Positions 1 to 64,000 of a DNA stretch of 64,000 nucleotides are shown one piece after another. The notes under the pieces are model-generated. The model made no database searches. It worked only from the letters and a program-made list of their open reading frames with translations, and was not told the origin of the DNA. Positions within the stretch are counted from its first letter, which is position 1. Each line of letters begins with the position of its first letter. The DNA is from Chiloscyllium plagiosum (lineage: Eukaryota), in NCBI RefSeq assembly GCF_004010195.1, contig NC_057753.1, positions 8,217,309 through 8,281,308 on the forward strand, in the 5' to 3' direction. A program made the translations under genes and the position numbers.

Positions 1-434
1 CAAGAAAGAACCCACTCTACTCACTTCTGCAGATTCTCTGTAGGCCACACTTAAACCAACGATTAGCTAATCTGATTCTGTGCTGTGAACTTGGTCCAAC
101 AGTTCCTCCATGATCAGTTGTGAATTTCACTGTTTGTTAATTTTCTCAGATGCACTTCGATGTCCAGCGATACTTGAATTCAAACATCAAAGGAAGTAAC
201 TGCAGGTTCTCTCTCTCTCTCTCTTGCATTGTCCTCACCATGTGCTTCCTTTGTCTGTTCCTCGCCCTTTTAAAACTGCTGTTGTTTTGATTTTTTTTCC
301 AAAGTTCCAAAACAATACAGCAGCATATAAAACAGTAACTGTTGCTCCTGGAATTCGAGGAAACCACCTTCAGCTCTTAAGATACATCAGAAAAGGAGCA
401 GCTGCTACAGCCAGAATTTTTTCCCGTCCTCCAT

Positions 435-945
435 CTTGGGTGAAACTTGAAAAGGTTCAGAAAAGATTTACAAGAATGTTGCCAGGGTTGGAGGATTTGA
501 GCTATAGGGAGAGGCTGAACAGGCTGGGGCTGTTTTCCCTGAAGCGTCGGAGGCTGAGAAGTGACGATATAGAGATTTATAAAATCATGAGGGGCATGTA
601 TAGGATACATAGACAAGGTCTTTATCCCATGGGGTGGGGGAGTCCAGAACTAGAGGGCATGGGTTTAGGGTGAGAGGGGAAAATATAAAAAAGACCTAAG
701 GGGCAATATTTTCACACAGAGGGTAGTACGTGCATGGAATGATCTGCCAGAGGAAATGGTGAAGGCTTATACATTTGCAATATTTAAAAGGCATTTGGAT
801 GGGTATATGAATAGGAAGGGTTTGGAGGGGTATGGGCCGGGTGCTGGCAGGTAGGACTAGACTGGTTTGGGATTTCTGGTCAGCATGGACAGGTTGGACC
901 GAAGGGTCTGTTTCCGTGCTGTACATCTCTTTGACTCTATGACTC
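435..945 (+). mobile_element. CR1-clade LINE, 5'-truncated 3' fragment (ORF2 C-terminus, 3' UTR, tail)
   Basis: Translation LEKVQKRFTRMLPGLEDLSYRERLNRLGLFSL...YKIMRG is the typical CR1 ORF2 C-terminus; ends in GGACCGAAGGGTCTGTTTCC...TTTGACTCTATGACTCTA tail. Confidence 0.9.
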
Positions 946-1130
946 TAAGTGTTGGAGTCAGTCTCACACGGAACCAGGGTCTTTGCATTTTCTCTTCGTT
1001 TGGTGAAACTAGAGTTTTGGAAAAAGCTCCGGCTCTTTCTCTATTACTGCAATAATAGTAAAAAAAACAGCTCTCTATTTACTGCTGTTTTTGTGTGTTC
1101 GGGTTTGCCCTTTCTCCCAGAATAGAAATA

Positions 1131-2575
1131 TCAAGTGATGGGTAATGTTGTCCCACTTTTGAAGAAAGGAGGGAGAGAGAACACAGGGAATTATAGACCA
1201 GTTTGTCTGATGTCAGTGGTGGGAAAGATCCTGAAGTCAATAATAAAAGATGAATTTACGACTCATTTGGATAGCAGAAACAGGATAGCTCAGAGACAGC
1301 ATGGACTTATGAAGTGGAAATCATGCTTGACTAATTTTCTGGTTTTTTTGAAGATGAAACTATGAAGATGAACAAAAGAGACACAGTGGATGTAGTGTAC
1401 CTCGACTTTTTGATAAAGTCCCACATAGGAGATTAGTGAGCAAAATGATGGCACATGGTGTTGGGGCCAAAATACTGACCTTGAATGAAAATTGGCTGGC
1501 TGACAGGAAGCAAAGAGTCGTGATAAAAAGATCCCTTTTGGAATGGCAGGTAATGACTAGTGGGGTACAACAAGGTTCGGTGCTGAGACCACAGCTGTTA
1601 CAATATACATTAATGATTTAGATGAAGGTATTAAAAGTAACAGTAGCAAATTTGCTGATGACGTAAAGCTGGGTGGCAAGATGAAATGTCAGGAGGATAT
1701 TATGAGAATACAGGGGGACTTGGACAGGCTAAGTAAATGGACGGATGCATGTCAGATGCAGTTTAATGTGGAGAAATGCACGGTTATCCATTTTGGTGGG
1801 AAGAACAGGAAGGCAGATTACTATCTAAATAGAGGCAAGTTGGTAAAGGGAAATAAAATGAGATCTAAGTGCTCTTATACATCATCAATGAAAGCAAACA
1901 TGCAGGTACAGACGGCAGTGAGGAAAGCTAATGGCATGCTGGCCTTCAAAACAAGAAGAATTGAATATAGGAGCAAAGAGGTCATTCTGCAGCTGTACAG
2001 GGCCCTGGTGAGACCGCACCTGGAGAATTGTGTGCAGCTCTGGTCTCCAAATTTGAGGAAGGACATTCTGGCTATTGAGGGAGTGCAGCATAATTTAACA
2101 AAGTCAATTCCTGGAATGGCAGGACTATCATATGTTGAAAAACTGAAGCGACTGAGCTTGTATACTCATGAGATTAGAATGATGAGAGGGGATCTGATTG
2201 AGACGTATAAGATTATTAAAGGATTGGACACTCTGGAGGCAGGAAGCATATTTCCACTGATGGGTGAGTTCAGAACCAGCGGACATAGTTTAAAAATAAG
2301 GGGAAGGACATTTAGAACCGAGTTAAGGAGAAACTTGTTCACCCAGAGAATGGTGGATATATGGAATGCCCTGCCTCAGAAGGCAGAGGAGTTCAAGTCT
2401 CTGGATACTTTCAAGAAAGGGATGGATAGAGCTCTTAAAGATAGTGGAATCCAGGGTTATGGGGATAAGGCAGGAACAGGATACTGATTGTGGATGATCA
2501 GCCACGGTCATAATGAATGGTGGTGCTGCTTCGAAGGACCGAATGGCCGACTCCTACACCCCTTGACTATTGATT
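1131..2575 (+). mobile_element. CR1-clade LINE, decayed RT region plus 3' end
   Basis: Frameshifted pieces NYRPVCLMSVVGK, QHG..KSCLTN, SGVQQGSVL, FADD, then ORF 1681-2487 with LYRALVRPHLE. Confidence 0.92.
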
Positions 2576-2628
2576 GGACACTCCCTGCTCTGCCCCACAC
2601 TGACACCAGGAGGCCTCCAAAAACCTGG

Positions 2629-2690
2629 CCTGACTCCAGGTGTCCTGCACACTCCCTGTCCTGACTCCAGGCGTCCTGCACACTTCCCGT
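2629..2690. repeat. Two-copy 31-bp tandem repeat
   Basis: cctgactccaggtgtcctgcacactccctgt followed by cctgactccaggcgtcctgcacacttcccgt. Confidence 0.8.
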
Positions 2691-2911
2691 CTCTCACATT
2701 TGGAATGTCAGGTGGAGAAACTGAAGGAGATTGAGGTGAGATTTGAGCAAAGTCTCTCGTTTAATGATAGCGTTGGATAGTACAGAAAAGGAGCATTTAA
2801 TAGCCACCCCTTTTGTCCTTTAGATGAAAATAATCATGAGCTACATCTTGAACTGCTGCAGTGCACCCACACTGGCATGAGGGAGGGGATTTCAGTATTC
2901 TGACCTAGGGA

Positions 2912-3190
2912 AACAAACAACAAAGTTCAAAGAGGATTTACAGCCCAAGAACAGGTCTTTCGGCACTTCAAGCCTGAGCCGATCCAAACCTACTCTCTAA
3001 ACCTGTCGCCCAATTCCTAAGCATCTATGTCCCTCTGCTCCCCACCTACTCATGCATCTTCAATGAATCTACAACGCCTGCCTCTACTACCTCTGCTGTC
3101 AACGCGTTCTAGACACCCACCACCCTCTGTGTAAAGTACTTGTTGCGTGTATCCTACTTAAACTTTTCACCTCTCGCTTTGAAAGCATGT
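2912..3190 (-). mobile_element. CR1 3'-end fragment
   Basis: Reverse complement reads KYFTQRVVGV.NAL-type C-terminal coding sequence followed by a GCCGAAAGACCTGTTC 3' UTR. Confidence 0.7.
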
Positions 3191-3199
3191 CCTCCTTAT

Positions 3200-4013
3200 T
3201 ATTCGAAAGTATTCACTCTCGAATACGACAATGTTGTCGAGGAGAATACTGAGATACAGGCTACTAGAGTAGGTGTGATTTATGTTCACAGGGAAGAGGT
3301 ATTAGAAATGCAGCAGGGTGTGAAAATAGGTAACTCCCCTGGGCCAGATGGGATTTATCCTATGATCCTCTGGGAAGCCAGGGTGGAGATTGCCGAGCCT
3401 TTGGCATTGATGTTTAAGTCGTCATTGTCTAAAGGAATAATGCCAGAAGACTGGAGTATAGCAAATTAGGTTCCCCTGTTCAAGAAGGGGAGTAGAGACA
3501 ACCCTGGTAATTATAGATCAGTGAGCCTTATGTCAGATGTTGGTAAAGTGTTCGAAAAGGTTATAAGAGATGGATTTATAAGCATCTAGAAAAGAATAAT
3601 TTGATGAGGGATAGTCAGCACGGTTTTGTGAAGGGTAGGTCGTGCCTCACAAACCGTAATGAGTTCTTTGAGAGGGTGACCAAACAGGTAGATGAGAGTA
3701 AACCGGTTGATGTGGTGTACATGGATTCTAGCAAGGCGTTTGATAAGATTCCCCACAATAGGCTATTGTACAAAATGCGGAAGAATGGGATTGTAGGAGA
3801 TACTGCAATTTGGATCAGTAATTGGCTTGCTGAAAGAAGACAGAGGGTGGTGGTTGATGGAAAATGTTCATCCTGGAGTCCAGTTACTAGTGGTATACCG
3901 CAAGGTTCGGTTTTGGGTCCACTGCTGTTCGTCATTTTTATAAACGTCCTGGATGAGGGCGTAGAAGGGTGGGTTAGTAAATTTGCAGACGACACTAAGG
4001 TCGGTGGAGTTGT
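3200..4013 (+). mobile_element. CR1 ORF2 fragment (RT domain)
   Basis: [50 protein letters not shown], with an in-frame stop at 3467-3469. Confidence 0.92.
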
Positions 4014-4026
4014 TTGGTAGTTAAAA

Positions 4027-4180
4027 AGGTAAAAACAATGACTGCAGATGCTGAAAACCAGATTCTGGATTAGTGGTGCTGGAAGAGCACAGCAGTTTAG
4101 GCAGCATCCGATGGAACAGTAAAATCGACGTTTCGGGCAAAAGCCTTTCATTCCAGCATCTGCAGTCATTGTTTTTACCT
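4027..4180. mobile_element. Penelope-like terminal remnant with 27-bp perfect terminal inverted repeat
   Basis: aggtaaaaacaatgactgcagatgctg (4027-4053) and its exact reverse complement (4154-4180). The minus strand carries GGCTTTTGCCCGAAACGTCGA, shared with the hammerhead-type inserts. Confidence 0.7.
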
Positions 4181-4204
4181 AGTTCATTTTAACCCTACCC
4201 TAAA

Positions 4205-5530
4205 TGTTTATATTTAGAAAAGAATGGGCTATCAGTGATAGGCAACATGGTATTGTGCAGGAGAAAACGTGCCTTACCAACCTATTAAAGTCCTTCGAGG
4301 AAGTGACCAGATGAAGGAAGGGCTGTTGATGTCATAGACATGGACTTTAGTAAAGGGTTGGATATGGTTCCCATTTTTAGAATAATGGAGAAAGTTAAGT
4401 CACATGATGTGCAGGGTGTTCTAGCTAGGTGGATAAAGAACTGGTTGAGCAACAGGAGACAGAGAGTAGTAGTTGAAGCGAGTTTCTCGAAAGGGAGAAA
4501 GGTTACCAGTGGTGTTCCACAGGAATCAGTGTTGGGACACTGTTTTCATAATACACATAAATGATCAGGAAGTGGGCACTATTGGTATGATCAGCAAGTT
4601 TGCAGATGACACGAAGAGTGGTGGAGTAGCAGAAAACATAAGGGACTGTCAAAGAATACAGGATGATATGCATAGACTGGTGAGTTAGGCGCAAAAGTGG
4701 CAGGTCGATTTCAATCCAGACAAATGTGAGGTGATGCATTTAGGCAAGACTACGTCTCGAGCGAATTATACAATGAATGGATGAGCCTCGGGAAAGGTTG
4801 ATTGGCAGAGAGATCCAGGAGTGCAGGTCTATTGTACCCTGAGGTTTGCTGCATAAATGGAAAGAGTGGTCCAGACGACATATAGTATGCTTGCTTTATT
4901 GGACAGGGTATTGAGTTTAAGAGCTTGCAAGTCATTTTAAAATTGTAGAAGACATTGGTTCAGCCGCATGTAGAATATTGTGCATAGTTCTGGTCGTCAC
5001 ATTATCAAAAAGATGTGGACGCTTTGGAGAGGGTGCAGCGAAGGTTTACGAGGATGTTGTGTGGAGTGGAAGGTGCGAGCTATGCAGAGAGGCTGAGTAG
5101 GTTAGGTTTATTTTCATTAGAAAAAAGAAGGTTGAGGGTGGAACCTGATTGAGCTTTACAAAACCATAAAGGACATAGACAACGTGGATAAAGATAAGTT
5201 TTTTTTCCGAGGGAGAAGGACTCAATAACGAGATGTCACGCTTTCAAGGTAAGAGGTGGAAGGTTTAAGGGGCATACACACGGCAAGTACTTCACACAGA
5301 GGGTGGTGGGTGTTTGGAATGCTTTGCCAGCAAACGTGGTACAGGCAGGCATGGTAGATTCATTTAAGATGCGTCTGAACAAATGCATGAGTTGGTGGGG
5401 AGCAGAGGGATACAGATGTTTAGGAATGGACTGACAGGTTTAGACAGTACATTGGGATCAGCCCGGGCTTGTAGGGCGGAAGGGCGTGTTCCTGGGCTGC
5501 AAATTTTCTTTGTTTTTTCTTTGTTCTCTT
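4205..5530 (+). mobile_element. Decayed CR1 RT and 3' end (paralog of 28058-29362)
   Basis: MDFSKG.D.VP, SGVPQ.SVLG, KFADDTK, FTQRVV motifs with stops and frameshifts. Confidence 0.88.
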
Positions 5531-5534
5531 CGCA

Positions 5535-6220
5535 TCCTTCCAATCGTCCAGTACGACTCCCGTGGAGAGTGAGGAGGCAAAGCTCTTCGCCAGCGGCTTA
5601 GCAACCTCCTTTCGCGCTTCCGGAGCAGCTTAGGATAATTCTTGTCTGGCACTAGGGACTTATCTTTCTTAATGTTGGCCAAAATTACCAGCACACCAAT
5701 TTCATCAATCTTGATCTGGTCAAGCCTGCATCCCAGCTGTTCAATGTTTTCATTCACAACAAAGTCCCTTTCCTTAGTGACCACCGAAACAAAAAAACTA
5801 ATTTGGGGCTTCCACTATCTGCTCAGACTCAAAGCTTAAGCTCCCTCCGCTATCCCTGATCGTCCCTACATTCGCCCTGATCATTCTCTTATTCCTCATG
5901 TATGAGTAAACTGTCTTGGTGTTCTCCCTAATTCTCTTGCCAAGACTTTTCTGTGCCCCTCCTGGCTTTCATCAGTCTATTTCTAAGCTCCATTCTAGTA
6001 AGCCTGTAATCCTGTAAAGCTGTGCTCGATACTTGCTTCCTCCAAATTATGCAAGCTGCCTTCTTCCTTTTGACGAGAAGCTCCTCTGTTCTCGTCATGC
6101 AAGGTTCTTTAATCTTGCCCCTTCTTACCTGTTTCAAAGGAACAAATTCGTGCAACACTCGCGCAACTGCTCCTTAAATAGTCTCCACATTTATGCTGTG
6201 CACTTTCTGTGGAACAATTG
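5535..6220 (-). mobile_element. Decayed CR1 ORF2 fragment (linker region between APE and RT)
   Basis: Minus-strand translations ...ILANIKKDKS..PDKNYPKLL and VPLKQVRRGKIKEPCMT. Confidence 0.8.
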
Positions 6221-6394
6221 CAGCACTGAAGATGTCACTTACAAATGGGACAAAACATCTGGAAACCACCTTCCTAGCTGGACGGACATGCCCATAGCAA
6301 CTGCAACCAGCACCCCAGCTACAAATATTTACACAGACCTTAAATAAATAACACGACAGTGCTGACGTATGCATCTCAATGCAGAGGAGCTGCA

Positions 6395-6725
6395 TGCGAT
6401 GGCCTAGTGGCATTATTCAAGGCTCAGGGAATGTTTGCTGTTATTGCTGTCAGATCTGGCTATGGCAGATAGTGGACTTTGAATTCAATATAAATGTGGA
6501 TTTAAAAATCTAATGACAACAATGAAACTGACGTTGATTGTCAGTGATAGAATTAAACATATCTGATTCACTAATATTCTGTAGGGAAGAAAACTTGATT
6601 GGCCTACATGTTAAGTCCAGACCCTCAACACTCTGGTTTGCTCTCAACTGTATTCTGGATATTTAGAGATGAGCAGTGAATGCTGGCCGATCCAAAGACG
6701 CCCGTACACTCTGAATGAACTTTCA
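6395..6725 (+). mobile_element. Old SINE-like repeat (paralog about 30533-30865)
   Basis: Degenerate match, from memory, to a common shark repeat (ctgattcactaat...tagggaag...ggcctacatg...ccagacc...aatgctggcc...gacgccc...tgaatgaa). Confidence 0.45.
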
Positions 6726-7146
6726 GGAAAAGGGACACTTGAAGCCATTTCTCAATTTGCCCACCAAATTCCTCCTTTGTGTTTGAATCTCAGCACAATC
6801 CATGACAGGACTTGAAAACTGCAAACCAAATTCTGGTTTAAAACGACCTGTCAATCAAAGAAACAGAAGAAGAACATGAACAGCAAGGGACTCTGCCCTA
6901 GTACCATGTCGGTAAGAGAAAAAGAAGCCCAATATTGAAATGTAAATGATTTCATCATGTTTGTTAAGAGACTATAATTAATGGCATACTCCATGGAGGC
7001 TAATTGTGAGTCTCGAGGATTACACTCTTCTATTAATAAGGGACTGTTCTCAAACTGTTATTCAACACGGCCAATGGGAGCATCACATACGAAAACAGAT
7101 AAATAACGAAGAGAATCTGATATTGACAAGCATTTGTATTACAACG

Positions 7147-7324
7147 ATGGATCTGCATCTGAGGACCCGAGATTTGAACGCTACAACAATGGACAAGAGT
7201 TATTATTGGTCACTTTTCTATCTTACATATTATAACTGGCTGAAATTCGAACAGCGGGTTCAATATGTACTTGAAGTAATTCAAGGAGGTTACTATCCTA
7301 TCCTCGCTATCATTGGAGTTCCCG
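7147..7324 (+). CDS. GPR139/GPR142-like class A GPCR, copy A, coding exon 1 (N-terminus and start of TM1)
   Basis: MDLHLRTRDLNATTMDKSYYW...YYPILAIIGVP, then G|gtaggt phase-1 donor at 7325; N-glycosylation sequon NAT; only 4 nt differences from copy B exon 1. Confidence 0.85.
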
Positions 7325-7654
7325 GTAGGTTTCTTTATATCATTAATAATTCTGTATACCATGGTTCCTTCATTAATTGCCTATGACTAGAAAACTAAGC
7401 ACATATTTATTTTCACATCGAGTCATGTTCTGCATTCTCTAATGATTAATTACATTGCTCTACCTTACCAATCCCAGATACTGGGGTAATGTGTTCGCAT
7501 GTTGCTCACTCCGTTTGCTTATTTCTGAGCTGAGCAGAGTGACATTGCCTTTTTTGGGTCATTCAAAATTTAAAACACTCTCGTATCTCAATTCAAAACA
7601 CTGACCTATTGCACTTTATATTACTTATTCCCAAATATTCCTCAATGCAAATAG

Positions 7655-8730
7655 ATAGTAGAACACAGAACACTACAGCGCAGTACAGGCCTTTCGGCCC
7701 TCGATGTCGAGCCGACCTGTGGAACAAATCTGACGCCCAGCCAGACCATACCATTCCATTTTCATCGTTACGTTTACCCAGCGAACATTTAAATGCCCTT
7801 AAGTTGCAAACAGTGCGTTCCGCGCCCTTATTATTCTGACATCTAAAGACACTACCTCTGATATCTTTCTTATGTTTATCAAAACTCAATTTAAAGCTAA
7901 GCCCCCTTTACGAGGCATCATCATTCGAGGGAAATGGTTTTCACTGTGTACCTTCTCTAACTCTCTGATTATCTGATGTGTCCATTATGTGCCTCTCAAA
8001 CTTGTTCAACTGAAAACTGCCTCAAGTCCCTCAGCCTTTCCTCATAAGACCTTCCAGCCATACCAGGCAACATGCCAGTAAATATATTCTAAACCCTTTC
8101 CAAAGCTTCCACATCCTTCTTGTAATGCGGTGACCAGAACGTTACTCTTTACTCCAAGTGCGGCCGTACAAAGTTTTGTAAGCTGCATCATGATCTTGTG
8201 GCTCCGAAACTCAATCCATCTACCATTAAAAGGTAACACATCGTATGCCATCTTAACAACCTTATCAACCTGCGTTGTAACTTTTACAGACCTATGCATT
8301 TGGATGCCGATATCTCTGCTAATCTGCACTACCAAGAACCTTACCATTAGCCCAGCGTTCTTTATTCCTGTTGCTCTTTCCAAAGTGAATCAGCTCACTC
8401 TTTTCCGCATTAAAATCCATTTGCCACATCTCAGCCCATCTCTGCAGCTTACCTATGCCCCTCTCTAACCAGCAACATTATTCAGTACTATTCATAACTC
8501 TACCGATCTTCGCATCATCTGCAAATTTACTGATTCATCCTTCTACACCCTCATCTCGGTAAATTATATAATTGACCATCAGCAGTGGCCTACAATAGAT
8601 ATTTACGATACGCCACTCGTAACTGAACTGAAGGAAGATTTCCCATCCACCACACCCTCTGTCTTCTTTCAGCTAGCCAATTTCTGATCAAAACGTGAAG
8701 ATCTCACTCAACCCCATGCCTCCGCATTTT
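7655..8730 (-). mobile_element. CR1 3' portion in GPCR intron (paralog 32565-33640)
   Basis: Minus strand has KFADD, QVDKVVK.AY and a GAGGGCCGAAAGGCCTGTACTGCGCTGTAGTGTTCTGTGTTCTA tail. Confidence 0.85.
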
Positions 8731-9211
8731 GCTCAATAACGCTTGTTTTATTATTAAATCCAGACTTGACTCTTCCATGTTATCCAGGCCATCTTTCAGA
8801 TCGTTTCTTCCTAAACCAGAAGGTAGCCTTAATATTTCCACTAGTATTCAAACTCAGACGAAATACTGTTCATCCTTCAGGACTCTGCTCAACGATCACC
8901 ATTGTTTTGTGGTCTACAGGAGTTCAATTATTTTCAACCATCACATATTCCGACACTATTATAGTTTATCCAGATCACCGTGTATTTCATTCCCTCAGTA
9001 ACGTATTAATGTTGGGCATAGAACCCTTCAGTATCTCAGGAATTCTGAATGGTGCTGAATTCTGAGTTGACATTAATTCAGCTATGTCTGAAGAAATCTC
9101 ATAGTCAATCAAGAATTGCAAAAATGATTTCATCTTTATTGCATGAAGCAACCAAAATCAGACCCTTCAAATGAACTCGGTAAGCTTCACAACTCAACTT
9201 GGCTATTGTCT

Positions 9212-9350
9212 GACAAAGTTAAAAATCACATAACACAAGGTTATAGTTGAACAGGTTTATTTGGATGCAGAAGCTTTAGGTCTGAAAGCTTGTACTTCCA
9301 AATAAATCTGTTCGATTCTAACCTGGTGTTGCGGGAATTTTAACATTGTC
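9212..9350. repeat. Imperfect ~140-bp palindrome, probable inverted Penelope-like end pair
   Basis: gacaaagttaaaaatcacataacacaaggttatag...tttatttgga..aagcttt mirrored by aaagcttg..tccaaataaa...ctaacctggtgttgcgggaattttaacattgtc. Confidence 0.7.
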
Positions 9351-10079
9351 CAGCCAAGTTCAATATTGGTACCTTCAATATTATCAGGTTCATGATGGAA
9401 CTTGTCCCCGATTCTTCCAGTGATGTCTCTGGATGTTGTCAGCGTTGAATCTTGATAAAATGTCGTTCTGCAGAGTTCTGCTAAAAGAGAGTTCTGGTTT
9501 ACAAATCTCAAACAGAGTTTCACCCTTCAAGTCTACGATGCAATATATTGATGATTCTTTAGAGTCCTTCTATCCAAAGTATTTATTATTCTTTTGGGGT
9601 CTTTGAAACTGCAACATGTTTCATTGTCAGAAGAAGCTTCTTCGTTCGTTGTTGCATTTGTCCTCAACTAATTGTTGAAGATACAGTTTTACTCTATTTA
9701 ACTTCTTGAATGCTGCTGAAGGGCAATCAGTTGTTCTTTAATGCAGCAAATCAGCCACTCATGAAGCAGTTGGCAAGTCAGTTTCATTTACGCACTTCCG
9801 ACTTTTTTCCAAGACATAATTAATTGCGATCAATCACTCTATCAGAATGTGTATTTCCCGCTTAAAAGCTTATTTCTTACTGATGTATTGCTGACACATT
9901 CTGTCTGTGACAATTTATCTTTGGTTCAGTTATTCAATTCATGAGTAGTTATGGAAGCTTTGGCTTCTGTAATACCACAAGAAGTATTCCCTCTTTGATG
10001 CTCCGCTCGAATTAAGGGCATTATAAAACTCATGTGGTTGAGTCTATAGGATTAATTTAAATTATCTTACCGAGCCTGA

Positions 10080-12310
10080 CACCCCGGAGACGGCCCGTTT
10101 GCACAAACTGGTTCATGCTAATCAAAATGGCCATTGATGCTAACCTCATATCTATGCACTTGGCCTGTATCCTCCTATTCCTTTCCTTTCCTTGCATTTG
10201 TTCAAATGAATTTAAAAGCTGTTAATGTACCCACCTCAAAAACTTCCAATGGCAACTCATTTTATATGCATCCCAGCCTTTGTGCAAAAATGTTGTCCCG
10301 CAGGTTCACTTTTATTCATTCCCCTCTAACCTTAAACTGATGTTCTCTAGTCCCAACCCTGGCTTTTCATGCTCTGTTATGTCAGATATCCCCTCGTCTC
10401 CGGAACGCTAAAAAAAAATTCCTGGATTGTCTCCCTATAACTCATGCCTGAATCCGGGAAATATCCTTGTACATTTTTTCTACACTGTTTCCAGTTTAAT
10501 GACATCTTTCCGATAGCAAGGTGATCAAAACGGAACACAATGCTGCAAGTTGGGATTGAATGACGTCCTGTACAACTGCAAAATAACGTCAGAACTTCTG
10601 TGTCCGTGTCCTGACTGATGAAGTCCAGTGTGCCAATAGCCTTTTTCACTGCCCTGTCTACCTGTGACTCCACTTTCAGAGAACTGTGAACCTGAATTCC
10701 AGGGTCCCTCTGTTGAATTACTCTCTGTAAGGCACTTCCTTTCACCATGAACTCCTATCTTGATTCGACTTTCCAAAACGCAAGACCTCATGCTTACCAA
10801 TATTATACTCCATTTGTCATGTTTCAGCCCAAATGATCCTGATCCTGATATACTTTCTGACAACCTGCACTGTCCATGATAACGTCTATTTTATTGTCAT
10901 CTGCAAATTTACTGATCATACCTTGTACATTGCCATCCAAATTATTGATAGAATTACCAAAGACAATTGGGGAAGCACCAATCCCTGAGGCATTCGAATA
11001 GTAACGCTTTCCCAGTCCGACAAGAATCTTTCCAATATTTCCCTCTGTTTTCTACAATCAAGACAATTGTGTATCCAAGTTGCCAGCTCCCCGGAATGAC
11101 TTGCCATCGAACCTTCCGGAGAAGCCTGTCGTGTGCAATCTAATCAAAGAACTTGCTGAATTCAATATAGACTCCGTCTGCCGCCCTGCGCCGTTATGCA
11201 CGGTTTAAACTGTCCGGATTACTTTAAAACCAGCAACACAGAAGAGATTTATCCCGTGCTGCAATCTGTTAAAAATATCGAGTTGCCAAGAACTATGTAA
11301 AGTAAAATTCACAACTTTATTTCTGAAAGCATAACAGAAAAAAATTACTTACCACTATTTACAATTTCTTTCTCTGACCTATTTTTACGTTCCATTCTCT
11401 AATACTAGTCCAATAAAACTCACAATTAAGATTTACAAAACAATAATTCTAATCATAAAATCAAAACAGCCGTAGGTTTTTGTCTTCGGATCTAACTGTG
11501 TCTTTGTTTCTCCTTGTTAGGACTTTCTGCGTTACAGGTTACTAATCCAAAAGGTAGTTTAAAGAGAGACATTTTTCAAACTAGGATGCTAGGATGTAAC
11601 ATTTCTCCTGTCAGCTGTCCAATGTTCCCCCGGTCTTTTTCCCCCAGAGCATTGGATTGTGCCATTAGCCTTTAGGATTGTCAATATACTCAAATAAAAC
11701 TTGATTGGAAGTTGTTACTTTCTTCGGGGTATAATTGAAACTGATTGGACGAATCCGAATTTCTGTCTGACCCAATGGAAACGAGCTAATCACGTTGATT
11801 TACGAAGTGTTACATGCATTGTTGTCTTATTGAGAACACTGGGGGCTTTGCCCGGTACTTCTGCTGCTTTTAACTCTCTTAAGGTACACCCACATCTTCA
11901 GAACCTACTTAGTGACTTCGTGAAAGAACACTGACAAATTTGTGAGTCATATCTCCCACGTCCAAAGCCATGTTGAAAATTCATTTTCAAACCCTATGTT
12001 TCCAAATGCATGTATACCTTACCTCTCAGAATCTTCTCACTTAACTTACTGATCTATCATTCCCAGGATTTTGTATACAGCCTTTCTTGAATTAAAGCAC
12101 AACATTCGCTACCCTTATGTTTTCAGGTACCTCACCCATAACTGATTATGATACAGACATATCAGGCCAGGCCCCTGAACTGTCGTCTCCAGGCTCTTGC
12201 TGGATTCTAAAACCAATCTGATTAGGACCAGGAGATCTTTATTTCTTCATTTTTACTAATAAATCCAACGCATCCTGTTATGTAGACTATACCCACGATC
12301 CCAAGACTTC
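10080..12310 (-). mobile_element. Old CR1 fragment interrupted by a solo LTR (paralog about 34830-37050)
   Basis: Minus strand has QRDPGIQVHSSLKVESQVDRAVKKA and KFADD; RT-like sequence resumes after 11905. Confidence 0.75.
11192..11905 (-). mobile_element. Solo LTR (probable Gypsy-type), about 710 bp
   Basis: Interrupts CR1 RT; termini resemble TGTTATG...CATAACA (tgttatg intact in the paralog at 35944); AATAAA on minus strand near 11315; homologous to 21470-22048. Confidence 0.65.
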
Positions 12311-12859
12311 ATATCATTGTGTCATTCTACACCTATTGGAAACATTAATTTATGAACAGTAAGACATTGAATGGGGTTTGTTATTTCTACTTATTGCAAA
12401 CAGGACATAACCAGTTAATCGTCTACGATATTAGCTCAAAATCATAGTGTAGATGTCATGAAACTGCTCGGTTAGAGCGTGGATGGTAAAGGTCACAATC
12501 ATGCAGTGTTATTGTTCAGATGTTGTTAGAATCTGTGTTCAATGCCTTGAATTGCTTCTAAATGTTATTATTTTTGTACCGTGTAAGGTGAAGGCAATTC
12601 ATGACATTGGGGAATTTAGTAAGGTTAATGATGGAGAGTCCACACAACCTCTCATGTGGAAATGTACGTACATAAATTTACTTCATTGCTTGTACTGATA
12701 TGCTGAGTTCATGAATTCTCAATCGAGTTTTCTTTGAGCAGCTGTCGACTCCAATTATTGACTTAATTGCCCATCAGCATTTGCAACAACACTTGACTCT
12801 ACTGCATGAATAAAACTTGGTCATTGTATGCTACATAAGATAAATATGCAGAGCTTTAC

Positions 12860-13412
12860 AAGTAATGTATTAGCGTGGACAGAAGACTGGTCATCTCACA
12901 GAAAGCTATGAATAGGGTCAAACATTTGATTTTCTGGTTTGCTGGTGTGTCTCAGTGGTGAGCATTCGTAACACAATTGACTACAATTCACATGGGTGAT
13001 GTCGAGTTGCGACCAAATGCGAGTGTGTCCATGTTCGCAGATGACACTAAAATGAGGAGTATATCAAAGTGTGCAGAGTACTCTGAAAGTATGCAGAGGT
13101 TTTAGATAGATTAACTCAGCGTACAAAGGTCTGGCAGTTGAAACACAAACTTAGGAAATGCGACGGAATCCATTCTGGGGTAGAAAATAGCAGCAAAATG
13201 GACTATTATTGTTGCAGTTAACAATTGCAGCATGCTGACATGCAGAGGGACCTGGGTGTCCATGTGTATGAATCACAGAAAATTGGTTTGCTGGTGCAGC
13301 ACGTAATTACGAAGACAAACAGAGTATGGTTGTTCAATACCAAAGAGATGGGGATGAAAAATAAGGAGCTTTTGAAACAACTGTACAGGATGCTAGTGAG
13401 GGCACACCACAT
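12860..13412 (+). mobile_element. Old decayed CR1 RT fragment (paralog about 37740-38400)
   Basis: MFADDTK (ttcgcagatgacactaaa) and QRDLGVHVYESQK motifs. Confidence 0.75.
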
Positions 13413-14061
13413 CCTCACATCCCAAGGCAAGAGTGTAAATGATATGTGGAGCTTGTTCAAGGAGCAACTATTGAGTGTCCTTGATAATTATGTACCTGTC
13501 AGGCAGGGAGGAAAGGGTCGTGCGAGGGAGCCGTGGTTTAATAAGGAATTGGAATCCCTTGTAAAATGGAAGAGGGCGGCCTATCTCAAGATGAGACGTG
13601 AAGGTTCAATTGGGGCGATTGAGAGTTATAGGGTAGCCAGGAAGGACCTGAAGAGAGAGCTAAGAGCAGCAAGGAGGGGACATGAAAGGTCCTTAGTCGG
13701 TAGGATTAGGGAAAACCCTAAGGCTTTCTATAGGTATGTTAGGAATAAAAGAATGACTAGGGTAGGAATAGGTCCAGTCAAGGATAGTAGTGGGAAGTTG
13801 CGTGTGGAGGCGGAAGAGATTGGGGAGACACTGAATGAATACTTTTCTTCAGTATTCACTCAGGAACAGGGCATTGTCGGCGATCAGAATACTGAGTCAC
13901 AAATCAGTAGAATGGATGGCTTTGAGGTATGTACAGAAGAGGTGTTGGAAATCCTGGAAAAGGTGAAAATAGATAAGTCCCCTGGGCCTGATGGCATTTA
14001 TCCTAGGATTCTCTGGGAAGCAAGGGAGGAGATTGCAGAGCCATTGGCCTTGATCTTTATG
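13413..14061 (+). mobile_element. Young CR1 insertion specific to copy A intron, running into gap
   Basis: Uninterrupted ORF2 frame (MWSLFKEQLL...EPWFNKE...ENPKAFYRYV...KSPGPDGIYPRIL); absent at the paralogous site near 38250. Confidence 0.85.
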
Positions 14062-15041
14062 NNNNNNNNNNNNNNNNNNNNNNNNNNNNNNNNNNNNNNN
14101 NNNNNNNNNNNNNNNNNNNNNNNNNNNNNNNNNNNNNNNNNNNNNNNNNNNNNNNNNNNNNNNNNNNNNNNNNNNNNNNNNNNNNNNNNNNNNNNNNNNN
14201 NNNNNNNNNNNNNNNNNNNNNNNNNNNNNNNNNNNNNNNNNNNNNNNNNNNNNNNNNNNNNNNNNNNNNNNNNNNNNNNNNNNNNNNNNNNNNNNNNNNN
14301 NNNNNNNNNNNNNNNNNNNNNNNNNNNNNNNNNNNNNNNNNNNNNNNNNNNNNNNNNNNNNNNNNNNNNNNNNNNNNNNNNNNNNNNNNNNNNNNNNNNN
14401 NNNNNNNNNNNNNNNNNNNNNNNNNNNNNNNNNNNNNNNNNNNNNNNNNNNNNNNNNNNNNNNNNNNNNNNNNNNNNNNNNNNNNNNNNNNNNNNNNNNN
14501 NNNNNNNNNNNNNNNNNNNNNNNNNNNNNNNNNNNNNNNNNNNNNNNNNNNNNNNNNNNNNNNNNNNNNNNNNNNNNNNNNNNNNNNNNNNNNNNNNNNN
14601 NNNNNNNNNNNNNNNNNNNNNNNNNNNNNNNNNNNNNNNNNNNNNNNNNNNNNNNNNNNNNNNNNNNNNNNNNNNNNNNNNNNNNNNNNNNNNNNNNNNN
14701 NNNNNNNNNNNNNNNNNNNNNNNNNNNNNNNNNNNNNNNNNNNNNNNNNNNNNNNNNNNNNNNNNNNNNNNNNNNNNNNNNNNNNNNNNNNNNNNNNNNN
14801 NNNNNNNNNNNNNNNNNNNNNNNNNNNNNNNNNNNNNNNNNNNNNNNNNNNNNNNNNNNNNNNNNNNNNNNNNNNNNNNNNNNNNNNNNNNNNNNNNNNN
14901 NNNNNNNNNNNNNNNNNNNNNNNNNNNNNNNNNNNNNNNNNNNNNNNNNNNNNNNNNNNNNNNNNNNNNNNNNNNNNNNNNNNNNNNNNNNNNNNNNNNN
15001 NNNNNNNNNNNNNNNNNNNNNNNNNNNNNNNNNNNNNNNNN
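14062..15041. other. Assembly gap (980 N)
   Basis: N run; hides the intron end and the first ~387 bp of exon 2 of GPCR copy A. Confidence 1.
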
Positions 15042-15562
15042 GGTATTCGCTGGTGAACAACCCCTGGTTTTGTAATGTATCAAGTGGTGTTTTTGGCTCT
15101 CGGGTCTGGATCACTGTCGAGTTCATCCACCACATTGCAACCCCCGGCCTCCCTTTTCTCCTCATTCTGTTGCTTAATATTTTCACAGTCAGACATATTT
15201 TTGTGACCAGTAGAGTTCGCAGAAGACTCCGCCATCATGACAACAGTGTGCGATCCAGAGACCCAGAGATGGACAATCGAAAGAAATCTATCATTTTACT
15301 GTTCGTTATCTCGTCAAATTTCATTGTCTTATGGTCAATGTTAATGATTTATTCCATCTGGAATCGGATGTATAATTTTGGATATGAATCTATATATCTA
15401 CATTGGTTTGTTCAGGAATTAGGCTTCATGCTGCAGCTCATCAGTTGCTGCACAAACACCGCAATTTATGCTGTGACACAGACTAAGTTCAGACATCAGC
15501 TAAAGAACGTGCTGAAATATCCCTTCGCTCAAATTAACAAAATGATCAAATTCACTCATTGA
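15042..15562 (+). CDS. GPR139-like GPCR copy A, visible 3' part of exon 2 (ECL2, TM5-TM7, C-tail)
   Basis: YSLVNNPWFC...PFLLILLLNIFTVRHI...RDPEMDNRKKSIILLF...CCTNTAIYAVTQTKFR; aligns without gaps to 40960-41480 with 7 nt differences; stop TGA at 15560-15562. Confidence 0.88.
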
Positions 15563-17414
15563 TCAACAGGTCAGAAGTTTAAAAATTTCATTTTATAATT
15601 TCAGCAGTTCAGGGTCCTCCTTGCTACATTAACAGACCGAGGAAGATGCCTTTTGTGATGAAATTGCAATGTGCTTGATACTGTTGTTTGGCGATATTTG
15701 TGGCGTGATTTGTCGCCAAGGAACAGAAGTCGGATCAATCCTGATGTTGTCTTGTTTTTTTTTATTTTTCCCCAATAGACAGCTATATGGTTGTTTCCCT
15801 TATTTGTGTTGATTCCAATGGTCTGGCTCAATTACCGTCTGCTTCGAAATCAACTCCAATACTAACCATAATCTCACAGAGACACTCGTATATAAAAGGA
15901 ACCGAAGCCTGTCCATCAAACTTCGCCCTCACTCCGATTCGACAGAATATGATCTCAATCCTGCATCTCAGAATTTGAGATTGCCATTGACCTTTCTATC
16001 ATCTTTACCTCATGATTATTTATTATCAGTACCACCTTCCATCACACGACTTGTCGACTGTATCTGAAGCTCTAAGGGTCTGTGAATACAAGCCATGGCG
16101 TACAGTAATCTCTGCAAACACTCACATCGCATTGGTGCAGACAGTCAATAGCAATACAAACCAGCGTTGTGGCATTTTGAAAATGGAAGTGTATCATGTC
16201 AACTGGCAATATTTAATTTCCATGAATGTCGCATAAGCAAAAGTAAGTCAAGTAGATTTCACTTTTAACAAAGTCACATTAGTACCTTTCTTCACATCTA
16301 TTCTGCCACAAAGTCCTTAAAAGTTGTGATGGTGATTATCCCTTTGACCAATGTTACTTTCATTGGCATGTTTTCCTCCTTTGTGCCCCACTTTCTCCTT
16401 GTCATTATGCTAGCACATTTGTTATGTTTAAATCCGCTGAAACTCTTCCGAAGTCGAGGAATCTTGGAGATTATAATCAATGGACTGACGATCAGAGGTG
16501 CCATTTCTTTTGAGAGCATAAAGTGTCGGCTTTTGATCCCGGAAACCTGAGGGCCTACACTTCCACAAGGCGCGGTTTTATTTTGTTTTTTCCATGATTT
16601 TTGGCACTGTTTGAAGTGAATTACCGCTTACACATTCTAATGATCAATTATGTATGTGATGTTAAATACGTTCTTTTTGTTTGAAAATAAAAAAAATTCA
16701 AGCTTTCCAACATTTCATTAATTTTCAGTATCCATGTCCCAGAGCCAATGTGTAAAAGACCAACCCGAGCACAGTTTCTCTTTTTTTCTTCTCAAATTTG
16801 GCAGGTGGACTCTTTCTGTCAGTGGTCATTTTATTAGTTAACTTTGAAGGCAAGTTACAAAACTGAGGTATGCAAGAGACTGGTCAGTGTTGCGGGTGAA
16901 CAATTCTGTGGAATCATGAATAATGTCATACAGCAAACCACCAAGTGACAATACTGTAGACGAATCGAAGACTTGAACTCTTCCTTTCACAGAACATCGA
17001 AGAACAATGCTGCAAATGTATCGAAACCTGGATTCCTCCAGAGACAGAACAATTTCAAAGACCAGACTTTTAAAAAATGAAGATCACATTTTATCTTTTT
17101 TGTTCATTCTGAAATGTTAAAATGTATAAAGTCCCAGAATTCAGAAAATGCTTTCCGTAGAACATTTAAATTCTTATGAGTTTACGACGCTCTTTAGCGC
17201 TCTGACACTCTCTGTTAGAGAAGAATTAGAATTGGCGATATGTGTTGAAAACAATGAGCGGTCCACTGACAGCGTGATTTAAGGGTTTATGGATGACCAC
17301 AGTTTGATTTTGCATAGGGTTTGTGGTTCAATGCCGCTCAGAAATGGATCTTTGATCATTCTTAAAGTAACTATCAAACAAACGGACTCGCCATGTACTT
17401 ACTAGAAATCTAAA

Positions 17415-17546
17415 GAGAAAACCCGAAAGAACTGAGGATGCTGGGAATCAAGGACAAAAAATTATGGGGAATACTTCAACCGGTCTGTTTGTACTTTTGG
17501 GAAAAATCAGAGTTTATGTTTCACTTTAATGACCCTTCTTCAGAAA
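17415..17546 (-). mobile_element. Old Penelope-like end remnant with decayed hammerhead motif (paralog about 43333-43464)
   Basis: Minus strand ttCTGAAGAAGGGTCATTAAAGTGAAACATaaactctgatttttccc...cccagcatcc. Confidence 0.5.
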
Positions 17547-18662
17547 TCATGGCCGCTTGGAAAATATTGCTTTTCATGCAGACAGTCTCCATGTCTCCAC
17601 AAGGGTATTTCAGGGCATTTGCATTTGAATAATAAAACTCATTAAGGACAGTTACTGCTCGAAGCATTAACACACTGATATCATGCTCATGGTCATTATG
17701 CTGTAGTATTGCAAGATAGAGTCTCCACATGCATTACAGCGATTATAATTGAAGCATTAAAATTTGGATGTAATGTTAAGACCAAGCTTACACTTTCGAA
17801 ACTATATAGCAGAAGACCACACTTGTTTTAATGACGATTGCTCTCACTGGTCAGAGTGCAAATTGATAATCAGCGACCAGGCTGCTTATTTGAAACGCGA
17901 TGTTGATTTAAAAGTGTTATTAAAACTTTGCCTACAAAAGCAACGTAACAGTAATGAGAATTAACATCGACCAAGATTGTAAGATTGATAGCCATCTCAT
18001 GATGAAAAGTGAAAGTATGTGATCGGTGGTAAAGTTTACTGAGACACAACAAGTGACTGAAATACACAACAAACATCTCTGGCGTCAGACACTTTGCTAT
18101 CCAGGGCCTATGCATCTTCCTCAAAATGTAGAGAAATAATTGAGAATGATGTTTTAAATTTGAATGAAGTTATGAAAATGGCGGCCAATTGACAGTCCAG
18201 AGCTTTCAGTTCTAAGAATGATCTAAAAATAGGTTGTGGAGGGAGATATGCAATGAATTCCAGAACATGAGGTCGATTCAGGCACATTCATAAGTACATT
18301 ATATACTCCTTTCCATTTGCATGGTTTGATTCTGAAAACCTTCAAACTCTCACCTCAAAGAGCTGTTTTTGTTTTACCATTTTTACCTGACACCGCAGCG
18401 TCAGAGGATTGTGTGGGGTGGTGGGGGGGGGGAAGGTTCAGTTTCCATGACCTTTTTCCAGAATACCTCCTCCTCTAATAGCGTTAAATGACATTGATGT
18501 TTAAAGTATTGAGTAAATAGGTGCATCACTAACCATTCAACCCATCATGCCTGAACCGTCTGTTTGAATGAGTAATTCACTGAGTACCATTCTTATGCTT
18601 TCCCATGTTTCTCCTGAACTCGGTCCCTCAGCACTACGTTATGCTCCACCGCTGCAGCTTTA

Positions 18663-18990
18663 TTAGATTAGATTACATTACAGTGTGGAAACAAGCCCTT
18701 CGGCCCAACAAGTCCACACCGACCCGCCGAAGGGCAACCCATCCAGACCCATTCCCCTACATTTACCCCTTACCTAACACTACGGGCAATTTAGCATGAC
18801 CGATTCACCTAACCTGCACATTTTTGGACTGTGGGAGGAAACCGGAGCACCCGGAGGTAACCCACGCAGACACGGGGAGAATGTGCAAACTCCGCACAGT
18901 CAGTCGCCTGAGGCGGGAATTGAACCCAGGTCTCTGGCGCTGTGAGGCAGCAGTGCTAACCACTGTGCCATTGTGTCACCGCGCCGCCCA
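18663..18990 (-). mobile_element. HE1/V-SINE-type tRNA-derived SINE, full length
   Basis: Minus strand has A box TGGCACAGTGG, B box GGTTCAATTCC, central GTTTGCACATTCTCCCCGTGTCTGCGTGGG, CR1-like 3' end and (CTAAT)n tail. Confidence 0.9.
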
Positions 18991-19189
18991 CAATTTGTTC
19001 TGAAGTATCTCAGCATCATCCTCATAATTCATTATTCTCCCTGCCTCCCTTCTAATTCTTGGGGGGCGGGGGGAACCGCTTTCAATTCGTTTCCAATCTG
19101 AGAAGTACACATCTATACTCACGTTCTGTTCCTTTCTCTTAGCCAATGTTTAAACCATGCCGCTAAGGAACCATCAATCTCAAACGTCT

Positions 19190-21250
19190 CCTCTTTGCAA
19201 CAAACCTCTCAATGTGGAACCGTGTCAAATGCTTTCTGTAAGTTCAAACATACAATATCCATCGCACTATCCTTATCTACTGTCTGTGGCATTTTGTCAA
19301 AGAACTCAATAAAATTTATTTATTGAGACATGACCTGCTCTTGACAGAGCCATGTTCTCTACCTAGTTTAACTTACTTTTCTGAAAGTGTAAATTGATCT
19401 TTTCCAGTGTTATGTTCTCCGTCAGTGTTCCCGCTGTTGCTGTCAAGCTGACAGGTCTGCAATATTAAGATTTTGCCTTTGTTCCTTTCTTTTAAAAACG
19501 GTGTCACATTTGCAATTACCCAGTACCCCGGGACTAATCCTGTGTTCAGAAAGGTCGGAAAGTTTGGAATTTACTCCCTTACTTCTTTCAGCAATCTGGG
19601 ATGAATCCCGTCCAGGCCTGGCAAATTCTCTCCAAGTAGTTCCGCCAGCGTTTTTATCACCTTTTTATTATTATTATTCTGCATAGTTTCTCAACACCCA
19701 TATTTTGAATTCGAAAATTGTCACCGATTTCTGACTTGTTAAAGACAGAAACAAAACACTGATTTAACACCTCTGTGAAAAAGAACATTTGCTTCAGTGA
19801 GCATTTTACCCTGCTTATTCCTTATGTGCCCCACTCTATCCTTCATTAACTTTTTCTGATAAATATGTTTGAAGAACAACCTGGTTTTGTGTCGCCTGAC
19901 ATACACTCCTCATATGTCCTCTTAGCCTTCCTTATTCCAGCCGTGGCCTGTCTCCTGTATTTGATATTCGCTTCCTGATTTCTATTGCTATTCTTATACT
20001 GGGATGTGTCATATTTCAGGGCGGCAAGATGAGTCAGTGTTTAGCACAGTTGCCTCACAGCACCTGGGACTTGCGTTCGATTCCAAACCCAGACAACTGC
20101 CTGTGTGGGGCTTGCACATTCTCCCCGTGTCTACTGAGTTTACTCTGAGTGCTCCCGTTTTCTCCCACAGTCTAAAGTTGTGCAGGTTAGGTGAAGTGGC
20201 CATGCTAAATTGCCCATAGTGTTCAGGGATACGTAGGTTAGCTGCATTAGTAATGGAAAATGTAGGGCAATTGGGCAGGCGATTGGGTGGATTACTCTTC
20301 AAAGTGTCGGTGTGGACTTATTGGGCCAACTGGCAAGTTATCACACTGTAAGGATTCTATGAACATATGGCTCTTTTCCCTCCCTTATTGTCTGATTATT
20401 GTCTTTCGTCATCCACGCTACTCTACCTTTGAATATCTGTATTTGTTTCTCATGGAAATGGAGGAGCTGTAGCCTATGTATCGCCTGTTTTGAAATTCTC
20501 CCATATTTCATCCATTGCTTTATCCATCAGAGTGCGTTCCCAGTCAAACTGCTCGACTTCAGCCATTCGATTCCAAACGCTGCCCTTTTCTGGTCGAAGA
20601 TCCCAGCTGTTGATTGCATTTTTAAAATCTTTTTTCCAACCGAGTATCGAAACTAAAATTATGACTGATATTTGCCAATGCTCCCCCATTCTGATGTGAT
20701 CTGTGTCAGTGCCTCAGTTCGGAAAACAAGATCCAGCACAATTCACGGACCCCACCACCCACTGCCCTTATGACTTATAATCTACTCTTCCAGAAGGTTT
20801 TCCTGCACACACTGCAGGAATTTCTCCCACTCAGTGTCCAGTGCTACACATTTTTCCCAAAGTGGCTGGAGAAATTCAAATTGCCAACTACCACAACTCT
20901 ACTTGATTTGAAGATTTCCATAATACGTGTACAAATGTTTTCTTTTACTTCCTCCCCATGATTTGGATGTTTCTGATTAATGCTCAAAAGATTACTGCTC
21001 CCTTCCTGTTTCTCAGCTTCAACCAAATAGATTATCATTCAAAACCTGCATCCTGTTCAAAGGAAAATATATTCTTTTTCGCCAAGACTGCAAAAGTTCC
21101 TCCCTTTTTGCCTACACTGTTTCTGCTATAGTTTTACAATGCCGAACATTAAGTGCCATTCCCGTTCTGGCTTGAGCCACGTTTCTGTCAATGCTCCATG
21201 TCCTGCCAGATCCCAGTTTTGTTCAAGATACTCTGCGATTTTCACACATG
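19190..21250 (-). mobile_element. Heavily decayed CR1-like ORF2 (APE to RT start)
   Basis: Minus-strand remnants SSRVVVVGNLNF, QFDWERTL...IWENFK, YRPVSLT-like and KAFDTVPH-like (aaagcatttgacacggttccac). Confidence 0.6.
20019..20362 (+). mobile_element. Older HE1-like SINE
   Basis: ggcggca...ttagcacagttgcctcacagc...gttcgattcc...ttgcacattctccccgtgtct...cactgtaaggattctatga. Confidence 0.8.
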
Positions 21251-21469
21251 TGATTTAACTTTGTCCTTATCTCTTTCGTGTCCATTGGAACACAAGCATC
21301 TCTCTGTTCACTGTCAGCACTTTTGCTTTTGTTAGCTTCTTTTTCTCCATTCCCCATCTTTTCTCTCTTGTCCTTGTAATTCCAAAACTAGGCCCATTAG
21401 TAAAACCATTCCACTCAACACCCGTTTAATTCGAGCCCCACTGGGCTATTTGCTCTATGGGCCAAGACA

Positions 21470-22048
21470 TTAAATATCTGACCGCACCAGTTGCTCTGAG
21501 TAAAGTAAAAGTGTAGCACTTGGTCGAAAGCTAGATTAGCTGGTTGCCTGGAAATGACAAAACTAATTCGAATTGGGTCAATCAGTTCAAATTATACCCC
21601 AAAAATCCCACCAAACTTCAATCAAGTTTGAATTGTACATATTGACAATCTTAAAAGCCATTGACACAATCCGATGCTTTGGGCGTATAAGACCGGGAGA
21701 AATTGAATAGTTGGAGGAGAACTGCCAAGCCAATGACATCTGCATATTGCCCGGAGAATAGCTCTCTTAAAGGTACATTTGTCGATTCATGGCGTGTGAA
21801 GCATAACCCCTCAGAAGAGGAAAAGAAGACACATGAAGATCCAAATAGACGATTTGAAAGCTGACTGGTTTTGAAAAATTGAATTTTTGGTAAATCTTAA
21901 TCAGGGGTTTTTATCGGACCAGTATTATAGAAGGGAAAGTAAAAGAAAGGTTAGAAGAAGGAGTTGTAAATAGTTATTAGTTATTTTTCTCTATGTTGAA
22001 CTTTACGAAATAAAGGTGGTAATTTTTAATTTAAATACTTCTTAGCCT
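21470..22048 (+). mobile_element. LTR related to the 11192-11905 solo LTR, running into gap
   Basis: Shares aatcagttcaaattatacccc, tattgacaatcttaaaagcc, taaatcttaa and gaaataaagg blocks with the reverse complement of 11280-11800; TATA-like gtataaga and AATAAA present. Confidence 0.65.
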
Positions 22049-22548
22049 NNNNNNNNNNNNNNNNNNNNNNNNNNNNNNNNNNNNNNNNNNNNNNNNNNNN
22101 NNNNNNNNNNNNNNNNNNNNNNNNNNNNNNNNNNNNNNNNNNNNNNNNNNNNNNNNNNNNNNNNNNNNNNNNNNNNNNNNNNNNNNNNNNNNNNNNNNNN
22201 NNNNNNNNNNNNNNNNNNNNNNNNNNNNNNNNNNNNNNNNNNNNNNNNNNNNNNNNNNNNNNNNNNNNNNNNNNNNNNNNNNNNNNNNNNNNNNNNNNNN
22301 NNNNNNNNNNNNNNNNNNNNNNNNNNNNNNNNNNNNNNNNNNNNNNNNNNNNNNNNNNNNNNNNNNNNNNNNNNNNNNNNNNNNNNNNNNNNNNNNNNNN
22401 NNNNNNNNNNNNNNNNNNNNNNNNNNNNNNNNNNNNNNNNNNNNNNNNNNNNNNNNNNNNNNNNNNNNNNNNNNNNNNNNNNNNNNNNNNNNNNNNNNNN
22501 NNNNNNNNNNNNNNNNNNNNNNNNNNNNNNNNNNNNNNNNNNNNNNNN
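22049..22548. other. Assembly gap (500 N)
   Basis: N run. Confidence 1.
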
Positions 22549-22840
22549 TTACCTTTCCTGTTTGAACTTTGAGCATTCCCTGCCAGGAGACAGGATACTC
22601 TGGGAAAGGGATGGGTCACGTGCGATGAGTAGGTCTTTAACCTGAACACAGTCTGTCGGGGTCACACTGAGAGGGATAATTGGGACTCATTTCTCTTCCC
22701 GCACAGCTGAGGGCTGCTGATATCAGTCTGGAGGTATGTAACAAATAGGCCTGAGTCACTCCCTTCCTTGGTTTCGACATGGCGGAACTGGTCTTTTGCC
22801 AATCTGTCTAACCTCAGGAAGTACAATGAATGCAGGAAAA

Positions 22841-25800
22841 TAAGACCATAAGACCATAAGACAAAGGAGCGGAAGGAAGGCCATTCGGCTCATAGAGTCC
22901 ACTCCATCATTCAATCATGGCTGATGGGCATTTCAACTCCACTTACCCGCATTCTCCTCGTAGCCCTTAATTCCTTGTGACATCAAGAATTTATCAATTT
23001 CTGCCTTGAAGACATTTAGCGTCCCAGCCTCCACTGCACTCTGCGGCAATGAATTCCATAGGCCCACCACTCTCTGGCTGAAGAAATGTCTCCGCATTTC
23101 TGTTCTGAATTTACCCGCTCTAATTCTAAAGGCTGTGTCCACGGGTCCTAGTTTCCTTGCCTAAAGGAAAAAAAATCCTAGCATCCACACTCTCCAAGCC
23201 ATGTATTATCTTGCAAGTTTCTATTAGATCTCCCCTTAATCTTCTAAACTCCAATGAATACAATCCCAGGATCCTCAGCCGTTCCTCATATGTTAGACCT
23301 ACCATTCCAGGGATCATCCGTATGAATCTCCGCTGGACACGCTCCAGTGCCAGTATGTCCTTCCTGAAGTGTGGGGACCAAAACTGCACACAGTACTCCA
23401 AATGGGGCCTANNNNNNNNNNNNNNNNNNNNNNNNNNNNNNNNNNNNNNNNNNNNNNNNNNNNNNNNNNNNNNNNNNNNNNNNNNNNNNNNNNNNNNNNN
23501 NNNNNNNNNNNNNNNNNNNNNNNNNNNNNNNNNNNNNNNNNNNNNNNNNNNNNNNNNNNNNNNNNNNNNNNNNNNNNNNNNNNNNNNNNNNNNNNNNNNN
23601 NNNNNNNNNNNNNNNNNNNNNNNNNNNNNNNNNNNNNNNNNNNNNNNNNNNNNNNNNNNNNNNNNNNNNNNNNNNNNNNNNNNNNNNNNNNNNNNNNNNN
23701 NNNNNNNNNNNNNNNNNNNNNNNNNNNNNNNNNNNNNNNNNNNNNNNNNNNNNNNNNNNNNNNNNNNNNNNNNNNNNNNNNNNNNNNNNNNNNNNNNNNN
23801 NNNNNNNNNNNNNNNNNNNNNNNNNNNNNNNNNNNNNNNNNNNNNNNNNNNNNNNNNNNNNNNNNNNNNNNNNNNNNNNNNNNNNNNNNNNNNNNNNNNN
23901 NNNNNNNNNNNNNNNNNNNNNNNNNNNNNNNNNNNNNNNNNNNNNNNNNNNNNNNNNNNNNNNNNNNNNNNNNNNAGAACTCTAGGATGTAATCCATCGG
24001 GGCCAGGAGATTTATCAATTTTAAGACCATTTAGCTTTTCTAGCACTTTCTCTTTTGTAATGGCAACCATACTCAACTCAGCCCCCTGACTCCCTTTAAT
24101 TGTTGGGATATTACTCATGTCTTCCCCTGTGAAGACTGATGCAAAGTACTTATTAAGTTCTCCTGCTATTTCCTTATCTCCCATCACTAGGCTTCCAGCA
24201 TCAGTTTGAAGTGGCCCAATGAGACTCTTGCCTGTCGTTTGTTTCTTATGTATTGAAAGAAACTTTTATTATCATTTCTAATATTACTGGCTAGCCTACC
24301 TTCATATTTGATCCTCTCCTTCCTTATTTCTCTCTTTGTTATCCTCTGTTTGTTATTGTAGCCTTCCCAGTCTTCTGATTTCCCAGTGGCCTTGGCCACT
24401 TTATAGGATCTCTCTTTTTCTTTGATTGATTTCCTGACTTCCTTTGTCAGCCATGGCTGTCTAATCCCTCCCCGAATAATCTTTCTCTTCTTGGGGATGA
24501 ACCTCTGTACAGTGTCCTCAATCTTACCCACAAACTCCTGCCATTTTTGCTATAATGTCTTCCCTGCTAGGCTCTGCTTCCAGTCTATTTTCGTCAGTTC
24601 CTCTCTCATGGCATCATAAATACCTTTATTTAACTGTAACACTATTACATCGATTTTGCCTTCTCTCTTTCAAACTGCAGACTGAACTCTACCATATTAT
24701 GATTGTTGCTTCCTAAGTGTCCCCTTACTTTAAGATTTTTGATAAAGTCTGGTTCATTACATAGCACTAGGTCCAGAATAGCCTGCTCCCTTGTGGGCTC
24801 CATGACAAGCTGTTCCAAAAAGCCATCCTGCAAGCATTCCATGAATTCCCTTTCTTTGGATCCACTGGCAACATTAATTACCCAGTCCACCTGCATATTG
24901 AAGTCTCCCATGATCACCATGACCTTGCCTTTCTGATATGCCTTCTCTATTTTCCGATACATGTTGCGCCCCTGGTCCTGACCACTGTTAGGAGGTCTAT
25001 ACATAACACCCACTGTGGTTTTTTTGCCTTTGTGGTTCCACAATTCCACCCACATAGACTCCACATCATCCGAAACTATGTCATTCAGTGCCATAGATTT
25101 AATTTTGTTCTTAACTAACAAGGCAACCCCGCCCCCTCTGCCCACCTCCCTGTCTTTTCGATAAGTTGAAAACCCTTGGATGTTTAACTGCCAGTCCTGA
25201 CTCCCCTGGAACCACGTCTCTGTGATGCCTACCACATCATAATCATTCACGATGATCTATGCCCTTAGTTCATCTGCTTTGTTATGAATGCTCCGAGCAT
25301 TCAGGTAAAGTGCCTTAATCCTAACTTTCTTATCATTTGAGATATTGGAAGTCATAAGATGTCCTAAGTTACCCTTCCTTTTTGCTGCATTCCCAGTCTG
25401 TCTCAAGTTTAAATCTGCCTGCACATATGCTATCCTGCCGCTTATCTTTCCATTTAACTCCATACTCCCTGTCGCTTCCCCTTTCCCTTCCCCCCAACTC
25501 AGAACTTTAAAGTCCTACTGACTATCCTATTTATCCTCTTCGCTAGAACATTGGTATCTGATCGGTTCAGGTGGAGACCGTCCCAACGGTACAGATCTCC
25601 CCGGTTCCAAAACTGATGCCAATCCCCCATGAAGTGGAATCCCTCTTTCACACACCAATCCCTTAGCCACGTGTTTACTTCCCTAATTTTCTTATCCCTA
25701 TGCCAATTGGCACGTAGCTCGGGCAGTAATTCGGAAATTATGACCCTTGAGGACCTGTACTTCAATTTCCTTCCTGGTGCTCGATAATCCCCAAGCAGAT

Positions 25801-26015
25801 CCTCCACCCTAGCTTTGCCTATGTTGTTAGTCCCAACGTGGACCACAACAACTGGATCCTCCCCCTCCCGCTCCAATATCCTTTCAAGTCGGTCAGAGAT
25901 GCCCCGCACCCTGGCACCGGGTAGGCAACACACCATGCGAGACTCCCGATCTGGCTTGCAAAGGCAACTATCTGCCCCCCTAAATATAGAATCCCCTATA
26001 ACAACTATTTGTCCT
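22841..26015 (-). mobile_element. Near-full-length, relatively young CR1 LINE (ORF1 esterase, ORF2 APE and RT, 3' tail)
   Basis: ORF1 SGNH-esterase motifs VVVHVGTNN and DGLHLN (25499-25936); APE YLNARSI, GITETW, MGDFN, LDLVL (24645-25320); KSPGPDGLHPRV; RPHLEYCVQFW; (TCTTATGG)n tail at 22841-22862. A few frameshifts; RT core falls in gap 23412-23975. Confidence 0.95.
23412..23975. other. Assembly gap (564 N) inside the CR1 RT
   Basis: N run. Confidence 1.
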
Positions 26016-26149
26016 TGGTTGGTTTCAAACGGTGATCTGCTTTCTCACACCAACCTAAGGGAGTGCAGATGCTGGAGATGTGGAGCACAGCGATGTGTGG
26101 TTCTCATCGATTTTGACTTAAAGGAAAACAGCAACTTTAGGTTTCCAGG

Positions 26150-26350
26150 AAGCAGAGAGAGGGAGAGAGGGAAAGTGACAGAGTGAGAGAGAAAGCGAGG
26201 GGGAGAGGGAGGTAGAGTGTGGGAGAGGGAGAGAGAGTGAGGGAGAGAGGGTAGAGGAGGAGGGTTGCAGAGAGTGGGTGAGAGGGAGCGGGAGACAGAA
26301 AGGGAGAGGAACGGGTGGGAGAGAAAGGGGAGAGTGGGAGAGGGAGACAG
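26150..26350. repeat. GA-rich low-complexity polypurine tract
   Basis: Degenerate (GA)n/GGGAGA run. Confidence 0.85.
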
Positions 26351-26574
26351 ATGGTGGCGAATGGAGGGTGTGTTTCCAAGGAAAGCTCAGCTATCAACAG
26401 GTTTTAGACACGAGAGACTGACGAAACCCACAGTAAGCAATCAGACTCCAGACACTGACATCTCTGGATTCATATTTCAGAACAAACAGCTCCTCAGTGA
26501 CGGCCTGTGGACTCGCAGTTGCATTTTTGGATCTGCATTACTGGACTCCCAACAGTGAGCATGAGGTAGAAGAA

Positions 26575-26886
26575 GATTTATTAGCTTACTTACAGTGTAG
26601 AAAGAGGCCCTTCGGCCGAACAAGTCCACACCGACCCTTCGAAGAGCAATCCACCCAGACCCATTCCCCTGCACTTACCCGTTCACTGAACACTACAGGC
26701 AATTTCGCATGGCCAATTCACCTAAACTGCACATTTTTGGACTGTGGGAGGAAACCGGAGCACCAAAAGGAAACCCACGCAGACACGAGGATAACGTACA
26801 AACTGCACACAGACTTTTGCCTGAGTTGGGAATGGAACGCGAATCTCCAGCGCTGTGAGGCAGCAGCGTTACCCACTGTGCCGTCC
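26575..26886 (-). mobile_element. HE1-like SINE (older)
   Basis: Same architecture as 18663-18990 with more substitutions. Confidence 0.85.
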
Positions 26887-26899
26887 ACAAGAACAAACA

Positions 26900-29362
26900 G
26901 ATAAACAGATTATGGAAAGATGTAGAAGCACAGGTTGGTGCTGATGGGAAATTTTAATTTTCCCAACGTTGACTGGGATACACTGAACGTCAGAGGTCTG
27001 GATGAGGTAGAATTTGTAAGAAGTGCCCAGGAGAGTTTTCTAGATCAGTACGGGATAGTCCGACGAGGGAAAAGGCCATATTGGACCTGATACTGGGGAA
27101 CGAGGAAGGGTAGTTGACAGAAGTTGCGGGGTGGGGGGGGAATTCTTTGGGAACAGTGACCATAATTCTGGAAGTTTTAGAATACTCATCGATAAAGAAG
27201 AGAGTGGTCATCAGGAAAGTGTACGAAACTGGGCCAAGGTGAATTATATCAAAATTAGGCAGGAGCTCGGAAATGTGATTGGACACAGGTATTTGAAGAG
27301 AAGTCCACATTTAAGATGTGGGAGGCTTTCAAAGACAAGCTAAAGGTAGTCATGGATAGAAATGTCCCGTTGAAGGCAAAGGATACAAAGGGCATGATTT
27401 GTGAAACGTGGATGACAGGAGAAACTGTACGACGAGCCAGTGGAAAAGGAAAGCGTACATAAGGTCGTGGCAGCTAAGAATAGAACGGGCCCAGGAGCAA
27501 TATCGGCTAAGAGGGATCATGAAATAGCTTTCGCGAGAAGAATTAAGGAAAATCCCAAAGGATAGTATTCTTATATAAGAAGCAAGCGGTTAAATTGAGA
27601 AATGATAGATCCACTAAAGGATAATTAAGGAAAGCTGTGTGTCGAACCTGAGAGAATTGGTGAAATTTTGAATGATTACTTGGCATCAGTGTTCACTGAG
27701 GAGAGGAACATAATGAATGTTGAGATTAGAGATAGTAGCTTGATGAACCTGGATCACGTTTACATAAGAAGGGAATATGTTTTGGGTAGGTTAGAGGTTG
27801 TTAAAGTGGGCAAATCCACAGGACCGGGTGGGATATATCCCAGGTTGTTGAGGGAGGCGAGAGAGGAAATTGCTGGGGCCCTGACACATATCTTTGTGGC
27901 ATCCTTAAATACAGGTGAGGTTCCAGAGAACTGTAGGGTTGCTTATGTTGTCCCTCTGTACAAGAAGGGTAGTAGAGATAACCCAGGCAACTACAGACCA
28001 GTGAGCTTGACGTCAGTGGTGGGAAAGTTGATAGAGAAGGTACTACGTGATAGGATATATTTATATTTAGGAAATAATGAGCTTATCAGTGATAGGCAAC
28101 ATGTTTATTGCGGGGGAGATCGTGCCTTACCAACCTATTCAAGTACTTCGAGGAAGTGACCAGATGAAGGAAGGGCTGTTGATGTCATAGACATGGACTT
28201 AAGTAAGGGGTTTGATATGGTTCCCATTTTTAGAGTAATGGAGTAATGCAGGGTGTTCCAGCGAGATGGATAAAGAACTGTTTGAGCAACAGGAGACAGA
28301 GAGTAGTAGTTGAAGGGAGTTTCTCGAAATAGAGAAAGGTTACCAGTGGTGGTCGACAGGGATCAGTGTTGGGCCACTGTTTTCATAATGTATATAAATG
28401 ATCAGGAAGTGGGCACTTTTGGTATGATCAGCAAGTTTACAGATGACACGAAGAGTGGTGGAGTAGCAGAATGCATAAGGGACTGTCAGAGAATACAGGA
28501 GGATATACATAGACTGGTGAGTTAGGCACAAAAGTGGCAGGTGGGTTTAAATCCAAACAAATGTGAGGTGATGCATTTAGGCAAGACTACTTCTCGAGCG
28601 AATTATACAATGAATGGAAGAACCTTGGGAAAAGTTGATGGGCAGAGAGATCGAGAAGTGCAGATCCATTGTACCCCGAGGTTTGCTGCATAGATGGATA
28701 GAGTGGTCCAGACGACATATCGTATGCTTGCTTTATTGGACGGGGTATTGAGTTCAAGAGCTTACAAGTCATGTTATAATTGTACAAGGCATTGGTTCAG
28801 CCGCATTTAGAATACTGTGCATAGTTCTAATCGCCAAATTACCAAAAGGATGTGGACACTTTGGAGAGGGTGCAACGAAGGTTTACGAGGATGTTGCGTG
28901 GTGTGGAAGGTGCTAGCTATAAAGAGAAGTTGAGTAGGTTAGGTTTATTTTCAATAGAAAAAAGGAGATTGAGGGGAAACCTGATTGAGCTTTACAAATT
29001 CATGAAGGGTATGGACAAAATGGAGAAAGATAAGATCATTTTTCGAGGGAGAAGGATTCAATAACTAGAGGTCACACTTTCATGGTGAAAACTGAAAGGT
29101 TTAAGGGGCATTCACAGGGCAAGTACTTCACACAGAGGGTGGTGGATGTTTGGAATGCTTTGCCAGCAAAGGTGGTAGAAGCAGGCATGGTAGATTCATT
29201 TAAGATGCGTCTGAACAAATGCATAAGTTGGTGGGGAGCAGAGGGATACAGATGCTTAGAAATGAACTGACCGGTTTAGACTGTACGTTGGGATCATCCC
29301 GGGCTTGTAGGGCGGAAGGGTCTGTTCGTGGGCTGCAAATCTTCGTTGTTCTTTCGTTTTTC
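26900..29362 (+). mobile_element. Decayed CR1 ORF2 (partial APE, RT, 3' end)
   Basis: GNFNFPNVDW, ILDLIL, ORF 27668-28159 (NYRPVSLTSVVGK), FTDDTK, FTQRVVDVWNALP. Confidence 0.9.
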
Positions 29363-29364
29363 TA

Positions 29365-30358
29365 TTCGCCTCCTTCCAATCCTCCAGTACGACTGGAGTG
29401 AGGAGGCAAAAGTCTTCGCCAGGTGTTTAGCAACCTCATTTCGTGCTTTCCAGAGCAGCTTAGGATAATTCTTGTCTGGCCCTAGGGACGGCACGGTTAG
29501 CACTGCTGCCTCATAGCGCCGGAGACCCGGGTTCAATTCCCGCCTCAGGCGACTGACTGTGTGGAGTTTGCACGTTCTCCCCGTGTTTGCGTGGGTTTCC
29601 TCCGGGTGCTCCGGTTTCCTCCCATAATCCAAAGATGTGCAGGTCAGCTGAATTAGCCTTGCTTAATTGCCCCTAGTGTTAGGTAAGGGGTAAATGTAGG
29701 GGAATGGGAGGGTTGCCCTTCGGCAGGTCTGTGTGGACTTGTTGGGCCGAAGAGCCTGTTTCCACACTGTAATGTGATCTAATCTAAGCTTCCACTTATC
29801 TTTCTTAATGTTGGCCAAAATTACCAGCACACCAACTTCATCAATCTTGATCTGGTCAAGCCTGCATCCCAGCTGTTCAATGTTTTCATTCGCAACAAAG
29901 TCCCTTTCCTTAGTGACCACCGAAACAAAAACAAACTAATTTAGGGCTTCCACTATCTGCTCAGACTCAAAGCTTCAACTCCCTCCGCTATCCCTGATCG
30001 TCCCTTCATTCTCCCTGATCATTCTCTTATTCCTCATGTATGAGTAAAATGCCTTGGAATTCTCCCTAATTCTCTTGCCAAGCCTTTTCTGTGCCCCTCC
30101 TGGCTTTTATCAGTGCATTTCTCAGCTCCATTCTAGTAAGCTTGTAATCCTCTAAAGCTGTGCTCGATACTTGCTTCCTGCAACTTACGCAAGCTGCCTT
30201 CTTCCTTTCGATGAGAAGCTCCTCTTTTCTCGTCATGCAAGGTTCCTTAATCTTGGCCTTTCTTACTTGTTTCAGAGGAAAAAATTCGTGCAACACTCGC
30301 GCAACTGCTCCTTAAATAGTCTCCACAGTTATGCTGTGCACTTTCTATGGAACAATTG
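29365..30358 (-). mobile_element. CR1 fragment (paralog of 5535-6220) interrupted by a SINE
   Basis: Same translations as the unit A fragment. Confidence 0.8.
29490..29787 (+). mobile_element. Young HE1-type SINE specific to unit B
   Basis: B box GGTTCAATTCC and tail atctaatctaa; the empty site agggac|ttatc is seen near 5659. Confidence 0.92.
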
Positions 30359-31397
30359 CAACACTGAAGATGTCACTTACAAATGGGACAAAACATCTGG
30401 AAACCACCTTCCTAGCTGGACGGACATGCCCATAGCAACTGCAACCAGCACCCCAGCTACAAATATTTACACAGACCTTAAATAAATAACACGACAGTGC
30501 TGACGTATGCATCTCAATGCAGAGGAGCTGCATGCGATGGCCTAGTGGCATTATTCAAGGCTCAGGAAATGTTTGCTGTTATTGCGCTCAGATCTGGCTA
30601 TGGCAGATAGTGGACTTTGAATTCAATATAAATGTGGATTTAAAAATCTAATGACAACAATGAAACTGACGTTGATTGTCAGCGATAGAATTAAAAATAT
30701 CTGATTCACTAATATTCTGTAGGGAAGAAAACTTGATTGGCCGACATGTTAAGTCCAGACCCTCAACACTCTGGTTAGCTCTCAACTGTATTCTGGATAT
30801 TCAGAGATGAGCAGTGAATGCTGGCCGATCCAAAGACGCCCGTACACTCTGAATGAACTTTCAGGAAAAGGGAAACTTGAAGCCATTTCTCAATTTGCCC
30901 ACCAAATTCCTCCTTTGTGTTTGAATCTCAGCACAATCCATGACAGGACTTGAAAACTGCAAACAAAATTCTGGTTTAAAACGACCTGTCAATCAAAGAA
31001 ACAGAAGAAGAACATGACCAGCAAGGGACTCTGCTCTAGTACCATGTCAGACAGATCCAGTGGTTGAGCATGTCAGTTTAAAGCTCGTACTCACTTCAAA
31101 ATTGTCATTAACAGTACCAATGATTTTATTAATTTATGCACAAAATATAGTCAAGAAGTGGAAATAAGCTTGCACCTGAAGTACAATTCGGTTATTTATA
31201 AACTAGTTATGAGAAGAGAAAAGATATTTTGTGATCAAGGTTTAGATAATAAGATAATGTGTTTATTTTTGTAATCTGAATTATCCTAGCCTTTATACAG
31301 TGGTAGCAATGTACAGCACGGAAACACACCCTTCAGTGCAACTCGTTCATGCCATCTAGTTATCCCAAATTAATCGAGTTCCATTTGCCAGATGTCA

Positions 31398-31612
31398 GAG
31401 ACAGGTTCTTTACTCAGAGAGCGTTAAGGTCGTGGAATGCCCTACCTGCCATTGTAATAAACTCAGCCACATTAGGGAGATTTAAACAATCCTTGGATAA
31501 GCACATGGATGATGATGGGATAGTGTAGGGAGACGAGCTGTGAATTGTTCACAGGTCGGTGCAACATTGATGGCCGAAGGACCTGTTGCGTGCTGTATTG
31601 TTCTATGTTCTA
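31398..31612 (+). mobile_element. Short CR1 3' end within the unit-B-only upstream block
   Basis: RFFTQRALRSWNALP, then GGCCGAAGGACCTGTT...TGTTCTATGTTCTAT tail. Confidence 0.8.
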
Positions 31613-32055
31613 TCCTCTGGCATTGTGCTGAGTTGTCTGCTGTTCCAAGGTGGTCGACACGCCTTTTTTATTCATAGCTTGAAAACTTTCAAACCCTCAT
31701 GTCCCCTGTAATATTTCGTATCCAAGGAAAAATGATTTTGCTCAAGTTCTCGACAATTTCCATCATTGCATTGACTAACGACGCTCATAAATCCCATCCA
31801 AAATCGATGCATTTTCCACAGTGAGAGGAAAAGAAGCGCAATATTGAAATGTAAATGATTTCATCCTGTTTGTTCAGAGACTATAATTAATGGCATACTC
31901 CATGGATGCTTATTGGGAGTCTAGAGGATTACACTCTTCTATTAATAAGGCACTGCTCTCAACCTGTTATTCAACACGGCCAATGGGAGCATCACATACG
32001 AAAACAGATAGATAACGAAGAGAATCTGATATTGACAAGCATTTGTATGACAACG

Positions 32056-32233
32056 ATGGATCTGCATCTGAGGACCCGAGATTTGAACGCTACAACAATG
32101 GAGAAGAGTTATTATTGGTCACTTTTCTATCTTACATATTATAACTGGCTGAAATTCGAACAGCGGGTTCAATATGTACTTGAAGTAATTCAGGCAGGTT
32201 ACTATCCTATCCTCGCTATCGTTGGAGTTCCCG
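32056..32233 (+). CDS. GPR139/GPR142-like GPCR, copy B, coding exon 1
   Basis: MDLHLRTRDLNATTMEKSYYW...YYPILAIVGVP, then G|gtaggt donor at 32234; joins exon 2 in frame to give GVPVNAITIFILL. An alternative in-frame ATG exists at 32047. Confidence 0.87.
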
Positions 32234-32564
32234 GTAGGTTTCTTTATATCATTATTAATTCTGTATAACATGGTTCCTTCATTAATTGCCTATGACTAGA
32301 AATCTAAGCACATATTTATTTTCACATCGAGTCATGTTCTTCATTCTCTAATGATTAATTACATTGCTCTACCTTGCCAATTCCAGATACTGAGTTAATG
32401 TGTTCGCATGTTGCTCACTCCGTTTGCTTATTTCTGAGCTGAGCAGAGTGACATTGCCTTTTTTGGGTCATTCAAAATTTAAAACACTCTCGTATCTAAA
32501 TTCAAAACACTGACCTATTGCACTTTATATTACTTATTCCCAAATATTCCTCAATGCAACTAGA

Positions 32565-33640
32565 GAGTAGAACACAGAATACGACAGCGCAGGACAGGCC
32601 CTTCGGCCCTTGATGTTGAGCCGACCTGTGGAACAAATCTGACGCCCAGCCAGACCATACCATTCCATTTTCATCGTTACGTTTACCCAGCGAACATTTA
32701 AATGCCCTTAAGTTGCAAACAGTGCGTTCCGCGCCCTTATTACTCTGACATCTAAAGACACTACCTCTGACATCTTTCTTATGTTTATCAAAACTCAATT
32801 TAAAGCTAAGCCCCCTTTACTAGGCATCGTCATTCGAGGGAAATGGTTTTCACTGTGCACCTTCTCTAACCCTCTGATTATCTGATGTGTTCATTTTCTG
32901 CCTCTCAAACTTGTTCAACTGAAAACTGCCTCAGGTCCCTCAGCCTTTCCTCATAAGACCTTTCAGCCATACAAGGCAACATGCCAGTAAATATATTCTA
33001 AACCCTTTCCAAAGCTTCCACATCCTTTTTGTAATGCGGTGACCAGAACTTTAATCTTTACTCCAAGTGCGGCCGTACAAAGTTTTGTACAGCTGCATCA
33101 TGATCTTGTGGCTCCGAAACTCAATCCATCTACCATTATAAGGTAACACATCGTATGCCATCTTAACAACCTTATCAACCTGTGTTGTAACTTTTACAGA
33201 CCTATGCATTTGGACGCAGATATCTCTCTGCTAATCTGTACTACCAAGAACCCTACCATTAGCCCAGCGCTCTTTATTCTTGTTGCTCTTTCCAAAGAAA
33301 ATCAGCTCACTCTTTTCCGCATTAAAATCCATTTGCCACATCTCAGCCCGCCTCTGCAGCTTAACTCTGCCCCTCTCTAACCAGCAACATTATTCAGTAC
33401 TATTCATAACTCTACCGATCTTCGTATCATCTGCAAATTTACTGATTCATCCTTCTACACCCTCATCTCGGTAAATTTTAAAATTGACAATCAGCAGTGG
33501 CCTACAACAGATATTTGCGATACACCACTCGTAACTGAACTGAAGGAAGATTTCCTATCAACCACACCCTCTGTCTTCTTTCAGCTAGCTAATTTCTGAT
33601 CAAAACGGCAAAATCGCACTCAATCTCATGCCTCCGCATT
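32565..33640 (-). mobile_element. CR1 3' portion in GPCR copy B intron
   Basis: Paralog of 7655-8730. Confidence 0.85.
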
Positions 33641-33964
33641 TTGTTCAATAACTCTTGTTTTATTATTAAATCCAGACTTGACTCTTCCATGTTATCCAGG
33701 CCATCTTTCAGATCGTTTCTTCCTAAACCAGAAGGTAGCCTTAATATTTCCACTAGTATTCAAACTCAGATGAAATACAGTTCATCCTTCAGGACTCTGC
33801 TCAGCGATCACCATTGTTTTGTGGTCTACAGGAGCTATGTCTGAAGAAATCTCATAGTCAATCAAGAATTGCAAAAATGATTTCATCTTTATTGCATGAA
33901 GCAACCAAAATCAGACCCTTCAAATGAACCCGGTAAGCTTCACAACTCAACTTGGCTATTGTCT

Positions 33965-34103
33965 GACAAAGTTAAAAATCACATAACACAAGGTTATAGT
34001 TGAACAGGTTTATTTGGATGCAGAAGCTTTAGGTCTGAAAGCTTGTACTTCCAAATAAATCTGTTCGATTCTAACCTGGTGTTGCGGGAATTTTAACATT
34101 GTC
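33965..34103. repeat. Imperfect palindrome (paralog of 9212-9350)
   Basis: Essentially identical to the unit A copy. Confidence 0.7.
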
Positions 34104-35943
34104 CAGCCAAGTTCAATATTGGTACCTTCAATATTATCAGGTTCATGATGGAACTTGTCCCCGATTCTTCCAGTGATGTCTCTGGATATTGTCAGCGTTG
34201 AATCTTAATAAAATGTCGTTCTGTAGAGTTCTGCTAAAAGAGAGTTCTGGTTTTCAAATCTCAGAGTTTCACCCTTCAAGTCTACGATGCAATATATTGA
34301 TGATTCTTTAGAGTCCTTCTATCCAAAGTATTTATTATTCTTTTGGGGTCTTTGAAACTGCAACATGTTTCATTGTCAGAAGAAGCTTATTCGTTCGTTG
34401 TTGCATTTGTCCTCAACTAATTGTTTGAAGATACAGTTTTACTCTATTTAACTTCTTGAATGTTGCTGAAGGGCAATCAGTTGTTCTTTAATGCAGCAAA
34501 TCAGCCACTCATGAAGCAGTTGGCAAGTCAGTTTCATTTACGCAATTCCGACTTTTTTCCAAGACATAATTAATTGCGATCAATCACTCTATCAGAATGT
34601 GTATTTCCCGCTTAAAAGCTTATTTCGTACTGATGTATTGCTGACACATTCTGTCTGTGACAATTTATCTTTGGTTCAGTTATTCAATTCATGAGTAGTT
34701 ATGGAAGCTTTGGGTTCTGTAATACCACAAGAAGTATTCCCTCTCTGATGCTCCCCTCGAATTAAGGTCATTATAAAACTCATGTGGTTGAGTCTATAGG
34801 ATTAATTTAAATTATTTTACCGAGTCTGACACCCCGGAGACGGCCCGTTTGCACAAACTGGTTCATGCTAATCAAAATGGCCATTGATGCTAACCTCATA
34901 TCTATGCACTTGGCCTGTATCCTCCTATTCCTTTCCTTTCCTTGCATTTGTTCAAAAGAATTTAAAAGCTGTTAATGTACCCACCTCAAAAACTTCCAAT
35001 GGCAACTCATTTTATATGCATACCAGCCTTTGTGCAAAAATGTTGTCCCGCAGGTTCACTTTTATTCATTCCCCTCTAACCTTAAACTGATGTTCTCTAG
35101 TCCCAACCCTGGCTTTTCATGCTCTGTTATGTCAGATATCCCCTCGTCTCCGGTACGCTAAATAAAAAATCTCCTGGCTTGTCTCCCTATAACTCATGCC
35201 TGAGTCCGGAAAATATCCTTGTACATTTTTTCTACACTGTTTCCAGTTTAATGACATCTTTCCGATTGCAAGGTGATCAAAACGGAACACAATGCTGCAA
35301 GTTGGGATTGAATGACGTCCTGTACAACTGCAAAATAACGTCAGAACTTCTATGTCCGTGTCCTGACTGATGAAGTCCAGTGTGCCAATAGCCTTTTTCA
35401 CTGCCCTGTCTACCTGTGACTCCACTTTCAGAGAACTGTGAACCTGAATTCCAGGGTCCCTCTGTTGAATTACTCTCTGTAAGGCACTTCCTTTCACCAT
35501 GAACTCCTATCTTGATTCGACTTTCCAAAACGCAAGACCTCATGCTTACCAATATTATACTCCATTTGTCATGTTTCAGCCCAAATGATCCTGATCCTGA
35601 TATACTTTCTGACAACCTGCACTGTCCATGATAACGTCTATTTTATTGTCATCTGCAAATTTACTGATCATACCTTGTACATTGTCATACAAATTATTGA
35701 TAGAATTACCAAAGACCATTGGGGAAGCACCAATCCCTGAGGCATTCGAATAGTAACGCTTTCCCAGTCCGACAAGAATCTTTCCAATATTTCCCTCTGT
35801 TTTCTGCAATCAAGACAATTGTGAATCCAAGTTGCCAGCTCCCCGGAATGACATGCCATCGAACCTTCCGGAGAAGCCTGTCGTGTGCAATCTAATCAAA
35901 GAACTTGCTGAATTCAATATAGACTCCGTCTGCCGCCCTGCGC

Positions 35944-36651
35944 TGTTATGCACGGTTTAAACTGTCCTGATTACTTTAAAACCAGCAACACAGAAGAGAT
36001 TTATCCCGTGCTGCAATCTGTTAAAAATATCGAGTTGCCAAGAACTATGTAAAGTAAAATTCACAACTTTATTTCTGAAAGCATAATCGAAAAAAAATTA
36101 CCACTATTTATAATTTCTTTCTCTGACCTATTTTTACGTTCCATTCTCTAATACTAGTCCAATAAAACTCACAATTAAGATATACAAAACAATAATTCTA
36201 ATCACAAACTCAAAACAGCCGTAGGTTTTTGTCTTCGGATCTAACTGTGTCTTTGTTTCTCCTTATCAGGACTTTCTGCGTTACAGGTTACTAATCGAAA
36301 AGGTAGTTTAAAGAGAGACATTTTTCAAACTAGGATGCTAGGATGTAACATTTCTCCTGTCAGCTGTCCAATGTTCCCCCGGTCTTATACCCCAGAGCAT
36401 TGGATTGTGCCATTAGCCTTTAAGGTTGTCAATATACTCAAATCAAACTTGATTGGAAGTTGTTACTTTCTTCGGGGTATAATTGAAACTGATTGGACGA
36501 ATTGGAATTTCTGTCTGACCCAAAGGAAACGAGCTAATCACGTTGATTGACGAAGTGTTACATGCATTGTTGTCTTATTGAGAACACTGGGGGCTTTGCC
36601 CGGTACTTCTGCTGCTTTTAACTCTTAAGGTACACCCACATCTTCAGAATC
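35944..36651 (-). mobile_element. Solo LTR (paralog of 11192-11905)
   Basis: Begins tgttatgcac on the + strand and ends catcttcagaat; interrupts CR1 RT. Confidence 0.65.
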
Positions 36652-37070
36652 TACTTAGTGACTTCGTGAAAGAACACTGACAAATTTGTGAGTCATTATC
36701 TCCCACGTCCAAAGCCATGTTGAAAATTCATTTTCAACCCCTATGTTTCCAAATGCATGTATACCTTACCTCTCAGAATCTTCTCACTTAACGTACTGAT
36801 CTATCATTCCCAGGATTTTGCATATAGCCTTTCTTGTATTAAAACACAACATTCGCTACCCTCATGTTTTCTGGTACCTCACCCATAACTGATTATGATA
36901 CAGACATATCAGGCCAGGCCCCTGAACTGTCGTCTCCAGGCTCTTGCTGGGTTCGAAAACATATCTGATTAGGACCAGGAGATCTTTATATCTTCATTTT
37001 TACAAATAAATCCAAGGCCTCCTGTTATGTAGACTGTACCCACGACCCCAAGACTTCATATCATTGTGTC

Positions 37071-37106
37071 ATTCCTGAAGAAGGGCCTGTGCCCGAAACG
37101 TCGAAT
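37071..37106 (+). ncRNA. Minimal type I hammerhead ribozyme motif (predicted)
   Basis: AUUC-CUGAAGA-A-GGGC-CUGU-GCCC-GAAA-C-GUC-GAAU: core boxes, 4-bp helix II, 4-bp helix I, loopless palindromic ACGU helix III. Confidence 0.65.
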
Positions 37107-37201
37107 CTCCTGTTCCCTGGATGCTGCCTGACCTGCTGTGCTGTTCCAACAATAAAGTTTCAACTTTGATCTCCAGCATCTGCAGACCTCACTTTCTCCT
37201 C
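37075..37201 (+). mobile_element. 127-bp Penelope-like mini insert with 9-bp TSD, unit-B-specific, in GPCR intron
   Basis: TSD gtgtcattc at 37066-37074 and 37202-37210; a single copy at the empty site near 12319-12327. Confidence 0.85.
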
Positions 37202-39354
37202 GTGTCATTCTACACCTATTGGAAACATTAATTTAGGAACAGTAAGACATTCAATGGGGTTTGATATTTCTACTTATTGCAAACAAGACAGAACCAGTTA
37301 ACCTTCTCCGATATTAGCTCTAAGTCATAGTGTAGATGTCACGAAACTGCTCGGTTAGAGCGTGGATGGTAAATGTCACAATCATGCAGTGTTATTGTTC
37401 AGATGTTGTTAGAATCTGTGTTCAATGCCTTGAATTGCTTCTAAATGTTATTATCTTTGTACCGTGTAAGGTGAAGGCAATTCATGACATTGGGGAATTT
37501 AGTAAGGTTAATGATGGAGAGTCCACACAACCACTCATGTGGAAATGTACGTACATAAATTTACTTCATTGCTTGTACTGATATGCTGAGTTCATGAATT
37601 CTCAATCGAGTTTTCTTTGAGCAGCTGTCGACTCCAATTATTGACTTAATTGCCTATCAGCATTTGCAACAACACTTGACTCCACTGCATGAATAAAACT
37701 TGGTCATTGTCTGCTACATAAGATAAATATGCAGAGCATTACAAGTAATGTATTAGCGTGGACAGAAGACTGGTTATCTCACAGAAAGCTATGAATAGGG
37801 TCAAACGGTTGATTTTCTGGTTTGCTGGTGTGTCTCAGTGGTGAGCATTCGTAACACAATTGACTACAATTCACATGGGTGATTTCGAGTTGCGACCAAA
37901 TGCGGGTGTGTCCATGTTCGCAGATGACACTAAAATGAGGAGTATATCAAAGTGTGCAGAGTACTCTGAAAGTATGCAGAGGTTTTAGATAGATTAACTC
38001 AGCGTACAAAGGTCTGGCAGTTGAAACACAAACTTAGGAAATGCGACGGAATCCATTCTGGGGTAGAAAATAGCAGCAAAATGGACTATTATTGTTGCAG
38101 TTAACAATTGCAGCATGCTGACATGCAGAGGGACCTGGGTGTCCATGTGTATGAATCACAAAAATTTGGTTTGCTGGTGCTGCACGTAATTACGAAGGCA
38201 AACCGAATATGGTTGTTCAATCCGAAAGGGACGGAGATGAAAAATAAGGTTTTGGGTTCCTTACTTGTGAAGTCATATCTTGGAATTGGAGGAGGTGCGG
38301 AGAATGTACACGAGATTGATTCCAGAATAGATGGGGTCGTCTTATGGTGAGGAATTGATTAAACGTGGAGCTTACAAATTAGAATTGAGATGAATGGGGT
38401 ATCCTGTCGTAAATGATGCACAGTATGCAATGCGTTCTCACCAGGATCTTGTGTAGCATCTCACTCCCCTTATACGATATTCCCCTGACAATATGAATCA
38501 ACATTTGAACATTCTTATGCTCAAGAAGGATTCACTGATTTTTCATCAGAAGTATTCCTAACCTTCTGAGATTTTCCAGCAATCCTTGATTTTTGTTGCA
38601 TATATCCTGCTCTTTATGGGAAAGACGTTTGAATATGAAATATGTTTTTTCTCTTCTTTCAAAACAGTAGTCGAGAAGTGGTAATTATATTCTTCCTGCT
38701 TCTATGTCGCAGTCGTGAGGCAGTGAACAACCCCTGTTGCGTCATGAAACGACCCAGAGGGACTGAATGGACTTATGATCTTCCTGCCAGTCAATGTGGC
38801 ATTTTTTTCAAATTCCTCCTTTGGAAATAAATCGAGCTTCAATCCAGGTTAAGACACAGGCTGATTCTAAAAATGCCTCACACCTGAAATGCATTGTCAG
38901 ACTTGAGATGTCACTTCTTCTATACTGGTAAAACGTATCTCATGACAGTGAGTTGAAAGAAACTCTCTGATTTCCATATTAATCATTCTCCATTCAAAAC
39001 GATTAAAGGTTTTACAGCCATCTCAGGTTTCATCAATATATTCGCATCAGTTGTTTGACTTGGAATTGTAAATTCCACTTTGCAGAGTTAGTTTCTTTTC
39101 TGCTTCTCATCACCTGCGTGATACTCCATCTGTGGTCTCAACAAATTGTAATTTTAGGTATGTTGGCAATGTGGGCAAATAATTGGGTATCAGCTTGTCT
39201 TAGGTTCAGATTTCAGAACAAATGAGTCAGTTTTCTTTTAAACCAAACTAAAAGTAAGTTGTTTTATTACCAAAACAAAAAACAGTAACACGGAACCAAA
39301 GATAAGGGGCAAGGTGGTTAGATTTACGACATGTGCATTAATATTTTTATTTTG

Positions 39355-39860
39355 AGAAACACATGCATGCGTGTGCGTGCGCACACACACACATTCATAT
39401 TCGCACAGACACGCACTCAGACTCACGTATATGCTCACACAGAAGCACCCACACGCAGACGCAATTGATACGTATACATGGATAAACATTCATATGGACA
39501 CGTTCATATGCACGGACACAAATGACAGACACGCATGTACGCATTCACACTGAGATACAAACATATCCCACTCACTCACATACACAGACACTCGCAAAGG
39601 GAAAATAAACACAACGGACAAAGACACACACAAATGGATAAACATTCACATGCATAAACGCATAAAAGTACAGACAAACATTCAGAAAAGGACAGTCGCA
39701 CAAGGCACACACAAGGCATTCTCGTGCATACATGGATTCAGGCATAGATATCCACACAAACAAACTGTCACATTCGCACACACATACTGCCGCTTACTTC
39801 TCGAAACACATAAACATTATGTATACAAAACTACATATTGTAAACACACACACAGACTAC
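39355..39860. repeat. Degenerate (CA)n-rich low-complexity tract in intron
   Basis: Decayed CACA/CAGACA repeats. Confidence 0.85.
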
Positions 39861-40572
39861 CAGGCATAAAACAATCGCACAGAATAGTGAAAAAATATTC
39901 TGTTGAGAATCAAAAGTTTGGAACGTGCAGAGTGTCACATTTAAATAATTTTACCTATGTTTCTGAAAAATCATGGAATAGGTCGAACAAAAACGTAACC
40001 GAAATTATCCTTAACATTCCATGATTGCAATATATTTGAATACCCATAAGTCAGTTAAACAAGCTAAGTGACAAGCTGCACTGTAAAGAGGTCCCGTCCA
40101 GTGAGGAGTAGACATTCCTTCATAATGTGAACACGTGATTAAGAGGTCTTTGCAAAACACCTCGCGTGTGTATGTTTATATCGTTACCTGTCGCGCATTG
40201 ATGACTATTTGGTCCAAATGACATAAATCTCCAACATCTTCAGTGAACTACGCCAGAATAATTCAGGGCAGCAAAAGTCTGGTTTTACTTTCTATATTTG
40301 TAAATGTAAAGCAATGAACCCTGTTGGTTCTCGACTGATCGAGAAATTATGCCTTCTTTTTGATACGTGTCTTTTATTACGAAGGGAGTGATCTTTGGTT
40401 TTCCATTATTTTTATTGAAATAATTAAGTTCTTCACGTTTGTTATTTCAGCTCGAACTGCTTCAATTAATCATTGAATACACGGAAACTTTTAAAAATAT
40501 AGGTCCTTAATCAAACTGATATTGTTGTCCCCAGGCTGATGTATATAATGTATTTGTTTATCTTTCTCACAG

Positions 40573-41480
40573 TTAATGCAATCACGATCTTCATCCTGCT
40601 TAATACAAATTGTGGATTGTCTCCATGTGTTAGTCGTTATCTGGTGGCCATGGCAGTGGCAGATCTACTGGTCATTATCCTCGATCTGATCATGAGACAC
40701 ATTCCGATTGTTTATCAGGAACAGTTTTATTTCTTGATATTCATCCCCATATGTAATATCCACGCCGTCCTGCTTTATGCAGTCACTGACTGTTCTGTCT
40801 GGTTCACCGTCACTTTCACCTTTGATCGATTTGTGGCCATTTGTTGCCAGAAACTGAAGAGTAATTATTGCACTGGGAAAATGGCGGCTGTGATTTTGGG
40901 AACAGTGACTGTGCTGAGCTGCTTAAAGAACGTTTTCTGGTACTTTATGCTCACACCTTGGTATTCGCTGGTGAACAACCCCTGGTTTTGTAATGTATCA
41001 AGTGGTGTTTTTGGCTCTCGGGTCTGGATCACTGTCGAGTTCATCCACCACATTGCAACCCCCGGCCTCCCTTTTCTCCTCATTCTGTTGCTTAATATTT
41101 TCACAGTCAGACATATTTTTGTGACCAGTAGAGTTCGCAGAAGACTCCGCCATCATGACAACAATGTGCGATCCAGAGACCCAGAGATGGACAATCGAAA
41201 GAAATCTATAATTTTACTGTTCGTTATCTCGTCAAATTTCATTGTCTTATGGTCAATGTTAATGATTTATTCCATCTGGAATCGGATGTATAATTTTGGA
41301 TATGAATCTATATATCTACATTGGTTTGTTCAGGAATTAGGCTTCATGCTGCAGCTCCTCAGTTGCTGTACAAACACCGCAATTTATGCTGTGACACAGA
41401 CTAAGTTCAGACATCAGCTAAAGAACGTGCTGAAATATCCCTTCGCTCAAATTAACAAAACGATAAAATTCATTCATTGA
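40573..41480 (+). CDS. GPR139/GPR142-like GPCR, copy B, coding exon 2 (TM1-TM7, C-tail); spliced CDS 1086 nt, 361 aa
   Basis: Acceptor tttatctttctcacag at 40572; YLVAMAVADLL (TM2), C at top of TM3, FDRFVAIC, ECL2 WFC, PFLLILLLN (TM5), CCTNTAIY (TM7 variant of NPxxY); open to TGA. Confidence 0.93.
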
Positions 41481-43654
41481 TCAACTGGTCAGAAGTTTAA
41501 AAATTTCATTTTATAATTTCAGCAGTTCAGGGTCCTCCTTGCTACATTAACAGACCGAGGAAGATGCCTTTTGTGATGAAATTGCAATGTGCTTGATACT
41601 GTTGTTTGGCGATATTTGTGGCGTGATTTGTCGCCAAGGAACAGAAGTCGGATCAATCCTGATGTTGTCTTGTTTTTTTTTATTTTTCCCCAATAGACAG
41701 CTATATGGTTGTTTCCCTTATTTGTGTTGATTCCAATGGTCTGGCTCAATTACCGTCTGCTTCGAAATCAACTCCAATACTAACCATAATCTCACAGAGA
41801 CACTCGTATATAAAAGGAACCGAAGCCTGTCCATCAAACTTCGCCCTCACTCCGATTCGACAGAATATGATCTCAATCCTGCATCTCAGAATTTGAGATT
41901 GCCATTGACCTTTCTATCATCTTTACCTCATGATTATTTATTATCAGTACCACCTTCCATCACACGATTTGTCGACTGTATCTGAAGCTCTAAGGGTCTG
42001 TGAATACAAGCCATGGCGTACAGTAATCTCTGCAAACACTCACATCACATTGGTGCAGACAGTCAATAGCAATACAAACCAGCGTTGTGGCATTTTGAAA
42101 ATGGAAGTGTATCATGTCAACTGGCAATATTTAATTTCCATGAATGTCGCATAAGCAAAAGTAAGTCAAGTAGATTTCACTTTTAACAAAGTCACATTAG
42201 TACCTTTCTTCACATCTATTCTGCCACAAAGTTCTTAAAAGTTGTGATGGTGATTATCCCTTTGACCAATGTTACTTTCATTGGCATATTTTCCTCCTTT
42301 CTGCCCCACTTTCTCCTTGTCATTATGCTAGCACATTTGTTATGTTTAAATCCGCTGAAACTCTTCCGAAGTCGAGGAATCTTGGAGATTATAATCAATG
42401 GACTGACGATCAGAGGTGCCATTTCATTTGAGAGCATAAAGTGTCGGCTTTTGATCCCGGAAACCTGAGGGCCTCCACTTCCACAAGGCGCGGTTTTATT
42501 TTGTTTTTTCCATGATTTTTGGCACTGTTTGAAGTGAATTACCGCTTACACATTCTAATGATCAATTATGTATGTGATGTTAAATACGTTCTTTTTGTTT
42601 GAAAATAAAAAAAATTCAAGCTTTCCAACATTTCATTAATTTTCAGTATCCATGTCCCAGAGCCAATGTGTAAAAGACCAACCCGAGCACAGTTTCTCTT
42701 TTTTTCTTCTCAAATTTGGCAGGTGGACTCTTTCTGTCAGTGGTCATTTTATTAGTTAACTTTGAAGGCAAGTTACAAAACTGAGGTATGCAAGAGACTG
42801 GTCAGTGTTGCGGGTGAACAATTCTGTGGAATCATGAATAATGTCATACAGCAAACCACCAAGTGACAATACTGTAGACGAATCGAAGACTTGAACTCTT
42901 CCTTTCACAGAACATCGAAGAACAATGCTGCAAATGTATCGAAACCTGGATTCCTCCAGAGACAGAACAATTTCAAAGACCAGACTTTTAAAAAATGAAG
43001 ATCACATTTTATCTTTTTTGTTCATTCTGAAATGTTAAAATGTATAAAGTCCCAGAATTCAGAAAATGCTTTCCGTAGAACATTTAAATTCTTATGAGTT
43101 TACGACGCTCTTTAGCGCTCTGACACTCTCTGTTAGAGAAGAATTAGAATTGGCGATATGTGTTGAAAACAATGAGCGGTCCACTGACAGCGTGGTTTAA
43201 GGGTTTATGGATGACCACAGTTTGATTTTGCATAGGGTTTGTGGTTCAATGCCGCTCAGAAATGGATCTTTGATCATTCTTAAAGTAACTATCAAACAAA
43301 CGGACTCGCCATGTACTTACTAGAAATCTAAAGAGAAAACCCGAAAGAACTGAGGATGCTGGGAATCAAGGACAAAACATTATGGGGAATACTTCAACCG
43401 GTCTGTTTGTACTTTTGGGAAAAATCAGAGTTTATGTTTCACTTTAATGACCCTTCTTCAGAAATCATGGCCGCTTGGAAAATATTGCTTTTCATGCAGA
43501 CAGTCTCCATGTCTCCACAAGGACATGTCAGGGCATTTGCATTTGAAGTATAAAACTCATTGAGGACAGTTACTGCTCGAAGCATTAACACACTGATATC
43601 GTGCTCATGCTCATTATGCTATAGTACCGCAAGATAGAGTCTCCACATGCATTA

Positions 43655-43817
43655 CAGCGATTTTAATTGAAGCATTAAAATTTGGATGTAATGTTAAGAC
43701 CAAGCTTACACTTTCGAAACTATATAGCAGAAGACCACACCAGCGATTTTAATTGAAGCATTAAAATTTGGATGTAATGTTAAGACACTTTCGAAACTAT
43801 ATAGCAGAAGACCACAC
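43655..43817. repeat. Local tandem duplication (86 bp plus 77 bp copy with 9-bp internal loss), unit-B-specific
   Basis: cagcgattttaattgaagc...gaagaccacac occurs twice here and once in unit A (about 17737-17822). Confidence 0.88.
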
Positions 43818-43870
43818 TTGTTTTAATGACGATTGCTCTCACTGGTCAGAGTGCAAATTGATAATAAGCG

Positions 43871-43966
43871 CTGAAAATGTGTTGCTGGAAAAGCGCAGCA
43901 GGTCAGGCAGCATCCAAGGAACAGGAGAATCCACATTTCGGGCATAAGCCCTTCTTCAGGAATGAG
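43871..43966 (-). mobile_element. ~96-bp Penelope-like mini insert with hammerhead-type motif, unit-B-specific
   Basis: Minus strand attcCTGAAGAaGGGCttatGCCCGAAAtgtgg...; empty site gataatcagcgaccagg at about 17865-17881. Confidence 0.8.
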
Positions 43967-46965
43967 GCGACCAGGCTGCTTATTTGAAACGCGATGTTGA
44001 TTTAAAAGTGCTATTAAAACTTTGCCTACAAAAGCAACGTAACAGTAATGAGAATTAACATCGACCAAGATTGTAAGATTGATAGCCATCTCATGATGAA
44101 AAGTATGTGATCGGAGGTAAAGTTTACTGAGACACAACAAGTGACTGAAATACACAACAAACATCTCTGGCGTCAGACACTTTGCTATCCAGGGCCTATG
44201 CATCTTCCTCAAAATGTAGGGAAATAATTGAGAATGATGTTTTAAATTTGAATGAAGTTGTGAAAATGGCGGTCAACTGACAGTCCAGAGCTTTCAGTTT
44301 TAAGAATCGTCTAAAAATAGATTCTGGAGGGAGATATGCAATGAATTCCAGAACGTGAGGTCGATCCAGGCACATTCATAAGTACATTATATACTCCTTT
44401 CCATTTGCATGGTTTGATTCTGAAAACCTTCAAACTCTCACCTCAAAGAGCTGTTTCTGTTTTACCATTTTTACCTGACACCGCAGCGTCAGAGGATTGT
44501 GGGGGGGGGGGGGGAAGGTTCAGTTTCCATGACCTTTTTCCAGAATACCTCCTCCTCTAATAGCGTTAAATGACATTGATGTTTAAAGTATTGAGTAAAT
44601 TCGCTGAAATGCCAAATAGGTGCATCACTAACCATTCAACCCATCATGCCTGAACCGTCTTTTTGAATGAGTAACTCACTGAGTACCATTCTTATGCTTT
44701 CCCATGTTTCTCATGAACTCGATCCCTCAGCACTACGTTATGCTCCACCGCTGCAGCTTTATCTCTTACCTGCAATGGTGGCACTCTATCCCCACTGATA
44801 CGTTTTCCTGGTGGTGCTCTGTTTCGCACCTTGTAATCGTCATATGTTATCTGTTCACTAAGTTTTGTGCATGAGTGAATGAATTGTTAATCTGGCTGCT
44901 GAATGAAAATGCAATTATTAAGCACCTCCCCGCTTTCGTGTGCCAGTATGTGTTAGCCCTTCTTGTTTTGTAGAACGATTTTTTTTTCAAACTGCAGGTA
45001 GAAAAAAAGCAAAGTCACATGGCCAGTGAGTAACAATTTCTCCTGACACTGATGTCAACAAGTCCGGTTGTTAAACAGGAGCACTTGTTTGGGAACTCTT
45101 GCACAATGGAAAGTGAAGAGTCAAAAGATAGTAAACGTAGTTGGTAGATCGGTTCAGTATACGCTGAAGACACCAGTAGATTTCAACTCAATTAACTTAA
45201 CCACTCGACTACATAGCCTGTTAATGCTGTTCAAATGGTATTTAAAGAAGATTACAATAGCGCAAATCACCGTTCGATCCATCTTGTTGGATTTGGACTT
45301 TAGCACGTGTAAATATAAAATACTGCCAATAACTGAGGATAATGTCGATCTATTGAACAAATAAAGATATGAAGCAATAGCAGCTACAGTTTTGAAAGAT
45401 GTAGGAAGAACGATGGGTTAACTTCGGGCGCCATACCTCTTTTGTGCATTGGTTGCCACCTTTATCAAAAAATCAAGATGTCCCAGTTTATGAAAGGTTT
45501 GAAATCGCTGTGCTACCTCGCCCTCTTGGAAAACGGGGTTGTCTCTGCTTACTGCTGCAAGTGAATGGAACTAGTCGTTTTTCTTGATGTTCTTGAGGAC
45601 AAAAAGGGGACATGGGATAGCGTTGTCTCAGAAGATTTGGGTGTATCCAAATAGGTTATTTCAGTGTGTTAAAGGAAACAGAAAACTTAAAGAGTGAATA
45701 GGACATCTCAAGGACCAAATTGGAGGTGTCTGCGTGGAAGCTTAGGAGAGAGCAAGTACTCAATGAATGCTTTTCCTCGGTGTTTACCGTAAAGAATGAA
45801 ATGAAGACTTGAAACCATCGGGAATATAGAAGTAATATCTTGCAGAGAGTTGATATAAGAGTAGAGGAGGTGTTGGGTGTATGAGAATGTATGAAGTTGG
45901 ATAAATCTCCAGTTCCTGACCTGAAATATCCAAGAACACTCGGAGAGGCTAGGGATCAAATTACGGGGTCTCAGATGATATTTTTGTGTCATTGCTAGCC
46001 ATAGTCGAGGTCCCACGAGACTGGGCGGTCGTGAATATTGTTCCCTTATTCAAAAATGGCTGCAAAGAAAAGTTCAAAACTGTAGAAAAGGTATTCTAAG
46101 AGAAAGGCGAAAGGGTCATTAGGTTCTTTTGAAAATTGGTCGTCAAGATTGTCAAGACTCGATGGTTATTCTGGGATCGGAGCCAGTGCTTTGCTTCCCT
46201 GCTGTTCAGATTGTCAAAAACAAATTATGTGTTCACAGTAACAATTATGATTCTGCCTTTTCATTGCGGTGTGGCTTAATGAAATTCACATTAACTTAGT
46301 GCAAATATCGTTCATTCTGGGCCAAAGTCTACTAAAACTGAAAAGCAAAAATGATACTACACTTTCGAGTTTGTTTAAAAAGAAATCATCTGTGCTGTTA
46401 TGGCGGCATGCTGGGACAATGGTTAAAAATGACATCTCCCTACCCATAGCATCCAAGTTCCATTCCACCCTTGATTTAATGTCTGTGTGGAGTTTGCACA
46501 TTCTCGTCTTGCCTGTGGGAGTTTCGCTGATGTGCCCTGGTTTCTTCCCACCGTCCAAAGATGTGCAGGTGGATTCGGTGTATATGGTCTTCAGTAAGGC
46601 ATTTGACAAGGTTCCACACAGTATGCTCAATCGTGAAGTCGGGAGGGATGGGATGCAGGGAAATTTGTCTGTCGAGATTCAGAATTGAGAGAGTGGTTGT
46701 ACATGTGAAGTATTCTGCCTGGAGGTCAGTGGTGGGTGGGTTGGCTCGCAGGGCAGTGTTCTTGGGCCTCTGCACTTTGTAGGTTTTATAAATGACTTGG
46801 ATGAGAGGGTTGAGGTGTGGGTTCGGAAATTTGCCGATGACACAAAGGTTGGAGGTAACATTCAAAGTATTAAGGGCTATTGCAGGCTGCAGCACGATAT
46901 AGACAGGATTCAGAATTGGGCTGAGAATTGGCAGATAGAGTTCAACCTGGGTAAATGTGAAGTGA

Positions 46966-47153
46966 GTGCATCTGAGGTGCAGGAAAATCGATATTTCGGG
47001 CAAAAGCCCTTTATCAGGAATATTCCTGATGAAGTGAATTTGCCCGAAACATCGATTTTCGTGCACCTCAGAAGCTGCCTGGCCTGCTGTGCGTTTCCAG
47101 AACCACTCTGATCTAAACTCTGGTTTCCAGCATCTGCAGTCCTCATTTTTGCC
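46966..47153. mobile_element. 188-bp head-to-head inverted Penelope-like insert with 14-bp TSD
   Basis: TSD taaatgtgaagtga at 46952-46965 and 47154-47167; palindrome centre aggaat|attcct at 47021/47022. Confidence 0.85.
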
Positions 47154-47207
47154 TAAATGTGAAGTGATACATTTTGGAAGGTCGAACTTGAATGCTGCTT
47201 CTAGGAT

Positions 47208-47296
47208 CCTGAAGAAGGGCTAATGCCCGAAACGTCGATTCTCCTGTTCCCTAGATGCTGCCTGACCTGCTGCGCTTTTCCAGCAACACATTTCCA
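47208..47296 (+). mobile_element. 89-bp Penelope-like mini insert with hammerhead motif and 8-bp TSD, unit-C-specific
   Basis: TSD tctaggat at 47200-47207 and 47297-47304; empty site at about 60773-60780; GGAUC-CUGAAGA-A-GGGC-UAAU-GCCC-GAAA-C-GUC-GAUUC. Confidence 0.85.
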
Positions 47297-49920
47297 TCTA
47301 GGATTAAAGACAGGATTCCTGGCAGTGTGGAGGAACAGAAGTTTCTTGGTGTTCAAGTGCATAGATCCCTCAAATTTGCCACAAAAGTGGATAAAGTTGT
47401 TAAGAAAGCATATGATGTTTTGGCTTGCATTAACGGGGGGCTGGGGTCGTGTTTCAGAGCCACGAGGTTTTTGCTGCAGCTCGACAAGTCCCTGGTGAGA
47501 CCACACGTGGAATATTGTGTTAAGTTCTGGTCGCCCCATTATTGGAAATATACGGAGGCTTTGACGAGGGTGCAAAGAAGGTTTGCCAAATGCTAACTGG
47601 ACTGGAAGACGTATCTTACGAAGGAAGTTTGACTAAGCTCGGACCTTTCCTCATGGAGAGAAGGAGGAAGCGAGGTGATCGAGGTATTCAAAGTAATGAG
47701 AGACAGGGATGGAGTCGATGGCCAGAGAATTCTCCCCAGGCCAGGATTGAATAGCACGAAGCGTCATAGTTTTAAGGTGTTAGGAGGAAGATTTAGAGAA
47801 TACTTCAGAGGTAGGTTCTTTACACAGAGAGTTGTGAGTACATGGAATGCGCTGCCAATGGCAGTGGTGGAAGCAGAGTCCCTAGGGACACTTAAGCGGT
47901 TGCTGGACATGTACATGGACAGTAGCGAATTGAAGGGTGTGTAGGTAAGGTTATTTTATTTTAAATTCGGAATAATCCTCGGCACAATATCGTGGGCCGA
48001 AGGGCCTGTTTTGTGATGGACTTTTCTATGTTCTGTGTTCTAACCTGTATCAATCTTTAACTTATTCATCCCAAAAAGACCAAATGAATAACGGCAGTCT
48101 TCTTTCATAAGTGATTGGAAAAGCAGTACTTACATAATATTGCACCACGTTAGTTTCAAGTAGTAAAACTTTGTGTTGACTTCGCAGAAAAGAATAATCA
48201 ACTTTGAGTTTCAATGGTTTCATGGAAACAATTTGCAAGGCAACAGGAAAATTCGGAATCTGCATGCTACCAAATACGATGGTATTTGGCACTACCATTA
48301 GGAGTGAATACGGAATGTGAAAACAGTTGTTTTAGTTCTTCAGTTGTTTGACTTTTCCCCCCACACCCACACACACCCCACCCCAACCCCCACCGTTTCC
48401 AGAAATTGTGGGTTGTCAGTTTAATTACTGATCACAAAGATACAAGGTATTGTTGTAAATTGGTGCTGTGAAAGTACTCATTTGGAATAGAAACATATTC
48501 AGTGAATTGCAGGAGTCATATTACTTACTCAACTTGTGTGAGATGAACGCGTCGTTGCTCCAACTAGCCATGAAAGCAGAACACCTTCAATTTTAAAAAC
48601 AAAAACAAATTCCTCAAAGAAATCACAAATTTCATAAAACGAAACGAAAGGAAGCATTTAAGTTTGAAAGAATAAGTTATGGCTGATGCCTGTTCCAATT
48701 GAAGTATTTCTCCTAAGTGACAAAAAAGGCTATGCATATTCCTGGAACTGAGGGAGGTACAAACGATTGGATATAATCACACAGTTTCCAGGGAAAATAA
48801 ACGTTTACCTGGCATGAGGAAGTGTGCATGCTACACGAAGAAAGAGGAAAATGCGCACTTTAGGATTATGTTCAGACATGGAGTCCATAACAAAGTAAAA
48901 CAGCTGAAGAGTCTTCAAACAGTTGGAAACAAAACAGAGAAACAAATCAAAAGTCCAAACACTACACGTGTAATTCATAAGGATAACTTTCAGTGTACAC
49001 AGGTCCTATTCACTATTTGTAAATTCGCGAGAATTGGTCTATTTTATCAAATAATTCGACTGTGTGCACAATGCTGCATTAGCATATCGCCAGTCAAAAT
49101 GCTACAAGTTGATGCAAACATCGTTTTGAAATTTCAGGGGCTTGTTGTCCTCAGAATTGTTAAATATATTACGTTCAAATACATTTAAGTTCGGTAATAT
49201 TTTGACTGGACAGATTGACTTTGGGTCCAGACATTTACCCTCAGAGCTATGAAGAATATGTCATCATGATTACTATCAGTGTTGGCAGATCCGGTGCTCA
49301 GAATGAAATCCAATTTGCACAGGCTAAACTGGTTACATCTCTGGAGCAATTCTGAGCATAACACTGCACCCAAGCCCTTTACACCATCAGAACAGGTGAC
49401 CAAGACTTTAACTATATACGCACATATTGTCCAAAGATCACAAGTTGAATATACATCTGATGAAGTTTAAGATTGGCTATTGACTAAGTGGTGACAGGTT
49501 ATGCATGGTCTTAAAATATTCTACAGCTTTTTCTTCAGTTTCAATCATCTTACAGAAACGTTTTTCATTTGTCCCCTCGTCGGGATTATGCAATTCAGTT
49601 TCATTATTTTTTTAAAAATCAGAAGATCAGATATCTCCAGGATAATAACTATGAATTATGGAAATGCACCTTAATGAGTCATTGCCATGTCTATTTAATA
49701 TTTGGTAACTTTTGTTTTAGCCCATGAGCTTTGCTTCATGCGCAGCATGGAAACAATAGTGTTTTTTCTCTTTTTTCCATCTTTTACTTTTTGCTGAAAT
49801 CTAGCTTGCTTCACCAAGTATATTGATCTGCTGAAAACACCGAGCAGGATATTAAAGGCATGTTTACAAAAATGACACGGGAGCATTGATGCAAGGAAAA
49901 TTGTTCTCTTGATCTACTTT

Positions 49921-52900
49921 AGAACATATAATATAGAACAATACAGCACAGAACACGCCATTCGGCCCTCGATGCTGCGCCGACCTGTGAACTATTCTCA
50001 GCTCGCCCCCCTACACTATCCCAAAAGCATCCACGTTTTTATATCAAGATCGTTTATAACTCCCTAATGTGGCTGAGTTGACTACATTATCAGGTACTGC
50101 ATTCCACGCACTGACTACTCTCTGCGTAAAGAACCTGCCTATGACATCTGCCTTAAATCTACCACCCCTTAATTTGTAGTTCTGCTCACCCACCGCCCCC
50201 CCCCCCCCACACCCCCGTACAAGCTGACGTCAACATCCTAGGAAAAATACTTACATTGTCTACCCTATCCATTCGTGTGATCATCTTGTATGTCTATATC
50301 AAATCCCATCTTAACTTTCCGCTTGCCAATGAGAACAGGTTCAAGTATCTCAGTCTTACCTCATAAGACCTTCCCTCCAGACCAGGCAACATCCGGCTAA
50401 ATCTCCTCTGCACCTTTTCCAATGCTTCCATATTCGTTGCGAAATATGGGGCCAGAACTGTACACAATATTCCAAGTGTGGCCGCATCAGATTTTTTTAT
50501 AGTTGCAGTATGATATTGCAACTCCGGAAATCAATCCCTCCACGAATGAAACCTAACTCACCATATGCCTTCTTCTTATTGGGTGGCAACTTTCAGGGAT
50601 CTATGTATATTGACTCCAAGATCCCTCTGCACATCCACACTACCAAGAATATTTCAATTGACCCAGTACTCTGCCTTCCTGTTATTCTCCAAAAGTGCAT
50701 CACCTCACAGTTAGCTGCATTTCACTCCATTTGCCATCTTTCAGCCTATTTCTGCAGTTTATCCAAGTCCCCCTGCAACCTGTAACATTTTTCCACACTG
50801 TCCACTACTCCACCGACATTAGTGTCATCTGCAAATTTACTAATCCATCCACCTATGCCTGCGTCTCAGTCATTTATAAAAATGACCATCAGCAGTGGTC
50901 CCAAATCAGATCCTTATGGCATACCACTAATAACCTGACTCTAGGCTGAATATTTTCCATCAACCACCAATCACTGCCTTCTTTCAGAATGCCAGTTTCT
51001 AATCCAAACTGCTAAATCACCCTCAATCCCATGTCTCTGCATTTTCTCCAACAGCTTACTATGTGGAACCTTATCAATGGTTTTACTGAAGTCCACATAT
51101 ATCACGTCAACTGACCTAACTTCATCTATATGCTTGGTTACGTTATCAAAAAACTCAATGAGGTTTGTGAGACACGACCTGCCCTTGATGAAACCATGCT
51201 GAATATCTGAAATCAAATTGTTGCTTGCTCGATGATTATAAATCTTATCTCTTATAATCCGTTCCAAAACCATTTCTACAACACAAGTAAGGCTCACTGG
51301 TCTATAATTACCTGCGTCATCTCTATTTCTCGTCTTGTACAAAGGCACAACATTTGCAATCCTCCAGTCCTCTCGTACCAAACCTGTAGGCAATGACGAC
51401 TCAAATATCAAAGCCAAAGGCTCTGCTATCTCCTCCCTATCTTCCCAGAGAATCCTCGGATATATCCCATCCGGCCCAGGGGACTTGTCTACGTTCACGG
51501 CTTCTAGAATTGATAACACTTGTGCGTAACTAACCTCAATCCTTTCTAGTCTAATATTTCGAACCTCATTCTTCTCCTCTACATTATTCTTCCTTTCCTG
51601 AGTGAAGGCCGATAAGAAATGTTGGGTTAGCACCTCTCCGATCCACACAACTTCCCACTTCTGTCTTTGTTTGGCCCTATTCCTACCCTAATCATCATTT
51701 TATTCCTCACATACATATAGAAAGCTTTAGGGTTCAGCTTTATTCTATTTGCTTATGACTGCTCGTGTCCTCTCGTTGCTCTTCTTAACTCTCTCTTCAA
51801 ATCCTTCCTCGCTGATCTGTAACTCTCCATCGCCTCAACTGAACCATCTTGCCTCATCAACACATCAGCCTCCTTCTTCTTCGTGACAAGAGATGCAATT
51901 TCTGTTGGAAACCACGGTTCCCTTACCTTATGGTTTCCGCCCTGCCTGACAGGGACATACCTATCAAGGGCAGACAATATCTGTACCTTAAACAAGCTCC
52001 ACATTTACATTGTCGGAATCCCCTGCATTTTGCCAGCCCATTCTATGCATGTAATACCTGCCTAATCGCAATATAATTGCCCTTGCCCCATCGACAAGTC
52101 TTGAACTGTGGCATGTAAATATCCCTTTCCATCACTAAACTAAACGTAACTGAATTATGATCAATCTCTCCAAAGTGCTCACATACAACTAAGTCAAACA
52201 CCTGGCCTGGTTCATTACCAAGCACCAGATCCAATGTGGCCTCCCCTCTTGTCAGCCCTTCGACATACTGTGTCAGGAAACCCTCCTGTACACATTGGAC
52301 GAAAACTGATCCATCCGACGTACTAGAGTTATAGCATTTTCAGACAATGTTGGGGAAGTTAAAGTCCCCCATAATGACCGTCCTGTTCCTTTCACTCCTA
52401 CCGAGAATAATTTTGCTACTCCTCTCTTCCACCTCCCTGGAACTCGGCGGGGGCCTATAGAAAACTTCAAGCGGTGTGACCTCTCCTCTCCTGTTTCTAA
52501 CCTCAGCACACACTACCTCAGTACACGAGTCCTCATCTAAAGTTCTCCCAGCCACCGTTATACTATCCTTGACTAATAAGGCCACGCCTCCTCCTCTTTT
52601 GTCGCCTTATCTGTTCTTAATGAAAGTTCTAAATCCTGGAACCTGCAACATCCATTCCTCACTCTGCTCTATCTATGTCTCCGAAATGGCCACAAAGTCG
52701 AAGTCCCAGGTACCTCTCCATGCTGCAAGCTCACCTACCTTATTTCGGATACTTATGCGTTAAAAGAGATGCACTTCAAACCACTTTACTGTCTGCCAGC
52801 ACATTCTTGTGACCCTGAAATCCTGTCCCCGTCCTTCCTACTCTCATCCTCGCGTGCACTGCAACTGCACCTCCAGTTCCCATCACCCTGCTGAGCTATT

Positions 52901-53230
52901 TTAAGCCAATCCGAATAGCACCAGCAAATTTCCCACCCAGGATATTATTGCCCCTCTGGTTTAAGTGAAGACCGCCCTGTTTGTAAAAGTCCCACCTTCC
53001 CCAGATTGAGCCCCAATTATCCAAGAAGCTGAAACCCTCCCTCCTATACCATCCTTGCAGACACGTGTTCAGCTGCTCTCTCTCCATATTCCTTGTCTCG
53101 CTAACACGTGGCACGGGCAACAAACCAGAGATAACAACTCTGTGTGTTCTAGCTCTCAGCTTCCATCCTAGCTCTCTGATATCCTGCCTTGCATCTCTAT
53201 CTCTCTTTCTAACTAAGTCTTTGGTACCTA
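49921..53230 (-). mobile_element. Near-full-length decayed CR1 LINE (ORF1 esterase, ORF2, 3' end)
   Basis: ORF1 GGLHLNQRG (52896-53123); APE IMGDFNFP and DLVLGNEP; RT ORF 50971-51648; 3' GAGGGCCGAATGGC...TGTTCTATATTATATGTTCT tail. Confidence 0.92.
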
Positions 53231-53989
53231 CATATATATCTGCAAACTAATATGTGAGTCAATAGTCTAAACTACGTTAGTTATATTCACCAAGCGGCTG
53301 TCAATGATTTTCGGTGTTGAGGATTTCTGGGTGGTGGATGTCTCTTGCAGATCTGTCACAGTTTCTATTGTATTGGAGCCCCAGTTTCTCGAAAAGCAGA
53401 ATGATAGGGAAACTCCAATTAGTGCCATAGGATCGCAAGTATGAATGCTGAGTTCCTTATTTGCTGTTTCAACATTCCTGAGCACATTCAGCACTTGTCT
53501 AAATAATCAATATTAAAACGTCATCCAAGTGTCTCGGTATTAATCACATAAAAGTGATTTCCACAGACGATCAAAGTGAGGGAGTTACATCCCTGGCAAA
53601 TCAGACAACCCCTCATGCTATTTATATGTATTGTTTCACTTAATGTCAGTTGTTCTGTATCATGTTTAAATAACCCTTGACGACTAATCCTTATTTTTTG
53701 GATTTCAGGAACTTTTTTGAGTCGAACACTACAGAGGTAATATCAGAACTGAACACAGCTTTCTTTAGATCAAAGGTGGAATGCTTCCTGTAGTCTGGTG
53801 ATCACACAAGGGGACGAATGGGATTGGACTGGATGTGTGCAAAATGGATTATCCATCATTTTGGTTGCGTGGCATATTTCAGCTACGAAGAAAAGCTGGA
53901 TAAACTCGGGGTTTTTCTGTTGGGGAATTTGATGTGCTGTGGGTGTGGCTTCAAGTCTATGGGTGTCATGTTTAATCGTGGGACCATTT

Positions 53990-56900
53990 CGCCAGAGTGG
54001 CGAGGAGAGAAGGGGAGGTGTCACGTGAGCTGCCGGGATGTGTGAGTTTTCCCGCTTTAAAAGGGATCTACCTCGGGAGTCGGGCCTCCATTTGCCGAGA
54101 GTTGCGAGGGGGGAACGAAGGACTTCTGGGAAATCATATGTTTGTGTGGTTGCGTTACCTGAAACACTGCTCGGGTAGTGTCTCCCACCCATCCTCCTCC
54201 TCTAACCAAAAAAGGGACCTGTGCGCAGATTGGTAAGGTAACGAATTTTNNNNNNNNNNNNNNNNNNNNNNNNNNNNNNNNNNNNNNNNNNNNNNNNNNN
54301 NNNNNNNNNNNNNNNNNNNNNNNNNNNNNNNNNNNNNNNNNNNNNNNNNNNNNNNNNNNTCAGGGGACGGAAAGGCAACCGGCAGGCAGTGCAGGGATCC
54401 CCTGTGGCCATTCCCCTCTACAATAAGTATACCGTTTTGGATACTGTTGGAGAGGGTGGACTTACCAGGGGAAAGCAGTGGGGTACAGGGCTCTGGCACA
54501 GAGTTTGTCCCTGCTGCTCAAAAGGGAAAGGCGAAGAGGAGCAGAGCAGTAGTCATTGGGGACTCCACAGTTGGGGGGACGGATAGGAAGTTCTGAGGGG
54601 ACGAGAGAGACTCACGGTCAGTGTGTTGCCTCCCAGGTTCCAGGGTTCATGATGTCTCTGATCGCGTTTTTGGGATCCTTAAGGGGAGGGAGAGCAGCCC
54701 CAAATCGTGGTCTACATCGGCACCAAAGACATAGTTAGGAAGACAGATGGGGATTTAAGGTGGGATGGAATCTTAGAGCTAGGACAAACAGAGTTGTTGT
54801 CTCTGGTTTGTTGCCCGCGCCACATGCTAGTGAGGCAAGGAATAGGGAGAGAGAGGAGTTGAGCACGTGCCTACAGGGATGGTGCAGGAGGGAGGGTTTT
54901 GGATTCTTGGATAATTGGGGCTCTTTCTGGGGTAGGTGCGACCGCTACAAGCAGGATCGTCTTCATCTGAACCAGAGGGGCACCAATATCCTGGAGGGGA
55001 AATTCACTAAGGCTATTGGTGTGGGTTTAAACTAATCCAGCAGGGGGATGGGAACCAAAATTGTTGTTCGAGTATAGAAACCAGGGGGAATGGGAACCAA
55101 AATTGTAGTTCGAGTATAGAAAAGGTTGAGAGTAGGCAGGTCCAAAATTAAGTTTCAGGGACGCAAGATGGCACCGGCAAGCAAGAAGTCGGTTTGACGT
55201 GTGTCTACTTCAACGCCAGGAGCATCCGCAATGAGGTGGGTGAACTTGCAGCTTGGGTTGGTACCTGGGACTTTGATGTTGTGCTCATTTCGGAGACATG
55301 ATTAGAGCAGTGATAGGAATAGTTGCTGCAGAATGCAGGATTTAGATGTTTCAGTAAGACAGAGAATATGGTAAAAGAGGGGGAGTTGTGGCGTTGTTGG
55401 TCGAGGACAGTATTACAGTTGCAGAAAGGATGTTTGGGGACTCGTCAACTGAGGTCGTATGGGCTGAGGTTATAAACAGGAAAGGAGAGGTCACCCTGTT
55501 GGGAGTTTTTTTATAGGCCTCCGAATAGTTCCAGAGATGTAGAGGAAAGGATAGCAAAGATGATTATCGATAGGAGTGAGAGAGACAGGGTAGTTTCCAT
55601 GGGGGAATTCAACTTTTCAAATATTGACTGCGAACTCTATAGTACGAATACTATAGGTGGATCAGTTTTTGTGCAGCGTGTGAAAGAGGGCTTCCTGACA
55701 CAGTGTGTAGACAGGCCAAAAAGGGGCGAAGCCACATTAGATTTAATACTGGGTAATGAGCCCGGCCAGGTGTGAGACTTGGAAGTAGGGTGAGCACTTT
55801 GGCGATAGCGATCATAATTCTGTTATGTTTACTTTAGTGATAGAAAGGGATAGGTGTATACAGCTGGGGGAAAGGCAATTATGATGCGATGAGGCAAGAA
55901 ATAGGAAGAATAGAATGAGGAAGGAAACTGCAAGAGATAGGCACATTAGAAACGTGGAGCTTATTCAAGGAAAAGCTACTGTGAGTCCTAGATAAGTATA
56001 TACTTGTCAGGCAGGGAGGAAGCTGTAGAGCACTGGAGCAGTGGTTTACGAAGGAAGTGGAATCTCTGGTCAAGAGGAGGAAGGAGTCTTACGTTAGGAT
56101 GAGATGTGAAGGCTCAGTTAGGGCGCTTGAGGGTTAAAAGGTAGCCTGGAAAGATCTAAAGAGAGAGCTCAGAAGAGCCAGGTGGAGACATGAGAACTTG
56201 TTGGCGCATAGTGTCAGGGTAAACTCTAACACTTTCTAAATGTATTTAAGGAATAAAAGAATGATAAGAGTAAGATTAGAGCCAATCAAGGTTAGTTGCA
56301 GGACGTCGTGTGTGGAGTCAGAGAAGATAGTGGAAGCACTAAATGAATATTTTTCAACAGTATTCAACAGTATTCCTAGAAAACGAGAATGTTGTCGAGG
56401 AGATAACTGAGATGCAGGCTACTAGACTGGGTGTGATTTAGGTTCACAAGAAATAGGTTTAGAAATCCTGCAGGGTATGAAAATAGATAAGTCCGCTGGG
56501 CCAGATGGTATTTATCCTAGGATCCACTTGAAAGCCAGGGAGGAGATTGCTGAGCCTTTGGCATTGATCTTTAAATCGTCATTGTCTACAGGAATAGTAC
56601 CAGAAGACTGGAGGATAGCAAATGTGGTTCCCCCGTTCAAGAAGGGGAGTAGAGACAACCCTGGTAATTATAGACCAGTGAGCCTCATTTCAGTTGTTGG
56701 TAACGTGTTTGAAAAGTTTACAATGAATCGGATTTATAATCGTCTAGAAAAGAATAATTTGATTAGGGATAGTCAGCACGGTTTTGTGAAGGGTATTTCG
56801 TGCCTCACAAACCTTATTGAGTTCTTTGCGAAGGTGACCAAACAGGTAGATGAGAGTAAACCGGTTGATGTGGTGTATATGGATTTCAGCAAGGCGTTCG

Positions 56901-57181
56901 ATAAGGTTCCCCACAGTAGGCTACTGTACAAAATGCGGAGGAATGCAATTGTGGGAGATATAGCAGTTTGGATCAGTAATTGGCTTGCTGAAAGAAGACA
57001 GAGCGTGATTGTTGATGGGAACGTTTTATCCTGGAGTCCAGTTACTCGTCGTATACGGCAGGGGTCGGTGTTGGGTCCACTGCTGTTCATCATTTTTTAA
57101 ACGACCTGGATGAGGGCGTAAAAGGGTGGGTTAGTAAATTTGCAGACGACACTTAGGTCGGTGGAGTTGTGGATAGTGATG
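53990..57181 (+). mobile_element. Probably full-length decayed CR1 LINE (5' UTR, ORF1 esterase, APE, RT into gap)
   Basis: CpG-rich head with CACGTG at 54022-54027; PVAIPLYNKYTVLDTV linker; DRLHLNQRGTNIL; YFNARSIRN; RT ORF 56477-57100; 40-bp tandem duplication at 55041-55122. Assignment of the head 53990-54249 across the gap is inferred. Confidence 0.88.
54250..54359. other. Assembly gap (110 N)
   Basis: N run. Confidence 1.
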
Positions 57182-57681
57182 NNNNNNNNNNNNNNNNNNN
57201 NNNNNNNNNNNNNNNNNNNNNNNNNNNNNNNNNNNNNNNNNNNNNNNNNNNNNNNNNNNNNNNNNNNNNNNNNNNNNNNNNNNNNNNNNNNNNNNNNNNN
57301 NNNNNNNNNNNNNNNNNNNNNNNNNNNNNNNNNNNNNNNNNNNNNNNNNNNNNNNNNNNNNNNNNNNNNNNNNNNNNNNNNNNNNNNNNNNNNNNNNNNN
57401 NNNNNNNNNNNNNNNNNNNNNNNNNNNNNNNNNNNNNNNNNNNNNNNNNNNNNNNNNNNNNNNNNNNNNNNNNNNNNNNNNNNNNNNNNNNNNNNNNNNN
57501 NNNNNNNNNNNNNNNNNNNNNNNNNNNNNNNNNNNNNNNNNNNNNNNNNNNNNNNNNNNNNNNNNNNNNNNNNNNNNNNNNNNNNNNNNNNNNNNNNNNN
57601 NNNNNNNNNNNNNNNNNNNNNNNNNNNNNNNNNNNNNNNNNNNNNNNNNNNNNNNNNNNNNNNNNNNNNNNNNNNNNNNNN
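57182..57681. other. Assembly gap (500 N)
   Basis: N run. Confidence 1.
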
Positions 57682-57720
57682 TCTGCCTTCCCATTTGACT
57701 AATTTTCAAAGCTTTTTTTT

Positions 57721-58014
57721 AGATTAGATTACTTACAGTGTGGAAACAGGCCCTTTCGGCCCAACAAGTCAACACCGACCCGCCGAAGCGCAACCCACCC
57801 ATACCCCTACATTTACCCCTTACCTAACACCACCAATTCTCCTGACCTGCACATCTTTGGACTGTGGGAGGAAACCAGAGCACCCGGAGGAACCCACGCA
57901 GGCACAGGGAGAACGTGCAAACTCCACACAGTCAGTCGCCTGAGGCGGAAATTGAACCCAGGTCTCTGGCGCTGTGAGGCAGCAGTGCTAACCACTGTGC
58001 CACCGTGCCGCCCA
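57721..58014 (-). mobile_element. HE1-type SINE with small internal deletion
   Basis: Minus strand tgggcggcacggTGGCACAGTGGttagc...GGTTCAATTTCC...aatctaatct followed by an A-run. Confidence 0.9.
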
Positions 58015-60538
58015 TTGTGGGAACCGACGAGAAGCGACTCAATAAATTTTGCTAAATTCCATGGTGCTTATTAGAAATGCAGTTTCTGTTCACGTCAATC
58101 TAAAAGGCAGTTTCTGAACATAGTAACAGAAGTCAAAAGATAATTATCTCTTACCTGCGATTGTGGCACTCTTTCCCCAATGATAAGTTTTCCTGGTGGT
58201 GCTCTGTTTCGCACCTTGTAATCGTCATGTGTTATCTGTTCACTAACTTTTGTGAATGAATGAATGAATTGTTAATCTCGCTGCTGAATGAAAATGCAAT
58301 TATTAAGCACCTCCCCGCTGTCGTGTGCCAGTATGTGTTAGCCCTTCTTGTTTTGTAGAACGATTTTTTTTGAAACTGCAGGAGCAAAAAAGCAAAGTCA
58401 CATGGCCAGTGAGTAACAATTTCTCCTGACACTGATGTCAACAAGTCCGGTTGTTAAACAGGAGCATGTGTTTGGGAACTCTTGCACAACGGAAAGTGAA
58501 GAGTCAAAAGATAGTAAACGTGGTTGGTAGATGGGTTCAGTATACGCTGAAGACACCAGTAGATTTCAACTCAATTAACTTAACCACTCGGACACGACTA
58601 CATAGCCTGTTAATGCTGCTCAAATGGAATTGAAAGAAGATTACAATAGCGCAAATCACCATTCGATCCAACTTGTTGGATTTGGACTTTAGCACGTGTA
58701 CATATAAAATACTGCCAATAACTGAGGATAATGTCGATCTATTGAACAAATAAAGATATGAAGCAATAGCAGCAACAGTTTTGAAAGATGTAGGAACAAG
58801 TTGGGTTAACTTAGGGCGTCATACCTCTCTTGTGCATTGGTTGCCATCTTTATCAAAAAATCAAAATGTCCCAGTTTATAAAAGGTTTGAAATCGCTGTG
58901 TTACCTCGCCCTCCGGGAAAACGGGGTTGTCTCTGCTTACTGCTACAAGTGAATGGAACTTGCCGTTTTTCTTGATGCTCTTGTCACTAAATTTCACTTT
59001 GAATGTACTCAGCGAAAATTGCAGTCTGGTGACAAAGACGAACATTCCAATTAATTGCTATGTCAATTTTCGTTGAATTTGAACAAAAATAGAAGGGGGT
59101 CATAGCTCAGGTCCAGGCAGCCAAAATCAATAGAATCCCTGAAACTATTTTGGCAATACACAGGTTTACTAAAGAAGGAAATCAGGAGGGCAAAAGGGGG
59201 CATGGGATAGCGTTGTCTCAGAAGATTTGGGTGTATCCAAATAAGTTATTTCAGTGTGTTATAGGAAACAGAAAACATATAGAGTGAATAGGACCTCTCA
59301 AGGAACAAATTGGACGTGTCTGCGTGGAACCTTAGTAGACGGGCAAGGTACTCAATGAATGCTTTTCCTCGGTGATTACCGTAAAGAATGAAATGAAGAC
59401 TTGAAACCATCGGTAAGATAGAGGTAATATCTTCCAGAGAGTCGATATAAGAGTAGAGGAGGTGTTGGGTGTATGAGAATGTATGAAGTTGGATAAATCT
59501 CCAGTTCCTGACCTGAAATATCCAAGAACACTCGGAGAGTCTAGGGGTGAAATTATGGGGCCTCAGATGATATTTTTGTGTCATTGCTAGCCATAGTCGA
59601 GGTCCCACAAGACTGGACGGTCGTGAATGTCGTTCCCTTATTCAAAAAGGGCTGCAAAGAAAAGTTCGAAACTGTAGAAAAGGAATTCTAAGAGAAAGGC
59701 GAAAGGGTCATCAGCTTCTTTTCAAAATTGGTCGTCAAGATTGTCAAGACTCGATGGTTATTCTGGGATCGGAGCCAGTGCTTTGCTTCCCTGCTGTTCA
59801 GATTGTCAAAAACAAATTATGTGTTCACAGTAAAAAAGTGATTCTGCCTTTTCATTGCGGTGTGGCTTAATGGAATTCACATTAACTTAGTGCAAATATC
59901 GTTCATTCTGGGCCAAAGTCTACTAAAACTGAAAAGCAAAAATGATACTACACTTTCGAGTTTGTTTAAAAAGAAATGATCTGTGCTGTTATGGCGGCAT
60001 GCTGGGACAATGGTTAAAAGTGACATCTCCCTACCCTTAGCATCCAAGTTCCATTCCACCCTTAATTTAATGTCTGTGTGGAGTTTGCACATTCTCGTCT
60101 TGCCTGTGGGAGTTTCACTGACGTGCCCTGGTTTCTTCTCACCGTCCAAAGATGTGCAGTTGGATTCGGTGTATATGGTCTTCAGTAAGGCATTTGACAA
60201 GGTTCCACACAGTATGCTCAATCGTGAAGTCGGGAGGGATGGGATGCAGGGAAATTTGTCTGTCTAGATTCAGAATTGAGAGAGTGGTTGTACATGCCTG
60301 GAGGTCAGTGGTGAATGGTGCCCCGCAGGACGGTGTTATTGGGCCTCTGCTCTTTGTCGGTTTTATAAATGACTTGGATGAGAGGGTTGTGGTGTGGGTT
60401 AGTAAATTTGCCGATGACACAAAGGTTGGAGGTAACATTAAAAGTATGAAGGGCTATTGCAGGCTGCAGATATAGACAGGACTCAGAATTAGGCTGAGAA
60501 TTGGCAGATGCAGTTCAACCTGGGTAAATGTGAAGTGA

Positions 60539-60726
60539 GAGCATCTGAGGTGCAGAAAAACAGATCTTTCGGGCAAAAACCCTTTATCAGGAATATTCCT
60601 GATGAAGTGAATTTGCCCGAAACATCGATTTTCGTGCTCCTCTGATGCTGCCTGACCTGCTGTGCTTTTCCAGAACCACTCTGATCTAAACTCTGGTTTC
60701 CAGCATCTGCCGTCCTCATTTTTGCC
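60539..60726. mobile_element. 188-bp inverted Penelope-like insert (paralog of 46966-47153)
   Basis: TSD taaatgtgaagtga at 60525-60538 and 60727-60740; centre gaat|attc at 60594/60595. Confidence 0.85.
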
Positions 60727-63385
60727 TAAATGTGAAGTGATACATTTTGGAAGGTCGAACTTGAATGCTGAATCTAGGATTAAAGACAGGATTCCTGACA
60801 GTGTGGAGGAACAGAAGTATCTTGGTGTTCAAGTGCACAGGTCCCTCAAAGTTGCCACCAAAGTGGATAAGGTTGTTAAGAAAGCATATGATGTTTTGGC
60901 TTGCATTAACGGGGGGCTGGGGTCATGTTTCAGAGCCACGAGGTTTTTGCTGCAGCTCTACAAGTCTCTGGTGCGACCACATTTGGAATATTGTGTTAAG
61001 TTCTGGTCGCCCCATTATTGGAAATATACGGAGGCTTTGACGAGGGTACAAAGAAGCTTTGCCAGGATGCTGCCTGGGCTGGAAGATGTGTCTTACGAAG
61101 GAAGTTTGACTAAGCTCGGACCTGTCCTCCTGGAGAGAAGGCGAAAGTGAGGTGATCGAGGTATTCAAAGTAATGAGAGACATGGATGGAGTCGATGGCC
61201 AGAGAATTCTACCCAGGGCAGGATTGAATAGCACGAGGCGTCATAGTTTTAAGGTGTTAGGAGGAAGATTTAGAGAATACTTCAGAGGTAGGTTCTTTAC
61301 ACAGAGAGTTGTGAGTACATGGAATGCGCTGCCAGTGGCGGTGGTGGAAGCAGAGTCCCTCGGGACACTTAAGCGGTTGCTGGACATGTACATGGACAGT
61401 AGCGAATTGAGGGGTGCGTAGGTAAGATAATTTTATTTTAAATTCCAAATAATCCTCGGCACAATATCGTGGGCCGAAGGGCCTGTTTTGCGATGGACTT
61501 TTCTATGTTCTGTGTTCTAACCTGTATCAATCTTCAACTTATTCATTCCAAAAAGACCAAATGAATAACGACAGTCTTCTTTCATAAGTGGTTGGGAAAG
61601 CAGTACTTACATAATATTGCACCACGTTAGTTTCAAATAGTTTTGGCAAAACATTGTGTTGACTTCGCAGAAAAGAATAATCAACTTTGAGTTTCAATGG
61701 TTTCATGGAAACACCTTTTGCAAGGCAACAGGAAAATTCGGAATCTGCATGGTATTTGGCACTACTATTAAGAATGAATACGGAATGTGAAACCAATTGT
61801 TTTAGTTCTTCAGTTGTTTGGCTTCCCCCCCCCCCCCCCCCCCCCACCCCCACCGTTTCCAGAAATTATGGGTTGTCAGTTTAATTACTGATCACAAAGA
61901 TACAAGGTATTGTTGTAAATTGGTGCTGTGAAAGTACTCATTTGGAATAGAAACATATTCAGTGAATTGCAGGAGTCATATTACTTACTCAGCTTGTGTG
62001 AGATGAACGCGTCGTTGCTCCAACTAGCCATGAAAGCAGAACACCTTCAATTTTAAAAACAAAAACAAATTCCTCAAAGAAATCACAAATTTCATAAAAC
62101 GAAATGAAAGGAAGCATTTTATAAAAGTTTGAAAGAATAAATTATGGCTCATGCCTGTTCCAATTGAAGTATTTCTCCTAAGTGACAAAAAAAAGTTATG
62201 TATATTCCTGGACTGAGGGAGGTACAAACGATTGGATATAATCACACAGTTTCTAGGGAAAATAAACGTTTACCTGGCATGAGGAAGTGTGCATGATACA
62301 TGAAGAAAGAGGAAAATGCGCACTTTAGGATTATGTTCAGACATGGAGTCCATAACAAAGTAAAACAGCTGAAGAGTCTTCAAACAGTTGGAAAAAAAAC
62401 AGAGAAACAAATCAAAAGTCCAAACACTACACGTGTAATTCATAAGGATAACATTCAGTGTACACAGGTCCTATTCAATATCTGTAAATTCGCGAGAATT
62501 GGTCTATTTTATCAAATAATTCGACTGTGTGCACAATGCTGCATTAGCATATCGCCAGTCAAAATGCTACAAGTTGATGCAAACATCGTTTTGAAATTTC
62601 AGGGGCTTGTTGTCCTCAGAATTGTTACATATATTACGTTCAAATACATTTAAGTTCGGTAATGGTTTGACTGGACAGTTTGACTTTGGGTCCAGACATT
62701 TACCCTCAGAGCTATGAAGAATATGTCATCATGATTACTATCAGTGTTGGCAGATCCGGTGCTCAGAATGAAATCCAATTTGCACAGGCTAAACTGGTTA
62801 CATCTCTGGAGCAATTCTGAGCATAACACTGCACCCAAGCCTTTGACACCATCAGAACAGATGACCAAGACCTTAACTATATACGCACATATTGTTCAAA
62901 GATCACAAGTTGAATATACATCTGATGAAGTATAAGATTGGCTATTGACGAAGTGGTGACAGGTTATGCATGGTCATAAAATATTCTACAGCTTTTTCTT
63001 CAGTTTCAATCATTTTGCAGAAACGTTTTTCATTTGTCCCCTCGTCGGGATTATGCAATTCAGTTTCATTATTTTTTGAAAAATCAGAAGATCAGATATC
63101 TCCAGGATAAAAACTATGAATTATGGAAATGCACCTTAATGAGTCATTGCCATGTCTATTTAATATATTGTAACTTTTGTTTTAGCCCATGAGCTTTCCT
63201 TCATGTGCAGCATGGAAACAATAATTTTTTTTCTCCTTTTTCCATCTTTTACATTTTGCTCAAATCTAGCTTGCTTCACCAAGTATATTGATCTGCTGAA
63301 AATACCTAGCAGGATATTAAAGGTATGTTTACAAAAATGACACGTGAGCATTGATGCAAGGAAAATTGTTCTCTTAATCTACTTT

Positions 63386-64000
63386 AGAACATATAATATA
63401 GAACAATACAGCACAGAACACGCCATTCGGCCCTCGTTGCTGCACCGACTTGTGAACTATTCTCAGCTCGCCCCCCGACACTATCCCAAAATCATCCACG
63501 TTTTTATATCAGGATCGTTTATAACTCCTTAATGTGGCTGAGTTGACTACATTAGAAGATACTGCATTCCACGGTCTGAATACTCTCTGCGTAAGGAACC
63601 TGCCTCTGACATCTGCCTTAAATCTACCACCCCTTAATTTGTAGTTCTGCTCACCCACCGCCCTCACCCCGTACGAGCTGACGTCATCATCCTAGTAAAA
63701 AGACTTTCATTGTCTACCCTATCCATTCATGTGATCATCTTGTATGTCTATATCAAATCCCATCTCATCCTTTCGCTTGCAAATGAGAACAGGTTCAAGT
63801 ATCTCAGTCTTAACTCATAAGACCTTCCCTCCAGACCAGGCAACATCCGGCTAAATCTCATCTGCACCTTTTCCAATGCTTCCATATTCGTTGCAAAATA
63901 TGGGGGGCAGAACTGTACACAATATTCCAAGTGTGGCCGCACCAGATTTTTTTATAGTTGCAGTATGATATTATAACTCCGGAACTCAATCCCTCCACGA
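63386..64000 (-). mobile_element. CR1 3' end (paralog of 49921-50545), continues past window
   Basis: RPHLEYCVQFCPP...LEKVQ.RFSRMLPGL on the minus strand. Confidence 0.88.

Follow-up and report, generated by a model that had tools for sequence, protein, structure and literature searches.

We examined a 64,000-nucleotide stretch of the Chiloscyllium plagiosum genome on NC_057753.1 (hereafter the window), which consists of vertebrate DNA rich in repeats, is broken by five N gaps and carries two same-strand, two-exon genes whose products are G-protein coupled receptors (GPCRs) of class A, designated copy A and copy B (Table 1). The full protein, read from copy B, is 361 amino acids long in a stop-free frame, and its start codon is supported because shark relatives start at the same position. 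Exon 1 of copy A aligns with residues 1–60 of whale-shark relatives and ends at a donor identical to that of copy B, where the phase 1 intron splits a valine codon directly after the residues GVP. A preliminary description of this DNA had reported two same-strand paralogs with a phase-1 intron after GVP, and this was borne out, the donor being shared and the acceptor visible in copy B only. Exon 2 of copy B carries C3.25, DRF, the cysteine of extracellular loop 2 (ECL2), W6.48 and NTAIY; of the two motifs singled out earlier, NTAIY is present in both copies and DRF in copy B only, its position in copy A lying inside an N gap. tBLASTn with eight family and sister proteins as queries found no third gene copy in the window, no other genes were found there besides the two copies, and TRF found no 26-base satellite upstream of the gene in 3500–7400 or 27000–32300.

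Table 1. Features of the two receptor genes and their duplicated units, in window coordinates.
Feature	Position	Strand	Description
Duplicated unit A	4204..18663	+	Matches 28057-44762
TATA-like hexamer, copy A	6973..6978	+	174 bases 5' of copy A ATG; putative by sequence
Copy A exon 1	7147..7324	+	Met1 to Pro59 and first base of Val60; N-terminus, outer TM1
LINE-like piece, copy A intron	13367..14061	+	Alignment break; missing at the equivalent place in copy B
N gap	14062..15041	.	Covers copy A acceptor and codons 60-189
Copy A exon 2, 3' part	15042..15562	+	ECL2 to stop, open frame
Duplicated unit B	28057..44762	+	Matches 4204-18663
TATA-like hexamer, copy B	31882..31887	+	Identical to that of copy A; 174 bases 5' of copy B ATG; putative by sequence
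Copy B exon 1	32056..32233	+	
Copy B intron	32234..40572	+	GT-AG, phase 1, 8,339 bases; splicing predicted from sequence and homologues
Copy B exon 2	40573..41480	+	Remaining TM1 through stop; 7tm_1 E=1.8e-15
First AATAAA 3' of copy B stop	42604..42609	+	Candidate polyadenylation signal

Over the 699 comparable coding bases (178 + 521), copies A and B differ at 11, with 7 replacement and 4 silent changes, exactly the counts given in the preliminary description. The N gap within copy A hides 387 of its 1086 coding bases, acceptor included, and where copy B has 2,711 bases between the last shared anchors, copy A holds a different repeat, about 695 bases long, and 980 N. This LINE-like repeat piece resembles other repeats within the window and gave no Pfam match. 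Because 387 coding bases lie in the gap and the adjoining repeat is absent from copy B, copy A can be called intact over 699 bases only; the earlier statement that there is no disablement stands over these bases, but not for copy A as a whole. Replacement changes occupy 7 of 531 sites and silent changes 4 of 162 (ratio 0.53; Fisher p = 0.29), a ratio that is uninformative on selection and not distinguishable from neutral. The seven replacements fall at residues 16, 47, 56, 257, 322, 356 and 360, none of them a pocket position, and for this reason copies A and B probably share one ligand.

The duplication takes in the whole unit, flanks and LINE pieces included, with blocks from 5658 onward 94–99% identical, and a second, gene-free duplication adjoins the gene-bearing unit. 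Identity between A and B is 95.6–96.8% across most of the 5' half, where the two units carry different repeat insertions, and 99% near exon 2. These features are best explained by recent tandem duplication within one subfamily. It is improbable that A and B are instead two alleles of a single locus that the assembler set in tandem: the 99% identity near exon 2, the N gaps within and between the units and the one contig per place that DNA run X1 (from the same species) gives in the 3' flank would suit such an artefact, but the lower identity and differing repeat insertions of the 5' half argue against it, as does an X1 flank unlike B and also unlike A, with which it agrees at 4 of the 19 variants listed. 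The family-level result is unaffected even if the two copies are alleles.

The window protein has class A features, namely seven helices with N1.50, D2.50 and R3.50, and matches Pfam 7tm_1 at 57.6 bits (cut-off 30.5). Its predicted structure is seven-helix (pTM 0.72, mean pLDDT 71.5), with class A receptors as top fold matches. In a comparison among receptors with solved structures, the nearest human receptor was GPR139 (reference structures PDB 7VUG, 7VUI and 9M42), both by sequence (E = 1e-5; with a family profile 1.3e-18, the next receptor at 8e-13) and by fold (E = 1.4e-5), where it lay narrowly ahead of TRHR (2.2e-5). The shark and human receptors share a two-exon structure, the absence of P7.50, an aromatic residue at 3.33, H5.42 and W6.48. 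They differ at P6.50, which is M in the window protein, and in the pair C3.25 and ECL2 Cys, present in the window protein whereas no Cys of the human chain falls at 3.25 in the alignment; GPR139 is also single copy, in contrast to the hundreds of copies of the shark family. As a distinctive feature, NTAIY in place of NPxxY was rejected: in human GPR139, too, position 7.50 is not P but F, which makes NTAIY a clade trait, and P7.50 is likewise absent from both of the low-copy sister lineages described below, so that the whole clade is without it.

Identity to human GPR139 is only 21–22%, as against 70% between the human and zebrafish GPR139 orthologues (PMC7318219, in the part available). In GPR139, Trp and Phe binding involves F109, H187, W241, R244 and N271, and the positive charge at 6.51 is called critical in the accessible portions of two studies (PMC5430874, PMC8807744). 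The equivalents by alignment in the window protein are Y128, H218, W286, L289 and F317, respectively, and the predicted ligand pocket would accordingly keep its aromatic floor and lack the polar pair at 6.51 and 7.39. Across the family a basic residue at 6.51 occurs in 2 of 85 rows and N7.39 in 1 of 85. As R6.51 is replaced by L and N7.39 by F, we rejected Trp/Phe binding of the GPR139 kind for the window protein, and the amino-acid ligand (L-Trp/L-Phe type) proposed at the outset is likely wrong. Low identity, the loss of these same two residues and high copy number also exclude identity as a GPR139 orthologue, in agreement with the preliminary description, which had held that the gene was not a true one.

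The nearest relatives of the shark family are two low-copy lineages. The first, which includes the coelacanth protein P0251, comprised 145 of 1,739 candidates. Its members come from sharks, fishes, amphibians and reptiles, and the 120 matches listed include neither a mammal nor a bird. Members of this lineage are annotated twice as part of TMEM183A. The second (P0245) comprised 25 of 1,675 candidates, made up of 20 amphibian clusters, 1 sturgeon and 4 more distant chondrichthyan rows. A 35-row tree unites the 24 chondrichthyan rows in a single clade (support 96/91), supports each low-copy lineage at 100/100 and gives the three lineages no firm order; in a 40-row tree support for the shark family is 91/77 and for the order among the three lineages 83/49. 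Set against two invertebrate rows, the shark family and the two lineages form a 100/100 group, in trees that contain no true GPR139 or GPR142 rows. Three unnamed GPR139/142-related sets from coelacanth, gar and fishes were named GPR210 by Rinne et al. (2019), a paper whose available text mentions neither sharks nor cartilaginous fishes (PMC6504862). The two low-copy lineages are probably these GPR210 sets, their equivalence to GPR210A/B being presumed.

The low-copy lineages have a near-fixed pocket with K (21 of 21 rows) or R (24 of 24 rows) at 6.51, a pattern that the shark family does not keep. The amphibian-sturgeon gene of the P0245 type keeps F3.33, W6.48, K6.51 and N7.39, and with these residues this low-copy gene offers a ready handle on the ancestral ligand. 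The original label of GPR139/GPR142-like is right as to the related clade, but the nearest kin are low-copy, non-mammalian lineages and not GPR139 or GPR142 themselves. On the best explanation, a low-copy gene belonging to the GPR139/GPR142-related clade gave rise to the shark repertoire.

The family is very large, clustered and restricted to chondrichthyans. A search with exon 2 placed 2,121 of 2,964 candidates (90% clusters) at E ≤ 1e-10; among the 120 matches listed, 119 were named from ten shark species and 1 had no name, and most were annotated 'probable G-protein coupled receptor 139'. A filter-free search yielded 111 clusters (50% identity) at E ≤ 1e-30, and of the 21 representatives looked up at this threshold, 20 came from sharks, skates, a stingray or the chimaera Callorhinchus, the other having no name. 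The window gene is closest to genes of whale, zebra and bamboo shark (77% identity; tree support 100/99). Deep subfamilies reach across sharks, batoids and one chimaera with open frames, the database proteins having been pre-filtered for open frames. A scan of metagenomes for family DNA confirmed 22 of 87 stretches, all of them distant (24–46%) and none a family member.

Copy number in C. plagiosum was approached through DNA run X1, in which 2,280 contig records matched on 3 kb at 85% likeness. Summed depth reached 193,104 at one site in TM3 and 96,059 at one in TM7, as against 21–22 in the 3' flank. Depth divided by flank depth and by 31 (overlapping words) gives a floor that suggests at least about 280 family copies, pseudogenes and fragments included; left undivided by 31, the ratio is about 8,600. 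We speak of hundreds of copies or more because summed depth is not a copy number and fragments count towards it. The clustered lineage expansion proposed in the preliminary description is upheld by both the protein and the depth counts, and a family of one or two copies grouping as GPR139 is clearly not the case.

Paralogues that read different ligands by way of a single G protein should be more variable in their outer than in their inner half, a pattern not expected of low-copy orthologues. Column entropy over 70 family rows was 2.11 bits for the outer helix halves and 1.15 for the inner, compared with 0.74 bits in both for 15 P0251-lineage rows. Among 50 horn-shark paralogues (mean difference 0.207; 50 of the 55 rows among the matches listed, 5 partial rows left out), the outer/inner ratio was 1.72, the ratio of extracellular to intracellular loops (ECL/ICL) 2.57 and the pocket difference 0.207, whereas in a matched control of 20 amphibian orthologues (mean difference 0.216) these values were 0.60, 0.58 and 0.019. 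The 12 near-complete of 25 whale-shark rows gave an outer/inner ratio of 1.92 and an ECL/ICL ratio of 2.74, and 24 P0251-lineage rows gave 1.04 and 0.95; the paralogue sets had been selected for their similarity to the query, and alignment columns are not independent. In whale shark, ECL2, ECL3 and the tops of TM6 and TM7 account for 21 of the 30 most variable sites. Pocket positions are invariant inside a subfamily and different between subfamilies, and C3.25 (83 of 85 rows), the ECL2 Cys (83 of 85) and DRF (78 of 85) are kept. At the protein level, where positive selection cannot be separated from relaxed constraint or conversion, the paralogues keep their G-protein face while pocket and outer loops diversify. 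Such outer-face variation reads as the mark of a ligand-diversified receptor repertoire, in line with the preliminary description, which had taken the expansion to look like a sensory or immune repertoire.

RNA data were sparse. No RNA runs were listed as indexed with the exon, which carries no weight either way. From single-cell run X5, of which about 2% was read, 12.96 million records gave 93 matches, all on the coding exon, 1 of them at 99% identity or more, 6 at 95–99% and 86 below 95%; with 86 of 93 less than 95% alike, these reads come almost only from paralogues. Over TM2–TM3 the first mates lie mostly on the + strand with poly-T tails ahead, which points to antisense or internal priming, whereas most reads close to the stop run the other way. 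Given the hundreds of copies in the genome, background could yield the X5 signal. Run X6, from the same sample, had no match among 8.3 million records, and run X7, guessed to be RNA, gave 34 family contigs from which the flank is absent. A catshark top-50 list for 'brain and olfactory epithelium' includes no GPCR in the portion of the source available, a weak indication, as known odorant receptors are absent too (PMC11979771).

We propose that these genes form a several-hundred-member chondrichthyan class A GPCR repertoire, grown from a low-copy GPR139/142-related gene, whose subfamilies would differ in the extracellular ligands they bind and have one signalling route in common. By analogy with GPR139 this route may be Gq or Gi, and small peptides or varied metabolites would be likelier ligands than free Trp or Phe. 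The least sure step is the use of the repertoire, which may be the sensing of outside-world chemicals in a chemosensory epithelium, beside the V2R family. Chemoreceptor repertoires in general show birth-and-death growth, are lineage-restricted and combine a variable pocket with a fixed signalling face, and the nematode srw family is derived from peptide receptors. The shark family resembles OR, TAAR, V1R/ORA, V2R, MRGPR/FPR and srw receptors in tandem growth, lineage restriction and a variable pocket on a fixed face; it differs from vertebrate chemoreceptor repertoires in being a different class A branch with an intron in TM1. The small number of OR-type genes in sharks (2 canonical and 6 OR-like in the part of PMC11979771 available) counts for a chemosensory use, as do hits of the nematode chemoreceptor model Srw to some family clusters (16% and 42% of members), a lead only; the few, ambiguous X5 reads, the zero of X6 and the catshark list without a GPCR count against it. 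Chemosensation is thus a candidate function that we favour tentatively.

A serious, if rather unlikely, alternative is immune or barrier surveillance, in which receptors on leukocytes, mast-like cells or sensory cells of skin, gill and gut would detect microbial or damage peptides. All of the repertoire evidence fits such a role equally. Hypervariability in ECL2, ECL3 and the tops of TM6 and TM7 is as in peptide receptors, the GPR139-related clade is kin to invertebrate peptide receptors (PMC8514136, as far as available), and MAS1 and its relatives are given as absent from cartilaginous fishes in the available part of the whale-shark genome paper (PMC8455134); the paucity and ambiguity of the X5 reads weigh against this role too. 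The receptors would then act in the manner of mammalian FPRs or MRGPRs.

We consider it quite improbable that the amplification is largely neutral, with repeat-rich segments recopied, copies mostly redundant, silent or decaying, and an outer face drifting under relaxed constraint. The duplicated unit does take in flanks and LINE pieces with a gene-free duplication alongside, selection between A and B is not measurable, copy A is seen over 699 coding bases only, and almost no reads match A or B. However, the deep subfamilies with open frames across sharks, batoids and a chimaera (in database proteins filtered for open frames), the retention of C3.25, the ECL2 Cys and DRF, and pockets that are invariant within a subfamily and different between subfamilies speak against drift. 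Least probable of all is a role in endogenous signalling, whether reproductive or neural, with receptors for peptides in sperm, gonad or brain expanded by sexual or neuronal-identity selection, since hundreds of pocket variants would need equally many endogenous ligands and none are known, even though the insect sex-peptide/MIP receptor is kin to the clade (PMC8514136, in part) and shark V2R genes are expressed in testis and rectal gland too (PMC11979771, in part).

The family apparently is a real receptor repertoire that has gone undescribed. No description of it was found in the literature covered, which includes few subscription journals; nothing on it appears in the available portions of PMC12294341 and PMC13113109, and 12 of the 24 supplementary files of the whale-shark genome paper held no match. 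An unnoticed mention is possible because the genes stand openly in RefSeq under an automatic name. In the accessible text of the whale-shark genome paper, cartilaginous fishes are said to show a 'relative paucity' of GPCRs (PMC8455134), and OR, TAAR and ORA genes are there in a handful only, according to the part of PMC11979771 available. With its several hundred receptors and diversified pocket, the family contradicts this paucity, and it could explain how sharks sense many chemicals with so few known receptors, a long-standing question. More tentatively still than for chemosensory use itself, we suggest that cartilaginous fishes may have drawn from the GPR139-related peptide-receptor clade a chief family of chemoreceptors or non-self sensors of their own, hundreds to thousands of genes strong and independent of OR, TAAR, V1R and V2R. 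If so, a sensor family of their own would have been masked by the automatic name 'probable GPR139', and the view of sharks as GPCR-poor animals that smell almost only by V2Rs would be overturned.

In RNA run X5, a single-cell run whose reads aligned to the receptor exon are mostly <95% alike and hence come from paralogues, 16 reads switch at window position 40852, in the second intracellular loop (ICL2), from receptor to a single unrelated sequence. This divergence into one sequence suggests a transcribed family copy, truncated or chimeric, located elsewhere in the genome.

No receptor exon was found in the second segmental duplication in the window (~94% identical, offset ~13.5 kb), and neither of its twin ORFs matched Pfam. 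Short tandem repeats, with 31-base units at 2600–2691, 42-base units at 55041–55122 and GA-rich units at 26155–26310, lie away from the receptor starts. Among the four CR1-type LINE pieces are fragments of reverse transcriptase, endonuclease and an ORF1 resembling esterases (Lipase_GDSL_2); the LINE at 22–26 kb looks young and is interrupted by N gaps.

Other features of the window
Feature	Position	Strand
Second segmental duplication	44759–50545 and 58144–64000	
Twin ORFs	48721–49185 and 62297–62650	
Short tandem repeat	2600–2691	
Short tandem repeat	26155–26310	
Short tandem repeat	55041–55122	
CR1-type LINE piece	1561–2484	+
CR1-type LINE piece	23129–26044	-
CR1-type LINE piece	50974–51687	-
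CR1-type LINE piece	56426–57097	+

Two sister lineages are low-copy. Coelacanth P0251 and its matches (P0288–P0405) represent a conserved GPR139-like gene of sharks, fishes, amphibians and reptiles, with no mammal or bird among the 120 matches listed; it bears an ERF motif, C/S at 6.48 and R6.51, and is twice annotated as a TMEM183A isoform. P0245 and P0421–P0440 represent a GPR139-like gene of amphibians and sturgeon with a nearly invariant pocket (F3.33, W6.48, P6.50, K6.51 and N7.39 retained); its ligand may well be an amino acid.

Follow-up and report, generated by a model that had tools for sequence, protein, structure and literature searches.

Short inserts bearing a minimal hammerhead motif as likely truncated ends of Penelope-like elements

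In the 64-kb window (the whole stretch of DNA that was analysed) we examined short inserts that are present in only one of two paralogous sequences. We consider it likely that they are extremely 5'-truncated 3' ends of Penelope-like elements (PLEs), that is, the pseudo-LTR with its minimal hammerhead, with or without a tail, corresponding to the last 90 or 127 bases and made by an enzyme and from a template that we infer. The RT/GIY-YIG protein of full-length elements located elsewhere probably wrote them into the genome. Presence and absence between paralogs, target duplications, two classes of 3' end, inverted structures, longer copies and the motif were observed directly. The initial annotation holds as regards PLE origin, a type I hammerhead and insertion after the duplications, but not as regards a separate mobile unit.

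By paralog comparison, the insert at 37075-37201 (+) has no counterpart in the paralog at ~12319, that at 43871-43966 (-) none at ~17870 and that at 47208-47296 (+) none at ~60771, the flanks diverging by 3.8/2.9%, 1.4/2.5% and 4.6/5.2%, respectively. The target sites are single-copy in the empty paralogs. The claims that each insert occurs in one paralog only, and that insertion followed the recent duplications, were therefore confirmed. The 37075-37201 insert belongs to a long class and consists of the minimal hammerhead, a spacer and the tail; the other two belong to a short class and lack the tail, the one at 43871-43966 having lost its cut triplet and the one at 47208-47296 retaining an intact core at 47209-47236. 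All three directly adjoin their target duplications, which are 3 bp long at 43871-43966 and 8 bp long at 47208-47296 (TCTAGGAT, 47200-47207 and 47297-47304). At 37075-37201 the repeated sequence is GTGTCATTC (37066-37074 and 37202-37210); its last 6 bases are the same as the element's own upstream letters, so that the true duplication is 3-9 bp long, with up to 6 bases of microhomology. Both of the clean 9- and 8-bp duplications proposed earlier are present, but the longer one may really be as short as 3 bp. The three inserts are 84-91% identical to one another and therefore came from different sources. The family seems young enough to vary between near-identical copies of a locus, and the practical value of this locus is that the junctions of three insertions can be read exactly against their empty paralogs.

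Related copies are also found. At 46966-47153, within a CR1 LINE fragment, lies an older head-to-head insert with a 54-base inverted arm (46967-47020, -), a long-class copy (47023-47153, +) and a 14-bp duplication; its paralog at 60539-60726 (arm 60540-60593, copy 60596-60725) is 94% identical. The long-class copy at 4027-4180 (-) starts inside the core and carries a 30-base inverted tail on its 5' side (4151-4180); no clean empty site for it was seen in a three-sequence alignment. A decayed copy at 17415-17546 (-), with a 99% identical paralog at 43339-43463 (-), belongs to an older related family and is 47-62% identical to the others. These copies, all but the last paralog already listed in the initial annotation, were relocated by nhmmer at 4028-4151, 47023-47153, 60596-60725, 17421-17545 and 43339-43463; they were part of the search model, so the search locates them and is no independent test. 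Weak matches at 38546-38583 (E 0.038), 26060-26079 (E 0.88) and 61059-61081 (E 4.8) were excluded from the six events considered below. Within the window the copies are single or head-to-head and none is in tandem, and the target duplications vary (3, 8, 3-9 and 14 bp).

When positions were counted from the C of CUGA, the 5' starts of all six window events fell between ~-8 and +5, a span of ~13 bases. The 3' ends form two classes, two inserts ending at ~+87 and four events reaching ~+126. Autonomous PLEs have two RT start sites with a 30-40-base tail between them (PMC11167929; PMC8557442), and the ~38-base gap between the two classes matches this tail. In public sequencing runs the unit matches tens of thousands of contigs (35,997 and 41,041). 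Among the 24 rows listed of 662, the loose 3' ends pile up at 37199-37201 (207+651+242 X1 contigs and 980+319 X7 contigs), and the flanks beyond are random (agreement 0.33-0.34). The PLE-type tail (37167-37201, +; 33-35 bases) is repeated in tandem at some contig joints (37199/37201 back to 37167) and inverted onto the 5' end at others (37070-72 to 37170-77), and there are head-to-head inversions at 37070-71. The tail inversion and the head-to-head inversion are the structures of the window copies at 4027-4180 and 46966-47153, and such inverted structures have been reported for PLEs (PMC3846280). Some contigs contain head-to-tail joins (37200/37201 to 37071; 37148 to 37066); a monomer RNA circularised by ligation at the hammerhead cut site would show no joint.

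A descriptor of the minimal hammerhead gave two matches in 64 kb (37075 and 47209), compared with 0.03 on average, and never more than 1, in 60 shuffles, which agrees with the proposed minimal type I hammerhead with a palindromic helix III. A looser CUGANGA..GAAA pattern (18 matches, 7.8 expected) was dropped as too unspecific, and an Rfam search gave no match at E<=1. The intact core at 37075-37102 (+) has helix II at 37083-86/37091-94 and helix I at 37071-74/37103-06; the predicted cuts after C37102 and C47236 had been counted correctly. Only two of the ten hammerhead-bearing segments are intact, since U-GUG follows GAAA in the 43959 copy, where the cut triplet is lost, helix II is broken in the 47026 and 60599 copies, which read AUC, and CUGA is incomplete at its start in the 4150 copy. 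The claim that helix II is kept while its loop varies was upheld. In the 47209 copy a 6-bp helix I is made largely of host target bases. Folding gave only -1.7 kcal/mol for the ACGU duplex of helix III and a probability of ~0.1 for helix I in full context. Hammerhead cleavage was rejected as the source of either insert end because neither lies at the cut site (+28). On the favoured reading the hammerhead, predicted to stay uncleaved as a monomer, sets neither end.

No PLE coding remnant was found in the window either by tblastn with 150 PLE proteins or with a profile of 27, queries that come from one seed in another animal and may be too distant for this window. At one locus of another animal (L001), a frame with matches to RT+GIY-YIG proteins (tblastn 55-66%, E 1e-173; Pfam concordant) is followed, ~570 bases downstream on the same strand, by the same core; only the core is common to this locus and the window family. 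Pfam on three broken peptides of the locus and a word search with its endonuclease piece gave nothing; an Atlas lead pointed to GIY-YIG clusters (score 0.94, family on 20-51% of members), and the peptides were then identified by phmmer and Pfam. A PLE frame is present at only one of six loci with the core (L001-L006), which weighs against the PLE reading, as does the lack of a coding remnant in the window. Helix II conservation at these loci carries no weight here, since it was imposed by the search pattern, and alignment A6 omits L006, a 96% copy of L003. Three Algoriphagus loci (L007-L009) from a prokaryote pattern scan have ordinary bacterial genes around them and were set aside as chance; viral contigs gave no match to the hammerhead pattern.

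Longer copies occur in both DNA and RNA runs. An upstream extension before 37069 was common to all four runs (140, 162, 214 and 21 records; agreement 0.41, 0.43, 0.72 and 0.45); its motif has no match in the window, where no copy reaches that far. In ~2% of one RNA run, 2,911 reads carried the unit. Each strand was represented (396:565 at the core), with no pile-up of starts or ends over the unit in this one fragmented library, which fits passive transcription. For a 901-base stretch, no run was listed with RNA matches.

If the inserts are truncated PLE ends, an endonuclease would nick AT-rich DNA and reverse transcription would begin at either of two internal RNA sites ~38 bases apart. The cDNA synthesis would pass back through an uncut hammerhead, inherited from the parent element, and halt at the front edge of helix I. 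Joining of the cDNA to the target would then use 1-6 bases of microhomology, sometimes after an inverted copy of the cDNA or of the tail had been added. Published PLE insertions are matched by the two 3' classes, by the inverted copies and by the junctions with microhomology, in favour of the PLE terminal origin suggested by the initial annotation. The 3' junction at 43871, which resembles a continuation of the template in 6/7 bases, runs counter to the initiation without homology reported for PLEs (PMC11167929). Random truncation fails to explain why all six events start near CUGA; for the stop at helix I, an RNA start and RT drop-off at a protein-bound fold seem about equally probable. Should the clustering mark where the RNA begins, or where synthesis halts at the ribozyme fold, it would add a missing part to what little is known of the PLE cycle: how the 5' junction and the inverted repeats arise, and whether the hammerhead has a role in insertion. 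We tentatively suggest, as a possibility well short of likely, that run-off ('strong-stop') synthesis made the stubs: transcription of the PLE would start a few bases before the core, RT would start internally, 90 or 127 bases from that 5' end, and the short cDNA would be integrated. If true, this would be a fixed-size ribozyme mini-element mass-produced by the PLE cycle; the start of the PLE RNA could then be located with nothing but genome sequence, and the head-to-head palindromes would be either a pair of run-off cDNAs or a single one folded back.

It seems unlikely that the mini-copies form a self-propagating non-autonomous family, transcribed by read-through or from a promoter of their own and then copied again, in trans, by the PLE protein as SINEs are. 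The tight 5' cluster, the sharp 3' end, the very high abundance and the unit-bearing RNA reads would suit such a family; moreover, pLTRs are enough in trans (PMC3846280), as is a short region close to the hammerhead in vitro (PMC11167929). On the other hand, copies with the common upstream extension exist, so that the ends, spread over ~13 bases, are not the fixed 5' end without longer parents of the SINE type, and no tRNA-type box is evident by eye. Re-copied read-through RNA would bring old flanks, whereas the young inserts directly adjoin their duplications; their different sources and the passive look of the RNA also count against it. The proposal that the inserts move as independent units is thus not upheld, given the longer copies, ends away from the cut site and 3' ends that match PLE start sites (PMC11167929), and the tight 5' boundary leaves it a small chance. 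Monomer insertion by a non-LTR retrozyme, in which transcripts of tandem arrays are cleaved by dimeric hammerheads, made circular and then copied by reverse transcription, is very improbable. Such retrozymes have their origin in pLTRs and are present in one cartilaginous fish (bioRxiv 10.64898/2026.07.22.740005), and the palindromic ACGU helix III and the few head-to-tail contig joins would fit, but the window holds no tandem hammerhead-bearing units, neither insert end is at the cut site, the predicted helices are weak and RNA ends do not pile up at 37102/37103 (a weak test in a fragmented poly-A library). Least credible of all is a non-PLE repeat with an incidental hammerhead likeness, or deletion from the other paralog. 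The lack of an Rfam match and of a PLE frame in the window would agree with it; against it stand the excess of descriptor matches over shuffles, the single-copy empty sites, family variation at N7, loop II and CpG sites (contigs, among the rows listed) and, from pair counts, helix I closing pairs that differ on both sides between two lineages.

The class itself is not new: solo minimal hammerheads that derive from truncated PLEs have been described in many animals. According to Cervera and De la Pena (2014, PMC4209133), most minimal hammerheads are single and probably come from truncated PLEs. The window family shares with those of metazoan PLE pseudo-LTRs the type I core, a single unpaired base ahead of helix II, the G-C closing pair, palindromic 15.2-16.2 without a helix III loop and mostly single, dispersed motifs; helix II is 4 bp here and 7-8 bp in the Schistosoma examples, and neither cartilaginous fish nor 5' junction clustering is among the features described in the sections of that paper considered here. 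Non-LTR retrozymes are likewise non-coding, pLTR-related and of type I, but are defined by tandem hammerhead-bearing units, unlike the single or head-to-head copies of the window. With EN-bearing PLE insertion units (Frangieh et al., 2024, PMC11167929; Craig et al., 2021, PMC8557442; Arkhipova et al., 2013, PMC3846280), the copies differ in being 89-127 bases long, without coding sequence and starting at the front of helix I. The searches of the window gave no RT+GIY-YIG frame of such elements; at L001, in another animal, one lies upstream of the shared core. Of the features of such elements, we saw the type I hammerhead, an optional tail, an adjacent inverted copy, longer copies and variable duplications; the likeness extends to a pair of 3' ends beyond the hammerhead that differ by the tail, a tail at either end, head-to-head inversions, microhomology at the 5' junctions and a putatively uncut RNA template.

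The initial annotation had described three inserts, at 37075-37201 (+), 43871-43966 (-) and 47208-47296 (+), as present in one paralog only, and this was confirmed, as the target sequence occurs once at each empty paralogous position. The flanks of the paralogs differ by 1.4-5.2%, and the inserts are therefore younger than the duplications. The claimed target duplications of 9 bp at the 37075 insert and 8 bp at the 47208 insert were also found, and at the third insert the duplication measures 3 bp. Positions 37069-37074, directly preceding CUGA, align as family sequence, thus up to 6 of the 9 duplicated bases are microhomology. In the public sequencing run X1, a contig with 0 differences spans the left flank and continues 19 bases into the 37075 insert. 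In run X7, only two contigs (8 and 1 differences) lie on the left flank; the alignment of each breaks off at 37074, with five unaligned letters beyond this point (low coverage). These low-coverage contigs suggest that X7 has a copy of the locus without the insert, 99% identical to the filled one, either as an allele or as a third paralog; the junction at 37069-37079, filled in X1 and seemingly empty in X7, is a possible presence/absence polymorphism.

The window is repeat-rich animal DNA with CR1-type LINE fragments (Pfam domains RVT_1, endonuclease and GDSL-esterase in three of five window peptides) and tandem segmental duplications of 94-99% identity. A rhodopsin-family GPCR frame lies at 40503-41480 (Pfam 7tm_1) and is duplicated, within these duplications, at about 14054-15562; two short 5' coding segments, 6982-7386 and 31891-32268, resemble first exons. 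The 43k paralog alone carries a 77-base local duplication (43708-43784), some 85 bases away from the 43871 insert, and paralog identity also steps down near it. The hammerhead-bearing copy at 4027-4180 has tails at both ends; it lies near the start of a duplicated block, between two CR1 fragments matching different places, and is without a clean target duplication. Weak similarities were seen at 38520-38590 (possibly a very decayed copy) and at 26060-26079 (16 bases resembling the tail, close to the front of a CR1 element). A repeat family of ~300 bases (18659-18970, 20019-20352, 26580-26886, 29495-29787 and 57715-58002), presumably a tRNA-derived SINE, matches in part the metagenome locus L002 (262-355) at 77-82%.

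When the query 36955-37314 was aligned at 80% likeness to 4 of 24 listed sequencing runs, 35,997 and 41,041 contigs matched from two DNA runs, together with 2,911 raw RNA reads, drawn from about 2% of their run; a second organism contributed 1,804 contigs. Nearly all of them cover 37063-37206, at a summed depth about 100,000x that of the flanks, a depth that is not a copy number. Loose 3' ends pile at 37199-37201, and the flanks are random. At 37069, loose ends share their last letters in all four runs (24 of 662 rows listed), so a share of the copies continues upstream into common element sequence. About 26 bases ahead of CUGA, this shared extension has a pyrimidine run closed by AG, reminiscent of a splice acceptor; introns are known from PLE (Penelope-like element) pseudo-LTRs. 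Over 7-8 bases, the spacer stretch 37119-37126 is the reverse complement of 37176-37183 in the tail; this spacer stretch is also where the inverted arms beginning at 46967 and 60540 end.

A minimal-hammerhead descriptor found only 37075 and 47209 in the window, versus a mean of 0.03 matches in 60 shuffles. Ten segments bear a hammerhead (two inverted arms and eight copies); the core proposed for the copies is intact at 37075 and 47209 and not in the other eight. An Rfam search gave no match, which probably reflects the missing helix III. Predicted folding of 40-base fragments gives the hammerhead as the minimum-energy structure (-7.7 and -12.4 kcal/mol). Within the full inserts, helix II is predicted with a probability of 0.94-1.0, against about 0.1 or less for helix I; the predicted energy of the ACGU duplex is -1.7 kcal/mol. 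Among 40 of 70 variant rows listed, N7 varied in 29% of RNA reads, loop II positions in 77%, 16% and 70%, CpG sites of the ribozyme in 8-13% and position 37105 in 85%; the remaining core bases showed no change. The 37105 change leaves most copies with a helix I in which a U-U mismatch separates two pairs from a single further pair, and only a minority have the clean 4-bp helix I seen at 37075. At 47209, host bases contribute to the 6-bp helix I. Covariation was examined in 12 sequences (seven from the window and five of six metagenome loci). In helix I, both partners are replaced at the two pairs adjoining the core (C-G to U-A in five, U-A to G-C in four; score 0.277, reached in 0 of 500 shuffles). 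This signal is essentially one contrast between two lineages, and no compensatory change was seen in helix II; covariation was therefore only weakly borne out.

The 5' starts of six independent events cluster at the hammerhead. Counted from the C of CUGA, 37075 starts at -1 to -6, 43960 at -7/-8 and 47208 at -1/-2; both arms of 47022 start at about -4, 4150 at about +5 and 17543, with less certainty, at the core. Ribozyme cleavage was ruled out as the source of this end, as the starts fall at -8 to +5 and the predicted cut at +28. According to PMC11167929, reverse transcription initiates internally on the RNA, at two sites that delimit a 30-40-base tail lying downstream of the hammerhead. RNA that is still uncut serves as the principal substrate there, the ribozyme cleaves only when protein is present, and none of the RNA reads terminate at the cut site. 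In a retrozyme study (bioRxiv 10.64898/2026.07.22.740005), one of nine tested dimers cleaved. Most likely, an autonomous PLE protein performs target-primed reverse transcription, which would begin internally at one of two sites and then terminate early. The template may itself begin at the clustered position, or the reverse transcriptase may drop off at the edge of a folded, protein-bound domain. The front edge of helix I can be an RNA-processing point: in Drosophila virilis, the intron end maps there (PMC4209133), and the 75-base intron plus a further 46 bases separate this end from the upstream start site (PMC2377424). If the layout is shared, this argues against a start at helix I. The RNA-start idea was checked on the six events and one RNA run, and RNA ends did not pile up in that run. 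The 5' clustering is the only part of the finding worth following; we found no paper on it or on shark PLE hammerheads in literature that included few subscription papers.

A pattern scan of metagenome contigs gave six loci of animal-like DNA with the same hammerhead core. One of them, L001, carries a broken same-strand frame (81-1729), about 570 bases upstream of the hammerhead, that matches proteins with RT and GIY-YIG domains (RVT_1 in nine and GIY-YIG in four of ten matches). The stretch 81-2327, animal DNA on a metagenome contig, is a broken RT and GIY-YIG PLE whose relatives carry a CxxC-type linker. PLE protein and profile searches found no RT/GIY-YIG remnant in the window, and the PLE link of the window family thus rests on architecture: its two 3' ends lie about 38 bases apart, the tail can be repeated or inverted, some copies stand head to head and junctions show microhomology, features that have all been described for PLEs. 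The inserts are real, young, abundant and of a kind already described, best explained as 5'-truncated PLE 3' ends; the independent non-autonomous mobility proposed for them was not borne out. The literature consulted also included PMC8557442, PMC3846280, PMC6765202, PMC6155905 and Lunse et al. 2017 (as cited in PMC6765202).
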